The notes below the pieces were generated by a model. That model made no database searches and was not told where the DNA came from. It saw only the letters and a list, made by a program, of their open reading frames with translations. Both the position numbers and the translations under genes were made by a program. Shown here in pieces: positions 1 to 64,000 of a stretch of 64,000 nt of DNA (positions within the stretch are counted from its first letter, which is position 1; each line of letters starts with the position of its first letter). The DNA is taken from positions 124,001 through 188,000 of the IMG/VR virus record IMGVR_UViG_3300032236_001850. The stretch is one strand, 5' to 3'.

Positions 1-1
1 C

Positions 2-2062
2 AATTCAGTTGCAAAGAAATCCAATGTATGGGATTCTCATACTACCTACAATATGGGTGACGTTGTTATAGGCCCAGATAATTGGGTCTATGCTTCCTTG
101 GTTGGTGGTAATAATAATGTAAATCCAGCAGGCTATGATATGTTTAATCTTCCATACGGTACAGGTGCATTTGATAATCAAGGTGGAACAGGAGGAATAT
201 TCTCGGTACCACCGTGTAAAGATTGGGGATATCATCCGTATGCTCCTGTTGACACCAGAAGATTCTGGTTGAGATTTTGGCCGGTTATTTACAATTGGTT
301 TGCTCCCTGGGGAAATCTAAATTCAAAATGGAATGACTTAGATAATGCACCAGATTCGGACCCATATTCAGTGTATTTTGTGGGTAATGCAGATTTTGAT
401 TATGTGAGTTCAGGAACATTCTGCCAACCGATATCAATTAGTATGTATCCTGGAGAACCTACAGAAGTACGAACATTTGGAGGGGATAATGATAATGTTA
501 GTGGAGAGGGTGGTGCATTTAATCTTGACTATGTAAGTGATATTGATCTAGGAACACCATCAAACGTTTCGCAGAGTGGTTACGTTCACACTGACGGTTT
601 AGCGAGAGGATGGAATCCTCCATTCAACGATCATCCCGGAGGTGATACGAAATACCCAAGAGAGGATGTTCAGGGTAATTTATATGTTGGTAGTTCATAC
701 GTAAACGATAATAGAATAGTTACATTTCCCTATGTTGCGCTTGCCGTTGCACCAGGATCACCAGTATCACCAAGAGATTCAGCCCTATCGTACCTATTGG
801 GTGATCCTAATGGTGGATTTGTTTCAGGAATATATTTTGGAAGCAATTCAGCTTCCAATACATTCTATGTGTATCCACAAGATAATTCCTCTAGATATAA
901 AATATGGGCAAGTGAGATAAGTGGACCTACAGATCCATATTTCGTTAATTATACCTATGGAGGTCAATATACGTTAGGAGCCTATGATGGAAGCACGCCA
1001 CAAAGTGCAGGAATAGAATGGGTGGAGAATGATCTGGATTATGATGCTTATAACGACGATTGGCCTAATAAGGACAGGATAGCGGAAAGAGATCCTTTCC
1101 CGACCAACACCTTTGGTGATTGCCATTTCGGAGATAATTTCACGGGTAATGTTGCTTTCTGTGCTATAACATGGGAAAATGTTGACGAAAAAACGGTAAG
1201 AAATAATCCAAGTTATCTCCTGGTAGATGATCCTTCACTTACATTCCCTGTTGATGGGGTTTTCCGTGGGGTAACTATGAAAACCAACAACAGATATAAT
1301 ATTTTTCTACATGGAGTAAATGGACTGGATATTAAATCAAGCGATTCCACAATATTTGAAACCATAAGCAACAATAGAGGTGAATTATCGCAATTTAATA
1401 TCTGTAGAAATTTAACCGATGTGGAGCTAGGTAAATCCAGATATAACTCACTTTATGGGTTAATTGGGGTTTACCAATCGGGCACAATGATTCATAATTA
1501 TATCGAGAATGTTCATAATAGTTCAATGAAGGATGGCATGTGGTACAACACTATGACATTTTTCAACCGTGGACCAAAAGGATGGACTATTGTAGCAGAT
1601 AACAGAGATTGGGCTACCTTCTATATAAGCGAGGGAAACACATACTCGGAGGGATTCCAAGAAAATAGATTCAGGGGATCTTCTATAGCTTCCTCGTACG
1701 GTAATTATTTCTTTAAAAATGGGACTCTTTTTCCTTTCGGAAATGAGTCCATATTACCAATAGACGTCAGAACATCCTCATTTGGTCCACATCAAATCGA
1801 TAATAGTATAGGAAAATTTTATAACACCACAGTTGAAACATCAGCAATGAATGGACTCGATGTTAGCAGACCAACCTATCTACAATTGTATTTTAACAAG
1901 AGAATATTAAGACCAACTAGATGGAACGCAGAAGGAGGTAGTTGGACCTATGGGGATTTCCCAATGATACACTTCTATGATAACTCAGGTTACATATTTT
2001 ACCAACAATACGGAAGTACATCGCAATACAATACACCGGATGGACCAAGACCAAATTTCTAA
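2..2062 (+). CDS. Large G/N/D-rich putative virion structural (fibre/spike-like) protein, 5' partial
   Basis: Frame is open from position 2 (ORF track starts at ATG 53); G/N/D/Y-rich, with NxFG-like repeats; no catalytic motif seen. Confidence 0.5.
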   Translation, partial: NSVAKKSNVWDSHTTYNMGDVVIGPDNWVYASLVGGNNNVNPAGYDMFNLPYGTGAFDNQGGTGGIFSVPPCKDWGYHPYAPVDTRRFWLRFWPVIYNWFAPWGNLNSKWNDLDNAPDSDPYSVYFVGNADFDYVSSGTFCQPISISMYPGEPTEVRTFGGDNDNVSGEGGAFNLDYVSDIDLGTPSNVSQSGYVHTDGLARGWNPPFNDHPGGDTKYPREDVQGNLYVGSSYVNDNRIVTFPYVALAVAPGSPVSPRDSALSYLLGDPNGGFVSGIYFGSNSASNTFYVYPQDNSSRYKIWASEISGPTDPYFVNYTYGGQYTLGAYDGSTPQSAGIEWVENDLDYDAYNDDWPNKDRIAERDPFPTNTFGDCHFGDNFTGNVAFCAITWENVDEKTVRNNPSYLLVDDPSLTFPVDGVFRGVTMKTNNRYNIFLHGVNGLDIKSSDSTIFETISNNRGELSQFNICRNLTDVELGKSRYNSLYGLIGVYQSGTMIHNYIENVHNSSMKDGMWYNTMTFFNRGPKGWTIVADNRDWATFYISEGNTYSEGFQENRFRGSSIASSYGNYFFKNGTLFPFGNESILPIDVRTSSFGPHQIDNSIGKFYNTTVETSAMNGLDVSRPTYLQLYFNKRILRPTRWNAEGGSWTYGDFPMIHFYDNSGYIFYQQYGSTSQYNTPDGPRPNF

Positions 2063-2074
2063 TACGTAGGAATT

Positions 2075-2779
2075 TTAAAAACCGAGATCTCCAAGGGTTG
2101 ACATATCACTTAGACCTTCGCCGCCCTCACCCTCGAATCTTTTCCAAATTTCAGGTGCATATTTCTTAAGCAGGCTTAAGATCTCGAATGATTTCTGTGG
2201 ATATTTTTGGAGTGTTGAATTAAGCATCTCCATATCTGAGAAGAGAGTGAGCACTAAGGATTTTATCTTTGGTGTGTTGATTTTTTCTATTTCGTCTATA
2301 ATGCTTGGAATACTAAAATTTCCTTCATCAGTTCCGAAATAGGAGCATTCAAACTTTCCACCAACCTTAACAGGAAACCCTTCAAGAGTAACAAGTGGGT
2401 TGTACCATATATTATAATCTCTACCAACTTCAATAGGTCCGCCTTCTAATGATTTTATGCTGTTATTATTAACTAGGAAACTACCGCCAACTTTTGTAGG
2501 AGAGCCTTCCAAAGATTCCAATCCACAATTTGTAAATTGAAAATCCCCAGTAACTTCACCAAATTGAACTCCTTTAAAATCTCTACAAACAAGTTTTGAT
2601 TTTGTGTCATTCTCTCCGAATTTAACATCACCTTTCACATTAACCAGACCTGTTGATCTATCAAAGTCCCATTTGTCACCTGCAACCTTATTCAGGAAGA
2701 AGAATTGGTCCATTGAAGGACCATTATCATCATCCATATCAGAGGATTCGAAAATTTCGTATGCTTTTATATTTTTCAT
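2075..2779 (-). CDS. 22-aa LRR-type repeat protein with CTS-like leader
   Basis: Starts MKNIKAYEIFES; repeats SLEGSPTKVGGSF / SLEGGPIEVGRDY / TLEGFPVKVGGKF; ends LGDLGF. Confidence 0.8.
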   Translation of the reverse strand: MKNIKAYEIFESSDMDDDNGPSMDQFFFLNKVAGDKWDFDRSTGLVNVKGDVKFGENDTKSKLVCRDFKGVQFGEVTGDFQFTNCGLESLEGSPTKVGGSFLVNNNSIKSLEGGPIEVGRDYNIWYNPLVTLEGFPVKVGGKFECSYFGTDEGNFSIPSIIDEIEKINTPKIKSLVLTLFSDMEMLNSTLQKYPQKSFEILSLLKKYAPEIWKRFEGEGGEGLSDMSTLGDLGF

Positions 2780-2781
2780 AA

Positions 2782-3342
2782 TTATGTAAATTTTGTTGCT
2801 CTTTTAGCTTTTATTAATTTTGTATACAAATCCCTGTTTGGAAGTTTATTTAGAATTTCTTGTAAATCCTCCGAATCCACAAATCTCATTATTCTGGGTG
2901 GGTTTTTTATTAGAGAATCAATAACACATTGATCAAAATCATCAGTTCCGTTATTTTTAAATATCTCATCAACATTACTAAAAACTTTTTTAAATTCCTC
3001 AATTATTTTGTACGGATTTCTTTCAATACACCAGAATGAGTACTTCTCATTATTTCTTGGTTTAAGTCCACTCCAGGCTTCATAGTCCATATTGTCGGCA
3101 TCTTGACTATTCATTAATTCACCAACCTCACTCATAAGCATATAAAGATCAGTCACTGTTGAAGCATCAGCTTCCTCAGCAAACTCTGAAATAACAACCG
3201 CAGCTGCATCAAAGAAATCCTTAGCAACCACGATCAAGTAACCAATCGTTGATACCTCCCTGCCAGTTATTTCCATATAGAAAACAAATCCCATCATATC
3301 AGATTTGTCATTTAGTTCCTCGTATAGTTTAATGTTTCTCAT
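2782..3342 (-). CDS. Hypothetical protein with CTS-like leader
   Basis: Starts MRNIKLYEELND; ATGA overlap with upstream gene. Confidence 0.8.
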   Translation of the reverse strand: MRNIKLYEELNDKSDMMGFVFYMEITGREVSTIGYLIVVAKDFFDAAAVVISEFAEEADASTVTDLYMLMSEVGELMNSQDADNMDYEAWSGLKPRNNEKYSFWCIERNPYKIIEEFKKVFSNVDEIFKNNGTDDFDQCVIDSLIKNPPRIMRFVDSEDLQEILNKLPNRDLYTKLIKAKRATKFT

Positions 3343-3965
3343 AAAAATCCTCTTTTTAATGCCCTTCCTATATGGGAAAAATCCTTTATTCCCGCTTTAT
3401 CCATGATTTTTTTCTTTAAATCCGGACACGGATTCAGAATATAAGTTGATGTTGGTTTGTCCTTAAAGAATTTAATAACCTTCGATTCTGGGATTCTTGT
3501 TATTAAAGATTTTATAAGATCTGGATTTCCACAGTCTATTAGCGGCTCCAAATTTTCGGGATCATCCAGGTATTTTCTATTTGACATATCATAGTCATAA
3601 AGTTCCTTAACTGCAAATTTTTCTATCCCTCTAAATATTGACTCGTAATCGGAAACACTAGACACACTAAATCCCATAATGTATTCCCAATCAAAATCTT
3701 TAAATTCGTAAATACCAATTCTTATCTTATCGTTGGATGTTGGTGTCATCTCTCTCAATTCATACTTCAACACAGTTTCATCCTCACCATGTGGATAAAT
3801 GGTTATCTTAGTTACCTTGCCGTCCTGTTTTTGTTCTGTGTTAATATCCGCCCATTCGGAAATTTTCTTATATGCATCAAGATTTCCCAATGAACCAACA
3901 TAAGGTCTATAAACATTCTCGTTGATTTTTCTTCCGAAAAGATTGAAAGATTTAATTATTCTCAT
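3339..3965 (-). CDS. Hypothetical protein, CTS-like leader plus TGIKD C-terminal module
   Basis: MRIIKSFNLF...; ends KAGIKDFSHIGRALKRGFL; GATATATA at 3970-3977 on minus strand. Confidence 0.85.
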   Translation of the reverse strand: MRIIKSFNLFGRKINENVYRPYVGSLGNLDAYKKISEWADINTEQKQDGKVTKITIYPHGEDETVLKYELREMTPTSNDKIRIGIYEFKDFDWEYIMGFSVSSVSDYESIFRGIEKFAVKELYDYDMSNRKYLDDPENLEPLIDCGNPDLIKSLITRIPESKVIKFFKDKPTSTYILNPCPDLKKKIMDKAGIKDFSHIGRALKRGFL

Positions 3966-3983
3966 CCCTTATATATCCCAAAT

Positions 3984-4069
3984 AAAAAAGGTTGGAGTAG
4001 CGAATTCCAACCTTTACATAGCCGTAACTATTCCGGTCCTAAAATCTGACTTCAGAGAGTCAGCCGGAT
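3984..4069 (-). ncRNA. Candidate structured small RNA (unidentified)
   Basis: AATATATA promoter variant at 4074-4081 (minus); stems UCCGG/CCGGA and CUGACU/AGUCAG, a UACG-loop hairpin, then terminator GGUUGGA/UCCAACC-U6; no ORF. Confidence 0.45.
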
Positions 4070-4137
4070 GTTCTATATATTCTTTGCATCCCAATTTTTA
4101 GGTCGAAATTTGATATATAAACCAAAAACATAATAAA

Positions 4138-4773
4138 ATGAGAAAAGCATGCATCGTGTTATTTCTTTTGGTTTTTGGAGTGATTAATGCTCAAGACACC
4201 ATAAGACTTAAACACACAAACTACACTGCTGTCTACAGCAAGACTTTAAATTACCCAGTACTTGTTGAATGGTGGGAAACCAAAGCAAAGGACGGATGTC
4301 CAAGCCCATTAAAAAGAAAAGATGAATTCAAACCAGATCCGCTTCTACTTAAGGAGACAGATATAGCGAAGGATTATGTTGGATCAGGGTATGACAGGGG
4401 ACATATGTGCCCAGCAGCTTCCAATCTATGTAGTGGTGATAAAGTTCAATCTGAATGCTTCTATTTCAGCAATATGGCACCGCAGCTTCACAGATTAAAT
4501 GCTGGAGATTGGAAAGTATTAGAGATGAAAACAAGAGAGATAGCGATTGCTAATGACAGTGTACATGTTTGGTGTGGTAGCTTGGGAGAGATTAAAAAAG
4601 TTGGTAAGATATCAATACCTAAAACCTGTTGGAAAGTGGTTTACATCAAGAAAACAAAAATCTTTACAGCATACATTTTCAATAATGATGATTCAAAACC
4701 AGACGGAATAGAAAACAATATAGTTCCTCTGGAAGCAGTAGAAAAATTAACAGGATATAAATTTAAAAGGTAA
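4138..4773 (+). CDS. DNA/RNA non-specific endonuclease (NucA/EndA type) with signal peptide
   Basis: YDRGHMCPA motif, FYFSNMAPQ, LNAGDWKVLE; hydrophobic N-terminus ending VINA-QD. Confidence 0.92.
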   Translation: MRKACIVLFLLVFGVINAQDTIRLKHTNYTAVYSKTLNYPVLVEWWETKAKDGCPSPLKRKDEFKPDPLLLKETDIAKDYVGSGYDRGHMCPAASNLCSGDKVQSECFYFSNMAPQLHRLNAGDWKVLEMKTREIAIANDSVHVWCGSLGEIKKVGKISIPKTCWKVVYIKKTKIFTAYIFNNDDSKPDGIENNIVPLEAVEKLTGYKFKR

Positions 4774-4806
4774 AAAAAAGGCTGATATCAATATCAGCCT
4801 TTTTTT
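4773..4806. terminator. Bidirectional intrinsic terminator
   Basis: A7-GGCTGATAT-caa-TATCAGCC-T run between convergent genes. Confidence 0.85.
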
Positions 4807-5569
4807 ATATCATTCCAGATTTTAGTTTTCTACCTATTTTTCCGTAATCTTTTAACCCTGTCCTTTCCAATACTCCAGCCTTAAATTTCTCAAGATTGTC
4901 GATCTTATAGAGTTCCAATGGATTTTTCTTGAAAAAATTATCAATATCCTCAAGAACATCATAATTTATAGGATCGCCGATTTTTAATTTAAGTATGTAC
5001 TCTAGATATTTTCTAATGAAATTGGAATATTCCGGAAGATGTAATTTTTTACTCTCCAAACCAGCATAAGTCATATAAAATCTACCCCCATATTCTCTAA
5101 AAGCTAATAAAATTTGGGATATAATAAGATGAAAAATATAGTTATTATCTCCGCTAACCTCTATTTGTCTCTCCCCAGCTTCATCAGTTCCTATATAATC
5201 AAATTTATTCTCGTCAGATTCGCCAATTACAAATCTTATTTTATAAACATTTGAACCTGATCCAAGACCAGGAGAGCAACTCATTATTTTTTCATTGGGT
5301 TCTGGGTTTAGAGCCTGGGTAAAAGCATAACTTATTGTTCCCCAAAGGAAATATGTATTTAATATAACATCAAGTGTCTTGAGCCCATTTGATTTATAAT
5401 CATAGATATCACCAGCATCATAATTAGGAAAAACATGTAGACCAACAGCTTGAGAGTGATTATTTTTATCCACTCTAAAAGTTATACATTTTTCCAAATA
5501 ATGGTATATTGGAATACGATCAATTGATTCTGATTCAAAAAGTTGATCAAAGGATTTTATTATTTTCAT
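4805..5569 (-). CDS. Hypothetical protein, CTS-like leader plus TGIKD module
   Basis: MKIIKSFDQLFES; ends RTGLKDYGKIGRKLKSGMI. Confidence 0.85.
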   Translation of the reverse strand: MKIIKSFDQLFESESIDRIPIYHYLEKCITFRVDKNNHSQAVGLHVFPNYDAGDIYDYKSNGLKTLDVILNTYFLWGTISYAFTQALNPEPNEKIMSCSPGLGSGSNVYKIRFVIGESDENKFDYIGTDEAGERQIEVSGDNNYIFHLIISQILLAFREYGGRFYMTYAGLESKKLHLPEYSNFIRKYLEYILKLKIGDPINYDVLEDIDNFFKKNPLELYKIDNLEKFKAGVLERTGLKDYGKIGRKLKSGMI

Positions 5570-6684
5570 TATATGAGCCCTCCTCTTAATTTTCTACCGA
5601 TAGCACTAAAATCTTTAATCCCAGTTCTTCTTAAAACACCAGCTTTATATTCTGGATAATCATCAAGTAAATAAAGATCCGTTGGATTTTTTTTCATATG
5701 GTCATCTAGGATTTTTTCAACTTCGGAACTCAAAGATGAACCAAGAAGATAACTTCTAGCAAAATCGGTGAGCAAATTGGATTTTTCATTCATATCTATA
5801 TAGTTTTCACCTATATAAATATTCAAATGTTCGATTTCCGTAGTGATTATCTTCTCTATTTCTTTAACCACCTCATCAATAGTTTTATAACCAAGATAAA
5901 TTTTAATATCTCTCATCTTTTTACTACGACCATGAAGATCAAGGTTTCGATCGACATTTTTGCTTGTTACCTTTTTACCTTCCCCTTTCGGTATAATTCG
6001 GATTTCATTTGCATTGGTACCAATCATGTATTGATTATTGTTTCTTTTTACAGCACCGCTTATTTCCAATATAAAATCAGGGAAAATACGTATGCCAGCT
6101 AAGGCCAAATAACGAAAATTTATCACAATCCCAGCATTTTTACCTTGCATATAAATACCACTAATCGAATTAATATGATCTATCAATTTGGATTTACCCT
6201 TGATTAAAGAGAAATCTGTTATGATGTCGCTTCTTCTTTCTTTTCTGTATACAACATATAAATCGATTGGGAGTTCCCATATCTTGGAAAAGATGAAAGC
6301 ATCATCGTCAACAAGCTCTTTTGCTTCCTTCCTATTGAAATCATTAGGTGCAAACTTATAAACAATATCTCTGATGAAAGTTTGAAGCAGATCCACAAGA
6401 TTCGAAGAGTATTTCATACCGTAATGGCTCCCACTTGAAACAAAGGTAAAGTGCCAATCGCTTCCAGATTTATAAAAGTATGGGCTGCCCGGATTGTTAA
6501 CATAGTCACTGGTGTTTTTGTTTATCAACACATTTATTCTACCGGTTCTTGTTGGGTAAAGTCTATACCATTTTTGAATTTGCTCGAGTTCTCTAGTTCC
6601 TTCGGCTAGTCTGAAGAACTCCTCACAGTCCTCATTCATTTTGGCTGCTTCAAAAAGTTCATTAAAAGTTTTAATTATTCTCAT
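5569..6684 (-). CDS. Hypothetical protein, CTS-like leader plus TGIKD module
   Basis: MRIIKTFNELFEA; ends RTGIKDFSAIGRKLRGGLI; GATATATA at 6689-6696 (minus). Confidence 0.85.
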   Translation of the reverse strand: MRIIKTFNELFEAAKMNEDCEEFFRLAEGTRELEQIQKWYRLYPTRTGRINVLINKNTSDYVNNPGSPYFYKSGSDWHFTFVSSGSHYGMKYSSNLVDLLQTFIRDIVYKFAPNDFNRKEAKELVDDDAFIFSKIWELPIDLYVVYRKERRSDIITDFSLIKGKSKLIDHINSISGIYMQGKNAGIVINFRYLALAGIRIFPDFILEISGAVKRNNNQYMIGTNANEIRIIPKGEGKKVTSKNVDRNLDLHGRSKKMRDIKIYLGYKTIDEVVKEIEKIITTEIEHLNIYIGENYIDMNEKSNLLTDFARSYLLGSSLSSEVEKILDDHMKKNPTDLYLLDDYPEYKAGVLRRTGIKDFSAIGRKLRGGLI

Positions 6685-6694
6685 GAAGTATATA

Positions 6695-6985
6695 TCACTT
6701 CACAGAAATCCAACCCTTACCCAGACAAACCAGATTTATAATGTCACAGTGTTCATCTGGAATATTAACCATTGTGAAGTATGAATGATCATAATCCTTA
6801 TTTGATTCAGCAAAGACACCATATAGATTTCTTCCACTGTAATATCCTGCAAGTTTTCTTCTAATATCCATATCCTCGGAGTTGCCAAAGGAGTATTTCT
6901 GACCACCAATAAATTTGAAGGAGCCCATTATGGAATCATTTAGACAATATTCTTCTCTGTAGATAAAGGATTCACCGGAGCACAT
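6695..6985 (-). CDS. Hypothetical protein, C-terminal WxxVK
   Basis: TAATG coupling to upstream gene; ends GWISVK. Confidence 0.7.
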   Translation of the reverse strand: MCSGESFIYREEYCLNDSIMGSFKFIGGQKYSFGNSEDMDIRRKLAGYYSGRNLYGVFAESNKDYDHSYFTMVNIPDEHCDIINLVCLGKGWISVK

Positions 6986-7245
6986 TATCTGATCTTTATA
7001 AATTCAGGTGCGTTAGCATAAGCCTCCAGAAGTTCATAGATTCTTTGTGACACAATAAGCGAACTCGTTCTCCAAGCATCATCACCGTTGAATCCACCTC
7101 TTATTTTATAAACATGATCCCGACCGTTGCGAACGCGCAACTTCTCAATCTCATAAGTCTCACCATGTTTCATTTCAATTTCACCATCACTGGTTCTGAT
7201 TGGCTTTATATCAAACCAACTCTTATATACAAAACTTTCCATCAT
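6985..7245 (-). CDS. Hypothetical protein, C-terminal FIKIR
   Basis: TAATTTTG promoter at 7250-7257 (minus); ends PEFIKIR. Confidence 0.75.
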   Translation of the reverse strand: MMESFVYKSWFDIKPIRTSDGEIEMKHGETYEIEKLRVRNGRDHVYKIRGGFNGDDAWRTSSLIVSQRIYELLEAYANAPEFIKIR

Positions 7246-7298
7246 GCGACAAAATTAAAAAATGTTTGCGGATAAAAAAAATAATGCACAATAAAAAA

Positions 7299-7322
7299 CA
7301 TACTATGTTACTAACATACTAT
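7299..7322. repeat. Nested palindrome element (CATASTATG-TTASTAA-CATASTAT), copy 1
   Basis: catactatgttactaacatactat in a divergent intergenic region. Confidence 0.9.
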
Positions 7323-7497
7323 CTACGCAGATCCCACCCAGGGCGCATATACGTTCGCGTATATGAACGCGCTATTAAAAACATATGTAGATCCGGTAAA
7401 ATGGTTTTACTTCAGCAGCAAACAAATAAACAAGCAAAAAACAAACTATCGGAACATTTCATAAAAAAATCGATAGAATCTTTGAAAATCCCGCAAA

Positions 7498-7680
7498 ATG
7501 GCAAAATTTATATCTCCTCAGAAAAAGTTGGAGAATGATGAATCACTAAGAAGAATCAAGATTCGTCTGGATATTAGATTTGGTAGATATAGAGATGAAA
7601 TGAAGAACGAGATACCAATCGGGATTAACGGTTCCAAGTACTACAGGGTTAAAAAACTAGAAAACAAAACGGATGAGTAG
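7498..7680 (+). CDS. Small basic hypothetical protein
   Basis: 60-aa ORF overlapping the next start. Confidence 0.6.
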   Translation: MAKFISPQKKLENDESLRRIKIRLDIRFGRYRDEMKNEIPIGINGSKYYRVKKLENKTDE

Positions 7681-7876
7681 AAAAGTTACATTAGCGGAGG
7701 GATTACGAGAAGCTGCAGGAAATCTCACAATAGTTTATATCTGTTACGCATTAATACAGTGGGAACCAAATCCACTGAAATGGAATCCAATAGTACAGTA
7801 CTTTGCCATTTTTATGTCGTGTATTTATTTTCCATATAGGGACAATCAAAGATGGGAGAGGGATAAGGACAAATAA
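7673..7876 (+). CDS. Small two-TM membrane protein
   Basis: Two hydrophobic segments flanking WEPNPLKW. Confidence 0.75.
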   Translation: MSRKVTLAEGLREAAGNLTIVYICYALIQWEPNPLKWNPIVQYFAIFMSCIYFPYRDNQRWERDKDK

Positions 7877-7921
7877 TCCCACGGTGTCCGCACATACACG
7901 ACCGCATTCGATATATAATGT

Positions 7922-8554
7922 ATGAAAATAATAAAGACATTCGAGAGTTTCGAGGAGAAGGAATACACCTTTGATGAACTATCACAAGATGCAAAGAATC
8001 ATGCAATAGAGAACGAGAGAGGTTCATTGTATGACAGTATGGGTGATTGGTGGTACGAAGGAACAATAGAGGATGAAGCACAAAAACTAAGGGATGAGGG
8101 ATTTGAAGATGTTGATATACAATTTTCAGGATTCCACAGTCAAGGTGATGGAGCTTCATTTACTGGCAGAGTATCAGACATTAAACTTTTTGTTAAAGGC
8201 ACTCTCGATATGAAAACCATGAGCGACCAGGTTTTAGATAACATTTACATCTCAGTGGTTAGAACAGACACCAGACACGTTCATGAAAACTCGGTTAGGT
8301 TTGATTGTGAAGTTGACGGTGAGGAAGAAATAGTTTTATTCAGAGCACCAGGTTCAAATCTAGATATAAAAATATCAATTCAGTCTCAGTGTGATAAAAT
8401 AGAAGAAGTCGGAGCACCTTGGGTCAAGAGTAGATGTAAGGAGATATATGAAAAACTCGGTAAGGAGTACGACAGCTACTTTGAAGAGGAACACATAATA
8501 GCAGACATTAAAGCAAACGACTGTAAGTTTGACGAAGACGGAGATTTAATTTAA
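7922..8554 (+). CDS. YTFxELS-family phage protein with CTS-like leader
   Basis: YTFDELSQDAK..., FSGFHSQGDGASF; GATATATA 4 nt upstream; paralogous to 9805..10410. Confidence 0.85.
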   Translation: MKIIKTFESFEEKEYTFDELSQDAKNHAIENERGSLYDSMGDWWYEGTIEDEAQKLRDEGFEDVDIQFSGFHSQGDGASFTGRVSDIKLFVKGTLDMKTMSDQVLDNIYISVVRTDTRHVHENSVRFDCEVDGEEEIVLFRAPGSNLDIKISIQSQCDKIEEVGAPWVKSRCKEIYEKLGKEYDSYFEEEHIIADIKANDCKFDEDGDLI

Positions 8555-8586
8555 AGCACATCAAAAAGATGTGCTTTTATTTTTTT
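8554..8586 (+). terminator. Intrinsic terminator
   Basis: AAGCACATC-aaaaa-GATGTGCTT then T run. Confidence 0.75.
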
Positions 8587-8634
8587 ATTCCGAAATGATT
8601 TCATATATTTGCAATGATAATTATAATTGTAACT

Positions 8635-9159
8635 ATGAAACACTTTCTGGATAACCTAAACATCTTCCAAGATAGAAACGACGGAAAATTAAAATTGCTA
8701 CCAAAATTAGACGGACTATCTGCTTCTTACACACCATATTCTGAATCATATAAAAGCAGATTACCAGAAATGCTTGCTTCAAGAACGGACAGTCAAATTA
8801 AAAGATTCGAAACGGAAGCAAGAGGTAACCTCGGCAAGGGTCTAAGACCGTACACTCTAGGAAAATACGATGAATTAAACGAGATCGCGGAACCAGATGC
8901 GGAAAAACTAATTGCAAAATATGTTGCTTTAAAACTTAGAAACCCAACTCCGGTTATACTTTGGCATTATCCAAGTATGGTTAAATTAGCTACACCACAT
9001 ATGATTTCAAGGATTGAGAAAATTCTTGAGTATGAAAAAACTAAAGCAGATTTATACCAAGCTATAGAGGATCTTGAGCATAGTCACAAAAGATACCTAG
9101 AAGGAAACGAAAAAACTATAGAATCAGTTCTTAAAAAAGGACACAATCTCATGATATAA
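8635..9159 (+). CDS. Hypothetical protein ending KGHNLMI
   Basis: ATG 8635 after promoter 8604; tail shared with next gene. Confidence 0.8.
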   Translation: MKHFLDNLNIFQDRNDGKLKLLPKLDGLSASYTPYSESYKSRLPEMLASRTDSQIKRFETEARGNLGKGLRPYTLGKYDELNEIAEPDAEKLIAKYVALKLRNPTPVILWHYPSMVKLATPHMISRIEKILEYEKTKADLYQAIEDLEHSHKRYLEGNEKTIESVLKKGHNLMI

Positions 9160-9734
9160 TGGAAAACGAAAACGATTACTATTCCTTTGCAGACCAATAT
9201 GGTAGTGTTAGAAATGACGGAATAAGAAGATATGTTACTTATGACGGCGAAACATCAAATGTGATTAGGGATAGAGGAATAGATGCTCTGCAAGCTATGC
9301 GAGAGGAAATTGAAAGATCATCAAGAATAAGTTTAGTCGATGCAGCTGCTTTAGCACAAATACAGGCATATGGAAACGAGCACAGAATGAGGATGGAAGC
9401 GAAAAAACCGGACTGTGTTCTTGACGATGTTTTGATGAATCTAAAAAGAGGACTAAAACCTTATTATCAAGAAAGACTCGATTACTACATAGGTGAAGTT
9501 GATTCCAATAAAGGGTGCTATATAGAATATGAACCAGGAATGGAATTGTTACCGTCACAAAAGGTGGAATGGTTACTGACAAAAACTGTTGAAAAGATAA
9601 ATGCTCTATACGAATCTAAGAAAAAAGCATATCACGATAAAATAAATGCTGAAAAGATATACAAGGATAAAATAGAAAGTTTAGAAAAATCGATAAAAAA
9701 TTATAAAACGAAGGGACACGACCTTATGATATAA
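9159..9734 (+). CDS. Hypothetical protein ending KGHDLMI
   Basis: TAATG coupling; tail shared with previous gene. Confidence 0.8.
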   Translation: MENENDYYSFADQYGSVRNDGIRRYVTYDGETSNVIRDRGIDALQAMREEIERSSRISLVDAAALAQIQAYGNEHRMRMEAKKPDCVLDDVLMNLKRGLKPYYQERLDYYIGEVDSNKGCYIEYEPGMELLPSQKVEWLLTKTVEKINALYESKKKAYHDKINAEKIYKDKIESLEKSIKNYKTKGHDLMI

Positions 9735-9804
9735 AAAAAATATCAAAATAAATTTTTTTAATAAAAAAGAATTTCCTACATTTGCATAACAAATAAAAAA
9801 AATC

Positions 9805-10410
9805 ATGAGAACCCTAAATATTTACACATTTTCAGAATTGTCGGAGGAAGCCAAAAAAAGAGCAATTCAGGACGTTAGAGAGGAGCTAAAAGAGAATACT
9901 CCTCATGAACTTGTGTTCGACTGGGCTATCGATGATTGCTGGTTATTCGAACCAAGCGAGCAAGTTATGAAGGAAACTTTTGGCGATCAATACTTGGAAG
10001 ATCTTGGTGACGATTTCCTTATGAAGAATTTGAGAAAGGGTATTTCTCACAAAAATGGTAATCTTAACGTCACACAGGCACTAAAGATAAACAATCACGA
10101 TATGTTTAAAACGTGGTTGGGTATTCCCAAGATCATTCAGAGATATGTTAACTTTTCAGTGATAGGTTCTGACGAAGATCCATCAACTTTGGATTTTGAA
10201 ATTCTTTTACCTAATTACGATCCCAGATCGTTAGCAATAAAAGGTTGCTCTGAAAATGCAGTTAAGTTATTTGACACCCACATGATTTATGTGGAGGGAA
10301 AAATCATAAACGGTATAAGAGAGTATTTCAATGACGATAATTTAGAGCAAGCCATACTCTCCAGCGATCGTTATGAGTTTTTAGAAAATGGCAGATTATA
10401 CAACAGCTAA
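9805..10410 (+). CDS. YTFxELS-family phage protein (no leader)
   Basis: YTFSELSEEAKKRAI...YEFLENG; own early promoter. Confidence 0.85.
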   Translation: MRTLNIYTFSELSEEAKKRAIQDVREELKENTPHELVFDWAIDDCWLFEPSEQVMKETFGDQYLEDLGDDFLMKNLRKGISHKNGNLNVTQALKINNHDMFKTWLGIPKIIQRYVNFSVIGSDEDPSTLDFEILLPNYDPRSLAIKGCSENAVKLFDTHMIYVEGKIINGIREYFNDDNLEQAILSSDRYEFLENGRLYNS

Positions 10411-10672
10411 CCAATTAAAATTAATAAACATGGAAAGACTAAGAGGTAAAGTAAAAGCGGATGTTCCTACTATCGCAGAGGCTCCTGCTAGAAAAAAGTA
10501 CGAAAAAGCTCCAAAATGCGAGACTAACACGGAAACAAGACCGTTGGATGTTTTGATTAGAGAATTCGAAGCTTCGGCTGGCAATTTTGATGAATTTCAC
10601 ACAACCATGAACGGAAGAGAAAAAATCCTATTCAAAGGGTATATCCATTCAATGAGAGAGGTTAAAGCTTAA
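10388..10672 (+). CDS. Hypothetical protein
   Basis: 94-aa ORF in co-directional run. Confidence 0.7.
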   Translation: MADYTTANQLKLINMERLRGKVKADVPTIAEAPARKKYEKAPKCETNTETRPLDVLIREFEASAGNFDEFHTTMNGREKILFKGYIHSMREVKA

Positions 10673-10741
10673 TTTTTTATTGCTAAACGAAATTTTTGTG
10701 ATTTTTTATACTAGAATAAATATATAAAAAAACCAATCAAT

Positions 10742-10963
10742 ATGGCAGCAATAAGATTTGTATGTAGAACCGATAACAAAGCAAAACACGAGGAGGTTAA
10801 GAATAGAACATACCTTGCTGGTGGTGCTATTGTAAGAGAAAAAATATACAGAGACACAAGTTCTGTATTTGAAGCAGAGATGGAAATAGTTTCCGAGGGA
10901 GGTACGCTTTATAGAGAAGCTAAAGAGTTAGACTTAGTAAATAAAATCAATATCATAGAGTAA
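10742..10963 (+). CDS. Hypothetical protein
   Basis: 73-aa ORF; AATATATA variant upstream. Confidence 0.75.
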   Translation: MAAIRFVCRTDNKAKHEEVKNRTYLAGGAIVREKIYRDTSSVFEAEMEIVSEGGTLYREAKELDLVNKINIIE

Positions 10964-10965
10964 TT

Positions 10966-11322
10966 ATGTACGAGGATGAAGATGATGACCTAGGAGATGA
11001 CATCAACGGGTATTTAAGAGAACAAGCTAGAGAGGTAGCTGAAAGACAGAGAAAAGAAACTCTTAAGAATTTTATAGACGGTTGTTATGTTGCATACGAT
11101 ATGCTTACTCGAGAGGGTGCAAAGGCAATGGAGGGTAGCAACGAGGAATCCATAGGAAGTGCAATCAACAGAATGACTGCTCTATTTCTAGAAAGAGAAG
11201 AGTATGAAAGATGTGGATTTCTAAAAAGATTTGTTAGTGAACACATGCCGGGAAGAGAAGTTGTCCCGGATCCACAGGTTATTAAAGAACTTAAAGAACT
11301 TGAAGCAGATGGCTACTACTAA
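10966..11322 (+). CDS. Hypothetical protein with UvrB/C-like coiled motif
   Basis: FLEREEYERCGFLKR resembles the UVR motif. Confidence 0.65.
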   Translation: MYEDEDDDLGDDINGYLREQAREVAERQRKETLKNFIDGCYVAYDMLTREGAKAMEGSNEESIGSAINRMTALFLEREEYERCGFLKRFVSEHMPGREVVPDPQVIKELKELEADGYY

Positions 11323-11479
11323 AAATTCAGGAGGTTATACTTCCAGTAAAACGAGAATACCAAAAAGCATGCCGTGTAAATTATGCGGAGAAAAAGTCAA
11401 AAACGTTGACGAAAAGGCTACAGCAGTAACTTGTTACAAATGTGTAATCAAGTTATGCAATAAACCAAATTTAAAATAA
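11309..11479 (+). CDS. Small zinc-finger protein
   Basis: CKLC...CYKC; probable ATG 11309. Confidence 0.75.
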   Translation: MATTKNSGGYTSSKTRIPKSMPCKLCGEKVKNVDEKATAVTCYKCVIKLCNKPNLK

Positions 11480-11489
11480 CCCATAAAGA

Positions 11490-11675
11490 ATGGACCCAAA
11501 AACGGAAGCTCTGTTATCAGAATATGACAGCGTGGTTAAGAAAACAGCTAGAAGCGTGTATTTAAAAGCTGAAGCTCTTAAATTAGAATTAGATTCAAGT
11601 ATTATTAATCCGGAGGATAAAAATACCATTATGCTACATTGTATAGCAATGTTAGTAAATAAAGCATCTAAGTAA
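11490..11675 (+). CDS. Hypothetical protein
   Basis: 61-aa ORF, TAATG coupling to next gene. Confidence 0.7.
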   Translation: MDPKTEALLSEYDSVVKKTARSVYLKAEALKLELDSSIINPEDKNTIMLHCIAMLVNKASK

Positions 11676-11878
11676 TGGAAAGAGAAACTAGAAAAGATAT
11701 TATTTTTAATATTATAGAAAAATACTATCAAGCTAACAAAAAGCTCGACAAATCAGGTTTACGTGAGCATCTTATGAGCAATCAAATTGATCTTAGTGAA
11801 GAAGTACTCGATGAAAGAATAAAACATTTTAACAATGAAACTTCTAAAGCTAATAAAGAAAAAATTAAGAACTCTTAG
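11675..11878 (+). CDS. Hypothetical protein
   Basis: 67-aa ORF. Confidence 0.7.
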   Translation: MERETRKDIIFNIIEKYYQANKKLDKSGLREHLMSNQIDLSEEVLDERIKHFNNETSKANKEKIKNS

Positions 11879-12128
11879 AAAAAGATACATCTTAAAAAAG
11901 TGTATAGAGAAGGCTGGAGGTAAGGATTTAAGGGACACCTTAAGAAACGAAAGGCTCCAGAAAATAAGGACTCTCAAAAGAGCAGAAATAAATTCTCTGG
12001 TTAATAGTTGGAAGCTAAAGGAAATAAGTCCACCAACAGAGGAAGAGTATTACAAATTCTTTTTTGAGACCTCACTAACAATTGATTATATTAATTCTGT
12101 TATCAAAAAATACTGGAGAAATCCCTGA
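11835..12128 (+). CDS. Basic hypothetical protein
   Basis: 97-aa K/R-rich ORF. Confidence 0.65.
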   Translation: MKLLKLIKKKLRTLRKRYILKKCIEKAGGKDLRDTLRNERLQKIRTLKRAEINSLVNSWKLKEISPPTEEEYYKFFFETSLTIDYINSVIKKYWRNP

Positions 12129-12151
12129 TATATAGGAGAGCCCAATACCTT

Positions 12152-12190
12152 AAGAGAGGTTATCGGTAAATAAGATGCCTCTCTTTTTTT
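12152..12190 (+). terminator. Intrinsic terminator
   Basis: AGAGAGG...CCTCTCT-T run. Confidence 0.7.
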
Positions 12191-12267
12191 ATAAAAAAAT
12201 AATAAAAATATTTTTTTTATTCGATTTTTATATTTATATTTGCCTAACAATTAAAAAAACATAAAAA

Positions 12268-12609
12268 ATGAAATACTACGGAATAGCAAGCGCAAACGGA
12301 ATCGAATCATTCCTACCAGTTCCATTCAGTGCAAAGACTGATACATTTGCAGCTGATCCAAGAGAGTTATCTCTTATGGCATTAACGGTTAATGCTAATA
12401 GACAAAGACATTCTGTTCTTTTCATGGTTGATGTTGCAACAGACGTAGCAAAAGAAATCAGAGCTCTTGTAGCAGACGGAGACGTTGTAGAAGCATTAAT
12501 CATACTGAAAGAGAAAGCAAAGTCAATAAGCATCATGCAATCTCCAGGAGCGGAAAAAAGTTGGAACCTTATACCTAACAAGGACCTAGATCCTTTTAAC
12601 GGAAAATAA
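12268..12609 (+). CDS. Hypothetical protein
   Basis: 113 aa after early promoter. Confidence 0.85.
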   Translation: MKYYGIASANGIESFLPVPFSAKTDTFAADPRELSLMALTVNANRQRHSVLFMVDVATDVAKEIRALVADGDVVEALIILKEKAKSISIMQSPGAEKSWNLIPNKDLDPFNGK

Positions 12610-12611
12610 AA

Positions 12612-12869
12612 ATGGCGCAAAACATTCACGTTGGTGATGATTTCAGAACAAATCCTCTAAGTTTAAAACCTGGAGGGTATGATGTTACTGTTATCTACCA
12701 AAACGGTAAGTCCTTCACTTACGACAAAATCAAAAACCCAGCAAACTACATTACTAGGATCTCATCAAATTCTAAATACGGTCAGATAGTAGAAATCCTT
12801 ATAGACGGAAATTCAACCTGGTCTATAGAGAGAAGAGGAGAGACTAACGAATTTGGTATAAATCTATAA
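12612..12869 (+). CDS. Hypothetical protein
   Basis: 85 aa, operonic spacing. Confidence 0.8.
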   Translation: MAQNIHVGDDFRTNPLSLKPGGYDVTVIYQNGKSFTYDKIKNPANYITRISSNSKYGQIVEILIDGNSTWSIERRGETNEFGINL

Positions 12870-12872
12870 TCT

Positions 12873-13118
12873 ATGAAAGATATAATTGGACCCATTTTAA
12901 AAAATGGTAAGGATAAAAAGAACATAGGTTTAATCCTACTTGGATTAATTGCAGTATTAGCAGTAGCTATTTGCTTACCTTTATCATTAGTTCTTGGATT
13001 ACAATGTATAGGATTTCCAGTACAACTAAGCTTAAAAAGCTGGTTTGGAGCAGTTCTTATAATTGTATTTCTTAAAGCAGTTTCGGTCAATAATAAGGAA
13101 ACACTAGAAAACAAATAA
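12873..13118 (+). CDS. Membrane protein
   Basis: Two hydrophobic helices. Confidence 0.8.
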   Translation: MKDIIGPILKNGKDKKNIGLILLGLIAVLAVAICLPLSLVLGLQCIGFPVQLSLKSWFGAVLIIVFLKAVSVNNKETLENK

Positions 13119-13207
13119 AAACGAAATTGTGTTGTTGAGTAGTTGGTTTGTAACCAATGATCAGCCTGGGGATTGGGTTTATTCTTGAATCCCCTAATTT
13201 TTTTACT

Positions 13208-13417
13208 ATGGGAAAGAAGAAAAAAGAATCTATTATTATGTGCGGAGGTTGCTATAACGATCTAATCGAGGATCAAATCAAAATAGCCACCATGAACGTT
13301 AATCCAGAAAGTTCAAAAAATGGAGTCTATGCCAGAAATCTTTGTCCAAAATGTTTAGAGTCCGATTACTACAAATCTAGAGTTCTCTCAGTGGAACCAT
13401 ATAGAAAATTTAATTAA
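13208..13417 (+). CDS. Small zinc-finger protein
   Basis: CGGC...CPKC; probable ATG 13208. Confidence 0.75.
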   Translation: MGKKKKESIIMCGGCYNDLIEDQIKIATMNVNPESSKNGVYARNLCPKCLESDYYKSRVLSVEPYRKFN

Positions 13418-13480
13418 TAAATTATTTTTTTATTTGAAAAGGATTTCATATATTTGCAATGTAATTAAAAAACAAATAGA

Positions 13481-14038
13481 ATGGGACTAGATATAATGGC
13501 AATCAGTAATCTTGAAAAGAAAATCAAGATGGACCCAAGGGTAAAAGTTCTTTCCTGGCAAATAAGACCTAAGGTAAAAGAAACTAGGATCAAGATAGAT
13601 GTCACACCCTACGGATCAGAACATGGTGGATTTAACAAGTGCGAGGATATGGAAGGTGGTAAATACGCAGAAACTGATGCAACGGTGGAACATCACTTCA
13701 GAGCAGGTAGCTACGGAGGTTATAACACATTCAGAAAATATCTTTCCAGAGCTTTATGTGGTGTTGAACCAGAAGCTATATGGGCTACACCAGAGGATTT
13801 TAAAGCTGCACCAATGTTTGAGATGATAAATTTCAGCGACTGTGAAGGCATTTTAGGAACGGGGATTTGTAAAAAAATTCACCCACAATTTGTTGAAAAT
13901 AGAGAGAAATTTGAAAACTATCTTAAGGAGCAATTTGGTTATGACGAAAATGAAGTAAGATGGCAAATGTCAACCTATGACGATTTCACAGAGGCATTTA
14001 GATTGGGAGCAGAAAATGGAATAGTAGTTTACACGTAA
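13481..14038 (+). CDS. Conserved-type phage hypothetical (MGLDI... family)
   Basis: MGLDIMA start, FRAGSYGGYN, FSDCEG; early promoter. Confidence 0.85.
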   Translation: MGLDIMAISNLEKKIKMDPRVKVLSWQIRPKVKETRIKIDVTPYGSEHGGFNKCEDMEGGKYAETDATVEHHFRAGSYGGYNTFRKYLSRALCGVEPEAIWATPEDFKAAPMFEMINFSDCEGILGTGICKKIHPQFVENREKFENYLKEQFGYDENEVRWQMSTYDDFTEAFRLGAENGIVVYT

Positions 14039-14280
14039 TGAAACTAATAACAATAAAAATACAAACAGTACTAGGGGAAAATGAAGAGTTTGATGATTTA
14101 TTTTTCCAATATTTGGATGAGTACTCGATAGATCGTAATGTGCTACCAATAGAGGAGGGTGAGGCATACCCAATGGTTGAATACACATCAGGACCAATTG
14201 CTTTAGGTAACATGCTTAGAGAAAGATTTGGCTATGACAGATACGAAATAGAGGAGAAATTTCCAGAACTAATCGAATAA
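14038..14280 (+). CDS. Acidic hypothetical protein
   Basis: TAATG coupling. Confidence 0.8.
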   Translation: MKLITIKIQTVLGENEEFDDLFFQYLDEYSIDRNVLPIEEGEAYPMVEYTSGPIALGNMLRERFGYDRYEIEEKFPELIE

Positions 14281-14324
14281 TACAATTCCGCCAGAATTGC
14301 TATTTGTTTTGATTGATTACAAAG

Positions 14325-14353
14325 AAAAAGGTCTGATTACTCAGACCTTTTTT
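14325..14353. terminator. Bidirectional intrinsic terminator
   Basis: A5-GGTCTGA-ttac-TCAGACC-T run. Confidence 0.85.
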
Positions 14354-14357
14354 GATT

Positions 14358-15179
14358 TTATTTTGTTCCAGTTGAAAGTCCAAATGCTGCCTGAGCGTCC
14401 TTTGCATTAACGTCTCCTCCATCCTCGCCGAAAAATTTTCTAGCCCCACTTACTATTTTACCCAGTAATCCTCCAGGATTTTCCTTTGCATCTTTCTCAT
14501 CATTATTAGAAGTTGCAGAGTCACCTCCGATAATATCATCTCCAGGTAAACGTCTTTCTGCATTATCCTTACTAACATCAATCATATCTTTCTTAACAGC
14601 TTCAGTGAAGCTATTATCAAAATCGCTACTTCTGTCCGGGAAGTAATCTATAAATCCAAGAAGACCGTCAACTAGGACAGATCTATTATATGCACCTACA
14701 CCCTGTCCGTCTTTTAGTCTAACATTACCCTCAATTGTTGTGAATTTCTTACCGTTATAATCAACACTAGTAACTATTCCAGCATGACCACCACCCTCTC
14801 TTTTTGCAATCATTATTTGACCAGGTTTAACTAGAGAAAAATTAGATCTTGCCTGATCTGCAGTTATCTTTTTACCCCCGGTTTTTTCCCATTCCTCCAA
14901 TGCAGAACCAGTTTTATATACTGGATTGGTGATTCCACTTTTTTTACTGAACTCGTCAAAAATATAGTAAATGAAAGCCATACACCAAGGCTGACCGTCA
15001 CTTATTCCTACTGATCTCTGAAATTTATTAACATCGGAACCACTATTGTTACCGACCTCCTTCGCTTTTATATTATTTGATATAACCTTAGCTAGCTCAG
15101 ATCCAGCTCCTGATGGATTATCTAATTTGAATCCGGAGTCTTCATTTATAAATTCATTGAAACTCTTTAATCTTTCCAT
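14358..15179 (-). CDS. CHAP-domain peptidoglycan hydrolase with CTS-like leader
   Basis: GQPWCMAF (Cys), GGHAGIV (His), TIEGN; leader MERLKSFNEFINE. Confidence 0.88.
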   Translation of the reverse strand: MERLKSFNEFINEDSGFKLDNPSGAGSELAKVISNNIKAKEVGNNSGSDVNKFQRSVGISDGQPWCMAFIYYIFDEFSKKSGITNPVYKTGSALEEWEKTGGKKITADQARSNFSLVKPGQIMIAKREGGGHAGIVTSVDYNGKKFTTIEGNVRLKDGQGVGAYNRSVLVDGLLGFIDYFPDRSSDFDNSFTEAVKKDMIDVSKDNAERRLPGDDIIGGDSATSNNDEKDAKENPGGLLGKIVSGARKFFGEDGGDVNAKDAQAAFGLSTGTK

Positions 15180-15287
15180 ATTTATTTGTATTTTGTCTTC
15201 TATATATCAAAAAAATATTCCTTATAATTTTTTTATTTAAAAAGAATTTCATATATTTGCAATGTAAATCAATAAAACAAAATAAAA

Positions 15288-15686
15288 ATGGCAAAAATAC
15301 AAGAAGAGGAGCACATCCTCATAGCAGTAAGAGGTTCACTTAACGAGGAAGTTAGAGTTGAAACAATTAAAATCTCAGAGAAGGATGAGGAATTTGAGGC
15401 CGATGGTTTTGAAGACTTTGGAGAATATGCAGACTATGTTCTAGAGAACTCTGCAGGAGAATACGAACAAGGATTTTGTGCAGTTCTAACAATCAATGCA
15501 AGCCAGAAAGATGAACTTATCAGAAAACTTGGTGGATTTACTAGAGAAGACATGGAGTTCTCATTCAACGCTGGAGGTAACCACAGAGAGGAATCAATAG
15601 AATTTGACATGGATGAAATCGAAGAAATCACTGAACCAAATTTTGTGGATTGGATGGCTCAGGAGTTTTCAGAGGAAACAGAATAA
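15288..15686 (+). CDS. Acidic hypothetical protein
   Basis: 132 aa after early promoter. Confidence 0.85.
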   Translation: MAKIQEEEHILIAVRGSLNEEVRVETIKISEKDEEFEADGFEDFGEYADYVLENSAGEYEQGFCAVLTINASQKDELIRKLGGFTREDMEFSFNAGGNHREESIEFDMDEIEEITEPNFVDWMAQEFSEETE

Positions 15687-15704
15687 TAAAGACTATATAA
15701 AATT

Positions 15705-15735
15705 AAAAAGTCCGATATTGCTATCGGACTTTTTT
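15705..15735. terminator. Bidirectional intrinsic terminator
   Basis: A5-GTCCGATA-ttgc-TATCGGAC-T6. Confidence 0.85.
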
Positions 15736-16414
15736 ATGCGGTTAGTGTTTTGTTTATATTGTTTATTGTTGATGTTAATTTTCTTTCGTAATCTGGAGCT
15801 GAAGCATATCTCTGATTGTTTACATTAACAAACTTTTTTAATAACTCAGGAGCAGTTTTATTCTGGGAAGGAACCACATAACTCTTAGCCATTGTTCTAT
15901 AGTAAGCATCGATACCAGATTGCCAATCATTATGGTTAACAACTGCACCGCTATCAACATTACCAACATTGAATGGATTTTTAGTTCTGATTGGTTTATT
16001 TGATGTGTCTCTACTTAAACCACCCTCCAACGTTAACTGAGCTAAAGCAAGTTGTGGAGGAATATAAGCACCGTGATCCATCACGGCCTTTTTCGCACCG
16101 AGGGCTAGCATTTCACCTTTTATTGGGGATGATGGATTAGTTTTATCAATCCATTTTTGAGCAATATCAGCATAAGCTTTAAATCCTTCAGAAGTTTTAA
16201 GATCCAACGGTGTAAAAATGCTTCCGTCATTAACATTATTTAGACCCAAACTCTTAAGAGCTATTTGATCCGCGGTGTCAGGAATGTCAAGATTCAAAGA
16301 ACCTGTTCCGGTGGTATCGCTATCTGATTTAGCATTAAGTGCATTACTAATTAATAAGGCAGGGTTAAAATCCATCTCATTAATAAAGTCACCAAAAGAT
16401 TTTATGTTGTTCAT
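15734..16414 (-). CDS. GH73 glucosaminidase with CTS-like leader
   Basis: LAQLTLEGG, NPFNVG, YASAPDYERKL; probable start MNNIKSFGDFINE at 16414. Confidence 0.82.
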   Translation of the reverse strand: MNNIKSFGDFINEMDFNPALLISNALNAKSDSDTTGTGSLNLDIPDTADQIALKSLGLNNVNDGSIFTPLDLKTSEGFKAYADIAQKWIDKTNPSSPIKGEMLALGAKKAVMDHGAYIPPQLALAQLTLEGGLSRDTSNKPIRTKNPFNVGNVDSGAVVNHNDWQSGIDAYYRTMAKSYVVPSQNKTAPELLKKFVNVNNQRYASAPDYERKLTSTINNINKTLTA

Positions 16415-16517
16415 ATCTATTTGTATTTTATCATCTATATATCCAAAAAATATATTCAATAATTTTTTTATTTGGAAATGATTTCATATATTTGCAACGT
16501 AATCAATAAACAAAATA

Positions 16518-18221
16518 ATGGAATCAGGTACACTACAATTTTGGACAACTGGCGAGGCCTATATGGGCTTAATGAACGACTTTTTTAGATCTGGAGAATT
16601 TGAAAAATATCATCAGCTGCTTGGGGATGGCAACTTAGACAGAGCACAAAAGATGATGGCATTCAGATATAGAATGGTCCTAAGTGGGGACACTAGAACG
16701 GAGGAGGGTTTAAGCTGTTCTTTTCTACCAGAAGAGCCAAAAGACTTCAATAAAACACTATATTATGCTATTAGAACAGCTATCGTTGCAGCTAATAGAA
16801 AACATGATAGATGGAACGATAAAACTCTGGAAATAAGAGAGATTGCTAAATCCGGCTACCGAGATATTGTTACTCTACTAGAATATTTTCCAGTTGAGGA
16901 AATCTATAAGAGATGCTACAAATACATCATAGAGGAGGAAGGTTATACGTTAACCACTCTCTACGATGCAATAACTAAAAATGACCATACAATCTCGGGT
17001 CTTCTAATGAGAAACGGTGAGTTTGCTCAATGTGGTTACCAGGATCACATCTCACTGTATCCATTTCTTGTTCAACTTGGACTTGTAGAGGGTGAGGACA
17101 GATTGGATTGCGATGCAGTATCAATATCATCTAATATGTTATGTGGTGCTGCTGCTTTTGGGTTGGAATCTCTACATTTTGACCTTAATAAAAGGTATCA
17201 TCTCAGTGATGAGCAGATGACAGAGTTATGGCGACTTAGAGAATATCATCTACAGCACTACACTAGCAATGAGAAAAGATCAGTATCGGAAGGAATTCGT
17301 GAATTTTTCTGCTACAAAGAAGCAATGGGTGCTAAGTATGGCAACATTATGTTTCTAAAAAGATTTTTTCCACATATCAAAACATGCGAGGTTTCCAAAG
17401 ATTTCAGACCAGATTGGAAAGCCAACTTTGTTAGAACCTCACCAAAATATTCAATTCCTGGTCTTCTACATAGTATTAAAGCTAACGACGAGCAAGAAGC
17501 ACATAATGCTGTGCTACAAATCCAGAAAGACTTCGAAAAACATAAGGAAGTTCGGGGAAGAAACAATATACATTGGTTCTATCAGGAGTACTTGGAAGGG
17601 GAGAACGGTGTACTCAATTGCATAAAAACAACGGAGGTTAGCCGTGGATATGCAAGAGAATATGCTAATCTGATGGAATATGACATAAAGATAGCATGTA
17701 GCTCGGTTCAAGGTGACATTGTGGGTGGTAAGAAATCAAGCTTTGAAATAAGTTTAGACGATCAATCAGCACTAAGAAAGATTGCTAGAGAACTTGCAAC
17801 CACTTTCGAGGAAGACATCCAGCTAGAATTTGTAAGAGTTGCTGAGGGTGACATCAGAATAGTTCAATTCAGAACCCTGAAGGGAAGTCCACAGGTAAAC
17901 TTCGAACCACAGAAGGAAGAGTTGGAAAAAGCTATAGTGATTGGTAAAACTTTCTGCAAACCGTACTACACAAATAATGGCGACGAAATAAACACCAACG
18001 ATATTCTGGTTGTTGAAGAGGATTGCGAATCAGAAGCTCTATTGGGTAAGAAAGCACTTATAGTTGAGAATGACACAAACTTCTCGCACATTCTCGCACT
18101 ATCCAAAGCCCTAAATATTCCATCTATATACGGCACAGGTAAGGTTGATCTACCTAAGGACAAACAGGTTTGGTTTAATACAGGATATGGTACGGGGTAT
18201 GTAAAAATAATCACCAAATAA
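16518..18221 (+). CDS. PEP-synthase/PPDK-like ATP-grasp plus phospho-His swivel-domain protein
   Basis: VRTS, QEYLEGENGV, IQLEF...IVQFRTL (ATP-grasp-like) and DILVV...FSHILALSKALNIPSIYG (mobile His domain); no TIM-barrel part. Confidence 0.7.
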   Translation: MESGTLQFWTTGEAYMGLMNDFFRSGEFEKYHQLLGDGNLDRAQKMMAFRYRMVLSGDTRTEEGLSCSFLPEEPKDFNKTLYYAIRTAIVAANRKHDRWNDKTLEIREIAKSGYRDIVTLLEYFPVEEIYKRCYKYIIEEEGYTLTTLYDAITKNDHTISGLLMRNGEFAQCGYQDHISLYPFLVQLGLVEGEDRLDCDAVSISSNMLCGAAAFGLESLHFDLNKRYHLSDEQMTELWRLREYHLQHYTSNEKRSVSEGIREFFCYKEAMGAKYGNIMFLKRFFPHIKTCEVSKDFRPDWKANFVRTSPKYSIPGLLHSIKANDEQEAHNAVLQIQKDFEKHKEVRGRNNIHWFYQEYLEGENGVLNCIKTTEVSRGYAREYANLMEYDIKIACSSVQGDIVGGKKSSFEISLDDQSALRKIARELATTFEEDIQLEFVRVAEGDIRIVQFRTLKGSPQVNFEPQKEELEKAIVIGKTFCKPYYTNNGDEINTNDILVVEEDCESEALLGKKALIVENDTNFSHILALSKALNIPSIYGTGKVDLPKDKQVWFNTGYGTGYVKIITK

Positions 18222-18271
18222 TTTTTTTATTCGAAAAGGATTTCTTATATTTGCATATCGATTTAAAACAA

Positions 18272-18478
18272 ATGGACATGAAAAATTTTGTATATCTAGT
18301 AAAGAGTAAAAACAAGTTAATAGTAACTTCCATGGCTGTTAACAATCCGGACTATATCGTTTTACTCGCATCGGAAGGACCACAATCATTTGAATACTGT
18401 AAAATGTATTGCTTAGGTTCCATGACTGGGAATCAAGTTGGAACTAAATTCAATAATTCAATCTCTGATTTTCAATAG
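18272..18478 (+). CDS. Hypothetical protein
   Basis: ATG 18272 after early promoter. Confidence 0.65.
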   Translation: MDMKNFVYLVKSKNKLIVTSMAVNNPDYIVLLASEGPQSFEYCKMYCLGSMTGNQVGTKFNNSISDFQ

Positions 18479-18482
18479 TCAT

Positions 18483-18872
18483 ATGGAGCTAAATGAAGGC
18501 ATTTTAAAGGCTATTGACTCTTCGGTAATAGTATTGGATCAATACCAACCTAGAGACACGTATGGAGTGTTCTATAAAGGTAAAAGAGTACAAGTTGATG
18601 GAGCTAAGAAAGTATACTACACAAAAAATGCTGCCAAGAAAGCAGTTTACAATTTAGTCTTCATGACTTTCTGGCAAGGTGAGTACTGGCAGTCCTGTAG
18701 TAGACAGATAAAAGAAAGATCCGGGGTTGATGTTGACTTTAGCGCAACCATTGCTATTCTACCACAGTACGGAAAAACTGACAGATTCAAAGATCCGGAG
18801 ACAATCAGAATGTTTAAAGCTCTCAGAGACGAGCTACTGAAAAAAGAAATATTCACAATAGTAAAATTCTAA
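18483..18872 (+). CDS. Hypothetical protein
   Basis: Probable ATG 18483. Confidence 0.8.
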   Translation: MELNEGILKAIDSSVIVLDQYQPRDTYGVFYKGKRVQVDGAKKVYYTKNAAKKAVYNLVFMTFWQGEYWQSCSRQIKERSGVDVDFSATIAILPQYGKTDRFKDPETIRMFKALRDELLKKEIFTIVKF

Positions 18873-18874
18873 TT

Positions 18875-19228
18875 ATGAGAATTACATCTAAAGACCTAGT
18901 AGGTAAAACAAGAGGAAAAGTAAGGGACTGGATTTGTGAGGAGGTATTATCTTCTTTGACAGATGAAACCATCTATTCACCAACCCAAAATGATGAGGAT
19001 GGTCACGTCTACGAAATCAAACTTGTCATTAACGGGATTGAGGTTGAACCTAAACTTCTACAAAGGTTATACGATGGAATAGAAAAAATAGTTGATGACG
19101 AAGCTGCAATTATTGCTGACAATAAATTGAAGGATGCACTAAGCAGCATAGATACACTTCACGAAGTCATCAAAGAAGCAGAGTATAAAATTAGAGACAA
19201 ATTTAACATCGAAGATAAAGAATACTAA
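18875..19228 (+). CDS. Hypothetical protein
   Basis: 117 aa, operonic. Confidence 0.8.
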   Translation: MRITSKDLVGKTRGKVRDWICEEVLSSLTDETIYSPTQNDEDGHVYEIKLVINGIEVEPKLLQRLYDGIEKIVDDEAAIIADNKLKDALSSIDTLHEVIKEAEYKIRDKFNIEDKEY

Positions 19229-19230
19229 TT

Positions 19231-19956
19231 ATGAAGCTATACGTACCTGAAATCGGAGATCGTCTAAGACTAACAAAGGATTGGACATTCACTTTACATT
19301 ACGAGCACAGAAACTCAAGTCTATTGGAGCATTTTGGTAAAAGTTTCCAATACAGAAGCGGGACTACAAATCAGGATATTGTGGTTACCCTGCCAAAAGA
19401 TACAGTACTGAAAGTTGATAGAATCTACATCAGAAAGGGATTGGAGGAATGGTCATCGATAAGCTTCTATGCTGAGGGTATAGGAACGGGAAGTGGTGCT
19501 TTCGGTAGACCTAAGAGTGCTAGATTTTGGGCTAAACTTTCGGATTGCAATAACATAGAGTTTGAAATCGAAGAAACGAAGGATGTTACTAAACCTTCAT
19601 TGAGCTTCTCCAGCGTCCAAGATATAAGAAAAAACACTTCAACCACTTCATTAACTAGAAAAGAACCAGAACCAAAAAGAATTTCATTCAACTCTGTCGT
19701 CTACGCTGGTAAGAATTGGAGAAATCATGTGGAGAAATATAATGTGGTTACTAGCTACACAGAAAGCTACGTTTATAAATCAGAAGGAGTTAACGGAGGT
19801 CTCTTTGGGATGGGTAGAAATACCATCTATTACTTCGACGTCAGAAGACCAGATCTTAAATATAGTTTATCAACCATCGAAGGGGATTTTATCGGAGAGT
19901 ACGGAACTCTTGCTGCACTTAAGAAAGCAGCAAACGAGCACTATAAAAATAATTGA
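19231..19956 (+). CDS. Phage hypothetical protein
   Basis: 241 aa; LKVDRIYIRKG...RFWAKLSD. Confidence 0.85.
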   Translation: MKLYVPEIGDRLRLTKDWTFTLHYEHRNSSLLEHFGKSFQYRSGTTNQDIVVTLPKDTVLKVDRIYIRKGLEEWSSISFYAEGIGTGSGAFGRPKSARFWAKLSDCNNIEFEIEETKDVTKPSLSFSSVQDIRKNTSTTSLTRKEPEPKRISFNSVVYAGKNWRNHVEKYNVVTSYTESYVYKSEGVNGGLFGMGRNTIYYFDVRRPDLKYSLSTIEGDFIGEYGTLAALKKAANEHYKNN

Positions 19957-20022
19957 TAAATAATTTTTTTATTTGGAAATGATTTCATATATTTGCCATA
20001 TAAATCATTAAAAATCAAATAT

Positions 20023-20451
20023 ATGATAACCATTATCAAGGACATTCCAGTACATAAATTAACAGAGCACAAAGACTATGTTAACCATCTTTTCAGAAAT
20101 TCTAGCGGAGTTTATAACATCTGCAGAAATGAAGAGGACGTTATTAAATCAAACCAATGGTTTAGTAATTTACCAAAGAGAGCAATATTGGTTGACGAGG
20201 ATCTAACAATAGAGGCTGGAGACAAATTTGTTGCAAGGGCTACTAATAGATCATTGGATGGTAAGATCTTCAAATTTATAGGACCAACAGAGGGTGGAGA
20301 GGACATCATAGACGTTGAGGACGAGGACGGAAACATTCTCGTTTCAACCATCTACTTATTGGAAAATTCATTAAAGATAGTTAGAGAAGCCACGATGGAG
20401 GATCTTGAAAATGTTGCTAATGCTAAGTGTGCAATCCTTGAGATTGAATAA
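20023..20451 (+). CDS. Hypothetical protein
   Basis: ATG 20023 after early promoter. Confidence 0.8.
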   Translation: MITIIKDIPVHKLTEHKDYVNHLFRNSSGVYNICRNEEDVIKSNQWFSNLPKRAILVDEDLTIEAGDKFVARATNRSLDGKIFKFIGPTEGGEDIIDVEDEDGNILVSTIYLLENSLKIVREATMEDLENVANAKCAILEIE

Positions 20452-20482
20452 TTATTAGATTTTAAAAACAAAATATTACAAA

Positions 20483-20746
20483 ATGAAAAAAGTATTTAGT
20501 TTAATGCTATTAGTATTAATGATTGCTGTAACGGGATGTTCCAGCAATAACGATTTCAACAAGGGTAAAAAACTTCTTGAGGATCAAGGTTACACGGACG
20601 TGGTAAACACAGGACACACGTTCTTCTGCTGTGACGAGAAAGACACATACTCAACCGGTTTCAAATGCAAAGACAAGCAAGGGAATGAAGTTAAAGGGTG
20701 TTTTTGTTCAAGTCTAACTAAAGGGGTAACTATCAGATACGAATAG
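20483..20746 (+). CDS. Lipoprotein
   Basis: Signal peptide with lipobox VTG-C; Cys-rich body. Confidence 0.85.
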   Translation: MKKVFSLMLLVLMIAVTGCSSNNDFNKGKKLLEDQGYTDVVNTGHTFFCCDEKDTYSTGFKCKDKQGNEVKGCFCSSLTKGVTIRYE

Positions 20747-20748
20747 TT

Positions 20749-21021
20749 ATGAAAGTTAAGGCATCCATAGATGCAGGCTTAGAAACCACAAAATCCATAA
20801 TGGAGCACGTCATACCAAATCACAAGTTTGACGGTGATCCTAAGCAACTTCAGATCAGCATCCATCCACAGATTGCAAATGCTATGTTTGCAAGGGATAA
20901 AGAAGTTCTTGAGCTGGAAAGGTTGACAACTCTAATAACTCTAGCGAGAACATTGGATGACGAGAATCTACACAAGGCATACGATGCACTAAATTATCAA
21001 ATAATTAAAAGAGTAGAATAG
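20749..21021 (+). CDS. Hypothetical protein
   Basis: 90 aa, operonic. Confidence 0.75.
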   Translation: MKVKASIDAGLETTKSIMEHVIPNHKFDGDPKQLQISIHPQIANAMFARDKEVLELERLTTLITLARTLDDENLHKAYDALNYQIIKRVE

Positions 21022-21024
21022 CAC

Positions 21025-21846
21025 ATGGACGATCAATTAAGAGAGCTACTCAATGAGCTTAACAAGCACAAGAAAGAACAGGATGAGCTATCATCCAAAG
21101 TTCTAGAAATACTCAAAGGAGCTGACAGAGTTAGCGTTATGCCCGAGGTGCTGTGCTCCATATTCGAATCACTGGAACATGAAGGTGACATGAATTTTCA
21201 GAATCTAATAATGTATTGGGGATTGGAAAGATACGTTTCCAAGAAAGTTACTGCTCAGATTGAAAATATAGGAAAGCTTTATGACCACTGTGTGAAAGAA
21301 AACTACACACAGGATAACACCTGGCATTGGGGATCTGGAGACAGAACAGTCTGCTTCATACCATCAGAAACTAAGAAAATACTTCTCTTCGAGAACCAGA
21401 ACATCCAGTTTGTTTGTGTGGTTGATCTAGGAAGACTTGGAGATCTACATATTAGAAAGGTTTATCCCGATTTATTCAACGAGTACTCGGGATATGGTTT
21501 CTATAGCCTCGGAAGCTTTGGTGATGTTGATCATCTAAGAGAAGGTTTAAAGGGAGAAAATGGTTTAGAAATAGCTGTTGCAAATCTAACTGGGAAATAT
21601 AAGGAATGGTCAAATTCAATTTCTGGTGTTAAATATCCATGCAGAATAAGTCTCAAAAGTATGATTGAAGACGACTTCTCCGCACCAAATAGAGCATTTG
21701 ACTATGGCGATAACAGGGACGAGGGCTACATTCTTTCAGTAAAGTTTATGGATAGATGCGAAGTTAGTGACTATTACCAAGCAGCATATGTTTTCTATGA
21801 TGTTATTGGAGCTATAAAAGAAATGGAAGAAAATAATCATGAGTAA
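21025..21846 (+). CDS. Hypothetical protein
   Basis: 273-aa ORF. Confidence 0.85.
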   Translation: MDDQLRELLNELNKHKKEQDELSSKVLEILKGADRVSVMPEVLCSIFESLEHEGDMNFQNLIMYWGLERYVSKKVTAQIENIGKLYDHCVKENYTQDNTWHWGSGDRTVCFIPSETKKILLFENQNIQFVCVVDLGRLGDLHIRKVYPDLFNEYSGYGFYSLGSFGDVDHLREGLKGENGLEIAVANLTGKYKEWSNSISGVKYPCRISLKSMIEDDFSAPNRAFDYGDNRDEGYILSVKFMDRCEVSDYYQAAYVFYDVIGAIKEMEENNHE

Positions 21847-22150
21847 AATAACATTTGACGAGTTCTGTAATATGATATGCGATGGAATGTACGATCCAAA
21901 ATTTCCATTGGAAGTTCAGTGTTCAGGATACAAGAACCTCAGAAAAATGGTAATTGAAAATATTAGACCAGCATCACTGGAGGAGATGAAGAGATGGGAA
22001 ACCAATCCAACACCAGAGGAACTCTGGGCAGTTCCTGATATTAAATATCTAAGATTTCTACATTTTAAGCTAAGAGAATACATCGTGGAAAATTGGGACG
22101 ATATAATGAAGCTACACTTTTGTAGATTTGAATTTACTAAAATTAAATAG
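21839..22150 (+). CDS. Hypothetical protein, C-terminal FTKIK
   Basis: Ends RFEFTKIK. Confidence 0.8.
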   Translation: MSKITFDEFCNMICDGMYDPKFPLEVQCSGYKNLRKMVIENIRPASLEEMKRWETNPTPEELWAVPDIKYLRFLHFKLREYIVENWDDIMKLHFCRFEFTKIK

Positions 22151-22152
22151 GT

Positions 22153-22575
22153 ATGAGAAAGTATATAAATCTGGAGAACGTTAATAAGCCAAAATACTTT
22201 GTTGCTGGTGAAGTACCTATAGATGATTTTGTTTCCATTATGGACACACTATTTGCTGCAGAACCTAAGGACATAAGAAGATCCAAGGTGATGAAAGGGA
22301 GAAAGGCTCACTGGTATAAACTAGTAATAGATGGAAATCTTACTTGTCCGGTTACTGGTCTTAAAGCAGAGTATTGCAGACTAGATATTCAAAAACATCC
22401 AAATCCAAAGGTCGAGGACACATATCACTTTAACTTCTATAGTGCGGACGGAGACCTATTTACCATAGATCATAAAACTCCACTTTCACAAGGAGGTAGA
22501 GACATTTACGAAAACGTTCAGCCCATGATTGCAGAATTCAATTGGGAGAAAGGAAGCGAACTAATATACACATAG
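22153..22575 (+). CDS. HNH endonuclease-like protein
   Basis: FTIDHKTPLSQGG...NVQPMIAEFNWEKG. Confidence 0.8.
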   Translation: MRKYINLENVNKPKYFVAGEVPIDDFVSIMDTLFAAEPKDIRRSKVMKGRKAHWYKLVIDGNLTCPVTGLKAEYCRLDIQKHPNPKVEDTYHFNFYSADGDLFTIDHKTPLSQGGRDIYENVQPMIAEFNWEKGSELIYT

Positions 22576-22577
22576 TC

Positions 22578-22877
22578 ATGATACTATCTCAAAGAGAAGC
22601 TAAGCATTTCATAGACATTAGGGTTCTCAAGAACTCACATCGTCCAGACTACATCATAGGAAAACTGGAGAACAAGATTGAGGAATGGAAGGCTGAAAAG
22701 TTTATTCTTGGGATGACTAACATCTTCGATATGACCTCAGAGGAAACCGCAAAGCACAGGGAACTTACCTGGCTTATAGAGCACGGTGAAAGCGTTGTTA
22801 CCAGACATCAGATTTCCAAATGGACTCGTAAAAGACCCACACCTAAACCTAAGGTTTGTGGGTGTTGCGGAAAATAA
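22578..22877 (+). CDS. Hypothetical protein
   Basis: Probable ATG 22578; ends CGCCGK. Confidence 0.75.
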   Translation: MILSQREAKHFIDIRVLKNSHRPDYIIGKLENKIEEWKAEKFILGMTNIFDMTSEETAKHRELTWLIEHGESVVTRHQISKWTRKRPTPKPKVCGCCGK

Positions 22878-22945
22878 TCCTCCAAATATTTTTTTATTTA
22901 AAAAGGATTTCATATATTTGCCTTGTAATTAAAAATCAAAACACA

Positions 22946-23131
22946 ATGGCAACAAACAGAACCCACGCTTACGATCTACTTCAGAAGCTAACTAACGACA
23001 TGGACTACTCACACGAGGAGATCCTTGATTACCTTATCAGCAATCATCTTAGCGGAGACCAAGCTCTTGATGCAATGAGAGGATTCTTAGAAGACAAATC
23101 ACTGGATGAAAATTTAATGCCGACGGACTAA
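22946..23131 (+). CDS. Hypothetical protein
   Basis: ATG 22946 after early promoter. Confidence 0.8.
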   Translation: MATNRTHAYDLLQKLTNDMDYSHEEILDYLISNHLSGDQALDAMRGFLEDKSLDENLMPTD

Positions 23132-23241
23132 TGAGAAAGTTAACACCCTTCGGAGCTATGGTTATATCGATGATATTTACCATAATATGTGTGATAGTTG
23201 TTCTAATACACATTCATCAAAATTTTCCAACTTGTAAATAA
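23131..23241 (+). CDS. 36-aa single-TM peptide (not in ORF track)
   Basis: TAATG coupling; MRKLTPFGAMVISMIFTIICVIVVLIHIHQNFPTCK. Confidence 0.6.
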   Translation: MRKLTPFGAMVISMIFTIICVIVVLIHIHQNFPTCK

Positions 23242-23247
23242 TTAGTC

Positions 23248-23571
23248 ATGAAAAAGATACTATTAGGAATCAAAACAAACTCAGCTTCTTATTCATCAAC
23301 CTCAAGTGAGGGATACAGCTGCGGCACAATGGAAGCTAGTCAAGTTGACATCGTCATGAGTGGAACTGAAGAGGAAATAAGAGAAGCAGTTTCTAAAAAG
23401 AGAGAAGCACGTAAGCAATTAGAAAAACTATCAGACAGAATAGAATTTCTAGAAGACTCTGAACGCTGGGAGGAAATAGACGAGGTTCGTGAGGAATTTG
23501 ATAGAATTTCGCTAGAAACAAGAGAGGTCAACTACCCAAAATTAATCATGGTTGACGGAATAGAATTATAA
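23248..23571 (+). CDS. Hypothetical coiled-coil protein
   Basis: 107 aa. Confidence 0.8.
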   Translation: MKKILLGIKTNSASYSSTSSEGYSCGTMEASQVDIVMSGTEEEIREAVSKKREARKQLEKLSDRIEFLEDSERWEEIDEVREEFDRISLETREVNYPKLIMVDGIEL

Positions 23572-23573
23572 AA

Positions 23574-23714
23574 ATGAAAACAATAGTAGTTTCCTTACAG
23601 GAAAGATGGGCAGCCACGAGAGGGGTTGCTCATAAGAACAAAAAGAAGTACAGCAGAAAGGGAAGGGATCATTCCAGAACCCTATCTGCGAGAAAACTTC
23701 AACTTGAAGATTAG
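23574..23714 (+). CDS. 46-aa basic peptide, ArfA-like motif (not in ORF track)
   Basis: MKTIVVSLQERWAATRGVAHKNKKKYSRKGRDHSRTLSARKLQLED; operonic spacing. Confidence 0.6.
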   Translation: MKTIVVSLQERWAATRGVAHKNKKKYSRKGRDHSRTLSARKLQLED

Positions 23715-23743
23715 AAAATGATTACTAACCAAATCAGAAGCTT

Positions 23744-24304
23744 ATGTATTACAAGTATAACAAAGAGATACTCGACTTCGAGAAATCTACAGCCCACAGA
23801 AAGCTAATCCTAGCATTAGTGTTTAGTGTTACATTATCCTTAATATTAGGATTTTTTGCATCGAAAAGAACAGACATCAGAAATCTAACCCCCGAAGAGA
23901 AGCTTATAGTTTTACGAGATAATAACAACTTTTCGGAGGACAGATTACTAGAGAAAATAAAGGCACTAAACTTTAAATTTCCAGACATAGTATTTGCACA
24001 AGCAAAACTGGAATCTGGAAACTTCAACTCAGCAATATTTCTAGAAAACCATAACATGTTTGGGATGCGGGAGGCCAAATTAAGGGCAAACCTTGCAAAG
24101 GGAACAAACAGAGGTCATGCCTTCTATGATTCGTGGGAAGACTCCGTTTTAGATTATGCACTGTACTATTCAACCTATCTCTGCAGAATTGACACAAAGG
24201 AGGAATATTTTGATTACTTACAGCAGAGCTATGCTGAGGACCCAACCTATGTCAAAAGACTAAAAACAATTTTATCAAAAGAAAAAAATAAAATTTCAAA
24301 ATAA
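23744..24304 (+). CDS. Membrane-anchored GH73 glucosaminidase
   Basis: N-terminal TM; AQAKLESG, HNMFGMR, YAEDPTYVKRL. Confidence 0.88.
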   Translation: MYYKYNKEILDFEKSTAHRKLILALVFSVTLSLILGFFASKRTDIRNLTPEEKLIVLRDNNNFSEDRLLEKIKALNFKFPDIVFAQAKLESGNFNSAIFLENHNMFGMREAKLRANLAKGTNRGHAFYDSWEDSVLDYALYYSTYLCRIDTKEEYFDYLQQSYAEDPTYVKRLKTILSKEKNKISK

Positions 24305-24364
24305 TTTTTTTATTCAAAATCAATTTCATATATTTGCAAAGTAAATCAATAAAACAAAATAATT

Positions 24365-25378
24365 ATGGCGCACACACCACCATCAGGGCTTAAGAAACCC
24401 ATGAGCGAAGAAGCAAGACAAAGAATAGCAGATGCTGTAAGAGCAACAGCAGCCCGTAAAAGAGCAGAGGCTGGATTACCACCAATCGGTGAACCTAATG
24501 CTCCAGCTCCAGACTACATCGAAAGACCTCTGGAGTTGGTAAAGATGAGAGATCAGAATTTCTCTCCAGATCTATTCATTCCAATGAAAACCAGCAAGCC
24601 TGTCGATTTTCTATTTACCGACGACGGGGGATTACCAAAGGCATGTAATTTCATGGTTGTTGGGGATCCAGGTGTAGGTAAGACCACAGTCACCTTAGAT
24701 ATCCTGGCGGATCTAAATCTGGCTGGTTATAAAACACTATTCATCTCTGCGGAAATGTCACGTATCGACTTATATGGATACGTACAGAGATTTCCTAAAT
24801 TCGGAGAGGTTGATATTCTTTTCACTGGGGAATACTGCGACAGCAACCCAAGAACCATTTTGGAACAAGCACTCAAGCCAGGTTATGATGTTGTACTTAT
24901 CGACTCACTAGTGGAGCTACAGGAAGACATCAAAGAGGTTCTTCGTATGACAACTATAGGTTCAGAAAAATTAGTTATTGACATGATGCTGTCACACAAC
25001 ATGGCGGAGAATGATTCAAAGACACACACAACTTTTCTTGCCATTCAACAAGTAGGAAAAAATGGAATTTTCGTGGGGTCAAACAAGATAAAACACGCTG
25101 TTACGGGTATGCTTGAAATTAGAAGAGACCAGAAAGGTGGGGGTTCTTATCTTATGTTTGATAAAAATCGTAGAGGTTCAGTAAACAAGAGAATGTTTTA
25201 TAATCTATCAGTCGATGGGGATGTTGAATATGATCTTAGACGTTTTAATAATGACGAAGATGCAAGGGATGCATTGGCACAGGAGAGAGCCATATTGGAG
25301 GGTGAGGATAAAAGTTTTGATGATATGTTCGGTACCAATAGACATCCTACCGATGACGATACAGATAACGCAATCTAA
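24365..25378 (+). CDS. RecA-superfamily (RadA/Sms-like) ATPase
   Basis: Walker A GDPGVGKTT, FISAEM, Walker B VLIDS, GSNKIKH, KNRRG. Confidence 0.85.
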   Translation: MAHTPPSGLKKPMSEEARQRIADAVRATAARKRAEAGLPPIGEPNAPAPDYIERPLELVKMRDQNFSPDLFIPMKTSKPVDFLFTDDGGLPKACNFMVVGDPGVGKTTVTLDILADLNLAGYKTLFISAEMSRIDLYGYVQRFPKFGEVDILFTGEYCDSNPRTILEQALKPGYDVVLIDSLVELQEDIKEVLRMTTIGSEKLVIDMMLSHNMAENDSKTHTTFLAIQQVGKNGIFVGSNKIKHAVTGMLEIRRDQKGGGSYLMFDKNRRGSVNKRMFYNLSVDGDVEYDLRRFNNDEDARDALAQERAILEGEDKSFDDMFGTNRHPTDDDTDNAI

Positions 25379-25412
25379 AGAAACAAAGGGATCGGGATAA
25401 AGTATAATTCAT

Positions 25413-26177
25413 ATGAATATCATATACGAAATATACGATCCAATAACTGGTAAAAAATACATAGGATCAAAGACCAACTGGAAAGGTCCAGGTACATATT
25501 ACGGTTCGTCAAAAAATCAGGAAATGTTAGATATTATAAAGGAACGCAAATCGACTCTAATATTTAAAATATTAGAGGAGGTTGATTCCATAAGTAATAT
25601 ACTTGAAAGAGAGGAATATTGGCAGAGACTGTATGGAGTTGCAGAATCGGAAATGTATTGGAATCAAAGATACGCATATGCTTGGGGATTTTACATGACA
25701 GGAAAAACCCACACGCAGGAGTCAATAGATAAAATAAAAAAGAGCCACAATGATCCAAAGATGGTCAATCACCTTAGAGAAAAAGCAAAAGAAAAATGGG
25801 ACGAAAAGAGGGAGAATGGCGAAGATTATTTTAGTCAGGAAGGAATGGATAATTTAAGAAAAGAGGGTGCTAAGGTTGGAAAATTTCCAAGAAATGAGGA
25901 ATGGTCAAGAAAACATAGAGAGAGAAAATTAGGTTCCTCCAATACACCAGAAAGTAAAATTAAAGCATCTAAGTCACTAAAGTTAAAATATCTAAATGGT
26001 GAAATAGAAAATGCTTATGCTAAAAAAGTTATAGCAACATCAGAAACCGATGGAACAGAAACGGAACACAAGTCTATAACACAAGGAGCTATCTCAATAG
26101 GTTATAAAGCACACAACATAAGACAAGCCATTAAAACAGGAAAGCCATTAGGTGGGTTTTACTGGAAATTAAAGTAG
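25413..26177 (+). CDS. Free-standing GIY-YIG (Seg-like) homing endonuclease
   Basis: IIYEIY...KYIGSK, YYGSS, REEYW; NUMOD3-like GKTHTQESIDKIKKS; NUMOD1-like C-terminus. Confidence 0.9.
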   Translation: MNIIYEIYDPITGKKYIGSKTNWKGPGTYYGSSKNQEMLDIIKERKSTLIFKILEEVDSISNILEREEYWQRLYGVAESEMYWNQRYAYAWGFYMTGKTHTQESIDKIKKSHNDPKMVNHLREKAKEKWDEKRENGEDYFSQEGMDNLRKEGAKVGKFPRNEEWSRKHRERKLGSSNTPESKIKASKSLKLKYLNGEIENAYAKKVIATSETDGTETEHKSITQGAISIGYKAHNIRQAIKTGKPLGGFYWKLK

Positions 26178-26278
26178 CAACACCAAAAAGATATATAAAA
26201 CATCCTAAATTATTTTTTTTATTCGAGGGAATTTGATATATTTGTAGGGTAATTAAAAAAACAAATTAAAAGAAAATT

Positions 26279-27418
26279 ATGAGTAGATTTGAGACATTAT
26301 CGCAATCTGTATTTGATTCAAAAGTTAAGGAAGCAATTGCAGTATCTCCTCTTCGTAAAGAGGTAAGTTTAAAAGAAGTTGAAATCGTAAAGAGCAACGT
26401 TCTTAGATACCAAGACAGAAACATTCCAATGGAGGAGGCTGCTTTCAAAGGTATCTGTAAAATCATAGGACTTCCTACTGGTTTTGACAAAACATTCTCT
26501 GAGGCTTTCGGGGACAAGGCAAGACAATCTCTAGTTAACAGACTAAAGGTTGCAGTTCAAGCCAAAGGTAAAACTACGGTTTCTTTGGTTATCAATCCTG
26601 AAACAAAAAGAGTTGTTAGTGTTCAACCAGATCCTAAGAACTTGGTGAGCAACCAAACATTCATCGATACCACATCTCGTATTATTGATAAATATGGTTT
26701 GGAAGTAAACAACTTCTCAATCGGAAACAACGGCGGAGTTATTGTTAACGCTTCTTCACCTAAGAATGCTTGGGGATTAGCTGGTTTAACCAATGAGGAT
26801 CACTACGGTGGTGTATCATTTACAAATAGTCCAGACGCTGGATTTAAGGTTTCTCCATTCATGTACAGATTAATTTGTGCAAATGGTATGATTGGGACAG
26901 CTTTCAACGAGAGTATTTCTCTTGGTCAAATGGATGCTAAGACAATGGAAAGCTTTTGGGCACTGTTGAATGATATGGCAACCAGATCTTTCAGACCAAC
27001 TCTCTTCGACGAAAAAGCTAGATTGGCTATGAACACTAATGCTTCACTTTGGGAGCTTCAAAATGCACATGATGTACTTAAAAGATACTCAAATGCAGAA
27101 TACAAAGAATTGGAAGCTTGGGTTCCTCTAGTAACAACTAAAGAGGCATTCCACAATGCAAGAATTGACACATTCACTATGGGCAAAGATCAAATGAAAA
27201 ATGCTAGAACTGGAGTTTCAGTTTGGGACGTTATCAATGGCTTAACTCATTTTGGATCATCCGATAATGGATTTAAGATTTCTGATTACGATTCTAGAAA
27301 AATCCAATACGAAGCTGGTGCATTACTTGCTAAGAAAAGCTTTGATATGGCTAATCAAGTTAGATCGCCATTCAATGAAATTGAAACTAAATTCGGAGCC
27401 ACCTGGCAAAAGAATTAA
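26279..27418 (+). CDS. DUF932-family protein
   Basis: YRLICANGM and VWDVINGLT motifs. Confidence 0.75.
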   Translation: MSRFETLSQSVFDSKVKEAIAVSPLRKEVSLKEVEIVKSNVLRYQDRNIPMEEAAFKGICKIIGLPTGFDKTFSEAFGDKARQSLVNRLKVAVQAKGKTTVSLVINPETKRVVSVQPDPKNLVSNQTFIDTTSRIIDKYGLEVNNFSIGNNGGVIVNASSPKNAWGLAGLTNEDHYGGVSFTNSPDAGFKVSPFMYRLICANGMIGTAFNESISLGQMDAKTMESFWALLNDMATRSFRPTLFDEKARLAMNTNASLWELQNAHDVLKRYSNAEYKELEAWVPLVTTKEAFHNARIDTFTMGKDQMKNARTGVSVWDVINGLTHFGSSDNGFKISDYDSRKIQYEAGALLAKKSFDMANQVRSPFNEIETKFGATWQKN

Positions 27419-27444
27419 TATTTGGTCAACATAACGTTAAGTTT

Positions 27445-27475
27445 AAACCTGCTGTTCTCACCAGCAGGTTTTTTT
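27445..27475 (+). terminator. Intrinsic terminator
   Basis: AAACCTGCTG-ttctcac-CAGCAGGTTT-T run. Confidence 0.9.
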
Positions 27476-27501
27476 GTGGGTTTTTGCTTCCTTGATTCCT
27501 C

Positions 27502-27520
27502 ACACCGTTGCCGACGGTGT
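27502..27520. repeat. CACCG-N7-CGGTG element, copy 1
   Basis: acaccg-ttgccga-cggtgt, downstream of terminator and upstream of promoter. Confidence 0.9.
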
Positions 27521-27597
27521 TCAGGATGTGGAAAATATATCGGGAAATATTTTTTTATTCGGAAAGAATTTCTTATATTTGTAAAAAGATTTATTGA

Positions 27598-28038
27598 ATG
27601 TTAAAAGAATCAAAACTATACAAAACCTACATCAGATTTAATAAGGACGAGAAGGTCTTTGAGGAGATAGTTCTAGACAGAACACATCAGGAAAGATTCG
27701 AACGTTTTAAATCTCGACTCGAATTTTGTGTCTCTGTTGGGGATTTAGTTAGGGTTAGAGATGGTAGTGGAAATTTAGATTTTGATGATGGAAAGAAACG
27801 ATTCGGCATTGACGAGCTATTCAAACAGAATCCAGCATTAGTCATCGAGACTGGTCTTTCTTTTATAACAGAACCCATGGTGGGAATAGGTGAGAGCTCC
27901 AGATACGTCCTGGATCTACTTCTTCTTTTTCCAGAAGGGGAAAGAGTTTACACGTCGACCACCTTTGTGGAACCGACTAATGATGATGAATGGAGATATT
28001 ACGGAACAACATGGCCAAAATGGGACAGAATCAGATAG
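27598..28038 (+). CDS. Hypothetical SH3/KOW-like protein, C-terminal WDRIR
   Basis: VGDLVRV motif; ends KWDRIR. Confidence 0.8.
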   Translation: MLKESKLYKTYIRFNKDEKVFEEIVLDRTHQERFERFKSRLEFCVSVGDLVRVRDGSGNLDFDDGKKRFGIDELFKQNPALVIETGLSFITEPMVGIGESSRYVLDLLLLFPEGERVYTSTTFVEPTNDDEWRYYGTTWPKWDRIR

Positions 28039-28274
28039 GGGTCATCAAAAATGATATTGAGTTCGATTACAGACTCGATGATCCCTATGCTGGGATTATA
28101 TTTGCTACCCTACGCAAGGGTGAATTTGTTAAACTCAGTAATCCAAGAATTGGTAACTTTGATACTGTTTACTATGATGGTCTAATAACGGAAGGAGAGC
28201 ACAGTGGGGTGGTTTTAAATATAGCAGATTATGATGTTGACATAATAGACACAACATGGAAAAAGATCAGATAG
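28020..28274 (+). CDS. Small beta-barrel-like protein, C-terminal WKKIR
   Basis: Start within 19-nt overlap; ends TWKKIR. Confidence 0.8.
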   Translation: MGQNQIGVIKNDIEFDYRLDDPYAGIIFATLRKGEFVKLSNPRIGNFDTVYYDGLITEGEHSGVVLNIADYDVDIIDTTWKKIR

Positions 28275-28477
28275 CAATATTAAAAAACTCTAGACTTATT
28301 AGATCAAGTAATGGATATGTGCTATGGAAATCAGGAACTGGATTGATAGCAACCAAGACAAATTTTGAGGATTTGTACATCGTAAACACACTAGAGAATA
28401 ACGTTTTACATTGTTCAATATCATCAGCGGAGATAATAATATTAGAATGGGTAAATAAATGGAAAAGACTAAGATAG
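28256..28477 (+). CDS. Small protein, C-terminal WKRLR
   Basis: 19-nt overlap start; ends KWKRLR. Confidence 0.8.
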   Translation: MEKDQIAILKNSRLIRSSNGYVLWKSGTGLIATKTNFEDLYIVNTLENNVLHCSISSAEIIILEWVNKWKRLR

Positions 28478-28740
28478 GTGTTTTAACACAGAAACTGGTC
28501 TTCCAAGAAAAATGTGGGGAAACTTTCAAAGAGATCACGTGGCATAAAGGAACCATAGTGGAGATATACGAATGTGGAGAAAATATTTACCATAAGACCA
28601 AAAGACTTCAGTATCAAGAAAGTGATAAGGTAAAAGTTTACTACTGTAACGAATGGAAGTTTACCATGATAGCTAAACACCGGATAGATGTTATGGAGGT
28701 GGATGATATTAGATGGGAAAAAATATTAAGCAAAGATTAA
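28459..28740 (+). CDS. Small protein, C-terminal WEKIL
   Basis: 19-nt overlap start. Confidence 0.8.
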   Translation: MEKTKIGVLTQKLVFQEKCGETFKEITWHKGTIVEIYECGENIYHKTKRLQYQESDKVKVYYCNEWKFTMIAKHRIDVMEVDDIRWEKILSKD

Positions 28741-28750
28741 AGATTTTAAA

Positions 28751-29026
28751 GTGATACAAGCAAATGACGTGCATATAGCGGTTCTTAAGGAGACATTTAG
28801 GACAACCAATTATCAATCAGGTGGATTTATAACATGGAACGAAAATGAAGCAGTACAGGTCAAGCATAATGGAGTTGACGGATCACCGCTATGGTACTGT
28901 TTAAAATTGGATGAGTCTACGGATGTTGACATTGATGAATTCATATATAATGGTCTTGTAGCTGCTTCGAGCCAGTTGGATTTTATAGAAGTTAATTGGG
29001 TAAATGTAAATGGGATCAACAGATAA
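28751..29026 (+). CDS. Small protein, paralog A1
   Basis: GTG start; first ~108 nt nearly identical to 29173 onward. Confidence 0.8.
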   Translation: MIQANDVHIAVLKETFRTTNYQSGGFITWNENEAVQVKHNGVDGSPLWYCLKLDESTDVDIDEFIYNGLVAASSQLDFIEVNWVNVNGINR

Positions 29027-29159
29027 ATTAGGAGTAGTTAAAAAAATTCGATGCATCCATATACAGAAAAGATCTTATATGGGAGGAAGGAGAGATTGTT
29101 TGGATTGGTGGCGAAGATTAATAGATGGAATCCAAATAGAATTTAAACGAATAAGGTGA
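29010..29159 (+). CDS. 49-aa ORF B1, doubly frameshifted paralog of 29442..29660 (not in ORF track)
   Basis: MGSTDKLGVVKK...IQIEFKRIR; middle DNA aligns to B2 in another frame. Confidence 0.55.
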   Translation: MGSTDKLGVVKKIRCIHIQKRSYMGGRRDCLDWWRRLIDGIQIEFKRIR

Positions 29160-29455
29160 TTGATATGGATGAAATACAGGCAAATGACGTGCGTATAGCG
29201 GTCCTTAATAAGGCATTTAAGACAACCAATTATCAATCAGGTGGATTTATATCATGGAACGAAAATGAAGCAGTACAGGTCATAAAACACGGTGGAAGGA
29301 TGAGTATGCACCTATGGTGCTGTATAAAAATGGAAGATCCAGTAATTGGACTACATAGAAATAATCTACCAAAAAATCTTATTGTTTCTAGGAGTCATTT
29401 GGAGTTTATAAATATGGAGTTTATAAATATAAAAAACGAAGGTGGAACCAACTGA
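29156..29455 (+). CDS. Small protein, paralog A2
   Basis: TTNYQSGGFISWNENEAVQV shared with A1. Confidence 0.8.
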   Translation: MIDMDEIQANDVRIAVLNKAFKTTNYQSGGFISWNENEAVQVIKHGGRMSMHLWCCIKMEDPVIGLHRNNLPKNLIVSRSHLEFINMEFINIKNEGGTN

Positions 29456-29660
29456 TAGATTAGCAATTATAAAGACAGAATTCGAGACATCCATATATGG
29501 GAATGAACTTATATGGAAAGGTGGAGAGATTGTTTGGATTGGCGGGGAAGATGCTATAACTGGTATGGTAACTATTTGCAAATTTGACAAGCCATTTGCA
29601 ACATACGTTCCGAAAGATTCGGTTGATGAATTCATAATAGAATGGCAAAATATTGGATGA
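29442..29660 (+). CDS. Small protein B2, C-terminal WQNIG
   Basis: IWKGGEIVWIGGED; ends IEWQNIG. Confidence 0.8.
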   Translation: MEPTDRLAIIKTEFETSIYGNELIWKGGEIVWIGGEDAITGMVTICKFDKPFATYVPKDSVDEFIIEWQNIG

Positions 29661-29884
29661 TGGAAACTACCAAATATTTAGGTACATTAACAAGATCACT
29701 GGTATCGCAGGATTTAGGAAAGGATAAGATTCTATGGGGTGAGGGTGAAACAGTTATAGTAAAAGAAATTGACGGTAATCCAGAATATTTCAGGATAATC
29801 AAACTACAAAACACATTAGGAAATATGGTAGTGCCACACTCAGCATTCATATACTACAGACCAGACTGGGTCAAATTAAGGTAA
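29642..29884 (+). CDS. Small protein, C-terminal WVKLR
   Basis: 19-nt overlap start; ILWGEGETV resembles B2. Confidence 0.8.
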   Translation: MAKYWMMETTKYLGTLTRSLVSQDLGKDKILWGEGETVIVKEIDGNPEYFRIIKLQNTLGNMVVPHSAFIYYRPDWVKLR

Positions 29885-29939
29885 AAATATTTTTTTATTC
29901 AAAAAGAATTTCTTATATTTGCATATCAAATCAATCAAA

Positions 29940-30140
29940 ATGCAAACAGCAACACTTAGAAGATCGGTTTATACAAAATTTGGAGGTTATTACCCTAAGG
30001 GAGCAAAGGTGGAGGTTGATACAATTGATATGGCTAATGACAGGGTATCAATAAAAAAACTAAACTATGAAGGTCCGATAAGGGTTTCACTTAAACCTAA
30101 GGATTTAATTTTCAATATAAAATGGAAACAACTGACATGA
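29940..30140 (+). CDS. Small protein, C-terminal WKQLT
   Basis: ATG 29940 after early promoter. Confidence 0.8.
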   Translation: MQTATLRRSVYTKFGGYYPKGAKVEVDTIDMANDRVSIKKLNYEGPIRVSLKPKDLIFNIKWKQLT

Positions 30141-30583
30141 TATTTAGCAATTCCTTTTATGGAGCATTTCCTGACATGAAAGGGGAATTGATGCGCAGAA
30201 AAGAGCTTGAAGAAAAATTAGACAGAAAAAGAGGAGAAAATTTTATTAATAAGGGTGATTCGATTTCACATTTTCTAATGAAGGATTTCATTATAAACGA
30301 TGATGGAACGGAAAGACCTATAAAACTCAAAGATATATGCTTCGGAAAACCATTTCAGGGTTTAATTCCATCAAGACCCAGCATTTATGCTGTAACTTCA
30401 GTTCATTATGTAGCTGGTTACAAAATAGTTATAAAAAGATTTCAGGACACTTCAGACGACATCATTTGGTATGAAACACCAATAGACCATTACTACTGCA
30501 AAATATCAGAACTGGAGGGAGTAATACACGAACATCTACTCGAAGCAATACAAAGGGATTCAACATGGAACAGAGTAAAATAG
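30122..30583 (+). CDS. Hypothetical protein, C-terminal WNRVK
   Basis: 19-nt overlap start. Confidence 0.8.
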   Translation: METTDMIFSNSFYGAFPDMKGELMRRKELEEKLDRKRGENFINKGDSISHFLMKDFIINDDGTERPIKLKDICFGKPFQGLIPSRPSIYAVTSVHYVAGYKIVIKRFQDTSDDIIWYETPIDHYYCKISELEGVIHEHLLEAIQRDSTWNRVK

Positions 30584-30912
30584 GATTCTTTATAATCAGA
30601 ACGTTCGACGATCTTGTGTTTACTAGAGACGATTTTAGTGGATATCCTGATCAGTACACTGTGGAGATGCTAGAAAGAATAACCCCATTCAGAGCAAGAA
30701 TGAAATTCGAAAAGGAGTTTGGAGGAGATGACACGGAAGCTAGTGTGATCTATGGGGCATCAACATACTCAACCAAAGGAAGGGATGGGGAATATGACAC
30801 ATTTGAGGTTTGGTATTCGGATGAGGATGAACCTAGAGGTTACGAAACCAAGGAACAAATAAATGCAGAATTTCTAAGAAGGAGTTTAAATAAAACATCA
30901 CTGGAGTTATGA
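30565..30912 (+). CDS. Hypothetical protein
   Basis: 19-nt overlap start; ATGA coupling to next gene. Confidence 0.8.
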   Translation: MEQSKIGFFIIRTFDDLVFTRDDFSGYPDQYTVEMLERITPFRARMKFEKEFGGDDTEASVIYGASTYSTKGRDGEYDTFEVWYSDEDEPRGYETKEQINAEFLRRSLNKTSLEL

Positions 30913-31097
30913 AAGTAAAAATATTTAAAAGTTGGATGATTGAGGAACAGCAGAACGAGATCAATCAATGGTTTTCTGAAAATAATGTTATAGTACATAA
31001 CATCACGCAGTCAACCGGGGGAGAGACCACACAATGGACAATCATATCTATATTCTACACAGAAGTTAAACAATTGGAATTTGAAAAAGTTAAGTAA
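30909..31097 (+). CDS. Cse60-like small protein, C-terminal FEKVK
   Basis: KVKIF...EINQWFSEN...ISIFY; paralog of 58060 and 60875. Confidence 0.75.
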   Translation: MKVKIFKSWMIEEQQNEINQWFSENNVIVHNITQSTGGETTQWTIISIFYTEVKQLEFEKVK

Positions 31098-31381
31098 TGG
31101 AGGATTCTACATATCATGCTACACTACTGGGGAAGATAAATGCGATGAAATTTTATGAATTTGTATATGACGACAAGTTTCCTAATCCGTTAGTCAATAG
31201 AAATCTATTAAATGGCCAAAGATATACGATATTCATCAATTCACACACAACCGGAACACATAACAGATTTCTGATGAATGGTAAATTTAACACCGGGTAC
31301 GGCAGCATAAGCTTCGGTGGGGAAATACTTGGAAATATACTAACAATAGGAAATCCTCCACAATTTCAAAAAATTCTTTAA
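31097..31381 (+). CDS. Hypothetical protein, C-terminal FQKIL
   Basis: TAATG coupling. Confidence 0.75.
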   Translation: MEDSTYHATLLGKINAMKFYEFVYDDKFPNPLVNRNLLNGQRYTIFINSHTTGTHNRFLMNGKFNTGYGSISFGGEILGNILTIGNPPQFQKIL

Positions 31382-31441
31382 ATAATTTTTTTATTCAAAA
31401 AGGATTTTATATATTTGCCATGTAATCAAAATGAAAACACA

Positions 31442-31819
31442 ATGGCATACAACGTAACTACATGGAAAATGAAGAGCATGGATAATCTAGTTATCCCACT
31501 TGCAGCTCTTTACGAATCACCAAGAAAAGACTGGCATCCTAAGGAGCCAAAAATCAAAGACGCAGTCACTATGGAGGTTTCTCTACAATGCGGATGTGAG
31601 CAGGAAATTGTTGGGATTCTGAAAGAAGGAAACCTACACGTCACCAAACTCTCAATGTCGGGTGAAGGATCAGGGGGATTTATTGGCGGAGTGCTTAGAC
31701 CAGCATTAGAAAAAAGCACAGGATCATTCTCAGCTTTAGCTGTTTGGGAGGGAGGAGATTCCATAACTAATATTGGATTCCAAGATGGATTCTACAAAGA
31801 GGAGGACGTAGAGCTATGA
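31442..31819 (+). CDS. Hypothetical protein
   Basis: ATG 31442 after early promoter; AVWEGGDSI. Confidence 0.8.
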   Translation: MAYNVTTWKMKSMDNLVIPLAALYESPRKDWHPKEPKIKDAVTMEVSLQCGCEQEIVGILKEGNLHVTKLSMSGEGSGGFIGGVLRPALEKSTGSFSALAVWEGGDSITNIGFQDGFYKEEDVEL

Positions 31820-32250
31820 AATATCCAAACCCAATAGACACACTGTTTAGTGAGCACCTTCATGGCAAAGAAGCCTATATCAGGGCAGCAGGTTTAGTAT
31901 CAGAAGGAAACATAGACTCCAAATGTATAATGGAATACCGTAAGTACAGCGGTGTGGTATGCAAATCAGAGCTCAAGTGGAACGCAGTTGAAATCAAGGA
32001 TGAATTTCTAAAGAAGTTAAACTCAATTAGGGAGGAAGCTGGACTGACTTATGATATGCGTGATGCTGTACACAAGGGAGCAAACGAATTGTTTGACACA
32101 CTCCACGTTAAAGTTGGTATGATTTACTATCACTCGGTAGTTAAACACGAGGTACTAACAGATAAGGATGGCGTGATAACAAGAGTTGATTTAACTTACG
32201 AAAACGGTACAACCGTAGAGATTAGAAACATAACTAACATAAGAAAATAA
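31816..32250 (+). CDS. Hypothetical protein
   Basis: ATGA coupling. Confidence 0.8.
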   Translation: MKYPNPIDTLFSEHLHGKEAYIRAAGLVSEGNIDSKCIMEYRKYSGVVCKSELKWNAVEIKDEFLKKLNSIREEAGLTYDMRDAVHKGANELFDTLHVKVGMIYYHSVVKHEVLTDKDGVITRVDLTYENGTTVEIRNITNIRK

Positions 32251-32254
32251 AACC

Positions 32255-32644
32255 ATGGACACAAAAATATATTTTGACGTTGAGAAAATAAGCGTCATAG
32301 AAGTTAGACCAGAAACCCTATCAGACTATGTTTTCTATCCAGAAAAACCGGCCTACCAGAGGCACATCTTTGGTTTCATCCCATCAGGTAAGAACCCATA
32401 TCTTCCGCCAAGATGGAGTTCCGACGAAGGATGGTTTTATAAAACCGACGAGGATCTAAGATCTTATAACCACTATCGAATAGACGACGTTGAGAAAAAG
32501 ATATATCACAGAGCACGTGTGGTGATTCATCTTGGCTACAAGGAGAGTGTTAATAGAGTATTTGACTCAACGGATGAAGCAATGGAATGGGCGGATCATA
32601 TAATTAGAACATCAGGAAAAAACTTAGAATTATTAATCAAATAA
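32255..32644 (+). CDS. Hypothetical protein
   Basis: 129 aa. Confidence 0.8.
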   Translation: MDTKIYFDVEKISVIEVRPETLSDYVFYPEKPAYQRHIFGFIPSGKNPYLPPRWSSDEGWFYKTDEDLRSYNHYRIDDVEKKIYHRARVVIHLGYKESVNRVFDSTDEAMEWADHIIRTSGKNLELLIK

Positions 32645-32652
32645 AATTAGAA

Positions 32653-33060
32653 ATGGCAACAAGATCAAGAATTGGAATTGAGAGAGAAAACGGACATATA
32701 GAATCCATCTATTGTCACTGGGATGGCTATCCTAGCCACAATGGTAAAATCTTAGCGGAACATTACACGGACCCGGAAAAAATTAAAGCATTAATAGCAC
32801 TGGGTGACATCAGCTCATTAAACGAAAACGTTAGTCCTGCCGACGGTGTTGAACATTCATTCGATAAACCAGCAGAGAATGTAACAGTAGCATATCACAG
32901 AGACAGAGGTGAGGATTTAACCAAAGCAAGAGTAAGCTACTCAATGAAAGGTTTCGAACAAAGCGACTACGAGGAATATGGATACATATTTACAAAAGAC
33001 AACCAATGGAAAGTGGTTGGAGTTAAAAAATGCTTCGTTCCGCTAGCTGACGTTATATAA
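32653..33060 (+). CDS. Conserved-type phage hypothetical (TRSRIG...YCHWDGYP family)
   Basis: MATRSRIGI...IYCHWDGYPSHNG...YHRDRGE. Confidence 0.88.
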   Translation: MATRSRIGIERENGHIESIYCHWDGYPSHNGKILAEHYTDPEKIKALIALGDISSLNENVSPADGVEHSFDKPAENVTVAYHRDRGEDLTKARVSYSMKGFEQSDYEEYGYIFTKDNQWKVVGVKKCFVPLADVI

Positions 33061-33081
33061 TAGAAACCAATACAAGTTAAT

Positions 33082-33118
33082 AAAATCCGAATAAATATTT
33101 TTTTATTCGGATTTTTTT
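33082..33118 (+). terminator. Terminator overlapping next promoter
   Basis: AATCCGAATAAA-tattt-TTTATTCGGATT-T run. Confidence 0.75.
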
Positions 33119-33146
33119 ATTATATTTGCTTATTAAATCCAATTAA

Positions 33147-33452
33147 ATGAGGGTAATAGAAATAAAGAAACACGTTACTAATGGATTCAGACTTGGACAT
33201 CTGATACTTGACGATTACTACAGCAACGACGATGTTGAATACGAGGTTGAGGATTGGTGTCACAAAGACGGAAGTGGACATAGTAGAGGATGGAGGAGTG
33301 AATGGAGAGAGATTACCGACGTCACGGAGAGAGGAGTAATCATGATGGAGGAACATAGAAAACTAGGAAAATCCATAGAGAGAATTGAAAAAAGAAGAAA
33401 AGACATTCTTGATAATCTAATAGTACCATTCGTAGAAATACATAGAAAATGA
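33147..33452 (+). CDS. Hypothetical protein
   Basis: 101 aa after early promoter. Confidence 0.8.
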   Translation: MRVIEIKKHVTNGFRLGHLILDDYYSNDDVEYEVEDWCHKDGSGHSRGWRSEWREITDVTERGVIMMEEHRKLGKSIERIEKRRKDILDNLIVPFVEIHRK

Positions 33453-33652
33453 TAATAGACACAATATACATACCAGCATTGAGCTTTTTAGTTCTATGTT
33501 TTCTCACTTTAATAGCCAATGGTTTTAAAGCAGACGTACCTGAAAATCGTCTGGCCTTGGTTTTTATGGTTTTAGCAGTAATCAATCTTTACTATGATGT
33601 TATATTCTACTTTGTTAAACTCGTAGAATGGATGCTATCATCAGTTGTTTAG
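33449..33652 (+). CDS. Small membrane protein
   Basis: Two hydrophobic helices; ATGA coupling. Confidence 0.75.
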   Translation: MIIDTIYIPALSFLVLCFLTLIANGFKADVPENRLALVFMVLAVINLYYDVIFYFVKLVEWMLSSVV

Positions 33653-33861
33653 TTACTTTTTAATAACATCCACAAGAACTGCAAAGAAGCAAATTCCTAG
33701 GAAAACGCCAATCACATAAAGTGGGCATGTAGGGTCAGGGTTCATTATAGGGTACATATTTCTGCTATATATCGGTTTATGGTATCAAATTGTAACATTT
33801 TTATCCCAAAATATTTTTTTATTTCATTATTTTTTCATATATTTGCATAAAGTAATATCAT

Positions 33862-34215
33862 ATGTTGGTTTCTGAACTGTGTCCTAGCAAATATCTGATA
33901 ACAGATGCCCATTTTGAAGAGATCCAGTGGGTAATTTCAAAGGAGGTTCCATTAACACACTTTGCAAGTATAGCAGGTGGTCTTGTATTGGTAACAAACG
34001 AAAGACAAATGTGGTATGAAGATACAGATGGCCATGATACTTCCCTATGGATGACCAGGTTTTATGTAAGAGGAGACGAAAATCCTTTCTTCTGGTTTAG
34101 TAAAGGAAACAACAGAATTGGCAATCTGGAAATACAACATCTCAACGAAAATCTCATCAAGAGAATCGGAGAGATAAAATGGAAAAAGATAGAATGGACC
34201 ACATTAGAAAAGTAA
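33862..34215 (+). CDS. Hypothetical protein, near-terminal WKKIE
   Basis: After early promoter. Confidence 0.8.
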   Translation: MLVSELCPSKYLITDAHFEEIQWVISKEVPLTHFASIAGGLVLVTNERQMWYEDTDGHDTSLWMTRFYVRGDENPFFWFSKGNNRIGNLEIQHLNENLIKRIGEIKWKKIEWTTLEK

Positions 34216-34481
34216 TACTTAGCACTATTCCGGATGGCGTTCTAAGAGTACTGGCTGAGTCTAGTCTTGTCTTGGTACCGCCAAACTTTGAAGATAATGT
34301 CTTCAATAGGGCAGGTATTGATATAGAACTACCAAATTTATCAATGAATATAGAAAGGTTTGTTGATACCGATCATTGGTGGATAGAAGACGAATATTAC
34401 AGCTACTATACACCAGAAGAGATGGATAGGAAGCTAGCGGAAGAAATATCAAAATCGGTTACATGGATAAAAATTCAATAG
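34179..34481 (+). CDS. Hypothetical protein, C-terminal WIKIQ
   Basis: Start formed by A+TGG of the upstream Trp. Confidence 0.8.
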   Translation: MEKDRMDHIRKVILSTIPDGVLRVLAESSLVLVPPNFEDNVFNRAGIDIELPNLSMNIERFVDTDHWWIEDEYYSYYTPEEMDRKLAEEISKSVTWIKIQ

Positions 34482-34744
34482 TTTATATAAAGGAAATATT
34501 CACTGACGCTATGTTCGAATCCGGATATCGGAGGGATAACGACGAGTGCGACGTGTTTCCAATAGTAAGACCTGACGAGAGAATAAATCCAATAGTTATA
34601 GAAAGATTAAAATTAGCTACAAGAGGTAATAAACGTCTATATTGGATAACGGGATTCAATCTACCCAGCATGGATGCAGAAGAGGTGGAAAGAGAAGTAA
34701 TAAAAGATATAATGGAATGTTTAGTATGGGAAAATATAAAATAG
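34463..34744 (+). CDS. Hypothetical protein, C-terminal WENIK
   Basis: 19-nt overlap start. Confidence 0.8.
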   Translation: MDKNSIVYIKEIFTDAMFESGYRRDNDECDVFPIVRPDERINPIVIERLKLATRGNKRLYWITGFNLPSMDAEEVEREVIKDIMECLVWENIK

Positions 34745-35115
34745 AAAATAGTAAATTTACATTCGATGTCGACGATCTGTTTACAGATTACTCACAAATT
34801 AAAAAATTTCCAATAAGACCTAGTAAGATTGCAGGATTACAGGAAATACTATTTCAGATAACAGAGACCAGAGACGAGTTACCGGAACTATGTGCATTGG
34901 TTGTATACGAAACACAAGGTTATCAATATGTAGTAGAGAATAGGAAAAGAAGTTATTCTAATGATGTCTATCTGAAGATATACAAAATCCACAGCAACGA
35001 TTTTAGAGAAGTTGTTAGTGACTCTACCATTAATCCAGATTACATCGAGGAGTTTATAATTCAACACATATCAAGTCACCTTGAATGGGCAAAAATACCG
35101 TGGGTTGGGGTATAA
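34726..35115 (+). CDS. Hypothetical protein, near-terminal WAKIP
   Basis: 19-nt overlap start at ATG 34726. Confidence 0.8.
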   Translation: MGKYKIENSKFTFDVDDLFTDYSQIKKFPIRPSKIAGLQEILFQITETRDELPELCALVVYETQGYQYVVENRKRSYSNDVYLKIYKIHSNDFREVVSDSTINPDYIEEFIIQHISSHLEWAKIPWVGV

Positions 35116-35179
35116 AAAGATTGAATATTATTTTTATATTAAAAGATAATTTCATATATTTGCATATTAAACAGAGAAA

Positions 35180-35494
35180 ATGAAAAAAATAAAGCTACCA
35201 AAAATCAATCTTAAGTCAATCTGGGAAACCGTAGAGTTTCCTTTTGTTTGTTTGTTTTTACTCATCCTATTTTTTGGCTGTATTGTTATAGCTGCAAATG
35301 GTTATAAGGAGGAGAAGGGGGAATATCCAAAACCAATTAAGCTTGGACTTGGTGACAATATAAAAGCTAGCTTGGTTGTAACCGGATCACATGAGTACAT
35401 AGTAACAACATACACAACCAAAACTGGAGCAGGAATTTCAACTATACATAATCAAAGTTGCAAATTTTGTGCAGCTAAAAAATCAAAAAAATGA
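35180..35494 (+). CDS. Single-TM membrane protein
   Basis: TM at residues ~20-40; after early promoter. Confidence 0.8.
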   Translation: MKKIKLPKINLKSIWETVEFPFVCLFLLILFFGCIVIAANGYKEEKGEYPKPIKLGLGDNIKASLVVTGSHEYIVTTYTTKTGAGISTIHNQSCKFCAAKKSKK

Positions 35495-35742
35495 GATTAA
35501 TAGCATTCCTGTATCGATTACCAATACTTCCTATATTAATAGGGTATGAGCTCTATGTTATCAATAGAATAGTAAAGGAGTCCGATATGAACGACCTAAT
35601 GGAGATACAATCCAGTGGAGACCTTCAAAAGATTACTCATCCCTACTTGGAAACATTTAGAAAAAAATACTCAGGACCTTTACATCTATTTTCGATCCTA
35701 TCATGGATAACCTTCATAAGAATAGCTATAATGCATCACTAA
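35491..35742 (+). CDS. Membrane protein
   Basis: Hydrophobic N- and C-terminal segments. Confidence 0.75.
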   Translation: MRLIAFLYRLPILPILIGYELYVINRIVKESDMNDLMEIQSSGDLQKITHPYLETFRKKYSGPLHLFSILSWITFIRIAIMHH

Positions 35743-35743
35743 T

Positions 35744-36148
35744 ATGAAATTCAAATTTATAAATTTCCAGTACCCCTTTACTAAGGATGAACTCTTGGAA
35801 GACTTCAAGGAGGTTGAGTGCCCGCTACCGTACAATAACCTTCCCGATGGTGAATATCTTATTAGAGGGAATAAGGCACAGCACAGAAAGAAGTATTGGA
35901 AGTCTGGAGATTCTTGGTTTTTTGTTGATGAAAGCACTAGGGATAATGGACACTTCATGTGTGAAGCAACAACTTATAAATTATATCCACAGTTATCAGA
36001 AAAGGAATGGGCAGCTCTATCAGCAGTACCGTTTAAGTGTCTCAATCGTTATTGGCAAAGAGCTCTTTGCGGATATAGGTTCGATATGGAACTGAGAGAG
36101 ATGAGTAGAAATATTGCAAAGGATTTTTTAAGTTTAGATAAAGAATGA
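35744..36148 (+). CDS. Hypothetical protein
   Basis: 134 aa. Confidence 0.8.
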   Translation: MKFKFINFQYPFTKDELLEDFKEVECPLPYNNLPDGEYLIRGNKAQHRKKYWKSGDSWFFVDESTRDNGHFMCEATTYKLYPQLSEKEWAALSAVPFKCLNRYWQRALCGYRFDMELREMSRNIAKDFLSLDKE

Positions 36149-36771
36149 AAAGTACCAAATTACTTAGAGTTGTAAGAACTGGTGAAATAGTAAAGATCTT
36201 ATGGAAAAATGATCTTATGACAGCATATAATAAAGCTGCTTGTGATAGTAATGGCTATTCATATTACAATATACTATCGGCAACACAGATTCCTGGTGTT
36301 TTCATACCCAGAGAAACACCAATAAAGGTTAAATACCTAGGACCACATCCAAATGGACAGGGCTCTTTGCATGAATGGATTCCAGTAAGGACAGACGAAT
36401 ACGAAAACATAGAATTATCAGAAGAAGAGGAAAAGAGAGAGCTGGAAAGATTTGAATGGGAAAAATTTAGATTCTCTATGACTGACGATCTAATATCAAT
36501 AACGAAATCCATAGTTAATGAATTTCCAATGCTCCGAGGTCATACATGTATGGTTCACGACGAGGACATAGATAGAACAAACAAGTATGATGGAATATAC
36601 ATTTACCCAGACGGTAACAAATATGAGATTCTCAGAGTATATCGGAATGTAAGGGTTACTATACCAAGAGGTGGGGGACTAGCAATATGTAATTTCAACA
36701 TGGAGGAAGAGTTTGATAGAAAAATATTAACAGGTAACAAAAAAATAGAATGGCAGAAGATAGAAGACTAG
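36145..36771 (+). CDS. Hypothetical protein, C-terminal WQKIED
   Basis: ATGA coupling. Confidence 0.8.
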   Translation: MKSTKLLRVVRTGEIVKILWKNDLMTAYNKAACDSNGYSYYNILSATQIPGVFIPRETPIKVKYLGPHPNGQGSLHEWIPVRTDEYENIELSEEEEKRELERFEWEKFRFSMTDDLISITKSIVNEFPMLRGHTCMVHDEDIDRTNKYDGIYIYPDGNKYEILRVYRNVRVTIPRGGGLAICNFNMEEEFDRKILTGNKKIEWQKIED

Positions 36772-37475
36772 ACAGCATCCTAGACAAGATCAGTAAAAGT
36801 GGAATTGATTCACTATCCAAGGATGAGAGATCGTATCTCAGAAAGATCTCGGGAGAACCAGAACCGAAATTAGATACAAAATTAGTATCCAATCCAAATG
36901 GTTTTAGAATGGCTAACATCAGTTCCGATGTGGAATCGACTGCTGATTGTGTTGCAGCTCTTAATGAATATAAGAACTCAAAATGGAAAAGAAAAACCAA
37001 GTTCAATATCAAGATAACCCCAGAGGAAAGCAGCACGGTTAGAGTATTTACCGACGGTGTGGAAACATTGTCAATTCTGCAATCGCCTAATGATGGAGCA
37101 TTCCTTATCAATTATGATCTTGATACTCTAAGACCACTTATAGAAAAATTACAAAAAACAGCAAAGAAATGCTACACTCATGATTATGGCCAGGTTTATC
37201 TAAATCCGTGGAGCATGAGCGTATGGGTTGTTGGTGGTGATGGTGGAATTGTTCAAACTGATGATAAACCGTCCGATGTAGTAAAAAGATTAGATGAGGG
37301 TGATTGGGGTGACTGTGAATTTGATATTGATTTCAGTGTGGATGCACACGAAATAAAAGACACCATATTGGAAGCTGAATATTTCCCTGCAATGGACGAG
37401 GATTCAGAATACGACGACAACAAAATGGAGTGGATAGAGGTTGCTAGAACAATAGATATATGTAACTTTGAATAA
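36750..37475 (+). CDS. Hypothetical protein
   Basis: LDSILDKISKSGIDSLSKDERSYL helix motif; 22-nt overlap start. Confidence 0.82.
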   Translation: MAEDRRLDSILDKISKSGIDSLSKDERSYLRKISGEPEPKLDTKLVSNPNGFRMANISSDVESTADCVAALNEYKNSKWKRKTKFNIKITPEESSTVRVFTDGVETLSILQSPNDGAFLINYDLDTLRPLIEKLQKTAKKCYTHDYGQVYLNPWSMSVWVVGGDGGIVQTDDKPSDVVKRLDEGDWGDCEFDIDFSVDAHEIKDTILEAEYFPAMDEDSEYDDNKMEWIEVARTIDICNFE

Positions 37476-37868
37476 ATGAAATATCTAGTTCCATTTATTA
37501 TTTTCTCCTCGCTCTGTTACCCGCAAAAAACAGAATATTACAGATATGGGTATGAAGGAATAGAGATGTTTGCTAAATTCAAGGATAGCACAATCATATA
37601 CACCCAACACCTTGCAAAGGCAACAATAAGGAAAGATGTGGCACTCGTAGTTTTAAATTTATATCCAAAAAGAAAACTAAATAATGGACATCTTGTGGTT
37701 GAGTTACCAAATGCCATAGTTACAGGTGAGATAAAAATAGAAAGAGCGGAGAAACTTGTGGTTATTAACTATTACTACGAAAAAGTGGAGTGGTGTGATA
37801 AGAATCTAATAGAAATACCAGAGGAACTTAAAAAATCAAAAATCGATGTACACACCAATAAAAGATGA
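37476..37868 (+). CDS. Secreted hypothetical protein
   Basis: N-terminal signal-like peptide. Confidence 0.75.
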   Translation: MKYLVPFIIFSSLCYPQKTEYYRYGYEGIEMFAKFKDSTIIYTQHLAKATIRKDVALVVLNLYPKRKLNNGHLVVELPNAIVTGEIKIERAEKLVVINYYYEKVEWCDKNLIEIPEELKKSKIDVHTNKR

Positions 37869-38208
37869 TGATGTTGCTTTAGTCAAATGGAAAGAGACAT
37901 CATATAAGGGCACACCTGTCTATATAGGTTTGATTAACGATTTTGTAGCTGCTGTGTGTACAAATAACTCCGGTATAGAATATGATGTTGTAGCAATCAG
38001 GTTCAGATTGAAATATTACGGAACTAAAATTGTTAATGAGGTTTATAAAACAGAATCAATAGGTGTGATAGCTGTCTATAGACACGGATGGACTCTATGT
38101 GATCTGAAGGAGGGTTTATGGTTATCATCAGCTGAGTTGGATAGAATTAACACAGCTATAGAAAAAGCATTGGATGAGAAAAAATTAGATTTTGTTGCAG
38201 TAAAATAG
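37846..38208 (+). CDS. Hypothetical protein, C-terminal FVAVK
   Basis: 120 aa. Confidence 0.75.
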   Translation: MYTPIKDDDVALVKWKETSYKGTPVYIGLINDFVAAVCTNNSGIEYDVVAIRFRLKYYGTKIVNEVYKTESIGVIAVYRHGWTLCDLKEGLWLSSAELDRINTAIEKALDEKKLDFVAVK

Positions 38209-38216
38209 AATATGTT

Positions 38217-38561
38217 ATGGATAAAACAACTACAGAAAATATTCTAATAGACTATATCAGCCATGATGTATTCAAAAAAAATATGAGACTGGATCACAGT
38301 TCGGGTATAGCCACAACCGTGGAATATATGATTTTAGATATCAGAAACATCCATTGTCATATAGAGGAAATAAAGATAGGTAAATCAAATTTACCAACAT
38401 TGGATAACCGATTTTTTGCTTACATAAAAATTAGAGGTGTGGAAAAAGCTATAATGTCACACTTTTATCCAATGTTCAATGTTTCTAATTTTGTAGCTGA
38501 ACATATAGGCAGGAACTTAATTTGGGTTGATATATACACTACAAATAAACAAATCAAATGA
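38217..38561 (+). CDS. Hypothetical protein
   Basis: 114 aa; LIWVDI near C-terminus. Confidence 0.75.
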   Translation: MDKTTTENILIDYISHDVFKKNMRLDHSSGIATTVEYMILDIRNIHCHIEEIKIGKSNLPTLDNRFFAYIKIRGVEKAIMSHFYPMFNVSNFVAEHIGRNLIWVDIYTTNKQIK

Positions 38562-38878
38562 ACATAATCAAAACCTTCGAAAGCTTCCATGCATTCGATA
38601 TGAACAACGAAAAGCTAGGGGTGGAAGGTCTAAGCAAATTCATAGGTAAACCACTTCTTGGTGGATATATCACAAACCCATTTGTTAATAATGCAGCTTC
38701 AGTTGGAGTGATGATTAGCGACACTCCAGACTCAGAACCAAATGATACGGATAACAAAATTCTATTTTGGATTAACGATTACTTTTGGCAATTGGATGGT
38801 CTTAGAGATAAGAAAACACCAAAGGATGAACAACTTCTTTCAGAGATGGCCAAAGTAATAGATGCAAGTGTACAGTAA
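38558..38878 (+). CDS. Hypothetical protein with CTS-like leader
   Basis: MNIIKTFESF; GATATATA at 38529. Confidence 0.8.
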   Translation: MNIIKTFESFHAFDMNNEKLGVEGLSKFIGKPLLGGYITNPFVNNAASVGVMISDTPDSEPNDTDNKILFWINDYFWQLDGLRDKKTPKDEQLLSEMAKVIDASVQ

Positions 38879-39009
38879 TGTGGTTATTAGATTTAATATT
38901 TGGCAGAAGAATAGATCCTAAGGCTGAGGTCGAAAAGGAACTAACATCAAAATACGGAAAGGATTGGCACAGATACGACGGAATCATTCACTGGGTCAGA
39001 CTAAGATGA
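38878..39009 (+). CDS. 43-aa peptide ending IHWVRLR (not in ORF track)
   Basis: TAATG coupling; carries the C-terminal tag. Confidence 0.65.
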   Translation: MWLLDLIFGRRIDPKAEVEKELTSKYGKDWHRYDGIIHWVRLR

Positions 39010-39026
39010 GCCAAGATATATAGTTT

Positions 39027-39512
39027 ATGAAACACATACTCTCCATAGACGAGGCATATAGACACGTACCAAAACAGATAACAAAATTTTATTTTACTTT
39101 CGAAAGTACAAATCCAATAAACAGAAGGGACGCAAGCTCCAATGTTCCTTTGTATGGTTCCACACTTATAGGTGATGCCTTATCACTATACAAGGAAGAA
39201 AAAGATCAATCAGAACAGCCAGAAAATGTACGTTTTTACGAGGGTATTTGTAAGCTTTCCATAGCTTATATGAAAGACCTAGAAGAACTAGCAAATCAGA
39301 GATCAGTCAGCATACAATCAATATTAGATGCATTGGAACAAAATCCACCAGTTAGAGAGTTGCATAATATTCTAAGGGATAACACAGAATGGGATTTTTA
39401 CTATATGTACGATGCTATTTCATTTCAGGATGAGGAAGAAAGGGAGAGATTAGTAGTTATCAGACCTTATCTCGATATACTCACTGAACTTAATCCAAAT
39501 AAACTAAGATAA
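39027..39512 (+). CDS. Hypothetical protein with CTS-like leader
   Basis: MKHILSIDEA; GATATATA 4 nt upstream. Confidence 0.8.
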   Translation: MKHILSIDEAYRHVPKQITKFYFTFESTNPINRRDASSNVPLYGSTLIGDALSLYKEEKDQSEQPENVRFYEGICKLSIAYMKDLEELANQRSVSIQSILDALEQNPPVRELHNILRDNTEWDFYYMYDAISFQDEEERERLVVIRPYLDILTELNPNKLR

Positions 39513-39516
39513 AGAA

Positions 39517-39885
39517 ATGATTAAGAAATACGACGATTTTATTAATGAATCAATAGGTTCCACATTCACACCTGAACAGCAGGAAATCATAAAAAATTTT
39601 GCTAAGGATCTGGAAAAGGTTTCATTGTATAAAATAAGTACAGAAACAGATAGTTCAAAATTTGAAATAAAGATGAATAAGTATTCTAATTTGTATGAAT
39701 ATGTCTATTCATGCTACATCAGCAATCGTATTTTATATCTAAGAAATTATAAAAGAAGAACATCGGGTTCATTAAGAGGTGTTATCTCTAATTTTCATGA
39801 GGAGTCACCAGAATCTCTAGAGGATGCATTGGGTATTATTGCAAAGAATACAGTTAAACAATACGAATTTAAAAGAATAAAATAA
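39517..39885 (+). CDS. Hypothetical protein, CTS-like leader plus FKRIK tail
   Basis: MIKKYDDFINES...YEFKRIK. Confidence 0.8.
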   Translation: MIKKYDDFINESIGSTFTPEQQEIIKNFAKDLEKVSLYKISTETDSSKFEIKMNKYSNLYEYVYSCYISNRILYLRNYKRRTSGSLRGVISNFHEESPESLEDALGIIAKNTVKQYEFKRIK

Positions 39886-39892
39886 TAGAATC

Positions 39893-40039
39893 TTATTTTT
39901 TCTTTCTTTTTTTCTTACGTTTAATTCTAACACAATTAGGAACTATCCTACCATCCAGTTCTTTAGTGCCTATCTGCTTAAATCCTACCCAGCATGGATC
40001 ATTCTTTTCGGCTAAAAATTCATCAAATTTTAGTATCAT
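39893..40039 (-). CDS. 48-aa CTS-leader peptide with CW...NCV motif and basic tail (not in ORF track)
   Basis: MILKFDEFLAEKNDPCWVGFKQIGTKELDGRIVPNCVRIKRKKKRKKK; TAATG coupling to 40039..40620. Confidence 0.8.
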   Translation of the reverse strand: MILKFDEFLAEKNDPCWVGFKQIGTKELDGRIVPNCVRIKRKKKRKKK

Positions 40040-40620
40040 TAGTCTTCTATTTTTTTAAATTCTCTAATCGAATTTTCATCAAAAATTGCAACATTCTTGC
40101 TTCCTCTTTCAACCAAACAGAATCCATCATAGCCCGATTTTTTAATTGCTTCTAATATAGGAGCACATTCTATGATTCTCCATGCTCCGTGTTTGATTCT
40201 CCAAAGGTAGTGATAAACACTATCACCTGGGTCATCAACATCAAATTCTCTGTCAGTGTCGTAATCATATCCCTTCATACCAGAAGCACTAACAGGTTTA
40301 AATTTGGTACCGTTAGTTTCATCCTCATATCCGCTAACAATCATCTTCTCTATCACACCCTTCAGGTCAAGCTTCTTGGCAATCTTAGGGTCCATAGGGT
40401 CACAAAGGTTAACTCCAGGTTTTAGCCACACTTCCCAAACTGCTCCATCCGGAAATTTTGATCTCTCATCAGCACCAGAAAAATCCTTAGCAAATGCAAG
40501 ATTACTAGTCAGAAATATACAACCACCAAATCTTTTCATTTTAGGTGGGAAATCTCCTTTTCTATTTCCGTGGTACAATCTCTCACCAACGAAAGATTCA
40601 AATAAAGCTATGTGTCTCAT
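40039..40620 (-). CDS. ADP-ribosyltransferase-fold protein with CTS-like leader
   Basis: RLYHG, IFLTSNLAFAKDF, GYDGF...VAIFDENSI. Confidence 0.7.
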   Translation of the reverse strand: MRHIALFESFVGERLYHGNRKGDFPPKMKRFGGCIFLTSNLAFAKDFSGADERSKFPDGAVWEVWLKPGVNLCDPMDPKIAKKLDLKGVIEKMIVSGYEDETNGTKFKPVSASGMKGYDYDTDREFDVDDPGDSVYHYLWRIKHGAWRIIECAPILEAIKKSGYDGFCLVERGSKNVAIFDENSIREFKKIED

Positions 40621-40635
40621 TAATGTATGTTAAGA

Positions 40636-41208
40636 TTAGTATCTATCATCATCATATTTTTCCTCAATCATGAAATCAAAAATATCTTCGTATCCTGAGG
40701 TGTAATCAAGTTTTTTGGCTATATCCTTAATCTCACTATCAGTTTTTCGGTGATTATCGAAAGCTTCAGCAAATTCTTCATTAAATTCTAATTTTGGCTT
40801 CCAATCCATTTTTCTTGCTAAATTGATTGCCTCTATCTCTTTTTGATTAACCGGAGGTGCATCAAAAATTCCAACCTCAACATCCACCGTATCTCTATCG
40901 TAAAGGTACCATCCACACGAATCCAGCCAATCATGTAGTAATTCTTCAAGTTTTTCAGATGTTGCATTTTCTGGAACCTGAAAGTTCCATGGTTCTAAAG
41001 GATTTTCGTCATCAACACCAATCCAATTCGAAAGAACAACAAGAAGCTCGTTGAAATCCTTTTGTAGATTCATACCCTTAGAAACCCCAATTGTTGTAGT
41101 TTCTTCCTCCTCCGGACAATAAAAAAATATTTTTGCCACTATAATTTTACCTCCACCTGAACCCGAGGATTCAGATTCGAATAGTTCATATTTTCTAATG
41201 TGTTTCAT
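40636..41208 (-). CDS. Acidic hypothetical protein with CTS-like leader
   Basis: MKHIRKYELFES; GATATATA at 41226 (minus). Confidence 0.82.
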   Translation of the reverse strand: MKHIRKYELFESESSGSGGGKIIVAKIFFYCPEEEETTTIGVSKGMNLQKDFNELLVVLSNWIGVDDENPLEPWNFQVPENATSEKLEELLHDWLDSCGWYLYDRDTVDVEVGIFDAPPVNQKEIEAINLARKMDWKPKLEFNEEFAEAFDNHRKTDSEIKDIAKKLDYTSGYEDIFDFMIEEKYDDDRY

Positions 41209-41300
41209 CGATTAACTTTTTTGTATATATATCGGTTAAACAAATCCTCATTTTTATTTTTTTATTTGGAAAGGATTTCTTATATTTGCATATCAAATCA

Positions 41301-41516
41301 ATGGAAATGGACAGATACCCAAAGGACGAGCAACTAACAGGAATTTACGTTAAGAGATGTAAGTGTGGTGCCAGACCTTATATGGACAGAGTTATGTCAG
41401 GTGGCACACCCAAGTGGATCAAGTGCGACAACTGTGGGAGAACTGGTGAGAGTGATCGAGATAAGCAGACAGCAATAGATAATTGGAATCAAAATAAAAT
41501 AGTTTACGAATCATGA
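41301..41516 (+). CDS. Lar-like (restriction alleviation) zinc-ribbon protein
   Basis: KRCKCG...IKCDNCG...AIDNWN pattern. Confidence 0.6.
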   Translation: MEMDRYPKDEQLTGIYVKRCKCGARPYMDRVMSGGTPKWIKCDNCGRTGESDRDKQTAIDNWNQNKIVYES

Positions 41517-41749
41517 GCGACACTAAAACAAAATCGGAACAAATAGTAGAAATAGAGGAAAGAATTAAGCACTTATTTGCAGAAAGTTCATTAACTAAGG
41601 AACAGTTAAAGACGTCCAATTCCCTGATAGAGGAATGGAAAGTATTAACAGGATGGAAAACTGATGAGACGCCATTCCTGAAAGGATCTCACGACCGGAT
41701 TCTTGATGACAAGCCTGTGTGGTACTATAAATTAAGTCAAAAATACTAA
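41513..41749 (+). CDS. Hypothetical protein
   Basis: ATGA coupling. Confidence 0.75.
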   Translation: MSDTKTKSEQIVEIEERIKHLFAESSLTKEQLKTSNSLIEEWKVLTGWKTDETPFLKGSHDRILDDKPVWYYKLSQKY

Positions 41750-41774
41750 GATGATAAATTTAAAATAAACCACG

Positions 41775-42125
41775 ATGAAAACAATTAAATTTACATTTAT
41801 TCTTTTAATAACAGCATTTGTTGCAGTATCTTGTGAGAAGCAAAGCAAACCAGTGCAGGAAATATTAAAAACTGACGATCGTAGCGATCTCATTGTTTAT
41901 GGAGATTATGATGACTACGGAGTACATCATGACGACGGTACTGCATTCTATATGCTAAGAACGTGTTATAGAGATTGCAGAATCACTGACTGTGGCACAT
42001 CAGAGTATATTGATAAACTAATCAAGCAAAGAAGAAATGATGTGGTTGCTCTCCAAAAAGAGTATGACTCGCTGGTTCATAAAACTGAAACAGATTACGA
42101 TAAACTAAAAGAAAAAACCGAATAA
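41775..42125 (+). CDS. Lipoprotein
   Basis: Lipobox AVS-C. Confidence 0.82.
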   Translation: MKTIKFTFILLITAFVAVSCEKQSKPVQEILKTDDRSDLIVYGDYDDYGVHHDDGTAFYMLRTCYRDCRITDCGTSEYIDKLIKQRRNDVVALQKEYDSLVHKTETDYDKLKEKTE

Positions 42126-42134
42126 AAATATAAT

Positions 42135-42224
42135 ATGGGATATTATCACGCTTTTATGATGCTCTGCGCATTTGTTATCATCATAATACTAGGTGGAATC
42201 TACGAGAACACAAAAAGAAAGTAA
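42135..42224 (+). CDS. 29-aa TM peptide (not in ORF track)
   Basis: MGYYHAFMMLCAFVIIIILGGIYENTKRK; TAATG coupling. Confidence 0.5.
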   Translation: MGYYHAFMMLCAFVIIIILGGIYENTKRK

Positions 42225-42298
42225 TGAAACAACGGATCATCACCTGGATATTAACACGAACCACGTGTATCTGGCTTAGATGGATAAAAAGAAAATAG
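42224..42298 (+). CDS. 24-aa peptide ending RWIKRK (not in ORF track)
   Basis: MKQRIITWILTRTTCIWLRWIKRK. Confidence 0.45.
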   Translation: MKQRIITWILTRTTCIWLRWIKRK

Positions 42299-42299
42299 C

Positions 42300-42494
42300 A
42301 TGGCAACAACCTGGAAATCAGAAAAACAGTCACTGGCAGAGTTAAATGACAAGGTGAAAGAACAAGCTAAGCTAATCAAAACCCTTAAGAGCGAGGAGGA
42401 GATTAGAAAGATGTTCGATAGGTATAATGAGTTCATAGCACACCACGACATCGAGGAGTGGCAACCGTGGATAGACAAACAATTTAAAAAATAA
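42300..42494 (+). CDS. Hypothetical protein
   Basis: 64 aa. Confidence 0.75.
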   Translation: MATTWKSEKQSLAELNDKVKEQAKLIKTLKSEEEIRKMFDRYNEFIAHHDIEEWQPWIDKQFKK

Positions 42495-42499
42495 AAATC

Positions 42500-42832
42500 A
42501 TGTCAGTAAGAGTAGAACAGTATTTAATTTATGGCTATAAGTTCGGGGAAGAATTTACAGAGGAGTATTGGGAAAAGGATTTTAGAGATGATATGGAATG
42601 GGATAAGAGAAAACCTAAGGACCAACCATTCTTTATCACTGATGGAATGAGCGGAGATTACACGTTCTTTGGTTTGATCTGTCAACTATCAAATGGCTGG
42701 GACGAAGATTACGATGCAAAGGAAATCGATTTCCCGTACAACAAAGGGATTATTATTGAAAAATTCTCGGAGTTATATCCAGATATGGAAATTCCAGGAA
42801 TTAAATTATATTATTTACCACACTATGTTTAA
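42500..42832 (+). CDS. Hypothetical protein
   Basis: 110 aa; DGMSGDYTFFG. Confidence 0.8.
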   Translation: MSVRVEQYLIYGYKFGEEFTEEYWEKDFRDDMEWDKRKPKDQPFFITDGMSGDYTFFGLICQLSNGWDEDYDAKEIDFPYNKGIIIEKFSELYPDMEIPGIKLYYLPHYV

Positions 42833-42843
42833 AAGATAAACAA

Positions 42844-43134
42844 ATGAAAAAGATAATCTTATTCTTAGCAATCATCACCCTAGTATCATGCGATGATGGT
42901 ACAAAACCAAAATTTATAGGTCAGGACATCATAGACGGTAAGGTTTCTGCAATAAAACCAGGAACAGCGGGAGGATATGGACATCCAGCGGATCTTCCAG
43001 TCATCTGGGTACAGACACCCACTGAAACAAGAAAGGTTGAAATTCCATTTGAGTATGAAGGAAAATGGAAAGTTGGCGATACCTGTTTACTAATCATAGA
43101 GAGATACGTGGAACCAACAGAGACAACCAAATAA
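42844..43134 (+). CDS. Lipoprotein
   Basis: Lipobox LVS-C. Confidence 0.82.
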   Translation: MKKIILFLAIITLVSCDDGTKPKFIGQDIIDGKVSAIKPGTAGGYGHPADLPVIWVQTPTETRKVEIPFEYEGKWKVGDTCLLIIERYVEPTETTK

Positions 43135-43586
43135 TGAACAAAGTATTCCAGCGTAACGTGAACAAAGGGAATGGTGATTGCGTCAGAGCTGCACTGTCAA
43201 CTCTATTTGGTATTCAGTACGAGGATTGTGAACCGCTTGCTCCGGATGAACACCAAGCATACAACATGCTGCTCTTCTATAGAAAAATGGGATACGATGA
43301 ATTCTCATTCTATAGAACCAATATACAGTCAGAAGAGAGAGGATTTCCATCACTTGCAGAGGTATTGGAATTCGACGGAGGAATCAATGGGCTCTTCTAT
43401 GCATCGGTTAAGTCTAGAACATTCGACGATGGTACTCATGCAGTTCTTATAGACAAGAGCGGAACTGTTGTACATGATCCGAATCCAAACCAAAAATGTT
43501 TGGGTCTAGGTATAGAAGAGGTCATAGATGTCGTGGTGACGGGGAATTGGCACATTTCAACGGAAGGTAAACTAATAAGAGAATAA
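43134..43586 (+). CDS. Papain-fold (C39-like) peptidase candidate
   Basis: GDCVRA (Cys), THAV (His), VHDP (Asp); TAATG start 43134. Confidence 0.6.
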   Translation: MNKVFQRNVNKGNGDCVRAALSTLFGIQYEDCEPLAPDEHQAYNMLLFYRKMGYDEFSFYRTNIQSEERGFPSLAEVLEFDGGINGLFYASVKSRTFDDGTHAVLIDKSGTVVHDPNPNQKCLGLGIEEVIDVVVTGNWHISTEGKLIRE

Positions 43587-43587
43587 A

Positions 43588-43803
43588 ATGAAAGTAAAAA
43601 TAGAATACATGCTCATCACTGATCTACTAGGAGATAGACCCAACGGTAGATGTCCAGAGATCTTCAAGAGCGTAGAGGAGGCAACCCAGCATTGGAGAAT
43701 CCATTATCAAAATAGAAGCAAGGGTGATGGTTACGATGAGTACTGGAGAAAAACCCCTCTAAGAATACAGCAGATCATCACAACCAATCTTTGGGAAATT
43801 TAA
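43588..43803 (+). CDS. Hypothetical protein
   Basis: 71 aa. Confidence 0.75.
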   Translation: MKVKIEYMLITDLLGDRPNGRCPEIFKSVEEATQHWRIHYQNRSKGDGYDEYWRKTPLRIQQIITTNLWEI

Positions 43804-43815
43804 AACACAAACGCC

Positions 43816-44016
43816 ATGCCTGAACAATTTAAAGACTACATCAAAGGGAAATACCCAAACCTTGACACAGATAGAATCCTGTCTCTGATAGATCAGAACG
43901 TCAAACAGATACAACCAAATCTAAACAATCCAACCAGAGGATGTGTGGTGCCAATCGGCTGTGATCTGAACAAGAACCTCATCATTAAAATCATTTCAGA
44001 GTATCTAAATCCATAA
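43816..44016 (+). CDS. Hypothetical protein
   Basis: 66 aa. Confidence 0.7.
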   Translation: MPEQFKDYIKGKYPNLDTDRILSLIDQNVKQIQPNLNNPTRGCVVPIGCDLNKNLIIKIISEYLNP

Positions 44017-44018
44017 AC

Positions 44019-44225
44019 ATGAGACTAGTTAAGTGGAAGACGTTGATCCAGAATCAGCATGCCTTCGAATACGACGAATTCACTATGAAGGGCACAGTCA
44101 TGATAGAGGATGACTCGCTGTCAGACGAAGGGATCAGTAAGAGGATAGAGGAGAGGCTGCTCACTCAAGAACAGAGAGACAACAGGGTTTCAAAAATCTC
44201 CATCACCCACATTCCCATCATCTAA
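44019..44225 (+). CDS. Hypothetical protein
   Basis: 68 aa. Confidence 0.7.
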   Translation: MRLVKWKTLIQNQHAFEYDEFTMKGTVMIEDDSLSDEGISKRIEERLLTQEQRDNRVSKISITHIPII

Positions 44226-44268
44226 GAACCCGATTTTGCTAAGATATATAGAGAAAATAAGCAACAAA

Positions 44269-44568
44269 ATGGAAAATATTAAACCTTACGAGTCATTCAA
44301 TTTGGAACCAGAAGAAGTAAACGAAAACTTCTGGACTAAAATGTTTGGCAGACCCACAGTCGATGATGCTGCACATGACTCACTAAGAGGAAAAGGCTTC
44401 AGTCACAGAGGCAAGGACAGCGAGAGATCGGAAGACAACTACATCATGTTTGATGGTAACAAATTCTATCCAGATCAGATTGAGTATGATGATTATCATT
44501 CAACCAAGGAACTTCCAAGAGTAGAGAATGGCAAACTCATCATAGCCAACCCAGCCTGGAGTATGTAA
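44269..44568 (+). CDS. Hypothetical protein with CTS-like leader
   Basis: MENIKPYESFNLE; GATATATA at 44243. Confidence 0.8.
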   Translation: MENIKPYESFNLEPEEVNENFWTKMFGRPTVDDAAHDSLRGKGFSHRGKDSERSEDNYIMFDGNKFYPDQIEYDDYHSTKELPRVENGKLIIANPAWSM

Positions 44569-44581
44569 TCATATCACACAT

Positions 44582-44610
44582 AAAAAATCCACCTTCACGG
44601 TGGATTTTTT
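44582..44610. terminator. Bidirectional intrinsic terminator
   Basis: AAAAATCCACC-ttcac-GGTGGATTTTT. Confidence 0.88.
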
Positions 44611-44677
44611 ATGACATTATCTCTAGGAACTCGGCCAATCCGAGCATATTACTAGGTGATATACGGATGGATTAAAA

Positions 44678-46609
44678 TTAGATAAATCCTCTTTTTAATA
44701 ATTTACCAATCTTTCCGGCGTCCGTTATTCCAGTTCTTTTTATAACACCAGCTTTTACATCAGGATGCGAGTCTAGCATATAAATATCCAATGGCATCTT
44801 TTTAAAATAATCATCCAAAGCAGAGTCACCTATAATCGAATCAAGAAGCGTAAATGTTTCCGGATGTTCCTTAAAAAACTCTATAAATCTACCCACATCC
44901 CATCGACCCTCATTCTGCATAATATATTTTTTACCATTTATATCAAATGAAAAATACTCACCAATCTCATCAGGTAACCCCTTAAGTGATTTCAAATTGT
45001 TACCTGTACAAATAAAATATCCTCCGACCTCCCCCGGTGCTCCTTCTAAGGATTCAAGATTGTTATCATAACATTGGAAGCTTCTACCAACGATTTCAGG
45101 TGCTCCCTCCAGAGTCTTTAATTTGTTTTTTGCACACACAAATGAATTCTGGATTTCCCTAGGTGCTCCCTTCAATGACACAAGTTTGTTATCATTACAA
45201 AAGAAGCCAAAGGAAAATTGAGGTGCTCCCTCCAATGAGGTTAACTCGTTACTGGTACAACTGTATTCACCCTCAACTATCTCCGGACCTCCTTTTAATG
45301 ACTTCAGCTTGTTTTCTTGACACTCAAACCTACCGGCCACCGTTCTAGGTCCTCCCTCCAGTGATTCTAGTTTATTCTTATTGCAAGTGAAATTACCATT
45401 AACAATTTGAGGTGCACCTTCAAGGGTTTTCAAATTGTTGTCTGAACAATCGAAACCATCCACCGTTTGTGGTGAACCTATTAACGATTCTAGATTACTA
45501 TTATTACAAGCTAAACTTTTCACTTTCTCTGGTGCTCCCATCAGGTTTTTTAAATTGTTGTATGAACAATTGAAACCACCATCCACCGTTTGTGGTGCTC
45601 CTTTTAGTGATGTTATATTATTTCTAGAACAGTTGAAATCTCCAGTAACGTGACCAAATTCAATGCCTTGGAAATTTCTTATTCCCCAGTCATTACATCT
45701 AAAAGTTCCTTTTATGTCCACAAGTCCAGTCTCCTCATTTATTTTCCATTCCCCACTAGTGCACTCGTTCAACCATTTAACTTTATTCGATTCCCTTCCA
45801 GTTCCACTAAGATCTTTAATTCCGGTTCTTTTTAGCACACCACTCTTTAAATCGGGAAGGTCGTCTAGTAGATATAAGTCCTCAGGATTCTCAGTGAAAT
45901 GATTGTCAAGTATATTCTCAATTTTTTTACCGTTTACTATTCCAAGATCGGAAAGACATGTCATCACATCCATATCATCTAATTTAATAGCGATACGAAC
46001 AAGGTCAGCAGCAAGATCAGATTTTATCTTAGAATTAAGAACAACCCCAGCTTTAATACCAGGAATTGACAGCAGAAATTCAAGTTGTTTGAATTGTCTA
46101 TAAATTTTGTAAATACCAGAATTTCCAGTAGGAAATCCTCTACTGTCACTGTTTGATGATGTTCTTAATTCTTCCTTAGATAGCTTATCTAGGATTCTTT
46201 TGATCGAAAGATTTAGTCCATAGAATTGTCCATTAAAAACAGCTTCCTTCAATGTAGAATATGAGATCTTTGAAACATATGTCATTTGTGCAATACTATA
46301 CAATATCAACTTTGTCATTGCATCGTTCATCTCCTCTTGTGTGGAGAAAGGCATATCTTTCTCAATTGTAAAACTTCCATAAATCAGGTTGACCTTTCCA
46401 TCACCGGAAGGCTTTAATGAACATGAGTAGGAGGTTCCAAAATTATATTCTCTCACCCCCAGGGAACTACTCTTGGCACCATCTCCCAAAAATTTCCTAG
46501 CCTTCTTATAAATAGGAAGTTTACTCAATGTTTCAAAAGACGGAAACTCCTCCTTGTCCTTTTTGGTTGCGCCTTCAAACAACTCATTAAATGTTTTTAT
46601 TCTTCTCAT
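44678..46609 (-). CDS. Chimeric LRR protein: CTS leader, domain, TGIKD module, 22-aa LRRs, second TGIKD module
   Basis: About 11 repeats of CxxNxLxSLxGAPxxVxGxF; module at ILDNHF...RTGIKD and at the C-terminus. Confidence 0.88.
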   Translation of the reverse strand: MRRIKTFNELFEGATKKDKEEFPSFETLSKLPIYKKARKFLGDGAKSSSLGVREYNFGTSYSCSLKPSGDGKVNLIYGSFTIEKDMPFSTQEEMNDAMTKLILYSIAQMTYVSKISYSTLKEAVFNGQFYGLNLSIKRILDKLSKEELRTSSNSDSRGFPTGNSGIYKIYRQFKQLEFLLSIPGIKAGVVLNSKIKSDLAADLVRIAIKLDDMDVMTCLSDLGIVNGKKIENILDNHFTENPEDLYLLDDLPDLKSGVLKRTGIKDLSGTGRESNKVKWLNECTSGEWKINEETGLVDIKGTFRCNDWGIRNFQGIEFGHVTGDFNCSRNNITSLKGAPQTVDGGFNCSYNNLKNLMGAPEKVKSLACNNSNLESLIGSPQTVDGFDCSDNNLKTLEGAPQIVNGNFTCNKNKLESLEGGPRTVAGRFECQENKLKSLKGGPEIVEGEYSCTSNELTSLEGAPQFSFGFFCNDNKLVSLKGAPREIQNSFVCAKNKLKTLEGAPEIVGRSFQCYDNNLESLEGAPGEVGGYFICTGNNLKSLKGLPDEIGEYFSFDINGKKYIMQNEGRWDVGRFIEFFKEHPETFTLLDSIIGDSALDDYFKKMPLDIYMLDSHPDVKAGVIKRTGITDAGKIGKLLKRGFI

Positions 46610-46744
46610 CCGTTATATATCCAAATTAAATGAAACTACATATACCCATGTGGCAATCACAGACTGAAATACATAGATAAAATAGAATCAAAAGAACCTC
46701 ATTCGAAGTGAACCTGTCTAAAATCCGATACCGATATATACAAA

Positions 46745-47152
46745 ATGAAACACATCAACACATTCTACCAACACATTAACGAATCAAAATCTCAAATAGC
46801 GGAAGCCATAGAGGTTAACGCAGATGAATTTGAATCAGCCGGTTCAAAAGAAGGAAATTTCATGGTTAATTTTCCAAAGGAAGATGTTGAAATTTTGAAG
46901 GATTTGAGTGAATTGATTGGATTTGAATGCGTTTCACAAGTTGGCATATTTCTAATGGTTACTAGAGATCCAAGCACTAGAGAAAAACCATTGGCATATT
47001 TTTCTAAAACCGCTAAATTATACAGAATGGAAATATACCCGAAGGAGCTTACCTGAGATAAATTATACTACTTGGGTGATTCACCAGAATCATTGATGGC
47101 TGTTTTCCTCAGCTATGTTGGATGGAGACCAGAGTGGATTAAAATAAGATAA
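46745..47152 (+). pseudogene. CTS-leader/WIKIR gene interrupted by in-frame TGA (47054-47056)
   Basis: Frame continues after TGA as DKLYYLGDSPESL...PEWIKIR-TAA. Confidence 0.75.
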
Positions 47153-47156
47153 TCAA

Positions 47157-47584
47157 ATGAAACACATACATACATTCTACCAACACATCAACGAATCTCA
47201 ACTCGAAATAGAATCGACCAATCTACCGGATGGGGTAAAAGAGATTGATGAAGAGGAACTTAAAAAATGGGGAAAAAAGCCACACAAATTCTTACCATCG
47301 GGGATGATGAAGCATTTAAACAGTTTAAAAATTGGACTGGAGTGACCAAATCTGAGGATCCCCGGGATTTGCTAGTCCTTAAATCATCATCCACCTCAGA
47401 GGAATATCAATGGTGCTTTGTTCTTTGGACCAAGGAAGAAGATGAGGAGAAAGCAAGACGATTTCTTTCAAGAACACTAGAGGGTGTTTTTGTAACATAC
47501 ATTATCACCTCACCGTCACAAAAAGTTAGAGAGCAGCTAATGCACTACATCAACGATTATGTTAAATGGATCAAAATCAGATAG
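47157..47584 (+). pseudogene. CTS-leader/WIKIR gene split by -1 frameshift at A-AAA-AAG (47273-47279)
   Basis: Leader in frame of 47157; WIKIR in the -1 frame (47267..47584). Confidence 0.75.
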
Positions 47585-47605
47585 ACAAATAAAACATAGA
47601 CAATA

Positions 47606-48046
47606 ATGAAAAACTTAATGATTTTTACTGATTTTTTAAAAGAATCAATTAATTCAGGTGGAATGCCACATCGAAGATATGAAGAAATAACTAAAGATCA
47701 ATGGCGAGAGAAAAAAGAAACACTCCAATGTGTTAGCTTGACAAATGATGAGATAGAGTCAATAGATGAAATATATGAATTTATAAGGGATGTTATATAC
47801 CCAAAAGCAGAAAGAATAAAGTTTTGGGAGTTTTCTCAGAAAGACACTCAATATCTCATCGAAATACGTGATTTAAACATTATGATTACTAAATATTCAC
47901 CATCAATGTGGTTAATTTTTACTAATAGGAATGAGGATGTAGAAGATGAACATTTTTATATTGCAACTTCATTAAAGGAAACAATCGATCTTACAGCATA
48001 TCTTGCGGGTGAATTATTTCATATCGAATGGATCAAAATAAGATAG
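47606..48046 (+). CDS. CTS-leader/WIKIR protein
   Basis: MKNLMIFTDFLKES...IEWIKIR. Confidence 0.85.
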   Translation: MKNLMIFTDFLKESINSGGMPHRRYEEITKDQWREKKETLQCVSLTNDEIESIDEIYEFIRDVIYPKAERIKFWEFSQKDTQYLIEIRDLNIMITKYSPSMWLIFTNRNEDVEDEHFYIATSLKETIDLTAYLAGELFHIEWIKIR

Positions 48047-48050
48047 AAGA

Positions 48051-48683
48051 ATGAAACACATCCATACATTCTCACAACACATCAACGAGAGCTCCTCTCA
48101 GGAGATCATGGACTTCTGCAAGAAGTACAAGATTTCAATTGAACAGTTTAGAGGACAGGAGGAAATCCCAGGTGATTTTAGAAAACTTTCAAATCTAAAA
48201 TCCATTCCTTCAGGTTTCAACCCAAAGGTTGAAGGGAATCTGACTCTTTCCTCGATTTACAGCTTACCTGATGGGTTTTCACCCGTTGTTGGTGGAGATC
48301 TGGAACTGCATGAACTGAATCATTTGCCAGAGGGATTCTCACCCACTGTGGGAAGAGATCTACATCTGAACTATCTAAATCGTATTCCATATGAATTCAC
48401 TGTTAATGTGGGAGACAATCTGATTTTAGATAATGTGTATGAGGTTGGGAAGGGATTCTCACCCACTGTGGGCGGCAATCTGGATCTAGGATCACTCAGA
48501 ATTTATGCGGAAGGATTCTCACCCATCGTGGGCGGGAATCTAATCTTAAATAAAATGGAAAGCATTCCGCTAAAAGGTGTTTCGCTAAAAGGAGTTAAAG
48601 GAAAGATAGAACTTTTTCACAATTACAATCGTGTAAATCTAGAAACCATAGCGGGTGATATAAAATGGATCAAAATAAGATAG
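48051..48683 (+). CDS. CTS-leader/WIKIR protein with 22-aa LRR-like repeats
   Basis: Repeats LxxLPEGFSPxVGGDLxL; DNA repeat ggattctcaccca about every 66 bp. Confidence 0.85.
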   Translation: MKHIHTFSQHINESSSQEIMDFCKKYKISIEQFRGQEEIPGDFRKLSNLKSIPSGFNPKVEGNLTLSSIYSLPDGFSPVVGGDLELHELNHLPEGFSPTVGRDLHLNYLNRIPYEFTVNVGDNLILDNVYEVGKGFSPTVGGNLDLGSLRIYAEGFSPIVGGNLILNKMESIPLKGVSLKGVKGKIELFHNYNRVNLETIAGDIKWIKIR

Positions 48684-48695
48684 GGTATATAGCAC

Positions 48696-49517
48696 ATGAA
48701 AAGAATACTAACATTCCACCAGCTATTTGAAGCAGCCAAACCAAAGGACACATCTTGGATGCCAACCCCCGCGGAGATAAGTCAATTGGAAATTTTTCAA
48801 AATCTGAGAGATGATCATCTTATACGTTTATCCGAACCATACCTCTTAACACAGGGTCAGATAGAAAGGAATGTGAGATCAATAAGTTTTTCAACAGACA
48901 CCAATAACCTTTATAGACTGGAGCCAAATTCAGATGGCACAATCAACATCAAATTTGGAAGAAGCTACATAGCCAAAAATAAGCCTTTCAAAAACCAGGA
49001 GGAAATGACGGATGTTATTATTTACTTAATGATCGTAACAATAGCAATTTATGATCCTGTATGGAGTCGTAAGCCACACAATCCACCCAAAAGAACTCCT
49101 TTCAATGACGATCACGTGAAACTAAATGGGGAATTGGAGAGAGGTGATCTCGAAGGCTTGCTAAACGGCATCACAGAGCTTATGAAATCCAAATTTGGAT
49201 TCTGTGAGGAAAGACTGGTCCAGATTGCGATCATTCTGATGTGGTACATGAAGTCAGCCACACAGGAGGCAAAAAACAACTTCATAAAGCAACTGATCGT
49301 CAATGTGACAGCAGAGAGAATGTTCTTGCATTGGTGCCATCTGCCTAAAATTTTATCTCATCGCCAACCCTTCGTGTCGATGCCTGCAGTTACGGAAGGT
49401 CTCTCCATGGCATTCTCAGATTTTCTTAATAACAATGGGGATGCTCCAATGCCACCAGCTCTGGGGGAGTTCCTTTCCAAGATAACCGATGGGTTCAGAT
49501 GGATTAAAATCAGATAA
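48696..49517 (+). CDS. CTS-leader/WIKIR protein
   Basis: MKRILTFHQLFEA...FRWIKIR; N-terminal part resembles that of 44678..46609. Confidence 0.85.
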   Translation: MKRILTFHQLFEAAKPKDTSWMPTPAEISQLEIFQNLRDDHLIRLSEPYLLTQGQIERNVRSISFSTDTNNLYRLEPNSDGTINIKFGRSYIAKNKPFKNQEEMTDVIIYLMIVTIAIYDPVWSRKPHNPPKRTPFNDDHVKLNGELERGDLEGLLNGITELMKSKFGFCEERLVQIAIILMWYMKSATQEAKNNFIKQLIVNVTAERMFLHWCHLPKILSHRQPFVSMPAVTEGLSMAFSDFLNNNGDAPMPPALGEFLSKITDGFRWIKIR

Positions 49518-49576
49518 CCAGATAAATAAATCATCACTGATTAAAGTGGGATATATAAATAAAATAAAACCAAAAA

Positions 49577-50062
49577 ATGAAACACCTAATCGCCTTTGAG
49601 ATTTTTGAAAATGAGAATATGGAATCTCTAATTCCTAAAATTGCTATTTTTAGCGAGGGTGACTACTATAAACTAAAGGAATATATAAAATCCAATAACA
49701 TAAAGACTGATCTCATTCCCCACCATTTCCCATACGAGGAATATTACAGAGATAATATTAAACGTGGTCAGAGGGGCAATAATTTTTTCTATATCATCAA
49801 CGATAAGGTTATGTTGTACCCAAGTCCAGGATACGATAAAAAATTGAAAAAACTAACAGATAGGGATCTAAATTTTCCTAAATCCCACAGAGCTGCATAC
49901 ATTAAAGATTTCAGAAACATCCCACTAGAGGAACTTTACAACAACTCGGAAGAAATACTTGGGTACTCAATATTCCTACTGGACAAACTTATAACAAAGG
50001 CGAAGCAAATGACAAGAAGCAAATTAACACCATTTGAGGTGACTCTATTCGATAGAGATTAG
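49577..50062 (+). CDS. Hypothetical protein with CTS-like leader
   Basis: MKHLIAFEIFEN; GATATATA at 49550. Confidence 0.82.
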   Translation: MKHLIAFEIFENENMESLIPKIAIFSEGDYYKLKEYIKSNNIKTDLIPHHFPYEEYYRDNIKRGQRGNNFFYIINDKVMLYPSPGYDKKLKKLTDRDLNFPKSHRAAYIKDFRNIPLEELYNNSEEILGYSIFLLDKLITKAKQMTRSKLTPFEVTLFDRD

Positions 50063-50065
50063 CAC

Positions 50066-50521
50066 ATGAAACACATACACACATTTCACCAACACGTCAA
50101 CGAATCCCAATCTCTACCTTCAGGGGTAAGCAAGGTGACAGCCGATGAGTATACAAAACAAAAATGTGTTCCTCTATCCCAGGAGGAAACTGAAAACATC
50201 TTATTCTTAACTAATATAGTGGAACTTGCTTCTTCGACAGATCCACAGAGGAAAAACGCGGATAGCGAGGACAATCAGATCTATCTTTGCGCTGGTTTTT
50301 ATCCTTATGGAGCTATTCCGCCATGGGCATTCTTCGGAAAGTCAAAGTCAGGAATTTACTATCTATCAGCTAATCCCACACGATTAACGGACACAGAAGG
50401 CCAGGAAAGCAACTATTACGCTGCAAACTCATTGCAACCTCTAATTTCAATTGCTCTTGATATGTTCATTAAACTTGGAATGGTTGATACCTCCGGAATC
50501 AGCTGGATCGAAATCAAGTAA
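50066..50521 (+). CDS. CTS-leader protein ending WIEIK
   Basis: MKHIHTFHQHVNES...ISWIEIK. Confidence 0.85.
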   Translation: MKHIHTFHQHVNESQSLPSGVSKVTADEYTKQKCVPLSQEETENILFLTNIVELASSTDPQRKNADSEDNQIYLCAGFYPYGAIPPWAFFGKSKSGIYYLSANPTRLTDTEGQESNYYAANSLQPLISIALDMFIKLGMVDTSGISWIEIK

Positions 50522-50665
50522 ACCTCTAAGGGGCCGGCCACCGGAGATCTAACATCCAACATCATTATAGCACGTTTAAGGGACAATAATCTACAAACCC
50601 ATATCTACATCTTATTAGAGAGATATAAACAAGCTACACTCAAATAAACAACCGCATATAAGCAT

Positions 50666-51028
50666 ATGAAACACATCCTACATATAGACACGTATCAACA
50701 CATGAACGAGTCAATAACAAACCCATCATGGGAGAGAGAAGGCACAAGAGTCACACTGGCAGATATAGAGCCACACCTAGAAGAGGAGTTGCTAATCCAA
50801 CCGGACTCCATAGCACATCTACTCATACCCACAGAGAGGGATCCTAGAAGAGTGGCACAAGCCAATCTGGATCACCCAATCATACTCACAAGAGACAAGG
50901 GCCAGCTCACAAGCATACTAGATGGACAACACAGAGTCACAAAAGCCATAGAGCAAGGCAAGTGGGTAAAGGCAAGACAACTCGATCTAGACACAGTCCC
51001 AGAACACATAGCCAAGGTGCTCAGATAA
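50666..51028 (+). CDS. ParB/Srx N-terminal-like protein with CTS-like leader
   Basis: RVAQANLDHPIIL...ILDGQHRVTKA. Confidence 0.75.
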   Translation: MKHILHIDTYQHMNESITNPSWEREGTRVTLADIEPHLEEELLIQPDSIAHLLIPTERDPRRVAQANLDHPIILTRDKGQLTSILDGQHRVTKAIEQGKWVKARQLDLDTVPEHIAKVLR

Positions 51029-51543
51029 CCCAACTCTCATAGAGGCATTCTAAAGGGACTTAGGAAGCAAACCATATAGAGAGATAGTCAGAATAATATA
51101 ACACAGACACGGCCAGGTAATCGCGTTTAACGACCCCCTTCGGAAGCCCCTCTGCATGTGTGAGTTACCACCCAGGGCTGTCCCAACAAGATTTCCTCGT
51201 CGCCCCGATTTCCCATTTCATTCCACTTCTCTCCACTTTGTTCCACTGGGCAAGAGTTTCCACACAGAAACCCACGTTTTCTTTAGGAAAAACCAAATCT
51301 TTTATATATCCGTGATTTTGGGACGAGGTTCCCTGAACACCCATCACTATCTCGCCCCGAACCATGCCTCTTCCCTACATCTCTCTATGTGGAATGGATC
51401 TCCTGCCTCTCTATTAGAGACGGAACATTCTATGTGGCATTATCTCTCTATGCTCTCTCTATAGGAATGACTACCGGGTTGGCCGGCCCTCACCCCTATC
51501 TTGGCCCCAAATTCCCCCATTGCCGGCAGAGGATATATAGTGT
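51029..51543. other. GC-richer non-coding locus with skew flip and CTCTCTAT repeats (candidate origin/terminus)
   Basis: CTCTCTAT at 51381, 51407, 51444, 51455, inverted copy at 51076; TGGCCGGCCC at 51480 inverted to 50530. Confidence 0.45.
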
Positions 51544-52185
51544 ATGAGACACCTTAAGATTTTTGAAATGAACCCAGCCTTCTACGAGGATCCACCGGAA
51601 CCAAAACGTGAGGGAGCGGATGTGGAGTACCCAGAGCATGAGCAGCTCTTCTCCCCTGTGTTCTGCCATGAGGGGTATCCAGAAGAAGATAAAGTCAGAG
51701 GAGAGAAAGGTTACCCTGACTTTGCCATAGTGATGGACAAGACACCTCAGAAAGCCATATGGGTTGTGAGAGATATTGACGATGTCATTCCCGAGAGCTA
51801 CCTGACCTATTGGGAAACGTCCGAAGGAGGCGAGCATGTCCAAGACACCAACTCCATCCTGAACTTTGCCACTGACGAATTCAAAGCCGGTAGATGGGTG
51901 GATGGCTTTGATGCTTGGGACGAGGATGAATGGGCAGTGGATCTTGTGAAGATCACCACTGTGGAAGATGTGGATTCCCTTATCCAAGATCTCTCCAACT
52001 TCATTAACCCGAGCCACGCCTCCTACTATGGCAAGGTGAGAAATCCCAAGATCAAAGATCACTACAGAATTAGTCACGTTCCAGGTGAGGGCGAGATCTC
52101 TTTGGCGAAGAGAGCAATCAGAGCGCTAGAGATATACAAGAGAAGGATTGAATCAAACACCGTCGGCGGGTCCACACCGGCTTAA
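51544..52185 (+). CDS. Acidic hypothetical protein with CTS-like leader
   Basis: MRHLKIFEM; GATATATA 4 nt upstream. Confidence 0.82.
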   Translation: MRHLKIFEMNPAFYEDPPEPKREGADVEYPEHEQLFSPVFCHEGYPEEDKVRGEKGYPDFAIVMDKTPQKAIWVVRDIDDVIPESYLTYWETSEGGEHVQDTNSILNFATDEFKAGRWVDGFDAWDEDEWAVDLVKITTVEDVDSLIQDLSNFINPSHASYYGKVRNPKIKDHYRISHVPGEGEISLAKRAIRALEIYKRRIESNTVGGSTPA

Positions 52186-52274
52186 TCCCAGCCCACTATG
52201 GAGTCCACTCTCCCAAGTCCAGTCCGGAACCCGGCCTCATGAATGGCCTTTCATTTTTCAAAAACAAAAGTAAT

Positions 52275-52315
52275 AAAAATCCTCGAGATAAAAAAATATT
52301 TCGAGGATTTTTTTT
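52275..52315 (+). terminator. Terminator overlapping next promoter
   Basis: AAAAATCCTCGA...TCGAGGATTTTT-T run. Confidence 0.8.
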
Positions 52316-52365
52316 ATTCGAAAGGATTTTGTATATTTGCAATGTAAACAATAAGGCCCCAGGTA

Positions 52366-52390
52366 CATACTATGTTACTAACATACTATG
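52366..52390. repeat. Nested palindrome element, copy 2
   Basis: catactatgttactaacatactatg. Confidence 0.9.
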
Positions 52391-52415
52391 TCTGAGACCA
52401 CGGCAAACACGAACT

Positions 52416-52619
52416 ATGCGCAGACTTAAGAACGGATGGGAGATCGCGGGAGCGACATCAATATGTATTGCTCTCGCGAGCATCTTTATATACATCATGT
52501 GGGAACTCGGCTTATATGGGATGCCTAGTACTACCGATGTGGTTGTCTCAGTAGTACTCACAGCTGTCACACTCTTTCTCTTTATCTGGAGCCCACCCGA
52601 CGAGAACTCTAATACATAG
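52416..52619 (+). CDS. 67-aa two-TM protein flanked by palindrome repeats
   Basis: MRRLKNGWEIAG...; stop codon lies inside repeat copy 3. Confidence 0.7.
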   Translation: MRRLKNGWEIAGATSICIALASIFIYIMWELGLYGMPSTTDVVVSVVLTAVTLFLFIWSPPDENSNT

Positions 52620-52640
52620 TATGTTACTAACATACTATGT
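52614..52640. repeat. Nested palindrome element, copy 3 (perfect 13-bp arms)
   Basis: ACATAGTATGTTA-C-TAACATACTATGT. Confidence 0.92.
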
Positions 52641-52683
52641 CTGGGACTGACCACGAACACGTACACGAACTAATTAATAGAAA

Positions 52684-52989
52684 ATGAAAACATATCAACT
52701 TAAAACACCTTACTCAGAGTACACCGTTATATTATCGGGCGGCACGTATGCGAACGGACGTCAAGCTATTCGCATACTAGACGCGGAGGATGGGTTACCA
52801 GTTATGACTGCCACTGTGAATGTCCCTGAGGTGGATCTGGAACCAGGTGAGATCATCATCAAGAACTACTCAGAGAACGAAGGGTGCTTGCCCTTTCTCA
52901 TCACCAACGGTGTTGTCTCCTCTGTCGAGAGATGGGTTGGCCACGGTATGGCTGTTGTGAAACTCCTGATAGACATAGACGATATATAG
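52684..52989 (+). CDS. DUF4313-like protein
   Basis: YANGRQAI...ATVNVP...IIKNYSENEG. Confidence 0.65.
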   Translation: MKTYQLKTPYSEYTVILSGGTYANGRQAIRILDAEDGLPVMTATVNVPEVDLEPGEIIIKNYSENEGCLPFLITNGVVSSVERWVGHGMAVVKLLIDIDDI

Positions 52990-53005
52990 AGGAAAACTCT
53001 ATAGA

Positions 53006-53380
53006 ATGAAACACCTAATGCTTTTTGAAAGCTTCTTTCGCCGCGGTGCGATGGATCCGACCGCCTTGCAATTGGTCAAAATCGGCGGTGCGGTTAATCC
53101 GGCTTTAGGCTTCCTTAAAAAACACGACATAGATACCCTTACCGAAGCTGGTATAGAGACCGAAGTGGTTGGAGAAATCACAGGGAAAGACGACTACGCT
53201 TTCTGGGATATCAACGGTGTTTTATCGGATCCCTATTATGTTGCTTTCACTCATCCTGGCAAGGAGAATTCCCTTATGACAAAGGAGAAGAATTTCGAGA
53301 TACATCCTGGTAAAATATACTTCCGAAGAAAGGGTGGTTGGGCGAAAGAAAACGTCAGTGATTTCATCCAATCAAGATAA
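53006..53380 (+). CDS. Hypothetical protein with CTS-like leader
   Basis: MKHLMLFESFF; GATATATA at 52981. Confidence 0.8.
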   Translation: MKHLMLFESFFRRGAMDPTALQLVKIGGAVNPALGFLKKHDIDTLTEAGIETEVVGEITGKDDYAFWDINGVLSDPYYVAFTHPGKENSLMTKEKNFEIHPGKIYFRRKGGWAKENVSDFIQSR

Positions 53381-53397
53381 TTTGACAATCGTTAAAG

Positions 53398-53425
53398 AAA
53401 AGCCTGATTTTAGTCAGGTTTTTTT
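53398..53425 (+). terminator. Intrinsic terminator
   Basis: AGCCTGA-ttttag-TCAGGTT-T run. Confidence 0.8.
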
Positions 53426-53563
53426 GTGCGTGCAGGTAGCGCTCGCTTCCTGTAATCTACCGTGGGAAATTTGAGGTTAAAATCAGGGGGGTAAAAATAA
53501 TTTGAAATTTTTTATTTTTATATGAAAAAATGTCATATATTTGCAAAACAAAATCACATCAAC

Positions 53564-53791
53564 ATGGAACTTTACATCTTCAAAATCATGGACGAACCCA
53601 ACACCTATGTGAAGGTGAGCACCAAAACATTTAAGTGTCGCCGTACGAAGAATATAAATGATTCAAGTTGGTGGTTTACAAAGAGGAATGCAAAGTCTTG
53701 GGAATTCTCGATTAAAACGAAATTCCCAAGTGCCACAATGATCCCCGTGGATATGTCATTAACCGAGGTTAAATTCCAATCTATCAAATGA
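53564..53791 (+). CDS. Hypothetical protein, C-terminal FQSIK
   Basis: ATG 53564 after early promoter. Confidence 0.78.
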   Translation: MELYIFKIMDEPNTYVKVSTKTFKCRRTKNINDSSWWFTKRNAKSWEFSIKTKFPSATMIPVDMSLTEVKFQSIK

Positions 53792-54060
53792 TGAAGGATT
53801 TGATAAACATAGGTCTTCACAATCACATGTCAGCGGTGCTCAAGGCAGACCTCCTGGTTATCGACGACAAGGTCTATAAAGACCGGTCCGGTAAATATGA
53901 TGGGGCAGGAGAGAACCCAAGGGTTCTAATCCCGGAAGAAGAGCTAGACAAGGTTAGAGTGGAAGTCAATGAGGCAGGAACAATATTATCCTATGATGGG
54001 TCCCAAGGAAATATTATTCTTATATCAACAGCACCAATTAAATTTCAACAAATAAAATGA
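53788..54060 (+). CDS. Hypothetical protein, C-terminal FQQIK
   Basis: ATGA coupling. Confidence 0.78.
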   Translation: MMKDLINIGLHNHMSAVLKADLLVIDDKVYKDRSGKYDGAGENPRVLIPEEELDKVRVEVNEAGTILSYDGSQGNIILISTAPIKFQQIK

Positions 54061-54392
54061 GAGCATACCACGCAACATCCGCAAGCAACGTGCCATCCAT
54101 ACAAAAGGATGGTCTGATTATCAAATGGGATTATGTTTACCTTACAGATTCAATCGATTCGGCTCTCCGTTGGATTGGCTTCAGATTACAAGCCGTCGGT
54201 GAGAAGACAATTGCCGTGATTGAGGTTGAGGTTGATGAGACAAAGCTTGAGGAAGGCATGGACCATTCACCGATGATGGTTTCTCTATTCGGTGTTGGTA
54301 AATCATGGACCTCATCGGAACCAATCCCTGCTGCTTCGATAAAAGAAGTGCATCTATATATGATTAACGATAAAAAGGAACAACATGCCTAG
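54057..54392 (+). CDS. ART-fold (KptA/Tpt1-like) protein
   Basis: AYHATSASNVPSIQKDGL, VYLTDS, VIEV. Confidence 0.7.
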   Translation: MRAYHATSASNVPSIQKDGLIIKWDYVYLTDSIDSALRWIGFRLQAVGEKTIAVIEVEVDETKLEEGMDHSPMMVSLFGVGKSWTSSEPIPAASIKEVHLYMINDKKEQHA

Positions 54393-54912
54393 TACAATTA
54401 AAAAAAGAACCTGGTGCACAACATGCCAGGAATTCGAACTGTTTGAATCACACCTAACATCACATGAAACTATCATCATAGATTCAGAAGGCAGTGAGAT
54501 AAAGAAAACATCAAAGACCACATGCGATACATGCGGTAATGAATATGTGCCATACAGCCTGTCCGAGGTGCCTGAGGAGAAGATCCTCGAGCAAAGAGAA
54601 AGATACAGACAGATGAAGAAGACCGAATTCATCAAGATGTTAAGCGCCTATCAGGATATGAGCAGATCAAATATCCTTGCCGACATGATGAGAGAGGTCT
54701 CGGATAAACCTGTTGGATACACTGTGAGAGAGGATGATGCTGGTCAGGAAGCAATTGACACTGCGGAAAGAGCAGCAAGGGATGCTCAGAGATTGGCAAA
54801 CATAGAATTCAAAGAGCAATTCCGAGGTGCACAACGTAATGACAAATGCCGATGCGGATCAGGCAACAAGTATAAAAAGTGTTGTCTACCTAAGGTTAAT
54901 GCCATACGTTAA
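54385..54912 (+). CDS. Zinc-ribbon plus SEC-C motif protein
   Basis: CTTC/CDTC at N-terminus; RNDKCRCGSGNKYKKCC at C-terminus. Confidence 0.85.
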   Translation: MPSTIKKRTWCTTCQEFELFESHLTSHETIIIDSEGSEIKKTSKTTCDTCGNEYVPYSLSEVPEEKILEQRERYRQMKKTEFIKMLSAYQDMSRSNILADMMREVSDKPVGYTVREDDAGQEAIDTAERAARDAQRLANIEFKEQFRGAQRNDKCRCGSGNKYKKCCLPKVNAIR

Positions 54913-54914
54913 CA

Positions 54915-54938
54915 CATACTATGTTACTAACATACTAT
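54915..54938. repeat. Nested palindrome element, copy 4
   Basis: catactatgttactaacatactat, 2 nt after a stop codon. Confidence 0.9.
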
Positions 54939-54957
54939 CCACACGCGTACATTTAAA

Positions 54958-55095
54958 ATGAAAAATCCAATAAAATCCTGGTGGAATGATTTGTATCCCT
55001 ATCAGAAGAGAGACGTAATCAACGGTATAATCAACACGGTAAAATATATTTTGATAATAATATTTATAATCTATTTAATAAAGAGGTACTTATGA
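54958..55095 (+). CDS. 45-aa TM peptide (not in ORF track)
   Basis: MKNPIKSWWNDL...YILIIIFIIYLIKRYL; ATGA coupling to next gene. Confidence 0.65.
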   Translation: MKNPIKSWWNDLYPYQKRDVINGIINTVKYILIIIFIIYLIKRYL

Positions 55096-55262
55096 TACAA
55101 ATAGGACTTTGGTTTGCAGGATTCATGCTGGGACTCGGCATCGGTGGAAGGATAGGACAATACATTGAAAGAAAAGATTGGGACCAGCTCATCAGGGACG
55201 GGAAGCTTCCAAAACCTGACCAACGGTGGGAAGCGGTCGATCAGGAAAAATCCTATAAATAA
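55092..55262 (+). CDS. 56-aa TM peptide (not in ORF track)
   Basis: MIQIGLWFAGFMLGLGIGG... Confidence 0.65.
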   Translation: MIQIGLWFAGFMLGLGIGGRIGQYIERKDWDQLIRDGKLPKPDQRWEAVDQEKSYK

Positions 55263-55317
55263 TTTTTTTATTTGGGAATGATTCCATATATTTGTCATGT
55301 AATTAAAAACACTTATT

Positions 55318-55539
55318 ATGGCACATGTAATAAAAGACATTGAGATAGACGGAGACTTATACAATATAAGATACTTCTTCGACGCGGACCAATCGGAAGA
55401 CGGGATAGACATCTATAGAGCAGACGACGGTGCACACATTGGAGAGATCCTCGGAAAAAGATTTCCAGATGAGGATGATGAAGATGATATGGATTACATC
55501 AAAAAGGTATTAAAGGATTGGTTGGACAACAACATATAA
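55318..55539 (+). CDS. Acidic hypothetical protein
   Basis: After early promoter. Confidence 0.8.
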   Translation: MAHVIKDIEIDGDLYNIRYFFDADQSEDGIDIYRADDGAHIGEILGKRFPDEDDEDDMDYIKKVLKDWLDNNI

Positions 55540-55552
55540 TGTACGCGTAGAC

Positions 55553-55792
55553 ATGGCAAAGAGAAAAACCATCGGTGTTTTGGAGATGATCGATTATGCA
55601 AACACCCAACTGGCAAGAAAGGACACAGATGCCACAAAGGAATTCAAGGAAGGGATTTGTGTCATGGTCGAGAAGATAATGTTTCTTACCGATTCATATT
55701 CGGGATTTCAATTTCTGGATAATAATGATTGTGAGATTCACGCATTGGGTCACGTCTCCAGAAAATATTACAAACCTGTCTTTAAAAAATAA
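55553..55792 (+). CDS. Hypothetical protein
   Basis: 79 aa. Confidence 0.8.
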   Translation: MAKRKTIGVLEMIDYANTQLARKDTDATKEFKEGICVMVEKIMFLTDSYSGFQFLDNNDCEIHALGHVSRKYYKPVFKK

Positions 55793-55859
55793 TTCCAAAA
55801 TAATTTTTTTATTTGAAAAAGGTTTTCTATATTTGCTCAGTAATTAAAATCAAACCAAA

Positions 55860-56177
55860 ATGGCAGAATTAACCAGAGATCAAAAAATGGAAAAGATAAG
55901 AACCAATGTGGAAGTTTATCTTATCAAAAATGCAGAATCATGTAATGTTCCATTCACATCATTAATCAATGACGAATCTAAGGACCACATTGTAAATATA
56001 GGAACATCAATCATGGCGAACAGATTGGGTATCGAAACATATCCAGGATCCTTCGTTAAAGCCATATTGGAAAATGACCTTTATGAAGCAATCAACAGAG
56101 CAGACTCAGTCAACCGCGGTGCTATTCCATTCTATGTCACAATGATTCACAACCTTGGAATCAATTTAGCAGAATAA
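55860..56177 (+). CDS. Phage hypothetical protein
   Basis: PGSFVKAILENDLYEAINRAD motif. Confidence 0.82.
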   Translation: MAELTRDQKMEKIRTNVEVYLIKNAESCNVPFTSLINDESKDHIVNIGTSIMANRLGIETYPGSFVKAILENDLYEAINRADSVNRGAIPFYVTMIHNLGINLAE

Positions 56178-56215
56178 GCTTTCTTTGGTAGCTTATAAAC
56201 CAGACACACAACTAT

Positions 56216-56239
56216 AAGAGGCTTCGGCCTCTTTTTTTT
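56216..56239 (+). terminator. Intrinsic terminator (identical family copy 1)
   Basis: AAGAGGC-TTCG-GCCTCTT-T run. Confidence 0.92.
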
Positions 56240-56265
56240 GTGGTGTGCATTGTGCTTGCACAGAC

Positions 56266-56284
56266 ACACCGTTGTCGACGGTGT
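56266..56284. repeat. CACCG-N7-CGGTG element, copy 2
   Basis: acaccg-ttgtcga-cggtgt. Confidence 0.9.
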
Positions 56285-56428
56285 TTTGGATGTTGCCATG
56301 AACATGCCGATTTAACATATGGATTTTTATGGATGTCCTATGGTAAACACCGTGGTAGAAACTTTAACGTTTTTAATCGTTTGTATGTAAAACCTTTCTC
56401 TTATATTTGCCTCGTAATTAAAACCAAA

Positions 56429-56923
56429 ATGAAAACAGAAACACACAGAATCGGAGACAAGGACAAGGTATACAAAGTATCCGAGTCGGGTACCTATTAT
56501 TCTAATGAAACACCAGATGAGGTGATAAGAGTATTAGAATCGCTAAGAGGTACACACCAAAGAGTTAAAATCTATCTTGGAGATAGAGAGACAGGCAGAG
56601 ATTGGATGGAGGAAGATGGCAAGGTTGGTAAGATAGGCAGAAGCACTGGTCCAATTAAAATTCCAATACTTCTTAGAACTATGAACAGCCACGGTGGCGG
56701 AGCACTGCTAGATGATTGCATCGTTAAGATAGTAACCTCGCCAACATCATCGACAAGAACACTATACCAGCACCCGAGGTATTACCAACCTGCCATGGAA
56801 ATCACAAATGAAGGTCTGGAAGGTAAGCCAGAGTACACTCACACATTAAGAATCGGCGGTGAGGTCTATAGCAGACACACTTCAATGAGATCAGCCCAAA
56901 GATTGGTCGCATTATTAAAATAA
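56429..56923 (+). CDS. Phage hypothetical protein
   Basis: ATG 56429; GRDWMEE...IGRSTGPIKIP...GGALLDDCIVKI. Confidence 0.85.
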   Translation: MKTETHRIGDKDKVYKVSESGTYYSNETPDEVIRVLESLRGTHQRVKIYLGDRETGRDWMEEDGKVGKIGRSTGPIKIPILLRTMNSHGGGALLDDCIVKIVTSPTSSTRTLYQHPRYYQPAMEITNEGLEGKPEYTHTLRIGGEVYSRHTSMRSAQRLVALLK

Positions 56924-57019
56924 AAACTTTAACGAAAAAAACCTTAAAATAATTTTTTTATCTAAATAGAATTTTTTACATTTACGGAGTAATTAATTAA
57001 ACACTTAAATACATTCACC

Positions 57020-57523
57020 ATGAACAAAAATGAAAAAAAAGCTGGAAACAGCGCAGTAGCAGCTTCGGCTGGGAAAGTTGAAAAAATGGCAAAAGCAGTT
57101 GTCAAAAAAGAAACTGCTAAAGTAGATGCTCCTGAGGCAGCAGTGGCTGAGGTGCCTGCACCGCTAGTACCGCACATCAACGGTGCCTTCGAAGTGGGGT
57201 CAAGAATCGAAACTTCATTGGTTTCTCCATTGAAAGTTTTCGGTAAAAAAGAAGCAACTGGTACTCCGGCTCAAATGAAGCCATGTGCTGCAATCATCTT
57301 AGAAAAGTTGGCCATCGCTGGTCCTACTGGAACTAACTTGATTAGAGTTAAAAAACCAGGTTCAACACGTATTTTCTACACAACTGAGGAAAACCTAATC
57401 GTAGGAGAGGGTGCACCAGCAGCGGTGGTAACGGCTCCAGTCGTTAAGGAGGAAAAACCTGCACCTGCACCAAAGGCTGCAAAAGCTCCAAAAGCTGAAA
57501 CAGTTGCAGAGACTGCTGAGTAA
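57020..57523 (+). CDS. Ala/Lys/Pro-rich protein with central small domain
   Basis: KPAPAPKAAKAPKAE tail. Confidence 0.8.
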   Translation: MNKNEKKAGNSAVAASAGKVEKMAKAVVKKETAKVDAPEAAVAEVPAPLVPHINGAFEVGSRIETSLVSPLKVFGKKEATGTPAQMKPCAAIILEKLAIAGPTGTNLIRVKKPGSTRIFYTTEENLIVGEGAPAAVVTAPVVKEEKPAPAPKAAKAPKAETVAETAE

Positions 57524-57541
57524 TCAGTAACCCACGGTATT

Positions 57542-57566
57542 AAAAGAGGCTTCGGCCTCTTTTTTT
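57542..57566 (+). terminator. Intrinsic terminator (identical family copy 2)
   Basis: AAGAGGC-TTCG-GCCTCTT-T run. Confidence 0.92.
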
Positions 57567-57601
57567 GTGGGCAAAGAATTCCTATGTCGGACCATGTGAT
57601 C

Positions 57602-57618
57602 CACCGTTGTCGACGGTG
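57602..57618. repeat. CACCG-N7-CGGTG element, copy 3
   Basis: caccg-ttgtcga-cggtg. Confidence 0.9.
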
Positions 57619-57722
57619 TTGGGGTTTGTCCCGCCTGAAACATGTCAAAAAAATAATTGATAAATTATCGTTGTGTTTGCTAAGGATTTATTATATTTGC
57701 TTTGTAATTAAACTATAACAAT

Positions 57723-58076
57723 ATGGATGAACTTGATGACGTATTGGAAAGGCTCAATGTCTTGGCAGAGAGGGTAAGAGCAATCAGAGAAACTCTGGAG
57801 GAAGTTGAAACAAAGGTTGGAGAGATCAAAGGACTTGAAGCCCGTATGGATTTTATAAAGAGAGCCAGAAGATTCACCAGCCACGACGAAGCTCTTGTAT
57901 GGAAAAATATAGAGGATGGTATCATCCGAAAAATAGACACGGCTTCGCCCGAACAGATGCAGATGCTTTTGGATAAGAAGGGATTTGCATTTAGATACTA
58001 TCCCGAGATATACGACGGTGTGGATAAGCTGGGCATGTTAACAATCAAAGAAAAACGATATGACACTACGATGTAA
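57723..58076 (+). CDS. Coiled-coil hypothetical protein
   Basis: After promoter 57692. Confidence 0.8.
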   Translation: MDELDDVLERLNVLAERVRAIRETLEEVETKVGEIKGLEARMDFIKRARRFTSHDEALVWKNIEDGIIRKIDTASPEQMQMLLDKKGFAFRYYPEIYDGVDKLGMLTIKEKRYDTTM

Positions 58077-58242
58077 AATATTCAGAAAGGTCAAGGTAAG
58101 TGATCTTGAAACGGAGATCAACAACTGGCTGGAATCCAATGATGATGTTGTGATTTCACAAGTAACACACAGCGAAGACGACCAATGGGGTACAGTTATT
58201 ATTTTCTATTCTAGAAAATTGGAATACGTAAAAGTGAAATAA
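58060..58242 (+). CDS. Cse60-like small protein, C-terminal YVKVK
   Basis: KIF...LETEINNWLESN...VIIFY. Confidence 0.75.
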   Translation: MTLRCKIFRKVKVSDLETEINNWLESNDDVVISQVTHSEDDQWGTVIIFYSRKLEYVKVK

Positions 58243-58314
58243 ACTTTAACGGTTTTTATCGTGGTTATGTAAAATATATAGCTTATATTTACATGTAATT
58301 AAAACAATAACATT

Positions 58315-58869
58315 ATGAACAAACCAAAATTATTTCCGGGATTTCCACAGGGAGACTTCGGAGCACTTAGAGAAGGCGTAATAAGAACAGCAAGCATTTT
58401 CGCAGAGGAAGGTGGAGAAAAAAACAGAAAAATAGCATCGGTGCTTAGCGTGCTTGGTGACGCAATGGCAGACCAGAAGCTATATGAAAACATCTACAAA
58501 GGAGTAGAAAAGGATTATAACATGTACCACAATTGGTGGAACAGAGAGATGTACCAGAAGGTAGGTGGGGAAATGGGTTCAGGTAAACTTGTAGCACTAG
58601 CCCAGGATGAAATGCCAAAACACATTTCTGATGCTGTTGAAGGCGTATCATACCAAGGAATGTATCTTCTACAAATGCAAATCCAGGCATCTAAAGATGG
58701 TGGACAACTATCAAGAATTGGCACACATCCAGACTTTAAGGAACAACTACATGTTTTCCATCAAATAATTTGGTTTATTTATATGGCAATACTTTACCCT
58801 AATGGTCTAAATATGATTTCCAAAATCTTCATATCCAACAGTGGCAAATCAGGAAAGAATTGGGCATAA
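58315..58869 (+). CDS. Hypothetical protein
   Basis: 184 aa with own promoter and terminator. Confidence 0.82.
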   Translation: MNKPKLFPGFPQGDFGALREGVIRTASIFAEEGGEKNRKIASVLSVLGDAMADQKLYENIYKGVEKDYNMYHNWWNREMYQKVGGEMGSGKLVALAQDEMPKHISDAVEGVSYQGMYLLQMQIQASKDGGQLSRIGTHPDFKEQLHVFHQIIWFIYMAILYPNGLNMISKIFISNSGKSGKNWA

Positions 58870-58887
58870 GAAATCCCACACACAATT

Positions 58888-58911
58888 AAAGAGGCTTCGG
58901 CCTCTTTTTTT
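58888..58911 (+). terminator. Intrinsic terminator (identical family copy 3)
   Basis: AAGAGGC-TTCG-GCCTCTT-T run. Confidence 0.92.
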
Positions 58912-58937
58912 ATGACATCAGGCTGTGCCTATGAGAT

Positions 58938-58956
58938 ACACCGAGGCCGACGGTGT
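58938..58956. repeat. CACCG-N7-CGGTG element, copy 4
   Basis: acaccg-aggccga-cggtgt. Confidence 0.9.
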
Positions 58957-59086
58957 TAGGAATCGATGAATCCGCCATGTCAAAAATAAAAAATCAAAAT
59001 TAAATTTTAACGAAAACTTTAACGTTTGACATCGTTGTGTCTACTAAGAATTTCTTACATTTACATGTAATTAAAATCAAAACATC

Positions 59087-59875
59087 ATGTCAGAAGAAAC
59101 AAAAACACCAGAAGTAAAGGAAGTAGATTTCATCCTTGAATTGAATGAGGAGCTTAAGAAATTAGAGGACATCAGAGAATTATTCATTTGCCAATCCTAT
59201 GCTGAGGAATTCAATGAAAGGGATGAGAGAATTCTCAAGGAGGTTAAAATACCGATTCATCAGGGAGGACAGGAATGTGGTAAAGTTGATATCGGTGAAT
59301 ACATCAGCTTATATCTGGATGACATCAAGCACCAAGGGAAACCCGAGAGAGTGTTCTCCAACGGTAGAAACCCATTCAGAGGACCAAAAGAAATTCCTGT
59401 ATTCTCGGGAGATAAATCTGGACCAAGAGAAATGTTGAAGTGTGAGATAACTCCAGAGGAGGAAGCGAAGATTGCACAATTCGAGAAGACACACATTAAA
59501 CCATCTGGACCAAGTGATACCATCATCGGTGAATTGTTCCGAGCATTCCAAAGAATCGAATACAGAGCAGGTAACGACGGTGACAACTTCATGTGCATCG
59601 GAACACCAAGCTTCGAATCTTTTCTTTACATCATGTCCACATTGGATATCATCAATTGGGGTTGGTTGTATGATAAGGAAATCCAATTAAAAAATCCACT
59701 TCTCCAAGTTTGGGTATACAGTAACAGAATCACATGGGAAGGTGAACTATTCGAAATCAAGTTTGTCCAATTGATTCTTATCGAATTATTGGAAACCGGG
59801 GTGATTAAGGACAGACCTAATGATATGGATTCACGAGATTTTATGAAAATAAAATCTGATAATGATCGTTGGTGA
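59087..59875 (+). CDS. Hypothetical protein
   Basis: 262 aa; SGPSDTIIGELFRAFQRIEYRAGNDGD. Confidence 0.85.
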   Translation: MSEETKTPEVKEVDFILELNEELKKLEDIRELFICQSYAEEFNERDERILKEVKIPIHQGGQECGKVDIGEYISLYLDDIKHQGKPERVFSNGRNPFRGPKEIPVFSGDKSGPREMLKCEITPEEEAKIAQFEKTHIKPSGPSDTIIGELFRAFQRIEYRAGNDGDNFMCIGTPSFESFLYIMSTLDIINWGWLYDKEIQLKNPLLQVWVYSNRITWEGELFEIKFVQLILIELLETGVIKDRPNDMDSRDFMKIKSDNDRW

Positions 59876-59921
59876 TTGAAAAGGATTTATTATATTTGTC
59901 ATGTAATTAAAATCAAAACAA

Positions 59922-60155
59922 ATGGAAAAAAAATTATTTTGTGTGATGTTCACCAGTCGGGATGACTGGGACTCACCAACTGTTGTCTTCGTTAATGCAA
60001 CGGACAGGGACAAAGCTTACTTTGCCGCTCTAAAGAAAATTGGATTTACTGAAGAGGAAGATGAGGAGATGAGAGAGCGAGGAGACCATGATAACGTCAT
60101 CATCGAAGTGGATGACACCATAGACGAAGATTACGAACCAACTGAAGATGAATAA
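59922..60155 (+). CDS. Acidic hypothetical protein
   Basis: After promoter 59891. Confidence 0.8.
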   Translation: MEKKLFCVMFTSRDDWDSPTVVFVNATDRDKAYFAALKKIGFTEEEDEEMRERGDHDNVIIEVDDTIDEDYEPTEDE

Positions 60156-60157
60156 TT

Positions 60158-60352
60158 ATGGCAAAGAAAACTGTATTGGATTTTCTCTTATCCATAGCTA
60201 TCACGGTCTTGGTGTATTCTATTCTTACCGCACCACATCTATGTTTAATCCTTTTTGGATTCGGGTTTGCTTACTCTCAGGGTTGGTGTATTACATGTGG
60301 TGTGGCTTCGGCTATTATCGGTCATATTATATCAGACAAGTTGAAAATTTAA
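60158..60352 (+). CDS. Small membrane protein
   Basis: Two to three hydrophobic segments. Confidence 0.75.
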   Translation: MAKKTVLDFLLSIAITVLVYSILTAPHLCLILFGFGFAYSQGWCITCGVASAIIGHIISDKLKI

Positions 60353-60419
60353 CGTTTTAAATCATTGCCACGTAAAAAAGATTTCTTATATTAGCCACGT
60401 AATTAAAATCAATCACATC

Positions 60420-60641
60420 ATGAGCACATTAAGACCAGGTGATCCAGTAAGAGTCACACAAGAACCAAAATCAAGATTCAATCAACACCCAACCAAAGTT
60501 GGCATAGGTCATGTCTATGTACGTAGCGGACAAAGTGGAAATTCACTCTATGTGGCAGTGGCTTGGGAAGATGGAAATTGTTGCAATGGTTTATTAAGTT
60601 CCTTTACAACTGTAGAAAAAATAAATATTTCTAAAATATAG
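60420..60641 (+). CDS. SH3/KOW-like small protein
   Basis: LRPGDPVRV...VAWEDG; paralog of 63154..63504. Confidence 0.78.
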   Translation: MSTLRPGDPVRVTQEPKSRFNQHPTKVGIGHVYVRSGQSGNSLYVAVAWEDGNCCNGLLSSFTTVEKINISKI

Positions 60642-60732
60642 GGAATAAAAATGAAACATTAGGTATTATTACTACTATAATATCTGTTAAATCGGATTTA
60701 ACAATTCAATTTGATATTCATGTTATGTTTTT

Positions 60733-60760
60733 AAAGGAGCTTACCCGGCTCCTTTTTTTT
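60733..60760 (+). terminator. Intrinsic terminator
   Basis: AAGGAGC-ttacccg-GCTCCTT-T run. Confidence 0.88.
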
Positions 60761-60770
60761 ATGTATAAAA

Positions 60771-60795
60771 CATACTATGTTAGTAACATACTATG
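60771..60795. repeat. Nested palindrome element, copy 5
   Basis: catactatgttagtaacatactatg between terminator and promoter. Confidence 0.9.
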
Positions 60796-60874
60796 TCCAC
60801 GCGAGAACTTTAACGTTTGGCCTCGTGCGTATATGAAAAAGATTTCTTATATTTGCTTTATAATTAAATGGAAC

Positions 60875-61090
60875 ATGAAGTTTTTTCTTGTCACATCAGA
60901 CGAAATGCAAACCCTAAGGGATAAGGTTAACCAATTCTTGGATGAGCATCCTGGCATCATCCTACATAGTCATCAATTCGCAACATGTGGGACAACTGGT
61001 AAGAACAAATATGTTTCCATATTTTATGACGATGCACCAGAATATTTAAAAATAAAAAACAATGACAAAGGAACAGAAAGAACTTTATAA
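60875..61090 (+). CDS. Cse60-like small protein
   Basis: ATG 60875; LRDKVNQFLDEH...VSIFY. Confidence 0.75.
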   Translation: MKFFLVTSDEMQTLRDKVNQFLDEHPGIILHSHQFATCGTTGKNKYVSIFYDDAPEYLKIKNNDKGTERTL

Positions 61091-61235
61091 AAGGATCAAA
61101 GCAAAAGCAAAGGACAGAGGGGTAAAAACCGTGGACGAGTTACACGACCTAATCGCAGACGAGTTTTACGACGACGGTGTAACTGGAGCGGACTTTGAAT
61201 TCATCAAAGACTCACTTAGACTCAAGAGGTTTTAA
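61062..61235 (+). CDS. 57-aa hypothetical protein (not in ORF track)
   Basis: MTKEQKELYKRIKAKAKDRGV... Confidence 0.7.
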   Translation: MTKEQKELYKRIKAKAKDRGVKTVDELHDLIADEFYDDGVTGADFEFIKDSLRLKRF

Positions 61236-61259
61236 TTACACATACTTCTTTTTGAAAGG

Positions 61260-61286
61260 GGCTTTCTTTATAAGAAAGCCTTTTTT
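61260..61286 (+). terminator. Intrinsic terminator
   Basis: GGCTTTCTT-tat-AAGAAAGCC-T6. Confidence 0.88.
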
Positions 61287-61324
61287 GTTGGCATTGACAT
61301 GGAAAATGCATGTACATGCATATT

Positions 61325-61341
61325 CACCGGCGGCGACGGTG
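61325..61341. repeat. CACCG-N7-CGGTG element, copy 5
   Basis: caccg-gcggcga-cggtg. Confidence 0.9.
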
Positions 61342-61440
61342 TGGAGGATGTAGGCGGATTAATTCGGAAAATAATTCGGATTTATCGTTGGTATATAAAA
61401 AAGGTTACTTATATTTGCATGTAATTAAAATCAAAACATT

Positions 61441-61632
61441 ATGGACGAGACATTAAAAGGTAAGAGAATCACATTAATAAAAATGGGTGATGACCCAAAT
61501 CCAATAAAGGCAGGAGAAATGGGAACCATCCAAGGTGTGGATGGCATCGGCCAGATCCACGTCAATTGGGACAACGGTAGAAGTCTAGCGCTAATACCAG
61601 GTACCGATGTATATCAAATTATAAGAGAATAA
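61441..61632 (+). CDS. DUF4314 protein
   Basis: GKRITLIKMGDDPNPIKAGEMGTIQGVDGIGQIHVNWDNGRSLALIPGTD. Confidence 0.88.
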   Translation: MDETLKGKRITLIKMGDDPNPIKAGEMGTIQGVDGIGQIHVNWDNGRSLALIPGTDVYQIIRE

Positions 61633-61811
61633 TGTACAAGTTTGGAAAATTCCCAACCCATACGGGTGGTCTAAAAAAAGGCCAATATGCGGATAAAAGG
61701 ATGGATCCTAGAAGAATACAGATTGTCAGAAGAGCAGAGAAGATTCAACACACATTTCCAAATAGAAGTTTATTCTCAGCTATAAGATATATTTTGAAAT
61801 ACGGTAATTAA
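61632..61811 (+). CDS. 59-aa basic protein (not in ORF track)
   Basis: TAATG coupling; MYKFGKFPTHTGG... Confidence 0.65.
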   Translation: MYKFGKFPTHTGGLKKGQYADKRMDPRRIQIVRRAEKIQHTFPNRSLFSAIRYILKYGN

Positions 61812-61840
61812 TAATTGGTTAGGTTTTTTAATTCAGAATC

Positions 61841-61866
61841 AGGCTTTCTTAAAGAAAGCCTTTTTT
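61841..61866 (+). terminator. Intrinsic terminator
   Basis: GGCTTTCTT-a-AAGAAAGCC-T6, near copy of 61260. Confidence 0.8.
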
Positions 61867-61900
61867 GTGACCAAAGGATTTTATAGGCAAGACCATAAAA

Positions 61901-61917
61901 CACCGGCGGCAACGGTG
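61901..61917. repeat. CACCG-N7-CGGTG element, copy 6
   Basis: caccg-gcggcaa-cggtg. Confidence 0.88.
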
Positions 61918-62009
61918 GAAAAGATGTTGAAAGATGTCAAAAAGGATGAAGAAGAAATGAAGATGATGTATAAAGATGTACAAAGAGATGTATCCTTCAC
62001 ACCGCGGTT

Positions 62010-62031
62010 CATACTATGTTAGTAACATACT
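62010..62031. repeat. Nested palindrome element, copy 6
   Basis: catactatgttagtaacatact. Confidence 0.88.
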
Positions 62032-62117
62032 CTCCACGCGTATTGAATTTTAACGGTGGTTTGCATGGTAATTATGAAGTATTCATTATATTTGCTATGT
62101 AATTAAAACAATTAAAC

Positions 62118-62312
62118 ATGGAAGAACAAGTTAAAGAAGCCAGAGAACACTTCAGAAATCACAAATCACATATACACATTTATCAGATAGAAGATGATGT
62201 CATAGCCGAACTCCTCGGGCGAGAGCATATTCAAAGATTATCTTTCGAGATGAAGATGGATTGCCTTTATGACCATTTGCTTTCCCAAGGTCTTTGTGAT
62301 GTGACCGAATAA
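62118..62312 (+). CDS. Hypothetical protein
   Basis: After class II promoter. Confidence 0.75.
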   Translation: MEEQVKEAREHFRNHKSHIHIYQIEDDVIAELLGREHIQRLSFEMKMDCLYDHLLSQGLCDVTE

Positions 62313-62332
62313 TTCACATGTAAACACATATT

Positions 62333-62349
62333 CACCGCCGGCCGAGGTG
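62333..62349. repeat. CACCG-N7-CGGTG element, copy 7 (imperfect)
   Basis: caccg-ccggccg-aggtg. Confidence 0.7.
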
Positions 62350-62470
62350 GTCTAGCGGGATCCCTGACAGGATAAAAAAATTCCGATGGATACTTGAAAT
62401 TTTAACGTTTTATATCGTGGTTTATCAATAGGAATGCCTTATATTTGCCATGTAATTAAAACCAATCAAT

Positions 62471-62713
62471 ATGAATCAAATCACACACGAACAATTAAGA
62501 AATCGGCTTAGAGAAGGTTCAACCCGATTCTTTTTCAGAAAGACCAACGGTGAACTAAGACCTGCCTATGGCACAACAGATTTAACAAGAATTCCAAACC
62601 ATTCCCATCCAAAGGGAGGTGACGCCCCGGTGGGTACCACTTGCTACTTTGACCTCGATAAGAATGCTTGGCGCTCAGTTTCACACACCCAAGAAATTTG
62701 GTCCAATGAATAA
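62471..62713 (+). CDS. WYL_2/DUF2693-like SH3 beta-barrel protein
   Basis: FFFRKTNGELRPAYGT...YFDLDKNAWRSV. Confidence 0.82.
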   Translation: MNQITHEQLRNRLREGSTRFFFRKTNGELRPAYGTTDLTRIPNHSHPKGGDAPVGTTCYFDLDKNAWRSVSHTQEIWSNE

Positions 62714-62885
62714 ACATGAAATCATAAGCAAGACCAGAAGACTGCTAAACTCCGCGGGCTTCGATGATATGGAATACACAATCAGCTTGCAAGGTCCAAC
62801 GGTGATAATGGGAGAGGGCATGGAGGAAAAATTAACACCAGAATTACGAAAAGAAATCCTGGAAACAGGAATGAAGTTTCTATAA
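62706..62885 (+). CDS. Hypothetical protein
   Basis: ATG 62706 overlapping upstream stop. Confidence 0.7.
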   Translation: MNKHEIISKTRRLLNSAGFDDMEYTISLQGPTVIMGEGMEEKLTPELRKEILETGMKFL

Positions 62886-62917
62886 CCAGGACTTCCTGCT
62901 TTGGTCAGGTTATAGCT

Positions 62918-62950
62918 AAAGGGTGACATTTGAGAGTCACCCTTTTTTTT
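62918..62950 (+). terminator. Intrinsic terminator
   Basis: AAGGGTGAC-atttgaga-GTCACCCTT-T run. Confidence 0.88.
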
Positions 62951-62979
62951 GTGGCATGAATTAGGCCTGGATACTTGCC

Positions 62980-62996
62980 CACCGAGGTCGACGGTG
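62980..62996. repeat. CACCG-N7-CGGTG element, copy 8
   Basis: caccg-aggtcga-cggtg. Confidence 0.9.
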
Positions 62997-63153
62997 TGAC
63001 CGGATTCACATGCATTTTGATTCATGATGAAGCAAGCAATTGTTTTTCCGAATCGGATGATGCTTAACACCGAGGAAAAAACTTTAACGTTTAATATCGT
63101 TGTGAATTAACTATTATGTCTTATATTTGCTTTGCAATTAAAAAATCAAAATT

Positions 63154-63504
63154 ATGGGAACATTAAAAGCAGGAGACATGGTGATGGTAACCACACAGAA
63201 CGCAAACGGTGTGGGATTCATCTATAACACATATCCAGACAAACCAGAGGAAGGAGTCCTAAGAGCATCCATAGCCTGGAGCGACGGTGGATGTAGCGAC
63301 GGCCTTGTTATTTCGGAATTCAAAACCATAGAGAAAACCGGGGTGCTTACAGAAGAGAAAGGAAAAGAAATAATCAAGGAATTAGATGAATTTGCATCGG
63401 GTCTGGATAAGTATTCATTAGGCTTGCCTGGTGGAGTTGACCACACAGGAGAAATGGTTCATATAATCCGAATGGGTCTAATCAACGAGACCGTGGAAGC
63501 TTAG
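63154..63504 (+). CDS. SH3/KOW-like protein with C-terminal extension
   Basis: LKAGDMVMV...IAWSDG; paralog of 60420. Confidence 0.8.
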   Translation: MGTLKAGDMVMVTTQNANGVGFIYNTYPDKPEEGVLRASIAWSDGGCSDGLVISEFKTIEKTGVLTEEKGKEIIKELDEFASGLDKYSLGLPGGVDHTGEMVHIIRMGLINETVEA

Positions 63505-63506
63505 TT

Positions 63507-63779
63507 ATGAGTGTTTCGATCAACGGTGAAGGCGCGAAGCTCTGGGGATTAGTCAGAGTTGATAGGGATCGCTACAGAGACACTTCACTGGAAATGTGGC
63601 TGGCCAACGATGAGGAACATCTTAAAGAGCAGATAAAGGAGGAATATCTACAGGATTACAATGACGGTGATTGGTTTAGAAAGGAGGTCGAGAAGGATTT
63701 TGAAGCGGATTGGGAATACACCATATTACCATTTGAAATAGACCTGAGCGGACTAGTAAAACCGTGGACCAAACTTTAA
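63507..63779 (+). CDS. Acidic hypothetical protein
   Basis: 90 aa. Confidence 0.78.
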   Translation: MSVSINGEGAKLWGLVRVDRDRYRDTSLEMWLANDEEHLKEQIKEEYLQDYNDGDWFRKEVEKDFEADWEYTILPFEIDLSGLVKPWTKL

Positions 63780-63844
63780 CGGTTTTTATCGTTGTGATTA
63801 CAAATAATTTCTTACTTTTACTCTGTAATTAAAATCAACCCATT

Positions 63845-64000
63845 ATGACAAAAGCAACATTAAGACAACAATTAGAAGCCTTCGATAGAGGCATTTACCT
63901 CGATTCCGACGGTAAGGAAAGTTGGTGCTACACTTTCTACGATTGGTTCTGTCAGGACTCATCACTGAAGAGAAAATCTGATAAATTATTCAAACAGGTT
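63845..64000 (+). CDS. Hypothetical protein, 3' partial
   Basis: ATG 63845 after class II promoter; FYDWFCQDSSL; runs off the window. Confidence 0.75.
   Translation, partial: MTKATLRQQLEAFDRGIYLDSDGKESWCYTFYDWFCQDSSLKRKSDKLFKQV

Follow-up and report, generated by a model that had tools for sequence, protein, structure and literature searches.

A T4-type N-terminal leader on many late proteins of a large Bacteroidota phage points to an expanded head-delivered cargo

Many dissimilar late proteins of a phage of Bacteroidota carry one N-terminal tag, which most likely serves to load them into the phage head and deliver them to the host. The window analyzed here, a stretch of 64,000 nucleotides, corresponds to bases 124,001-188,000 of a 434,509-bp IMG/VR contig, and about 45 leader genes were found once the scan of the contig was widened to 94-228 kb. 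We consider the whole explanation, namely a T4-type capsid-targeting propeptide leader, late expression, storage in the head as cargo, and ejection into the host, to be probable, at somewhat under three chances in four. The capsid-targeting mechanism itself is already known; its great expansion in this phage is new.

A first-pass annotation had attributed a T4-like leader to about 26 genes in the window, and all 26 open reading frames (ORFs) are present. For genes on the minus strand it cited the lower coordinate, and we use its coordinates as names. The genes are listed below together with an internal control; a slash marks the predicted end of the leader.

2075..2779, minus strand: leader gene, 234 aa, MKNIKAYEIFE/SS; LRR-like repeats; C-terminus ...LGDLGF
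2782..3342, minus strand: weak leader gene, 186 aa, MRNIKLYEELND; no hydrophobic-x-Glu end
3339..3965, minus strand: leader gene, 208 aa, MRIIKSFNLFGRKINE; common C-terminal tail ...IGRALKRGFL
4805..5569, minus strand: leader gene, 254 aa, MKIIKSFDQLFE/S; common C-terminal tail ...IGRKLKSGMI
5569..6684, minus strand: leader gene, 371 aa, MRIIKTFNELFE/A; common C-terminal tail ...IGRKLRGGLI
7922..8554, plus strand: leader gene, 210 aa, MKIIKTFESFEE/KE, then YTFDELS...; phrog_5162 family
9805..10410, plus strand: internal control, 7922 paralogue, MRTLNIYTFSELSEEAKKRAIQ; no leader; TAnnTTTG early promoter
14358..15179, minus strand: leader gene, 273 aa, MERLKSFNEFINE/D; CHAP peptidoglycan hydrolase
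15734..16414, minus strand: leader gene, 226 aa, MNNIKSFGDFINE/M; glucosaminidase domain
38558..38878, plus strand: leader gene, 106 aa, MNIIKTFESFHAFD; core good, end atypical
39027..39512, plus strand: weak leader gene, 161 aa, MKHILSIDEAYRH
39517..39885, plus strand: leader gene, 122 aa, MIKKYDDFINE/S; 11-aa leader near T4 type
39893..40039, minus strand: leader gene, 48 aa, MILKFDEFLAE/K
40039..40620, minus strand: leader gene, 193 aa, MRHIALFESFVGE/R; ADP-ribosyltransferase (ART)-like fold (ART-PolyVal / AcrIF11-like), a moderate-strength lead
40636..41208, minus strand: leader gene, 190 aa, MKHIRKYELFE/SESSGSGGG
44269..44568, plus strand: leader gene, 99 aa, MENIKPYESFNLE/P
44678..46609, minus strand: leader gene, 643 aa, MRRIKTFNELFE/G; about ten LRR-like repeats
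46745..47056, plus strand: leader gene, 103 aa, MKHINTFYQHINE/S
47157..47584, plus strand: frameshifted leader gene; 5' piece 47157-47345 encodes MKHIHTFYQHINE/S
47606..48046, plus strand: leader gene, 146 aa, MKNLMIFTDFLKE/S; C-terminus ...EWIKIR
48051..48683, plus strand: leader gene, 210 aa, MKHIHTFSQHINE/S; 22-aa repeats; C-terminus ...KWIKIR
48696..49517, plus strand: leader gene, 273 aa, MKRILTFHQLFE/A; C-terminus ...RWIKIR
49577..50062, plus strand: leader gene, 161 aa, MKHLIAFEIFE/NE
50066..50521, plus strand: leader gene, 151 aa, MKHIHTFHQHVNE/S; C-terminus ...SWIEIK
50666..51028, plus strand: leader gene, 120 aa, MKHILHIDTYQHMNE/S; ParB_N-like lead (DGQHR motif)
51544..52185, plus strand: leader gene, 213 aa, MRHLKIFEMNPAFYE/D
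53006..53380, plus strand: weak leader gene, 124 aa, MKHLMLFESFFRR; core present, no terminal Glu

The leader is clear in about 22 of these ORFs, where it takes the form M-x-x-[ILM]-x-x-[FYI] with a hydrophobic-x-Glu end at <=18 residues; in the other four (2782, 38558, 39027, and 53006) it is weak or lacks that end. It spans the N-terminal 11-16 residues, with the consensus M-[KR]-x-[IL]-K-[TS]-F-x-x-[FLH]-[I/F/x]-x-E. A strict version of the pattern (^M..[ILM]..[FYI].{0,7}[ILVMF].E) is matched by 18 of the 26 listed genes and, at the N-terminus, by 19 of the 148 ORFs called in the window. Because 0.58% of internal positions match when the Met requirement is dropped, chance alone would give about 0.9 matches at the N-terminus. 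Four further genes fit the pattern once its register is shifted: 39517 (MIKKYDDFINE), 39893 (MILKFDEFLAE), 44269, and 38558. Where leader residues are identical, 44% of pairs use different codons, compared with 53% expected from the codon usage of the window; the leader is conserved as protein, not as DNA. A TTG at 16459 was rejected as the start of the 15734 gene in favor of the ATG at 16414, and its leader is therefore exactly N-terminal, 21 nt downstream of GGATATATA.

The leader genes share a promoter motif, as the first-pass annotation had proposed. GATATATA occurs 19 times in the window against 4.56 +/- 2.38 expected from dinucleotide shuffles, none of 100 shuffles reaching 19. Fourteen copies lie upstream of a leader-gene ATG, seven at 4 nt and seven at 17-21 nt; of the other five, four are orphans and one lies before the gene of a secreted nuclease that has no leader. 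The copies placed with respect to genes, and two variants differing by one or two bases, are as follows.

3970..3977, minus strand: GATATATA, 4 nt upstream of the 3339-3965 ATG
4112..4119, plus strand: GATATATA, 18 nt upstream of the Endonuclease_NS gene 4138-4773
6689..6696, minus strand: GATATATA, 4 nt upstream of the 5569-6684 ATG
7910..7917, plus strand: GATATATA, 4 nt upstream of the 7922-8554 ATG
15201..15208, minus strand: GATATATA, 21 nt upstream of the 14358-15179 ATG
16436..16443, minus strand: GATATATA, 21 nt upstream of ATG 16414
38529..38536, plus strand: GATATATA, 21 nt upstream of the 38558-38878 ATG
39015..39022, plus strand: GATATATA, 4 nt upstream of the 39027-39512 ATG
41226..41233, minus strand: GATATATA, 17 nt upstream of the 40636-41208 ATG; head of operon 40636 > 40039 > 39893
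44243..44250, plus strand: GATATATA, 18 nt upstream of the 44269-44568 ATG
46614..46621, minus strand: GATATATA, 4 nt upstream of the 44678-46609 ATG
46733..46740, plus strand: GATATATA, 4 nt upstream of the 46745-47056 ATG; head of run 46745-48683
48684..48691, plus strand: variant GGTATATA, 4 nt upstream of the 48696 ATG
49550..49557, plus strand: GATATATA, 19 nt upstream of the 49577 ATG
50654..50661, plus strand: variant GCATATAA, 4 nt upstream of the 50666 ATG
51532..51539, plus strand: GATATATA, 4 nt upstream of the 51544 ATG
52981..52988, plus strand: GATATATA, 17 nt upstream of the 53006 ATG

All 26 leader genes fall into transcription units headed by GATATATA (24) or by a variant; gene 2075..2779, for instance, is the third in the operon from the promoter at 3977. 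The nuclease encoded by 4138-4773 has a classical signal peptide. A terminator-like hairpin lies directly upstream of the copy at 3970..3977. None of the 26 leader genes has a TAnnTTTG at the usual distance of 24-36 nt, as had been claimed, whereas 28 non-leader genes in the window have one. The association extends beyond the window: across 133 kb of the contig (94,360-227,728), the leader is present in 18/35 genes that have [GA]ATATATA directly upstream and in 14/208 other genes (Fisher p = 1e-9), and these 14 are mostly downstream members of [GA]ATATATA-headed operons. In this contig GATATATA also precedes two tail-fiber-like genes whose proteins have no leader, and in related phages, of 53 distinct regions upstream of the capsid gene, all but a few contain nATATATAGAt. 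Because it stands before these virion genes, we regard ATATATA as a late promoter, a reading that the sequence comparisons establish. A phage sigma factor with Sigma70_r2 only (E = 2.4e-15), preceded by an early promoter, lies 16 kb beyond the window; its role is presumptive.

The description of the cargo as unrelated was too broad. LRR-like repeats are common to 2075 and 44678, an N-terminal domain to 44678 and 48696, a C-terminal tail of ~45 aa to 3339, 4805, 5569, and 44678 (in 44678..46609 it is present twice, internally and C-terminally), and a ...WIKIR C-terminus to 47606, 48051, 48696, and 50066; the remaining leader proteins show no mutual BLASTP similarity at 1e-3. As for predicted functions, the CHAP (14358) and glucosaminidase (15734) hydrolase domains were confirmed and LRR-like repeats are visible in the sequence without a Pfam match, while the other two assignments are leads of moderate strength: 40039 matches ART folds with weak Foldseek E-values (best 0.033), and the putative ParB-like nature of 50666 comes from a language-model lead only. 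The predicted mature peptide of 39893..40039 has 37 aa, with a CW.G.KQ.G...VPNCV module and a KRKKKRKKK tail.

The leader behaves as a module. It is kept in 120/120 homologues of the 40039 cargo, where it is followed by a variable linker of 0-5 residues and then by the conserved LYHGNRKG domain; in the AlphaFold model of 40039 (pLDDT 92), residues 1-8 are disordered and off the fold. Some members of the 7922 family have the leader, others lack it, and others combine it with an additional small module. In a 430-kb sister phage, the leader is unchanged in the CHAP orthologue and differs at 3/13 residues in the glucosaminidase orthologue, and in both the residues after it diverge. At the level of sequence we take the leader, its modularity, and its specificity for late transcription units as established.

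That the leader belongs with the capsid-targeting sequences (CTS) of T4, as proposed, is supported by searches beyond this phage. A DNA pattern encoding K[ST]F.[DE]FINE matched >120 IMG/VR viral loci, and 74/87 distinct matches (85%) are N-terminal in an ORF, within 1-6 codons of its start codon; 43 have the 10-aa T4-length form MK[TS]F..FINE and 21 the 13-aa form found here. KSFNEFINE / KSFGDFINE, the core in two window genes, recurs exactly N-terminal in the ORFs of those loci. One 10-aa match, MKTFKEFINE/AAAPK..., begins a protein annotated as internal head protein at the ipI locus of Tequatrovirus vB_EcoM_G8, and at the level of sequence the identity of the leader with that of a T4-type internal head protein is established. 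The gp24, Alt, gp22, and gp21 propeptides of vB_EcoM_G8 likewise read M-x-x-[IL]-x-E-[LF]-x-x-E and lie downstream of TATAAATA.

The phages that share the leader also have, by homology, a T4-type head module. In one case a Gp23-family capsid gene is found 8 kb from a 40039 homologue, and the clade carries Portal_T4 (E = 9e-56) and Gp23 (E = 3e-28). Between the two stands a ~700-aa protein, an S77/S80 prohead protease fused to scaffold, whose N-terminal domain matches Peptidase_S80 and S77 in 15/15 members and aligns to Tequatrovirus gp21 through NRNxRxY, E(L/F)(N/D)HP, and VSSR(G/A) motifs (hhalign E = 2.4e-5). The N-terminal part of the clade capsid protein ends in ...EFHSINE/NAYVNASN, with I-N-E as in the leaders. 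This clade includes the published Mahaphages (634-735 kb). For this contig, of which 133 of 434 kb were read, neither that reading nor targeted searches turned up a gene for a prohead protease, scaffold, portal, or capsid. This phage is therefore placed in the Gp23 clade only indirectly, through the leader, promoter architecture, and cargo genes that they share.

To our knowledge, >45 cargo species per head would be far above any characterized phage. Some of the >45 leader proteins may be targeted elsewhere, occur in very few copies, or represent decaying paralogues; one leader gene (47157..47584) is frameshifted, its remainder (47267-47584) continuing in another frame to a ...KWIKIR C-terminus. 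For the set as a whole we favor head packaging, and for this phage we infer packaging, cleavage, and injection as follows. Early genes, among them the region-2-only sigma factor, would be transcribed from host-type Bacteroidota promoters (-33 TTTG, -7 TAnnTTTG). Later, GATATATA promoters, which have no -35 element, would drive the leader genes together with virion genes (those for tail fibers here and for the capsid in relatives); with a spacer of exactly 4 nt, transcription probably begins at the AUG or beside it, and the mRNA would be leaderless. The amphipathic leader would dock each protein on the scaffolding core of the assembling prohead, and a gp21-like prohead serine protease (S77/S80 clan) would cleave after the Glu of hydrophobic-x-Glu, so that the short peptide is lost and the cargo remains in the head beside the DNA. 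At infection the cargo would be ejected into the host: CHAP and glucosaminidase cell-wall hydrolases, an OmpA-like peptidoglycan binder, an RNase_T exonuclease, an AcrIF11-like ADP-ribosyltransferase, a ParB-like protein, LRR proteins, small basic peptides, and many unknowns.

Mutagenesis of the T4 IPIII CTS assigned targeting to residues 4 and 7 and processing to residues 8 and 10 (PMC9026906), positions taken in the leader by the conserved F, F/L, I/L, and E. The T4 leader is MKTYQEFIAE (PMC8442874), and those of 39893 (MILKFDEFLAE) and 39517 (MIKKYDDFINE) are nearly the same, one residue longer. Compared with the T4 CTS, the leader of this phage has about three extra residues at its N-terminus.

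All 26 open reading frames that the first-pass annotation had credited with a shared N-terminal leader are present in the window (leader genes and their cargos are named here by window start coordinate). The leader is found in strict form in 18 of them (Met, [ILM] at position 4, [FYI] at position 7, and [ILVMF]-x-E within 18 residues) and in a shifted register in 4, and it is weak in 4 (2782, 38558, 39027, and 53006). The strict pattern matches 19 of the 148 called N termini in the window, 18 of which belong to the listed 26; the nineteenth, 9805, was rejected as a chance match, this gene being a leaderless paralog of leader gene 7922. When the Met requirement was dropped, 0.58% of internal positions in the window's ORFs matched. 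The motif begins at Met1 in 26 of 26 genes; among leaders in the canonical register, position 7 is F, Y, or I in 24 of 24 and position 10 is F, L, or H in 21 of 24, and about 22 of the 26 end in [ILVMF]-x-E. Within the window, 44% of pairs of identical leader residues differ in codon, compared with 53% expected, indicating that the conserved object is the peptide and not a DNA repeat; codon 2 is always AAA or AGA and codon 3 is CAC, that is, one codon per residue. One sub-family pattern, MKHI.TF.QHINE, is confined to this contig. A bacteriocin-type double-glycine leader was ruled out, as there is no GG site. A frameshift splits the leader gene 47157-47584 of the HINES/WIKIR group, whose parts 47157-47345 and 47267-47584 overlap in different frames, and this gene is either a pseudogene or an assembly error. 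There was no sign of stop-codon recoding in the window, where long ORFs end at TAA, TAG, and TGA alike.

The capsid targeting sequence (CTS) and the diversity of the T4 internal proteins (IPs) are textbook matter, the former reportedly described by Mullaney and Black in 1996. In T4, IPI, IPII, IPIII, and Alt carry a CTS (reviewed in PMC9026906 and PMC3012670) with the sequence MKTYQEFIAE (PMC8442874); targeting depends on residues 4 and 7 of IPIII and processing on residues 8 and 10, and the CTS loads foreign proteins up to the size of β-galactosidase (PMC9026906). The conserved F, F/L, I/L, and E of the leaders described here fall at these four positions, and the leaders of 39893 (MILKFDEFLAE) and 39517 (MIKKYDDFINE) depart from the T4 sequence only by one extra residue and conservative changes. 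In T4, changing the Glu to Asp blocks cleavage. For the core K[ST]F.[DE]FINE, a degenerate DNA pattern that left the start codon unspecified retrieved at least 120 loci from IMG/VR. Among the matches listed, 74 of 87 distinct core matches (85%) lie within six codons of a start codon, 43 have the form MK[TS]F..FINE, with ten residues as in T4, and 21 have the 13-residue form seen in the window. At the ipI locus of Escherichia phage vB_EcoM_G8 (Tequatrovirus), one ten-residue match falls on a protein annotated as 'internal head protein', and the gp24 (MAKINELLRE), Alt (MELITELFDE), gp22, and gp21 of that phage have starts of the same style behind the T4 late promoter TATAAATA. The proposed likeness to the T4 CTS was thus borne out, both by the core shared with a Tequatrovirus internal head protein and by conserved residues at the T4 functional positions. 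Judging from its exact N-terminal placement, its targeting and processing residues, and its modularity, the leader appears to be a CTS.

The same annotation had placed these genes behind a late promoter, GATATATA, an ATATATA-type 8-mer, and the association held at the sequence level. GATATATA is enriched in the window (19 copies against 4.6 expected) and 14 of the 19 copies precede the ATG of a leader gene, by 4 nt in seven cases and by 17-21 nt in seven. GATATATA or a near match to it stands at the head of every transcription unit with a leader gene, and 0 of 26 leader genes has the early element TAnnTTTG at a normal distance. By means of exact-protein look-ups and one early-promoter match, we read 133,369 contiguous bases of the contig (94,360-227,728). 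Over these 133 kb, [GA]ATATATA is adjacent to 18 genes with and 17 without the leader, compared with 14 nonadjacent genes with and 194 without it (Fisher p = 1e-9). For four orphan copies of GATATATA, the 30 nt downstream contain neither a leader gene nor an obvious ORF.

Copies of GATATATA in the window with a 4-nt spacer, and orphan copies.
3970-3977, 4-nt spacer
6689-6696, 4-nt spacer
7910-7917, 4-nt spacer
39015-39022, 4-nt spacer
46614-46621, 4-nt spacer
46733-46740, 4-nt spacer
51532-51539, 4-nt spacer
12127-12134, plus strand, orphan
26190-26197, plus strand, orphan
33766-33773, minus strand, orphan
51303-51310, minus strand, orphan

The last of these faces a GC-rich stretch (45% G+C at 50-52 kb) in which the only ORFs are doubtful. 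GATATATA also precedes two tail-fibre-like genes of this contig whose proteins have no leader. In related phages, nATATATAGAt stands about 25 nt 5′ of the capsid ATG in all but a few of 53 distinct upstream regions, which identifies the element as the late promoter of the lineage; in two outliers, L191 and L203, a short hairpin takes its place. On this evidence, the leader genes are probably transcribed late, together with virion genes. TATAAATA occurs in the window in 8 + 3 copies, is not enriched, and shows no gene association; GATATATA (nATATATAGA) works like the T4 late promoter, yet it is a different element. Across the head-module loci of related phages (L135-L215), the spacer between ATATATA and ATG has a sharp peak of 119 ORFs at 4 nt and 26 at 5 nt, with a second, broad class at 16-30 nt, and the window shows both classes. 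Since an untranslated region could not fit into a 4-nt spacer, leaderless late mRNAs are probably common in this clade. A DNA/RNA nonspecific endonuclease gene at 4138-4773 (Endonuclease_NS, Pfam E = 2.5e-34) also lies behind GATATATA; its product has a classical signal peptide and would be a late exported enzyme, not head cargo.

About 30 plus-strand genes of the window are preceded by TTTG-N-TAnnTTTG promoters of the Bacteroidota sigma-A type, from which we infer that the host belongs to Bacteroidota. These early promoters (8604-63130, plus strand) all point in the same direction and have the long consensus TTTGaAAAgGATTTCwTATATTTGCaatGTAATtAAAA. On the whole contig, the extended form has only one match outside the window, and that stretch holds the downstream leader cluster. 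A gene 16 kb past the window (L237:17074-17976, contig about 204.4-205.3 kb) encodes a 300-aa sigma factor with a match to Sigma70_r2 only (E = 2.4e-15); it lies behind a TAnnTTTG early promoter and adjoins a DUF7336 gene. This region-2-only sigma factor is the obvious candidate reader of the -10-only late promoter. No gp55, gp33, or clamp homolog was identified in the contig DNA read. Another early gene (L132:10001-10729, contig about 104.4-105.1 kb), located between two divergent late operons, encodes a GcrA-like protein with a sigma-70 region-4-like helix-turn-helix.

Most cargos found nothing in Pfam or PHROGs, and the functions first assigned to them fared unequally. Pfam confirmed the hydrolases, namely a CHAP protein (14358) and a glucosaminidase (15734). 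LRR-like repeats of 22-24 residues are present in 2075, 44678, and 48051; most of the other cargos are without a recognizable family. The suggestion that 50666 is ParB-like, based on a DGQHR motif and ParB_N neighbors in the ESM Atlas, stays a lead only. As for the ADP-ribosyltransferase (ART) proposed at 40039, its ESM Atlas neighbors are ART-PolyVal and AcrIF11, whereas Pfam was negative and the PDB fold matches are weak: the best is AcrIF11 (probability 0.95, E = 0.033), followed by ART toxins, all with weak E-values. The invariant residues R20, T38, and E171 fit an R-S/T-E triad by inspection, and we predict an ADP-ribosyltransferase-like fold.

The AlphaFold model of 40039 has a pLDDT of 92.2, with residues 1-8 below 50 and off the fold. 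The leader is present in every one of the best 120 homologs of 40039, which are 55-84% identical and lie on contigs of up to 523 kb; behind it come 0-5 variable linker residues and then the invariant LYHGNRKGDFPP. Close homologs of 7922 likewise carry the leader and variable linkers; distant ones, like the window's early gene 9805, lack it, and a third class has the leader, a CW.GYKQ.G.K..GK.VPNCV module, and then the cargo. In a sister phage, the leader of the CHAP ortholog is unchanged and that of the glucosaminidase ortholog differs at 3 of 13 residues, while the residues after the leader diverge. The tag thus looks modular, being common to unrelated cargos and present or absent within one cargo family. 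The 48-aa gene 39893-40039 contains, past its leader, only a CW.G.KQ.G...VPNCV module, the one that separates leader and cargo in that third class of 7922 homologs and that is also found in leader proteins of other phages, and a KRKKKRKKK tail; by analogy with the T4 internal proteins, its product may be a small basic DNA-associated head peptide.

Beyond the first-pass findings, many cargos end in one of three C-terminal types.

C-terminal types shared by cargos (L237 is part of the same contig).
3339-3965, 4805-5569, 5569-6684, 44678-46609 (twice), and L237:10001-10564 and 11167-11925: module of about 45 residues ending ...IGRKL[KR].G[LFM][ILM]
47267-47584, 47606-48046, 48051-48683, 48696-49517, and 50066-50521: ...[KEFR]WIKIR-stop (WIEIK in 50066)
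2075-2779 and L237:10564-11157: ...D-M-x-x-L-G-D-L-G-F-stop

The proteins that share the first type, N-P-x-D-L-Y-L-L-D...K-A-G-V-L-K-R-T-G-I-K-D-F-S-x-I-G-R-K-L-[KR]-x-G-[LFM]-[ILM]-stop, are otherwise different leader proteins. This module had no Pfam match; a role in C-terminal processing, in anchoring, or as a second sorting signal is possible.

The leader genes extend past the window on both sides, with three more upstream and about 15 more downstream (contig 194-226 kb), for a total of about 45 in 133 kb.

Leader genes outside the window.
Upstream of the window: RNase_T exonuclease gene (Pfam), leader MKNLSTFSQFLNE/S (slash, predicted cut site)
Contig 194-226 kb: gene for an OmpA-family protein (Pfam)
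Contig 194-226 kb: tandem trio of genes starting MKNIKTF.QLFEN

Five giant tail-fibre-like genes (871-1,839 aa), one with collagen repeats, adjoin the window upstream. At L238:12650-19498 (contig about 210.3-217.1 kb) there is an array of 13 tRNA genes; L132 has what look like tRNA 3′ ends near 5.3 and 6.65 kb, but ARAGORN calls no tRNA at either. No Rfam RNA family was found in the window. By an exact 38-mer, the window maps to IMG/VR contig IMGVR_UViG_3300032236_001850 (434,509 bp; JGI Ga0335263_1453039), and an exact-protein look-up sets window base 1 at contig base 124,001. This contig has a near-identical counterpart in ENA (434,721 bp) and a sister phage of 430,120 bp; deposited phages gave no megablast match to 24 kb of the window, and the 434-kb contig is without a near relative among deposited phage records. 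By a RecA/KaiC-like protein, the only deposited relative is LR756508.1 (484 kb, 33% identity), which we rejected as a proxy: the 100 kb read contain no leader genes, the first 50 kb, the only stretch counted, contain no GATATATA, and the other 50 kb contain no Bacteroidota promoters.

Phages with this leader possess head machinery of the T4 type. A homolog of 40039 on a 167-kb contig lies 8 kb from a Gp23-family capsid gene, for whose product IMG/VR holds at least 231 relatives and the protein collection about 2,000, on contigs as long as 611 kb; capsid identity is 51-72% to Mahaphage genomes (634-735 kb) and about 30% to Lak phages. Jumbo phages of Tenacibaculum, Chryseobacterium, and Flavobacterium have the Gp23-type capsid as well. 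The gene order in related loci is Portal_T4 (E = 9e-56), a protein of about 700 aa, and Gp23 (E = 3e-28). The N-terminal 240 residues of the middle protein match Peptidase_S80 and Peptidase_S77 in 15 of 15 members; in phages sharing the leader and cargo genes, an S77/S80 protease domain is fused to a coiled-coil scaffold. This domain aligns to Tequatrovirus gp21 across NRNxRxY, E(L/F)(N/D)HP, and VSSR(G/A) (hhalign E = 2.4e-5), the latter two blocks being those in which we take the gp21 catalytic His and Ser to sit; the relatives' domain profile gave no sequence match in the PDB. The Gp23-type capsid proteins of L136-L215 (at about position 10001, first 52 codons) all start MSHIRID..KKW.PVLENMG, and this N-terminal part ends ...EYAEFHSINE/NAYVNASN, with I-N-E as in many leaders; the slash likely marks a propeptide boundary. 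The gene 3′ of the capsid gene in related loci encodes a leader-tagged NFACT-R protein, leader genes are common around the module, and the capsid gene of LR745206.1 is flanked by leader-type genes. A glutamine-synthetase-like gene, judged from its N terminus MN/IKLEYIWLDGS only, was seen near the head module of related huge phages (L213:1489-2580 and L240:9663-10739).

The capsid, portal, and prohead protease/scaffold genes of this contig itself were not found in the 133 kb read. The contig is absent from the best 80 of 231 relatives in the capsid-protein locus search, and neither promoter-plus-capsid-N-terminus DNA patterns nor a capsid homolog search recovered its capsid gene. Its putative placement in the Gp23 capsid clade is based on the shared leader, promoter architecture, and cargo genes.

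Four other explanations of the leader were weighed, and each is contradicted by at least one direct result. The most serious holds that the N terminus directs proteins away from the head interior, to the tail or baseplate, to an intracellular structure built by the phage, or, as a docking tag, to a chaperone or regulated proteolysis, its likeness to the T4 CTS being convergent. We consider this unlikely. The CHAP, glucosaminidase, and OmpA-like cargos do act on the cell wall, and such enzymes are tail-associated in many phages; the conserved C-terminal tails suggest more than one sorting step; and the head genes of this contig were not seen in the 133 kb read. However, the same core is found on an annotated T4-type internal head protein, the leader ends in a gp21-type cleavage motif with the I-N-E of the related capsid N-terminal parts, and the phage's own tail-fibre-like late genes do not have it. 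A single expanded paralogous family, in which the N terminus and C-terminal tails were kept by descent or recombination and signal nothing, would account for the tandem runs, for the LRR repeats, N-terminal domain, or C-terminal tails that several members share, and for the single codons at positions 2 and 3. It is nevertheless quite improbable, as the cargos include unrelated Pfam domains and folds (CHAP, glucosaminidase, RNase_T, OmpA, and ART-like), this genome and others encode the same cargo domain in leaderless form, the leader occurs on unrelated proteins of hundreds of other phages (T4 relatives included), and synonymous variation is close to random expectation.

The remaining two explanations carry still less weight. 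That the conserved start is an mRNA or translation feature, its codons serving initiation on leaderless or Shine-Dalgarno-less late transcripts, we regard as very improbable: codons vary under conserved hydrophobic residues at positions 4, 7, and 10 and a conserved terminal Glu, genes with 17-28-nt untranslated regions and internal genes of operons carry the leader equally, and about 130 late ORFs with a 4-5-nt spacer in related phages lack it. In favor of this explanation, the distance to the ATG is exactly 4 nt for half of the direct promoters, which may make their transcripts leaderless, and codon 2 is restricted to AAA or AGA. Least probable of all is an export or membrane signal that takes cell-wall-active proteins to the periplasm at lysis, an idea raised by the peptidoglycan hydrolases and the OmpA-family protein among the cargos. 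The leader is short, amphipathic, and acidic, without a hydrophobic core; the proteins that this phage does secrete begin with classical signal or lipoprotein peptides (among them the nuclease 4138 and ORFs 20483, 41775, and 37476); and most cargos have no link to the envelope.

We therefore favor a capsid targeting signal. A wider reading, which we offer as a tentative possibility, is that the leader marks a head-loaded effector arsenal on the scale of the effector set of a bacterial secretion system. The 133 kb would hold about 45 tagged genes and all 434 kb perhaps over 100, with detachable N-terminal tags, with one of the three C-terminal tails on many of the proteins as a second sorting or ejection signal, and with the tag in use throughout Mahaphage-type huge phages. 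If this were true, sequence alone would reveal which proteins the largest known phages inject. Huge phages have very large capsids and hundreds of genes without an assigned role, and to our knowledge, almost none of these phages can be grown. If the tag works as in T4, a late promoter followed by a leader of about 13 residues ending in hydrophobic-x-Glu would list the proteins that enter the cell ahead of gene expression, and would give a catalog of candidate cell-wall breachers, nucleases, anti-CRISPR-like ADP-ribosyltransferases, and counter-defence factors. We know of this targeting signal so far only from T4 and its close relatives; the data presented here would extend it to Bacteroidota phages of 0.15-0.7 Mb, suggest a natural portable packaging tag for phage engineering, and indicate that the late mRNAs of the clade are often leaderless.

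Among the closest known systems is that of the T4 IPs and Alt, in which a short propeptide at the exact N terminus, with hydrophobic residues three apart and a hydrophobic-x-Glu end, is likewise carried by otherwise unrelated, fast-evolving proteins encoded behind late promoters; as with Alt, one cargo here is ADP-ribosyltransferase-like. In contrast to the T4 CTS, most leaders here have 12-14 residues, with an extra M-x-x-[IL] in front. As the first-pass annotation had maintained, there are far more tagged genes than in T4, with 26 or more in 64 kb and some 45 in 133 kb, versus three IPs and Alt in 169 kb. The cargos are also larger than the T4 IPs (up to 643 aa), often enzymatic, and many have shared C-terminal tails, and the host is of the Bacteroidota. 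Like the late promoters of T4 (gp55/gp33/gp45), the element is a single AT-rich 8-mer without a -35 that precedes virion and CTS genes, and a phage-encoded sigma factor is present, here with a region-2 match only; the 8-mer, however, is GATATATA and not TATAAATA, and the class lying sharply 4 nt from the ATG sets it apart.

In phiKZ, 201phi2-1, and SPN3US, ejection or inner-body proteins are processed by gp175-type (S80) prohead proteases (PMC5694885 and PMC7411985). These too are giant phages with a large protein mass in the head, with cleavage after Glu by a gp21-related protease (predicted here), and the protease domain in relatives of our phage also matches Peptidase_S80. Their propeptides, however, are mostly longer than 100 residues and share no common short tag, about 8-19 processed proteins are known compared with dozens bearing one leader here, and they differ in host and in capsid and portal lineage. 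Polyvalent proteins and MuF-fused toxins (ART-PolyVal, PF18760) likewise deliver anti-host enzyme domains with DNA from the head, and 40039 is closest to the ART-PolyVal type, but in those systems a covalent fusion joins the enzyme to the head protein MuF or to a giant multidomain protein, whereas here the genes are separate and small with a detachable tag. Mahaphages (Al-Shayeb et al. 2020, PMC7162821) have a related capsid gene and a predicted Bacteroidota host; their description makes no mention of a targeting leader, internal proteins, or this promoter. Nor did the huge-phage literature in our check, which was not exhaustive, mention a longer CTS variant, its use on many genes, C-terminal tails, or the GATATATA architecture. 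What appears to be new, then, is a CTS variant three residues longer, with which huge Bacteroidota phages tag dozens of genes in each genome, together with the added C-terminal tails and a GATATATA late-promoter architecture whose transcripts are probably leaderless.

Follow-up and report, generated by a model that had tools for sequence, protein, structure and literature searches.

The window, i.e., the whole stretch of 64,000 nucleotides that was analysed (positions 124,001 to 188,000 of IMG/VR record IMGVR_UViG_3300032236_001850), is part of the 434.5-kb genome, with direct terminal repeats, of an uncultured T4-like jumbo phage from fresh water. Several of its genes share a C-terminal TGIKD module and, at the other end of the protein, a short leader resembling a capsid targeting sequence (CTS); proteins with the module are termed carriers below. 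The relevant features are as follows, in window coordinates unless marked as genome coordinates.

2075-2779, minus strand: leader gene with an LRR and a different C-terminal tail; leader MKNIKAYEIFE then S; tail ends ..DMSTLGDLGF
2782-3342, minus strand: module-free gene with a leader-like start (leader 12.6 bits, module -1.5 bits)
3339-3965, minus strand: carrier gene, 208 aa; degenerate leader MRIIKSFNLFG..KINE (9.1 bits); module at 3342-3491
4804-4805, no strand: breakpoint between strains, coinciding exactly with the 3' end of the next gene
4805-5569, minus strand: carrier gene, 254 aa; leader MKIIKSFDQLFE then S; module at 4808-4957
5569-6684, minus strand: carrier gene, 371 aa; leader, immunity-protein-like N-domain (aa 16-117), alpha/beta middle, C-terminal module
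5572-5745, minus strand: module of the 371-aa carrier, 58 aa, four helices; profile score 85.9 bits
6649-6684, minus strand: leader of the 371-aa carrier, MRIIKTFNELFE then A; leader profile 20.6 bits
44678-46609, minus strand: carrier gene, 643 aa; leader, domain, internal module, LRR domain, terminal module
44681-44830, minus strand: terminal module of the 643-aa carrier (aa 594-643)
44975-45643, minus strand: its LRR domain, at least 10 repeats of ~20-21 aa, ..F.C..N.L.SLEGAP..V.G, in register
45770-45919, minus strand: its internal module (aa 231-280), last helix degenerate, followed by a "KWLN" entry into the LRR domain
genome 17177-18379, minus strand: carrier outside the window
genome 197313-197876, plus strand: carrier outside the window
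genome 198479-199237, plus strand: carrier outside the window

An earlier note on this DNA had read the TGIKD consensus at the C-termini of 3339-3965, 4805-5569 and 5569-6684 and twice in 44678-46609, and each of these copies was recovered here (the last two at aa 231-280 and aa 594-643). With a profile of the copies, domain E-values range from 1e-26 to 1e-28, a similarity far beyond chance. A wider module profile (A2) separates seven carrier proteins of the genome, at 57-86 bits, from all other ORFs, of which the best reaches 5.1 bits; four of the seven lie within the window. The weak copy formerly proposed for 2782-3342 found no support, its score ranking 270 among 996 ORFs, and that gene shares the leader only. 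The statement that all module genes are on the minus strand holds inside the window but not genome-wide, two of the three outside carriers being on the plus strand. Between copies of this genome, module-coding DNA is only ~50% identical.

The 643-aa carrier is a fusion of two carrier genes, and its internal module is a relic of that fusion: residues 1-280 can be aligned over their full length with free-standing carriers of 252-275 aa, and residues 281-643 with free-standing leader-LRR-module proteins, starting at residue ~25-45 of the latter. Its LRR region conforms to the tandem units of 20-24 aa with an L..L.L..N.L pattern that mark LRR proteins, matches PHROG 7816 (3e-15) and 21719 and has LRR-only relatives in Vibrio phages; neither this LRR nor that of 2075-2779 matched any Pfam LRR model.

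Carriers cluster in tandem arrays; at 4805-6684, the start of the 254-aa carrier gene overlaps the stop of the 371-aa one. The module is accessory, and strains also differ by presence/absence at the boundary of one gene: after the 254-aa carrier gene, strains from a pond and from viral metagenomes have a tandem leader gene (MKNVKTFDQL..), where the window has a convergent nuclease gene (4138-4773) instead. The family of the 371-aa carrier is the sole carrier in three related phages (G003, G004 and G006) and a fragment (G005). Its AlphaFold model (pLDDT 83.6) contains an N-domain whose likeness to toxin-immunity or inhibitor proteins recurs in PDB, AlphaFold DB and the ESM Atlas (TM ~0.3-0.5, 7-16% identity). 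The similarity is moderate: the matches include Rv3902c/IFT (Z 7.1 over 90 aa, Foldseek probability 0.89) and DUF4304 (probability 0.99, TM by hit 0.51), Imm63 and Imm59 are among the ESM Atlas fold matches, and E-values are 0.08-0.5. No toxin partner gene lies beside it; its neighbours are further leader genes and, on the opposite strand, a nuclease of secreted type. A feature-based hint of a resemblance to ADP-ribosyltransferases stayed under a score of 0.9 and found no confirmation in fold searches.

With ~50-58 aa, the TGIKD element forms a domain that folds independently and had not been described before; at least 12 unrelated families have it at their very C-terminus. For the module of the 371-aa carrier, whose sequence heads alignments A2 and A3 and served as the folding input, AlphaFold confidently predicts a 58-residue four-helix domain (pLDDT 92.1; helices 7-19, 21-27, 31-41 and 47-54). 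Mean net charge is -3.7 over the first 25 residues of the module and +4.5 over the last 25, and it is this second, basic half that resembles a helix-turn-helix (HTH). Conservation is strongest at positions that mostly appear to serve the structure (helix-capping Pro and Asp, a turn with Gly) and form no obvious binding surface. No significant fold match was found in PDB, AlphaFold DB or BFVD, no sequence relative among solved structures, and no entry for the domain in Pfam or PHROGs. The weak fold matches are mostly to HTH or Myb-type DNA-binding bundles (LuxR/GerE, Myb and Tc1/Tc3 being the commonest types), all insignificant (Z <= 4.1, Foldseek E > 3; best HTH-type matches Z 4.1, Foldseek E >= 3.6), and scores of such size can mean merely a shared helical arrangement. 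Shared features are a small bundle of helices, a turn that contains Gly and a last helix that is basic; unlike in those bundles, the putative recognition helix of the module stops at the protein C-terminus, and none of 80 modules matched a Pfam HTH, SAP or HeH family at E <= 1.

Among 1.84 billion representative proteins, 157 clusters carry the module, all of them unnamed and metagenomic. In 148 of 155 proteins at most 5 residues follow the module, and carriers range from 115 to 643 aa. What lies between leader and module falls into ~20 cargo groups, of which profile-profile comparison (hhalign) relates just one pair; the carriers are therefore not ordinary paralogs, whereas ordinary paralogy was the outcome that would have refuted the original proposal of a shared module. 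The seven carriers of this genome belong to seven different BLAST groups, their cargo regions sharing no BLAST link and reaching profile-profile probabilities below 4%, in agreement with the observation that the middles are unalignable. Cargo is mostly acidic (median pI 5.5; 70% acidic). Module relationships follow carrier orthology, each copy having its nearest relatives among the orthologues of its own carrier, and the DNA has diverged to the extent given above, so the joining of module to cargo is old and selected. Of the module shuffling that had been suggested, an autonomous domain on unrelated proteins thus stands, whereas ongoing shuffling does not.

The leader, M-K/R-x-I-K-x-F-x-x-L-F-E then S or A (10-14 residues), is present in 89 of 121 full-length carriers (~3/4), with F7 and F11 conserved and, in most of the 89, [LI]-x-E then S/A at a fixed distance from Met1. 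At P3 there are 64 L, 18 I and 7 others; at P1', S (37), A (22), N (8) and G (6) are found. A leader profile reaches at least 8 bits in six of the seven carriers versus 45 of 847 ORFs of this genome (Fisher p = 1e-7), and in one of 2242 internal-Met starts used as a control. Altogether ~45-59 ORFs have a leader-like start, many more than the CTS proteins of T4, so the role of the leader may be a wider or a different one. The genome also encodes what such a leader calls for, namely a gp21-type S77 prohead protease fused to scaffold (PF03420, 36 bits) and a gp23-type capsid protein (PF07068, 139 bits), both above cut-off and matching PHROG 207 and 138. The capsid protein itself reads ..SLNE then SAG.. 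directly upstream of its conserved part, and G001-G004 also encode the S77 protease. Leader motif, protease and capsid protein together support the CTS-like leader that the earlier note had ascribed to the carriers.

These observations on the domain, its boundaries, terminal position, modularity, association with the leader and spread are best accounted for, at a probability of roughly 40%, if the carriers are injected cargo akin to the internal proteins of T4 and keep the module as a handle, most likely one that tethers them to nucleic acid. The leader would bring the proteins into the prohead scaffolding core, where the gp21-type protease of this phage would cut it off at (L/I)-x-E. The C-terminal module would stay on the cargo, because no conserved cleavage site precedes it: in none of the seven families of this genome is there a conserved (L/I)-x-E before the module. 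In what we regard as the weakest step, the basic half of the module might tie the cargo, which is mostly acidic, to the packaged DNA or another common partner, such that the cargo would be retained in the head and leave with the genome. The variable part, e.g., LRR binders, the immunity-protein-like domain and others, would then act in the cell, as does T4 IPI*. An autonomous module, a CTS-like leader and a matching protease and capsid protein make variable effectors with a common handle a reasonable notion; the docking or ejection module that was proposed to link them found less support, the module being no obligatory part of the virion and its weak fold likenesses including none to any known docking domain.

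A more ambitious version, which we put forward tentatively and hold to be rather unlikely as a whole, is a two-signal cargo system of jumbo T4-like phages, in which a cleavable leader would load the prohead and the C-terminal domain would tether the payload to the genome or exit path, with LRR binders, immunity-like inhibitors and enzymes co-delivered with the DNA. If true, no "ejection/tether tag" for phage-delivered proteins would have been defined before it, and the tag could be carried over to engineered protein delivery. In any event a new domain family is added, and its presence on at least 12 unrelated putative cargo families makes it a concrete candidate for retention in the head after scaffold exit and for exit with the DNA. 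The finding also marks probable injected effectors, LRR binders and an immunity-protein-like domain among them, in a widespread freshwater jumbo-phage clade.

The alternative that survives best, although we consider it somewhat unlikely, is that the module docks to a virion protein (scaffold, inner capsid surface or portal) as a second capsid-targeting or retention signal. The C-terminal helix-turn-helix with which the P22 scaffolding protein binds coat protein provides the analogy, and a strictly C-terminal module with two basic last helices, its co-occurrence with the leader, and the 654-657-aa protease-scaffold fusion common to all near-complete carrier genomes would all fit. Such an invariant partner would, however, go without its ligand in a related genome that lacks the module at an estimated completeness of 99% (CheckV) and 85% capsid protein identity, and copy number varies from 0 to 8 among phages with capsid proteins 71-90% identical; the module is thus not an obligatory part of the virion.

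Accessory distribution and expanded copy number are what one expects of arms-race genes, and a host-directed adaptor, by which an injected module would bring each cargo to one host hub (nucleoid, polymerase, ribosome or entry site), would suit the LRR binders and immunity-like domain. Proteins of 115-120 aa that consist of leader, helical linker and module exist, such that the module may itself be the active part. We nevertheless judge this unlikely, as a pattern scan of 185,579 prokaryote species genomes returned no relative of the module, and no similarity to known host-binding domains was found.

Equally doubtful is the proposal that the carriers are no virion proteins at all but cytoplasmic ones, the leader being a common N-terminal helix of phage ORFans and the module an ordinary DNA-binding or oligomerisation domain. 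The count of leader ORFs is indeed large for capsid cargo, and the weak resemblance to HTH bundles would agree with such a domain. Against it stand the fixed spacing of the cleavage motif from Met1 and the matching protease, the leader-type start of two genes adjoining the capsid gene, and the invariance of leader residues F11 and E12 in 24 members of the 371-aa carrier's family, whose overall identity (21-69%) falls as low as 21%.

The module could also be a C-terminal propeptide that targets or tethers during assembly and is then cut off, as in T4 Alt, whose 63-residue gp21-removed piece matches it in size and position (PMC5694885). This is very unlikely: [LI]-x-E occurs at the boundary between cargo and module in just 19 of 140 carriers, with other enriched positions lying inside helix 1, and is unconserved in all seven families of this genome. 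Ordinary diverged paralogs or chance similarity we hold to be highly improbable, for although tandem arrays are typical of paralog expansion, the seven cargo regions are mutually unrelated by BLAST and hhalign, each cargo has its own orthologues elsewhere, and module E-values are ~1e-27.

How, then, does the preferred reading, i.e., injected cargo with a retained handle, compare with known systems? Polymorphic toxin/immunity systems (Imm63, Imm59, DUF4304, IFT) likewise join constant trafficking parts to a variable payload, but the 371-aa carrier sits in a phage, away from any adjoining toxin gene. The coat-binding helix-turn-helix of P22 scaffolding protein and the cargo-loading peptides of encapsulins are C-terminal targeting elements of capsid-like shells, and the carriers resemble them, by analogy alone, in having a shared C-terminal element on cargo destined for the inside of an HK97-fold shell. 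In T4, proteins are well known to enter the phage head by way of the CTS. In giant phages of the phiKZ/SPN3US type, tens of proteins are packed in the head and their propeptides are cut after Glu by a T4-related protease (PMC5694885, PMC10052503). Their propeptides are often longer than 100 aa with an A/S/G-x-E motif, and the literature on them (PMC5694885, PMC10052503) describes no shared C-terminal domain, whereas the phage studied here is T4-like, not phiKZ-like, in capsid protein and protease.

T4 Alt is an ejected protein with signals at both ends. Cuts at ITE-6 and LTE-619 shorten it by 6 residues at the N-terminus and 63 at the C-terminus, and its C-terminal piece is about the size of the module (PMC5694885). 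That piece is cleaved off at LTE-619, however, whereas the module has no conserved site before it, and neither sequence nor fold similarity to Alt was found. The closest parallel is with the T4 internal proteins, diverse defence-countering proteins that have the CTS (MKTYQEFIAE) alone in common (PMC8442874, PMC3012670, PMC9026906). The CTS propeptide is of 10-19 aa and needs hydrophobic or aromatic residues at positions 4 and 7 for targeting, a type to which the carrier leader conforms. The T4 CTS itself has 10 residues, versus 12 for the carrier leader, which is found in ~50 genes. The internal proteins IPI-III are small and highly basic, whereas the cargo of carriers is mostly acidic and the carriers reach 643 aa; the former share the leader alone, whereas the latter have an additional conserved, folded C-terminal domain. 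Both nonetheless have a short leader with aromatic and hydrophobic residues that ends in (L/I)-x-E followed by a small residue, both occur in genomes whose protease is of gp21 type and whose capsid protein is of gp23 type, and both are otherwise unrelated proteins that vary between related phages. As with IPI*, the cargo of the carriers may plausibly serve to counter host defence (PMC3012670, PMC9026906, PMC8442874).

The TGIKD element, a C-terminal module of about 50-58 residues, is a new, autonomous and strictly C-terminal domain that is carried by many unrelated proteins. As the earlier note had read from the sequence, the motif closes the products of 3339-3965, 4805-5569 and 5569-6684 and is present twice in 44678-46609. 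A profile built from the copies gave domain E-values near 1e-27. The weak copy proposed for 2782-3342 scored -1.5 bits with a broader profile and is thus unsupported. That broader profile picked out seven proteins of the genome at 57-86 bits (the next open reading frame reached 5 bits):

window 3339-3965, minus strand, carrier w3339
window 4805-5569, minus strand, carrier w4805
window 5569-6684, minus strand, carrier w5569
window 44678-46609, minus strand, carrier w44678, with two modules
genome 197313-197876, plus strand, further carrier outside the window, found with the module profile
genome 198479-199237, plus strand, further carrier outside the window, found with the module profile
genome 17177-18379, minus strand, further carrier outside the window (g17177), found with the module profile

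The uniform minus-strand orientation thus holds within the window and is local to it, since two of the three outside carriers lie on the plus strand.

When 1.84 billion representative proteins were searched with the module profile, 157 clusters matched at E <= 1e-3, 81 of them at E <= 1e-10; among the matches listed, two were repeat-protein false positives. The module ends within 5 residues of the C-terminus in 148 of 155 proteins, and every database name attached to a module protein is "hypothetical protein." Once leader and module were removed, 140 cargo regions formed 21 groups, none of them connected to another by BLAST; when the 13 groups with at least two members were compared by hhalign, one related pair emerged (94.7%) and all other pairs stayed below 4%. 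The seven carriers of this genome belong to seven different groups, bearing out the claim that their middles cannot be aligned and speaking against ordinary paralogs with full-length homology. The largest group holds 71 leucine-rich-repeat (LRR) proteins with a unit of ~20-21 residues, followed by the 15 proteins of the w5569 family. Among 50,697 phage records (blastn, tblastn), no relative of w5569 was found, and w44678 was matched through its LRR part alone, in Vibrio phages, Lak phages and others; in the Vibrio phage protein, leader and module are both missing. Scanning the carriers and ten other leader genes against Pfam and PHROGs gave nothing usable, and for the proteins P0040 and P0117 the encoding contigs found span only 2-3 kb.

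Terminal modules are 66-94% similar to those of their own orthologues and 27-56% similar to the others of the same genome, where the module-coding DNA is 37-63% identical. This pattern argues that the union of module and cargo is old in each case and has been retained by selection on the protein, not shuffled by recent recombination. So low a DNA identity also rules out ongoing recombination driven by conserved DNA at the module or leader junctions. In w44678, residues 1-280 can be aligned along their entire length with stand-alone carriers (252-275 aa), and residues 281-643 align to stand-alone leader-LRR-module proteins from their residue ~25-45 on. The gene is therefore a fusion of two carrier genes, the internal module being the old C-terminus of the first. 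In three of the four other proteins with an internal module (P0004, P0013 and P0023), that copy lacks the last helix.

From an 80-sequence alignment, AlphaFold modelled the module, taken from w5569 (window 5572-5745), as a 58-residue domain (pLDDT 92.1) in which residues 7-19, 21-27, 31-41 and 47-54 are helical. Most of its near-invariant residues (P21, L27, P31, K34, G42, D45 and G56) seem to cap helices or to form a turn. Charge is polarized, the mean net value over 135 modules being -3.7 in the first 25 residues and +4.5 in the last 25; cargo regions are mainly acidic (median pI 5.5). The module has no significant match in Pfam or in PDB sequences, where the best profile hit (ribosomal protein eS19, E 0.018) was judged to be chance. 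Fold searches with the model in PDB, AlphaFold DB clusters, VIA-wide, ESM Atlas and BFVD yielded nothing significant; the weak matches (Z <= 4.1) were chiefly helix-turn-helix (HTH) DNA-binding bundles (DosR/LuxR, Myb, Tc1/Tc3 and unnamed HTH proteins) and, by the search tool's own calibration, may mirror only a common helical arrangement. ESM Atlas feature matches to the module alone, at scores of ~0.5, were meaningless.

The module is strongly associated with an N-terminal leader resembling the T4 capsid targeting sequence (CTS), in phages with a T4-type protease. Of 121 full-length carriers, 89 start M-K/R-x-I/L-K-x-F-x-x-L/I-x-E, with L (64) or I (18) at P3 and S (37), A (22), N (8) or G (6) after the Glu. 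A few start MKTFYEIISE then G, or MKTFYGVLTE then A, close to the MKTYQEFIAE of T4 (PMC8442874). In T4, a protein's ten N-terminal residues are enough for targeting, with positions 4 and 7 serving targeting and 8 and 10 processing, and the leader is the sole common part of otherwise diverse internal proteins (PMC9026906, PMC3012670). With a leader profile trained on foreign proteins only, 45 of the 847 open reading frames of this genome score at least 8 bits, against just 1 of 2242 internal-Met controls. Among the seven carriers, six reach this score (Fisher p = 1e-7), the seventh having a variant shorter by one residue. With ~50 leader genes, this genome has many more than T4.

The window spans bases 124001-188000 of one virus record (434,509 bp, direct terminal repeats, 35% G+C), whose head genes lie at genome 293957-305526. 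The major capsid protein (298781-300505) is of T4 gp23 type (PF07068, 139 bits; PHROG 138), and directly upstream, at 296799-298763, is a gp21-type S77 prohead protease (PF03420; PHROG 207) with a long scaffold-like part fused to it; the whole protein measures 654 aa, and four relatives have the same fusion at 657 aa. The 927-aa open reading frame upstream (293957-296740), which may encode the portal, and those of 391, 300 and 858 aa downstream gave no confident PHROG or Pfam assignment, the 391-aa one matching phrog_1535 (tape measure) at E=4.8e-4. Immediately downstream of the capsid gene, two genes have leader-like starts, and the capsid protein itself reads ..SLNE then SAG.. at about residue 43, right ahead of its conserved part (from residue 49); both features are consistent with a processing role for the leader, which fits a CTS-type propeptide with predicted cleavage. 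In the full-length w5569 model, leader confidence is low (pLDDT ~50), so there is no sign of the leader packing against the module.

T4 Alt loses 63 C-terminal residues through a cut at LTE-619 (PMC5694885). Removal of the module in like manner fails as an explanation, as there is no conserved site ahead of it: [LI]-x-E falls at the cargo/module boundary in 19 of 140 carriers, and its other enriched positions lie within module helix 1. The mature protein thus most likely retains the module.

Copy number varies among relatives. In the 430-kb relative G001, six copies lie in the same two arrays. A single copy is present in each of four complete genomes of 343-373 kb, on an LRR protein (G002) or a w5569-family protein (G003, G004 and G006). 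A fragment (G005) also carries one copy, of the w5569 family, as do 2 of 18 further related contigs one copy apiece, and a 271-kb related genome (CheckV 99% complete) has none. No module relative turned up when 185,579 prokaryote genomes were scanned by pattern. This distribution marks the module as an accessory, virus-restricted element that has expanded in the largest genomes. Six studies, with metagenomes from ponds, lake water and viral fractions, contain DNA near-identical to the window, so the source is a real T4-like jumbo phage of fresh water, uncultured and in circulation; capsid proteins 71-90% identical occur on 237 IMG/VR contigs. A search for RNA runs returned a single run, probably of DNA.

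Pond and viral-metagenome strains 96-97% identical to the window have different DNA left of 4805, the breakpoint at window 4804/4805 (locus L011, 702-2289) being the exact 3' end of w4805. Beyond it, the alternative DNA starts with another leader gene (MKNVKTFDQL..) where the window has a convergent nuclease gene; in the same slot, G001 has a 263-aa leader-LRR-module gene adjoining a GIY-YIG-like open reading frame (MQGIYKITSPSGKIYIGQS..). Gene boundaries are thus where cassettes come and go, as they do in the variable internal-protein loci of T-even phages. The nuclease gene lies at window 4138-4773 on the plus strand, convergent inside the leader-gene array; its product, a DNA/RNA non-specific endonuclease (PF01223, 2.5e-34), begins like a signal peptide (MRKACIVLFLLVFGVINAQ); other open reading frames close by have lipoprotein-like starts, a signal style that hints at a Bacteroidota host.

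Further recurrent elements occur in these arrays and elsewhere. A second tail, ..KY.P......G..DM..LGDLGF, ends leader proteins at window 2075-2779 (minus strand) and genome 197876-198469 (locus L005, 5876-6469), and acidic tails ending D-L-x-D-L-G-F occur on P0199, P0205 and P0208; the tail is reminiscent of acidic protein-docking tails with a terminal aromatic residue, e.g., the SSB C-terminus. A third, ..CQ.ELI.AG[YFL]...AKL, closes phage LRR proteins from other metagenomes (P0212, P0221, P0222, P0225, P0229, P0232, P0235-P0238 and P0240), so that LRR cargo is found with no fewer than three distinct short elements at its C-terminus. Small proteins with a conserved terminal W-I/V-K-I-R type strand (..WIKIR, ..FIKIR, ..WVKIQ), several also with a leader, form a large family:

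window 6985-7245
window 47267-47584
window 47606-48046
window 48051-48683
window 48696-49517
outside the window, L005 3331-4500 and 7310-8207

A 130-aa leader protein at genome 194724-195116 (L005 2724-3116; MKRIKTFEELFES..) has no Pfam match and looks like a small acetyltransferase-type fold. The motif GATATATA lies 4 nt ahead of the ATG in 14 genes, including w3339, w5569, w44678 and g17177 (e.g., window 3966-3980, 6685-6700 and 46610-46625), 1 nt ahead in a gene adjoining the capsid gene and 17-24 nt ahead in ~38 more; it may be a phage promoter giving leaderless or very short-leader mRNAs. In all, it occurs 92 times against ~67 expected.

For one cargo, the full-length model (w5569, pLDDT 83.6) offers a lead. 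Its N-domain (residues 16-117) best matches the M. tuberculosis immunity factor Rv3902c/IFT (VIA Z 7.1; Foldseek probability 0.89), also matches DUF4304, Imm63 and Imm59 and, with lower scores, PsiB, AcrIIA11 and T7 gp1.2. Three structure libraries agree on a likeness to toxin-immunity or inhibitor proteins; scores are moderate, so we treat it as a lead. An ADP-ribosyltransferase-like assignment (Atlas feature score < 0.9, no fold-search support) was dropped. Should the likeness hold, at least one cargo would be an inhibitor-type protein, matching the precedent of T4 IPI*, which blocks a restriction enzyme (PMC3012670).

Taken together, we infer that carriers are loaded into the prohead and their leader trimmed, the module remaining attached to the cargo. 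More speculatively, the basic, HTH-like half of the module might tether the acidic cargo to packaged DNA, and such a tether might in turn keep the cargo in the head and let it leave with the genome. The module may instead dock to a virion protein, or may target the cargo to a host hub; or the role of the carriers may be purely cytoplasmic. T4 internal proteins owe their DNA affinity to bulk basic composition; here, a module tether would supply that affinity.

What the first reader, a model, noticed from the sequence alone, without database searches (positions are those of the whole stretch)
3965..51544. GATATATA lies exactly 4 nt before the ATG in eight genes: probable leaderless late mRNAs
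Seen: 4-nt gap for starts 3965, 6684, 46609 (minus) and 7922, 39027, 46745, 48696 (GGTATATA), 51544 (plus); variant GCATATAA-gcat-ATG at 50666. Inference: if the octamer is a -10 element, transcription starts at or next to the A of ATG. Other copies have 17-26 nt A-rich leaders, giving two translational classes.
Basis: partly seen in the sequence, partly recalled or inferred. Interest (0 to 1): 0.6.

Follow-up and report, generated by a model that had tools for sequence, protein, structure and literature searches.

The report
Late promoter fused to start codons
In a 434-kb phage that probably infects Bacteroidota, the octamer GATATATA marks the late-gene promoters. About one in five of them sits exactly 4 bases before the ATG, so those late mRNAs should begin at the start codon itself (leaderless), which sequence statistics support but no RNA data yet confirm.

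Summary
All nine sites exist: seven exact GATATATA-N4-ATG, one GGTATATA and one poor variant.

Evidence that GATATATA is the late promoter:
- The genome (434,509 bp, terminal repeats, 35% GC, no Shine-Dalgarno use) has 92 exact octamers, and 71% lie just upstream of genes. Most one-mismatch variants reach 5% or less.
- It precedes the portal, prohead protease plus major head protein, tail sheath, neck and fibre-like genes.
- The phage encodes a gp55-like late sigma factor, and no RNA polymerase gene was detected.

Evidence that the 4-nt class is leaderless:
- Motif-to-ATG spacing is bimodal: 4 nt (15 cases) or 13-29 nt, and never 7-12.
- In the long class, the 5th base after the motif is A in 83% of cases. 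ATG triplets are about 20-fold depleted from that base onward but not in the 4-nt spacer.
- The phage's host-type TAnnTTTG promoters show the same two spacings. In flavobacteria that box lies at -12 to -5.
- The pattern recurs in five related complete genomes. Orthologues at 30-72% identity keep a 4-6 nt gap while the spacer differs.

No RNA data exist, so the start sites remain unproven.

Also seen: 56 mostly late proteins share an N-terminal tag that resembles the T4 capsid-targeting sequence.

The parts
3970..3977 (-). Late promoter octamer GATATATA, 4 nt before the ATG at 3965 (gene 3339-3965, 208 aa, N-terminal MRIIKSF tag). Predicted leaderless.
   Evidence: divergent neighbour, 172-bp intergenic region; the G001 orthologue keeps the motif and gap with a changed spacer
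6689..6696 (-). Late promoter octamer, 4 nt before the ATG at 6684 (gene 5569-6684, 371 aa, tagged). Predicted leaderless.
   Evidence: the G2 orthologue (30% identity) has GATATATA-catc-ATG
7910..7917 (+). Late promoter octamer, 4 nt before the ATG at 7922 (gene 7922-8554, 210 aa, phrog_5162, tagged). Predicted leaderless.
   Evidence: the G3 orthologue (38% identity) has a gap of 5
39015..39022 (+). Late promoter octamer, 4 nt before the ATG at 39027 (gene 39027-39512, 161 aa). Predicted leaderless.
   Evidence: G001 keeps the motif and gap with spacer gctt instead of gttt
46614..46621 (-). Late promoter octamer, 4 nt before the ATG at 46609 (gene 44678-46609, 643 aa, phrog_7816, tagged). 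It stands back to back with the next promoter in a 135-bp divergent intergenic region.
46733..46740 (+). Late promoter octamer, 4 nt before the ATG at 46745 (gene 46745-47056, 103 aa, tagged). Divergent partner of the previous part.
51532..51539 (+). Late promoter octamer, 4 nt before the ATG at 51544 (gene 51544-52185, 213 aa, tagged). Predicted leaderless.
   Evidence: G001 keeps the motif and gap although the upstream flank is unrelated
48684..48691 (+). GGTATATA, a one-mismatch variant, 4 nt before the ATG at 48696 (gene 48696-49517, 273 aa). Possibly a weaker late promoter.
   Evidence: 2 of the 10 GGTATATA copies genome-wide lie in promoter position
50654..50661 (+). GCATATAA-gcat-ATG before gene 50666-51028. 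It matches the octamer poorly and is not supported as a promoter.
   Evidence: 28 copies genome-wide; single substitutions at internal positions already abolish placement upstream of genes
4112..4119 (+). Late promoter octamer with an 18-nt gap to the ATG at 4138 (leadered class).
15201..15208 (-). Late promoter octamer with a 21-nt gap to the ATG at 15179 (leadered class, tagged gene).
16436..16443 (-). Late promoter octamer with a 21-nt gap to the ATG at 16414 (leadered class, tagged gene).
38529..38536 (+). Late promoter octamer with a 21-nt gap to the ATG at 38558 (leadered class, tagged gene).
41226..41233 (-). Late promoter octamer with a 17-nt gap to the ATG at 41208 (leadered class, tagged gene).
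44243..44250 (+). Late promoter octamer with an 18-nt gap to the ATG at 44269 (leadered class, tagged gene).
49550..49557 (+). Late promoter octamer with a 19-nt gap to the ATG at 49577 (leadered class, tagged gene).
52981..52988 (+). Late promoter octamer with a 17-nt gap to the ATG at 53006 (leadered class, tagged gene).
7250..7257 (-). Host-type (Bacteroidota sigma-A) -7 box TAATTTTG, 4 nt before the ATG at 7245 (gene 6985-7245). It shows the same leaderless geometry on an early-type promoter and serves as an internal calibration.
   Evidence: box position from PMC9723704 and PMC6847099

Best explanation
GATATATA is the single recognition element of this phage's late promoters. It occupies about -12 to -5 and is read by the host's RNA polymerase core carrying a phage-encoded gp55-like late sigma factor. 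Transcription starts at the 5th base after the octamer, which is almost always an A.

In about 80% of late promoters, that A opens a short (9-25 nt), A-rich leader with no Shine-Dalgarno sequence, the type Bacteroidota ribosomes use. In about 20% (15 sites in the genome, 7-8 in this window), the A is the first base of the ATG. Those mRNAs begin with a 5'-terminal AUG and must be translated by the leaderless route.

What is shown:
- motif specificity, position and conservation
- association with structural genes
- the bimodal spacing
- presence of the gp55-like sigma

What is inferred:
- the exact transcription start
- which sigma reads the motif
- that the leaderless mRNAs are translated as such
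For: 1. Specificity. Of 92 exact octamers, 71% lie at gap 4 or 13-29 upstream of a called gene in the sense orientation. Internal one-mismatch variants reach 0-5% (one, GATAGATA, 14%). Only position 1 tolerates change.

2. Late genes. The motif heads the two portal paralogues, the S77 protease plus major head protein operon, the tail sheath, and the T4-neck-like and fibre-like genes.

3. Machinery.
- A gp55-family sigma is present: phrog_234 E = 1e-15, and its only PDB match is T4 gp55, 7d7c_F.
- No RNA polymerase genes were detected.
- There is no conserved -35 element, only a T-rich tract.
- The octamer is identical to the T4 late consensus TATAAATA at 6 of 8 positions (consensus from PMC1524935).

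4. Proxies for +1.
- In 52 long-class promoters, the 5th base after the motif is A in 43 and the 4th in 24 (p = 2e-4). G2 and G3 replicate this.
- Across three genomes, ATG occurs 9 times in 532 spacer positions but 2 times in 2361 leader positions from offset 4 onward (p = 9e-6).

5. Calibration.
- About 58 host-type TAnnTTTG promoters in the same genome have gaps of 12-30, 4 have a gap of 4, and none have gaps of 6-11.
- That box is mapped at -12 to -5, with the start site 4-5 nt downstream, in Flavobacterium (PMC9723704, PMC6847099).
- 5.5% of F. psychrophilum mRNAs are leaderless (PMC9723704).

6. Start codon.
- No gap-4 gene has an in-frame upstream start codon.
- In 11 of 14, the in-frame stop (TAA or TAG) is formed by the end of the motif.
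- Ten of 14 begin with the same N-terminal peptide as leadered paralogues, aligned on the Met.

7. Context. Seven of 14 have a divergent upstream neighbour and an intergenic region of 26-172 bp.

8. Conservation.
- Five related complete genomes carry 13, 12, 8, 3 and 4 copies of the 15-mer, against 0-1 for the control.
- G2 and G3 (about 71% nt identity over the alignable 40-50%) show the same bimodal histogram with nothing at gaps 8-12.
- Orthologues at 30-72% aa identity keep a gap of 4-6 with different spacers.
- The motif is kept at three orthologous promoters in 58 of 80 related loci while the flanks diverge. The other loci are mostly cut short at a contig end.
Against: - No transcript 5' ends exist. 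All sequencing runs that hold this DNA are DNA runs.
- In T4 the late element lies at -13 to -6 (PMC1524935). With that geometry, +1 would fall on the U of AUG.
- The co-activator gp33 and the sliding clamp gp45, both essential for T4 late transcription, were not detected with PHROG profiles.
- The gp55-like protein has only 119 aa and lacks the C-terminal third of T4 gp55.
- Two other sigma-70-family genes exist and could read the motif instead.
- Seven gap-4 genes follow a co-directional gene closely, so read-through transcripts may also carry them.
- Ten of the 14 belong to one N-terminal family, so they are not fully independent.
- Gene starts come from my own simple ORF caller.
Confidence: 0.72

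Rival explanations
1. GATATATA is a real late promoter, but the mRNAs that actually feed translation of the gap-4 genes are mostly longer transcripts from upstream promoters. In those transcripts the octamer and spacer simply serve as an AT-rich translation initiation region. Leaderless transcripts would be minor or poorly translated.
For: Seven of 14 gap-4 genes lie 10-148 bp (one at 515 bp) behind a co-directional gene. Bacteroidota initiation needs only A/U-rich unstructured upstream sequence (PMC6847099). Leaderless mRNAs are a minority class in flavobacteria, at 5.5% (PMC9723704).
Against: The other seven have divergent neighbours and intergenic regions as short as 26 bp, which leaves no room for another promoter plus leader. 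The exact 4-nt spacing and the empty 7-12 nt zone are conserved across diverged genomes, and read-through gives no reason to preserve them.
Confidence: 0.12
2. The octamer is transcribed and acts at the RNA level, as a translation enhancer, an RNA-binding-protein site or a processing site. The true promoters lie further upstream.
For: It is always close to start codons. The genome lacks Shine-Dalgarno sequences, so some other initiation signal might exist.
Against: - The distance to the ATG is either 4 or anywhere from 13 to 29 nt, which is not the fixed geometry of a ribosome-binding element.
- ATG avoidance and the A-rich tract start 4 nt after the motif, not before it.
- Only about 11% of genes carry it, and these are enriched for structural and late genes.
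- Host-type promoters with known geometry show the identical spacing distribution.
- Several copies follow terminator hairpins directly.
Confidence: 0.07
3. The 4-nt spacing is a historical accident. A cassette of promoter + ATG + conserved N-terminal coding sequence was duplicated many times, so the 'eight genes' represent one event that was inherited rather than selected.
For: Ten of 14 gap-4 genes carry the same N-terminal signature, and many cluster in the hypervariable window region.
Against: - Spacers and upstream flanks differ at every site.
- At least two gap-4 genes clearly lack the signature, the FMN-reductase-like and UVR-motif genes. The SLT-domain gene carries the signature one residue further in (MLKHIK), so the ATG rather than the tag keeps the 4-nt gap.
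- Family members with 17-25 nt gaps are more numerous.
- Orthologues at 30-72% identity retain the gap.
- Four host-type promoters show the same fusion independently.
Confidence: 0.05

Closest known systems
Phage T4 late promoters (TATAAATA, read by gp55 with gp33 and the gp45 clamp)
   Same: - A single 8-bp AT-rich element with no -35 box.
- It precedes head, neck and tail genes.
- A gp55-family sigma is encoded by the phage.
- 6 of 8 bases are identical.
- Position 1 is the least constrained position, as reported for T4 relatives (PMC1524935).
   Different: - The sequence is GATATATA.
- The inferred position is -12 to -5 rather than -13 to -6.
- No gp33 or gp45 homologue was detected.
- The sigma is truncated to 119 aa.
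- From my own knowledge, T4 late genes have Shine-Dalgarno leaders, whereas here a fifth of late promoters abut the ATG.
Bacteroidota sigma-A promoters (-7 box TAnnTTTG at -12 to -5)
   Same: Both are 8-bp elements ending 4 nt before +1. The same phage uses about 60 such promoters, with the same bimodal box-to-ATG spacing, including 4 fused to an ATG (PMC9723704, PMC6847099).
   Different: GATATATA lacks the TTTG core and the upstream ATTTTTTTAT...CGAA element of the phage's host-type promoters. It also heads a different, structural set of genes.
Known leaderless phage mRNAs, such as lambda cI from P_RM (my own knowledge), and leaderless mRNAs of flavobacteria (5.5% of mRNAs; PMC9723704)
   Same: The promoter is placed so that +1 is the A of AUG. 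The start codon is strictly AUG.
   Different: Here it is a systematic class making up about 20% of one temporal promoter type. It is conserved across a clade of huge phages rather than confined to a single regulatory gene. By contrast, phiKZ showed no leaderless transcripts (PMC8244752), and all mapped 5' UTRs of AR9 are 26 nt or longer (PMC5312081).
T4 internal proteins with a capsid-targeting sequence (IpII and IpIII begin MKTYQEFIAEA; IpI begins MKTFKEF)
   Same: Many of the late and leaderless genes here begin with M-K/R-x-I/L-K-x-F-x-x-F-x-N-E-S/A. This is a similar short N-terminal peptide ending in a hydrophobic-x-Glu motif. A T4 gp21-family (S77) prohead protease is encoded.
   Different: - It is far more numerous: 56 proteins, 9% of the gene set.
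- No significant sequence match to the T4 peptides was found.
- Cleavage and packaging are untested.

Membership tests
T4-type (gp55-dependent) late promoter system | The phage encodes a gp55-family late sigma factor | tested here: met
   phrog_234 E = 9.6e-16 at G000 281671-281943. The ORF has 119 aa. Its only PDB match is T4 gp55 7d7c_F, E = 2.5e-4.
T4-type (gp55-dependent) late promoter system | The promoter is a single, highly conserved 8-bp AT-rich element in the -10 region, with no -35 element | tested here: met
   The exact octamer is required: 71% of exact copies are in promoter position, against 5% or less for most variants. No upstream position is conserved apart from a T-rich tract.
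T4-type (gp55-dependent) late promoter system | Consensus TATAAATA at -13 to -6 | tested here: not met
   The sequence is GATATATA (6 of 8 identical). The inferred position is -12 to -5. T4 values are from PMC1524935.
T4-type (gp55-dependent) late promoter system | Heads virion structural (late) genes | tested here: met
   Portal, S77 protease plus major head protein, sheath, neck-like and fibre-like genes.
T4-type (gp55-dependent) late promoter system | gp33 co-activator and gp45 sliding clamp present | tested here: inconclusive
   phrog_254 and phrog_223 found nothing at E <= 1. Small, divergent homologues could be missed.
Leaderless mRNA | Transcript 5' end at, or within a few nt of, the A of the start codon | not testable with these tools
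   No RNA run holds the sequence. The proxies agree: an A peak and the onset of ATG avoidance at the 5th base after the motif, and the host-type promoter geometry (PMC9723704).
Leaderless mRNA | The start codon is AUG and is the first possible start of the ORF | tested here: met
   All gap-4 starts are ATG. None has an in-frame upstream ATG, GTG or TTG. In 11 of 14, an in-frame stop lies two codons upstream.
Bacteroidota sigma-A promoter | -7 box TAnnTTTG | tested here: not met
   GATATATA has no TTTG core. TAnnTTTG promoters form a separate class of about 60 copies in the same genome.
T4-like capsid-targeting / prohead-protease propeptide (for the N-terminal tag seen in passing) | A short peptide at the extreme N-terminus ending in hydrophobic-x-Glu, a gp21-family protease encoded, and cleavage and packaging demonstrated | tested here: inconclusive
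   The tag is N-terminal only: 56 hits at N-termini against 0 in internal control windows. Peptidase_S77 scores 34.6 bits against a cut-off of 27. T4 internal protein N-termini were read from the record. Cleavage and packaging cannot be tested here.

The most novel reading that the evidence does not exclude
In this clade of huge Bacteroidota phages, the late promoter, a 5'-terminal AUG and a conserved N-terminal propeptide (M-K-x-I-K-x-F-x-x-F-x-N-E) form a portable 'express late, translate without a leader, load into the capsid' cassette. The cassette has been spread over about 50 fast-evolving genes. Leaderless translation would give these cargo or ejected proteins a translational regime of their own late in infection, separate from the leadered structural genes.
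Probability: 0.25. Interest if true: 0.7.

Novelty: new variant of a known kind. Interest (0 to 1): 0.5.

Why it matters
- Promoter grammar. It gives a huge uncultured phage clade (relatives of 290-430 kb) a concrete and testable promoter grammar. Host-type TAnnTTTG promoters drive early genes, and a gp55-type GATATATA element drives late genes.
- Annotation. That grammar allows temporal classes and true start codons to be annotated from sequence alone in genomes where 80-90% of genes have no known function.
- Leaderless translation. A fifth of late transcription units are predicted to be leaderless in a phylum that already initiates translation without Shine-Dalgarno pairing. This offers a natural system for asking how Bacteroidota ribosomes handle 5'-terminal AUGs, and whether a phage exploits this for temporal or class-specific control.
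- Candidate cargo proteins. The link to a large family with a capsid-targeting-like tag points to a big, fast-evolving set of candidate packaged or ejected proteins.

Tried and rejected
- RNA evidence. One search for sequencing runs found ten holders, all DNA: pond, viral and unspecified metagenomes. I did not use read laying because DNA contigs cannot show transcript ends.
- Close cultured relatives. Megablast of 8 kb against the phage collection found nothing.
- Relatives of the 643-aa gap-4 protein. None were found in viral contigs from a single-sequence query.
- Phage RNA polymerases. Neither multisubunit (PF00562, PF04997) nor T7-like (PF00940) polymerases were found. The PF00940 control rang in no control genome, so that negative is weak.
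- gp33 and gp45. Not found.
- Phage ribosomal protein bS21, as a possible link to late translation. Not found.
- Orthologues in the nearest relative G001. I looked for the genes at window 46745, 48696, 50666 and 46609. No clear orthologues appeared, because the region is hypervariable, so the GGTATATA and GCATATAA variants could not be checked by comparison.
- Distant relatives (LR756500-02 and Lak-A1). The exact 15-mer is at background level. The portal gene is preceded by AATATATA in LR756502 and TATATATA in LR756501, 21-22 nt upstream. The core may therefore be wider than the G-initial form, but I did not test this statistically.
- Literature. No paper in the held library mentions GATATATA as a phage promoter.
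- One family scan failed on a bad coordinate reference of mine and was repeated.


Full report
**What the window is.** The window is bases 124,001-188,000 of a 434,509-bp IMG/VR virus record with direct terminal repeats, rated complete. It has 35% GC and no Ns.
- My ORF-based gene call gives 610 genes covering 91% of the genome, 540 of them on one strand.
- Upstream of the start codons there is no Shine-Dalgarno signal. GGAGG occurs in 4 of 609 upstream regions. Instead there is an adenine peak at -11 to -13 and at -3. This pattern is described for Bacteroidota (PMC6847099).
- TAnnTTTG, the Bacteroidota sigma-A -7 box, is strongly enriched 12-30 nt upstream of gene starts, in the sense orientation only.
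- The best portal and gp55-like matches among public phages are the 462-735 kb 'uncultured phage' records LR756500-04 and the Prevotella Lak phages. The 634-735 kb genomes and the Lak phages are placed in the Bacteroidetes-infecting 'Mahaphage' clade (PMC7162821).
- The DNA is held by pond, viral and unspecified metagenome runs.

I therefore take the host to be a freshwater member of the Bacteroidota. This is an inference.

**Check of the observation.**
- The window has 19 exact octamers against 4.6 expected. The genome has 92.
- The distance from the octamer to the next ATG is sharply bimodal. Fifteen copies have a gap of exactly 4, and 14 of these open ORFs of 60 aa or more. One copy each has a gap of 5 and 6, none has 7-12, and about 52 have 13-29.
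- Among about 880 one-mismatch copies, only 3 have a gene start at gap 4. Taking a background rate of 0.4%, the excess has a binomial p of about 3e-18.
- GGTATATA (48684-48691) is a tolerable position-2 variant.
- GCATATAA (50654-50661) matches the octamer poorly and has no support.

**The octamer is a promoter, and a late one.**
- The exact octamer lies in a gene-upstream position in 71% of copies. Internal single substitutions reach 0-5% (one, GATAGATA, 14%), and only position 1 is relaxed: AATATATA 21%, TATATATA 40%.
- Nothing upstream of it is conserved except a T-rich tract. Several copies directly follow hairpin-plus-T-run terminators.
- It precedes two tandem portal paralogues (phrog_213) and the prohead protease (Peptidase_S77, 34.6 bits, above the cut-off). 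The major head protein gene (phrog_138) follows the protease directly.
- It also precedes the tail sheath, a T4-neck-like protein and a fibre-like protein.
- The phage encodes a gp55-family sigma: phrog_234 E = 1e-15, and its only PDB match is T4 gp55 in 7d7c.
- Two further sigma-70-family proteins are encoded. One of them sits behind a host-type promoter.
- No multisubunit or T7-like RNA polymerase was detected.
- GATATATA shares 6 of 8 bases with the T4 late element TATAAATA. The literature on T4 relatives also reports a poorly conserved first position (PMC1524935).
- gp33 and gp45 homologues were not detected. The sigma has only 119 aa, aligned to residues 10-113 of the 185-aa T4 protein.

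The system therefore works like the T4 late system, but I do not file it as a full member.

**Where transcription starts.** No RNA data could be found, so I used four sequence proxies.
1. *A peak.* In the 52 long-gap promoters, the first four bases after the octamer are unconstrained (A 35-50%). The fifth is A in 43 of 52, and an A-rich run starts there. The fifth-versus-fourth comparison gives Fisher p = 2e-4. Two relatives that share only about 71% nucleotide identity over the alignable 40-50% of their genomes show the same jump.
2. *ATG avoidance.* Bacteroidota avoid AUG triplets in initiation regions (PMC6847099). Across 133 long-gap promoters of three genomes, ATG occurs 9 times in the 532 positions of the 4-nt spacer, which is roughly the chance level. 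It occurs only twice in the 2361 positions from offset 4 to the start codon (p = 9e-6). The spacer behaves as untranscribed sequence and everything after it as mRNA.
3. *Internal calibration.* The phage's own host-type promoters have the consensus ATTTTTTTAT..CGAA..N..TATATTTG. About 58 of them have gaps of 12-30, four have a gap of exactly 4, and none have 6-11. In Flavobacterium this box is mapped at -12 to -5, and probable promoters have 4 or 5 nt between the box and the start site (PMC9723704; PMC6847099, Figure 1 legend).
4. *Gene context.* Seven of the 14 short-gap genes have a divergent upstream neighbour, with intergenic regions of 26, 54, 67, 69, 135, 135 and 172 bp. The only conserved element in those regions is the octamer.

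All four proxies put +1 on the fifth base after the octamer. In the gap-4 class that base is the A of ATG.

**The ATG is the real start codon.**
- None of the gap-4 ORFs has an in-frame ATG, GTG or TTG upstream. In 11 of 14, the last two bases of the motif plus the first spacer base form an in-frame TAA or TAG.
- Ten of the 14 begin with the same N-terminal peptide as many leadered paralogues, aligned on the initiator Met.
- In the SLT-domain gene (G000 29892), the peptide sits one residue further in (MLKHIK...), yet the ATG still lies 4 nt from the motif. The spacing therefore tracks the ATG and not the protein.

**Conservation.**
- A gp55-like query retrieved 80 related loci at 81-98% identity. 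Of these, 58 keep the octamer at the same three orthologous promoters while the flanks diverge; the others are mostly cut short at a contig end.
- Five related complete genomes of 290-430 kb contain 13, 12, 8, 3 and 4 copies of GATATATA-N4-ATG, against 0-1 for the backwards control.
- Full histograms for G2 and G3 reproduce the bimodality. G2 has 11 copies at gap 4. G3 has 8 at gap 4 and 6 at gap 5. Both have nothing at gaps 8-12.
- Orthologues of six G000 short-gap genes, at 30-72% amino-acid identity, keep a gap of 4-6 with different spacer bases. One has AATATATA instead.
- The nearest relative, G001, keeps the motif and gap at window 3965, 6684, 7922, 39027 and 51544, in one case with an unrelated upstream flank.

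**Mechanism proposed.** Host RNA polymerase core with the phage's gp55-like sigma recognises GATATATA at -12 to -5 and starts at the A five bases downstream.
- About four fifths of late units then carry a 9-25 nt A-rich leader.
- About one fifth start with AUG and must use the leaderless route, in which the ribosome binds a 5'-terminal AUG directly.
- The empty 7-12 nt zone fits the established finding that very short leaders serve neither route well. That point rests on my own knowledge.
- Leaderless mRNAs exist in the host phylum, at 5.5% in F. psychrophilum (PMC9723704).
- The share here is higher for late promoters (14 of 66) than for host-type promoters (5 of 63), but the difference is only marginal (p = 0.046).

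**Rivals.**
- Read-through transcripts may also carry the seven gap-4 genes that follow a co-directional gene. This cannot be excluded, and it would lessen the importance of the leaderless form.
- An RNA-level role for the octamer is unlikely, given the variable distance to the ATG and the onset of ATG avoidance after the spacer.
- Simple inheritance of a duplicated cassette is unlikely, given the genes without the family signature, the variable spacers, the conservation in orthologues, and the four host-type promoters with the same fusion.

**Comparison and novelty.**
- T4-type late promoters, Bacteroidota -7 promoter geometry and leaderless phage mRNAs are each known.
- I found no description of this element or of a systematic leaderless late class in the held literature.
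- phiKZ showed no leaderless transcripts, and all mapped AR9 5' UTRs are 26 nt or longer (PMC8244752, PMC5312081).

I rate this a new variant of a known kind, of moderate interest.

**Seen in passing: the N-terminal tag.**
- A short HMM built from the N-termini finds 56 of 610 proteins with a tag whose consensus is MKNIKTFESFINES. It finds none in internal control windows.
- The tag is carried by 28 of 66 genes with the late motif, against 28 of 543 others (odds ratio 13.6, p = 2e-15). Nineteen of those 28 others lie in tight co-directional runs behind a motif gene.
- It also occurs in G2 (21 proteins) and G3 (26 proteins).
- It resembles the capsid-targeting peptides of the T4 internal proteins, read from the T4 record as MKTYQEFIAEA and MKTFKEF. 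It ends in a hydrophobic-x-Glu motif of the kind cleaved by gp21-family proteases, which is my own knowledge. Such a protease is encoded.

This is a hypothesis only.

Noticed in passing
Genome-wide. In the window, for example, genes 2075-2779(-), 2782-3342(-), 3339-3965(-), 4805-5569(-), 5569-6684(-), 7922-8554(+), 14358-15179(-), 38558-38878(+), 44678-46609(-), 46745-47056(+), 47606-50521(+), 51544-52185(+) and 53006-53380(+): 56 of 610 predicted proteins begin with a shared tag, M-K/R/N/E-x-I/L-K-x-F-x-x-F-x-N-E-S/A, found at N-termini only. It is strongly tied to late promoters (OR 13.6) and resembles the capsid-targeting peptides of the T4 internal proteins. A T4 gp21-family (S77) protease is encoded. 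These may be a large set of capsid-packaged or ejected proteins.
   Followed up: partly
Genome-wide. In the window, for example, boxes at 13449, 15252, 16487, 18246, 19988, 22913, 24329, 27574, 29914, 31410, 33121, 33838 and 35155 (+): There are about 60 host-type promoters with a very strong extended consensus: ATTTTTTTAT..CGAA..(about 10 nt)..TATATTTG-CA. They lie 12-30 nt before start codons. They precede, for example, a DnaB/Sak4-like ATPase gene (24365-25378) and a 300-aa sigma-70-like gene (G000 204386-205288). This is presumably the early class.
   Followed up: partly
Window 57692, 59891, 61410, 62440 and 63122 (+), continuing at G000 189090-192364: A sub-class of about 9-10 TATATTTG promoters replaces the upstream ATTTTTTTAT element with (C)TTTAACG-N7-ATCGTTG. 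All have nearly identical leaders (cttagtaattaaaa...). This may be a separately regulated (middle?) class or an operator for a phage regulator.
   Followed up: no
G000 197280-197312 (L016 9280-9312): Here GATATATA-N4-ATG opens only a 5-codon ORF (MKTIK-stop). It is followed 3 nt later by the ATG of a tagged gene (197313-197876). This is either a predicted leaderless mini-ORF ahead of a late gene or a decayed start.
   Followed up: no
G000 281665-282024 (L030 1495-1854): The gp55-like sigma has only 119 aa, aligned to residues 10-113 of the 185-aa T4 gp55, so the C-terminal third is absent. No gp33 or gp45 homologue was detected. Its own gene has neither promoter type upstream and follows a terminator-like hairpin.
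   Followed up: partly
G000 282552-284186 and 284191-285843 (L021 552-2186 and 2191-3843): Two tandem portal-protein paralogues (both phrog_213, E = 3.5e-55 and 5.1e-68) lie behind one late promoter.
   Followed up: no
G000 296799-298763 (L021 14799-16763): The prohead protease is a 654-aa protein. The S77/S80 protease domain lies within about the first 230 residues, followed by a long, unexplained C-terminal extension. The major head protein gene follows directly.
   Followed up: no
G000 107879-126062 (L015 1380-19563; the last gene runs into window 1-2062): A run of five very large genes (871-1704 aa). The first has DUF5122 beta-propeller repeats plus collagen triple-helix repeats, and the second has collagen repeats. 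The fifth (ending at window 2062) has a late promoter 24 nt upstream. These are probably fibres or a decoration apparatus.
   Followed up: no
Window about 44000-51000, compared with G001 140000-160000 (L183): Between this phage and its nearest relative (gp55-like 98% identical), the genes at 46745, 48696, 50666 and most of 44678-46609 have no clear counterpart. Flanking late genes are 78-85% identical. This is a hypervariable island of tagged late genes.
   Followed up: partly
Window 8604-8611 (+): A host-type box TATATTTG lies only 2 nt before the ATG at 8614 (gene 8614-9159). With the usual geometry, +1 would fall inside the ATG, so either the true start codon is further downstream or this promoter starts unusually close.
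   Followed up: no
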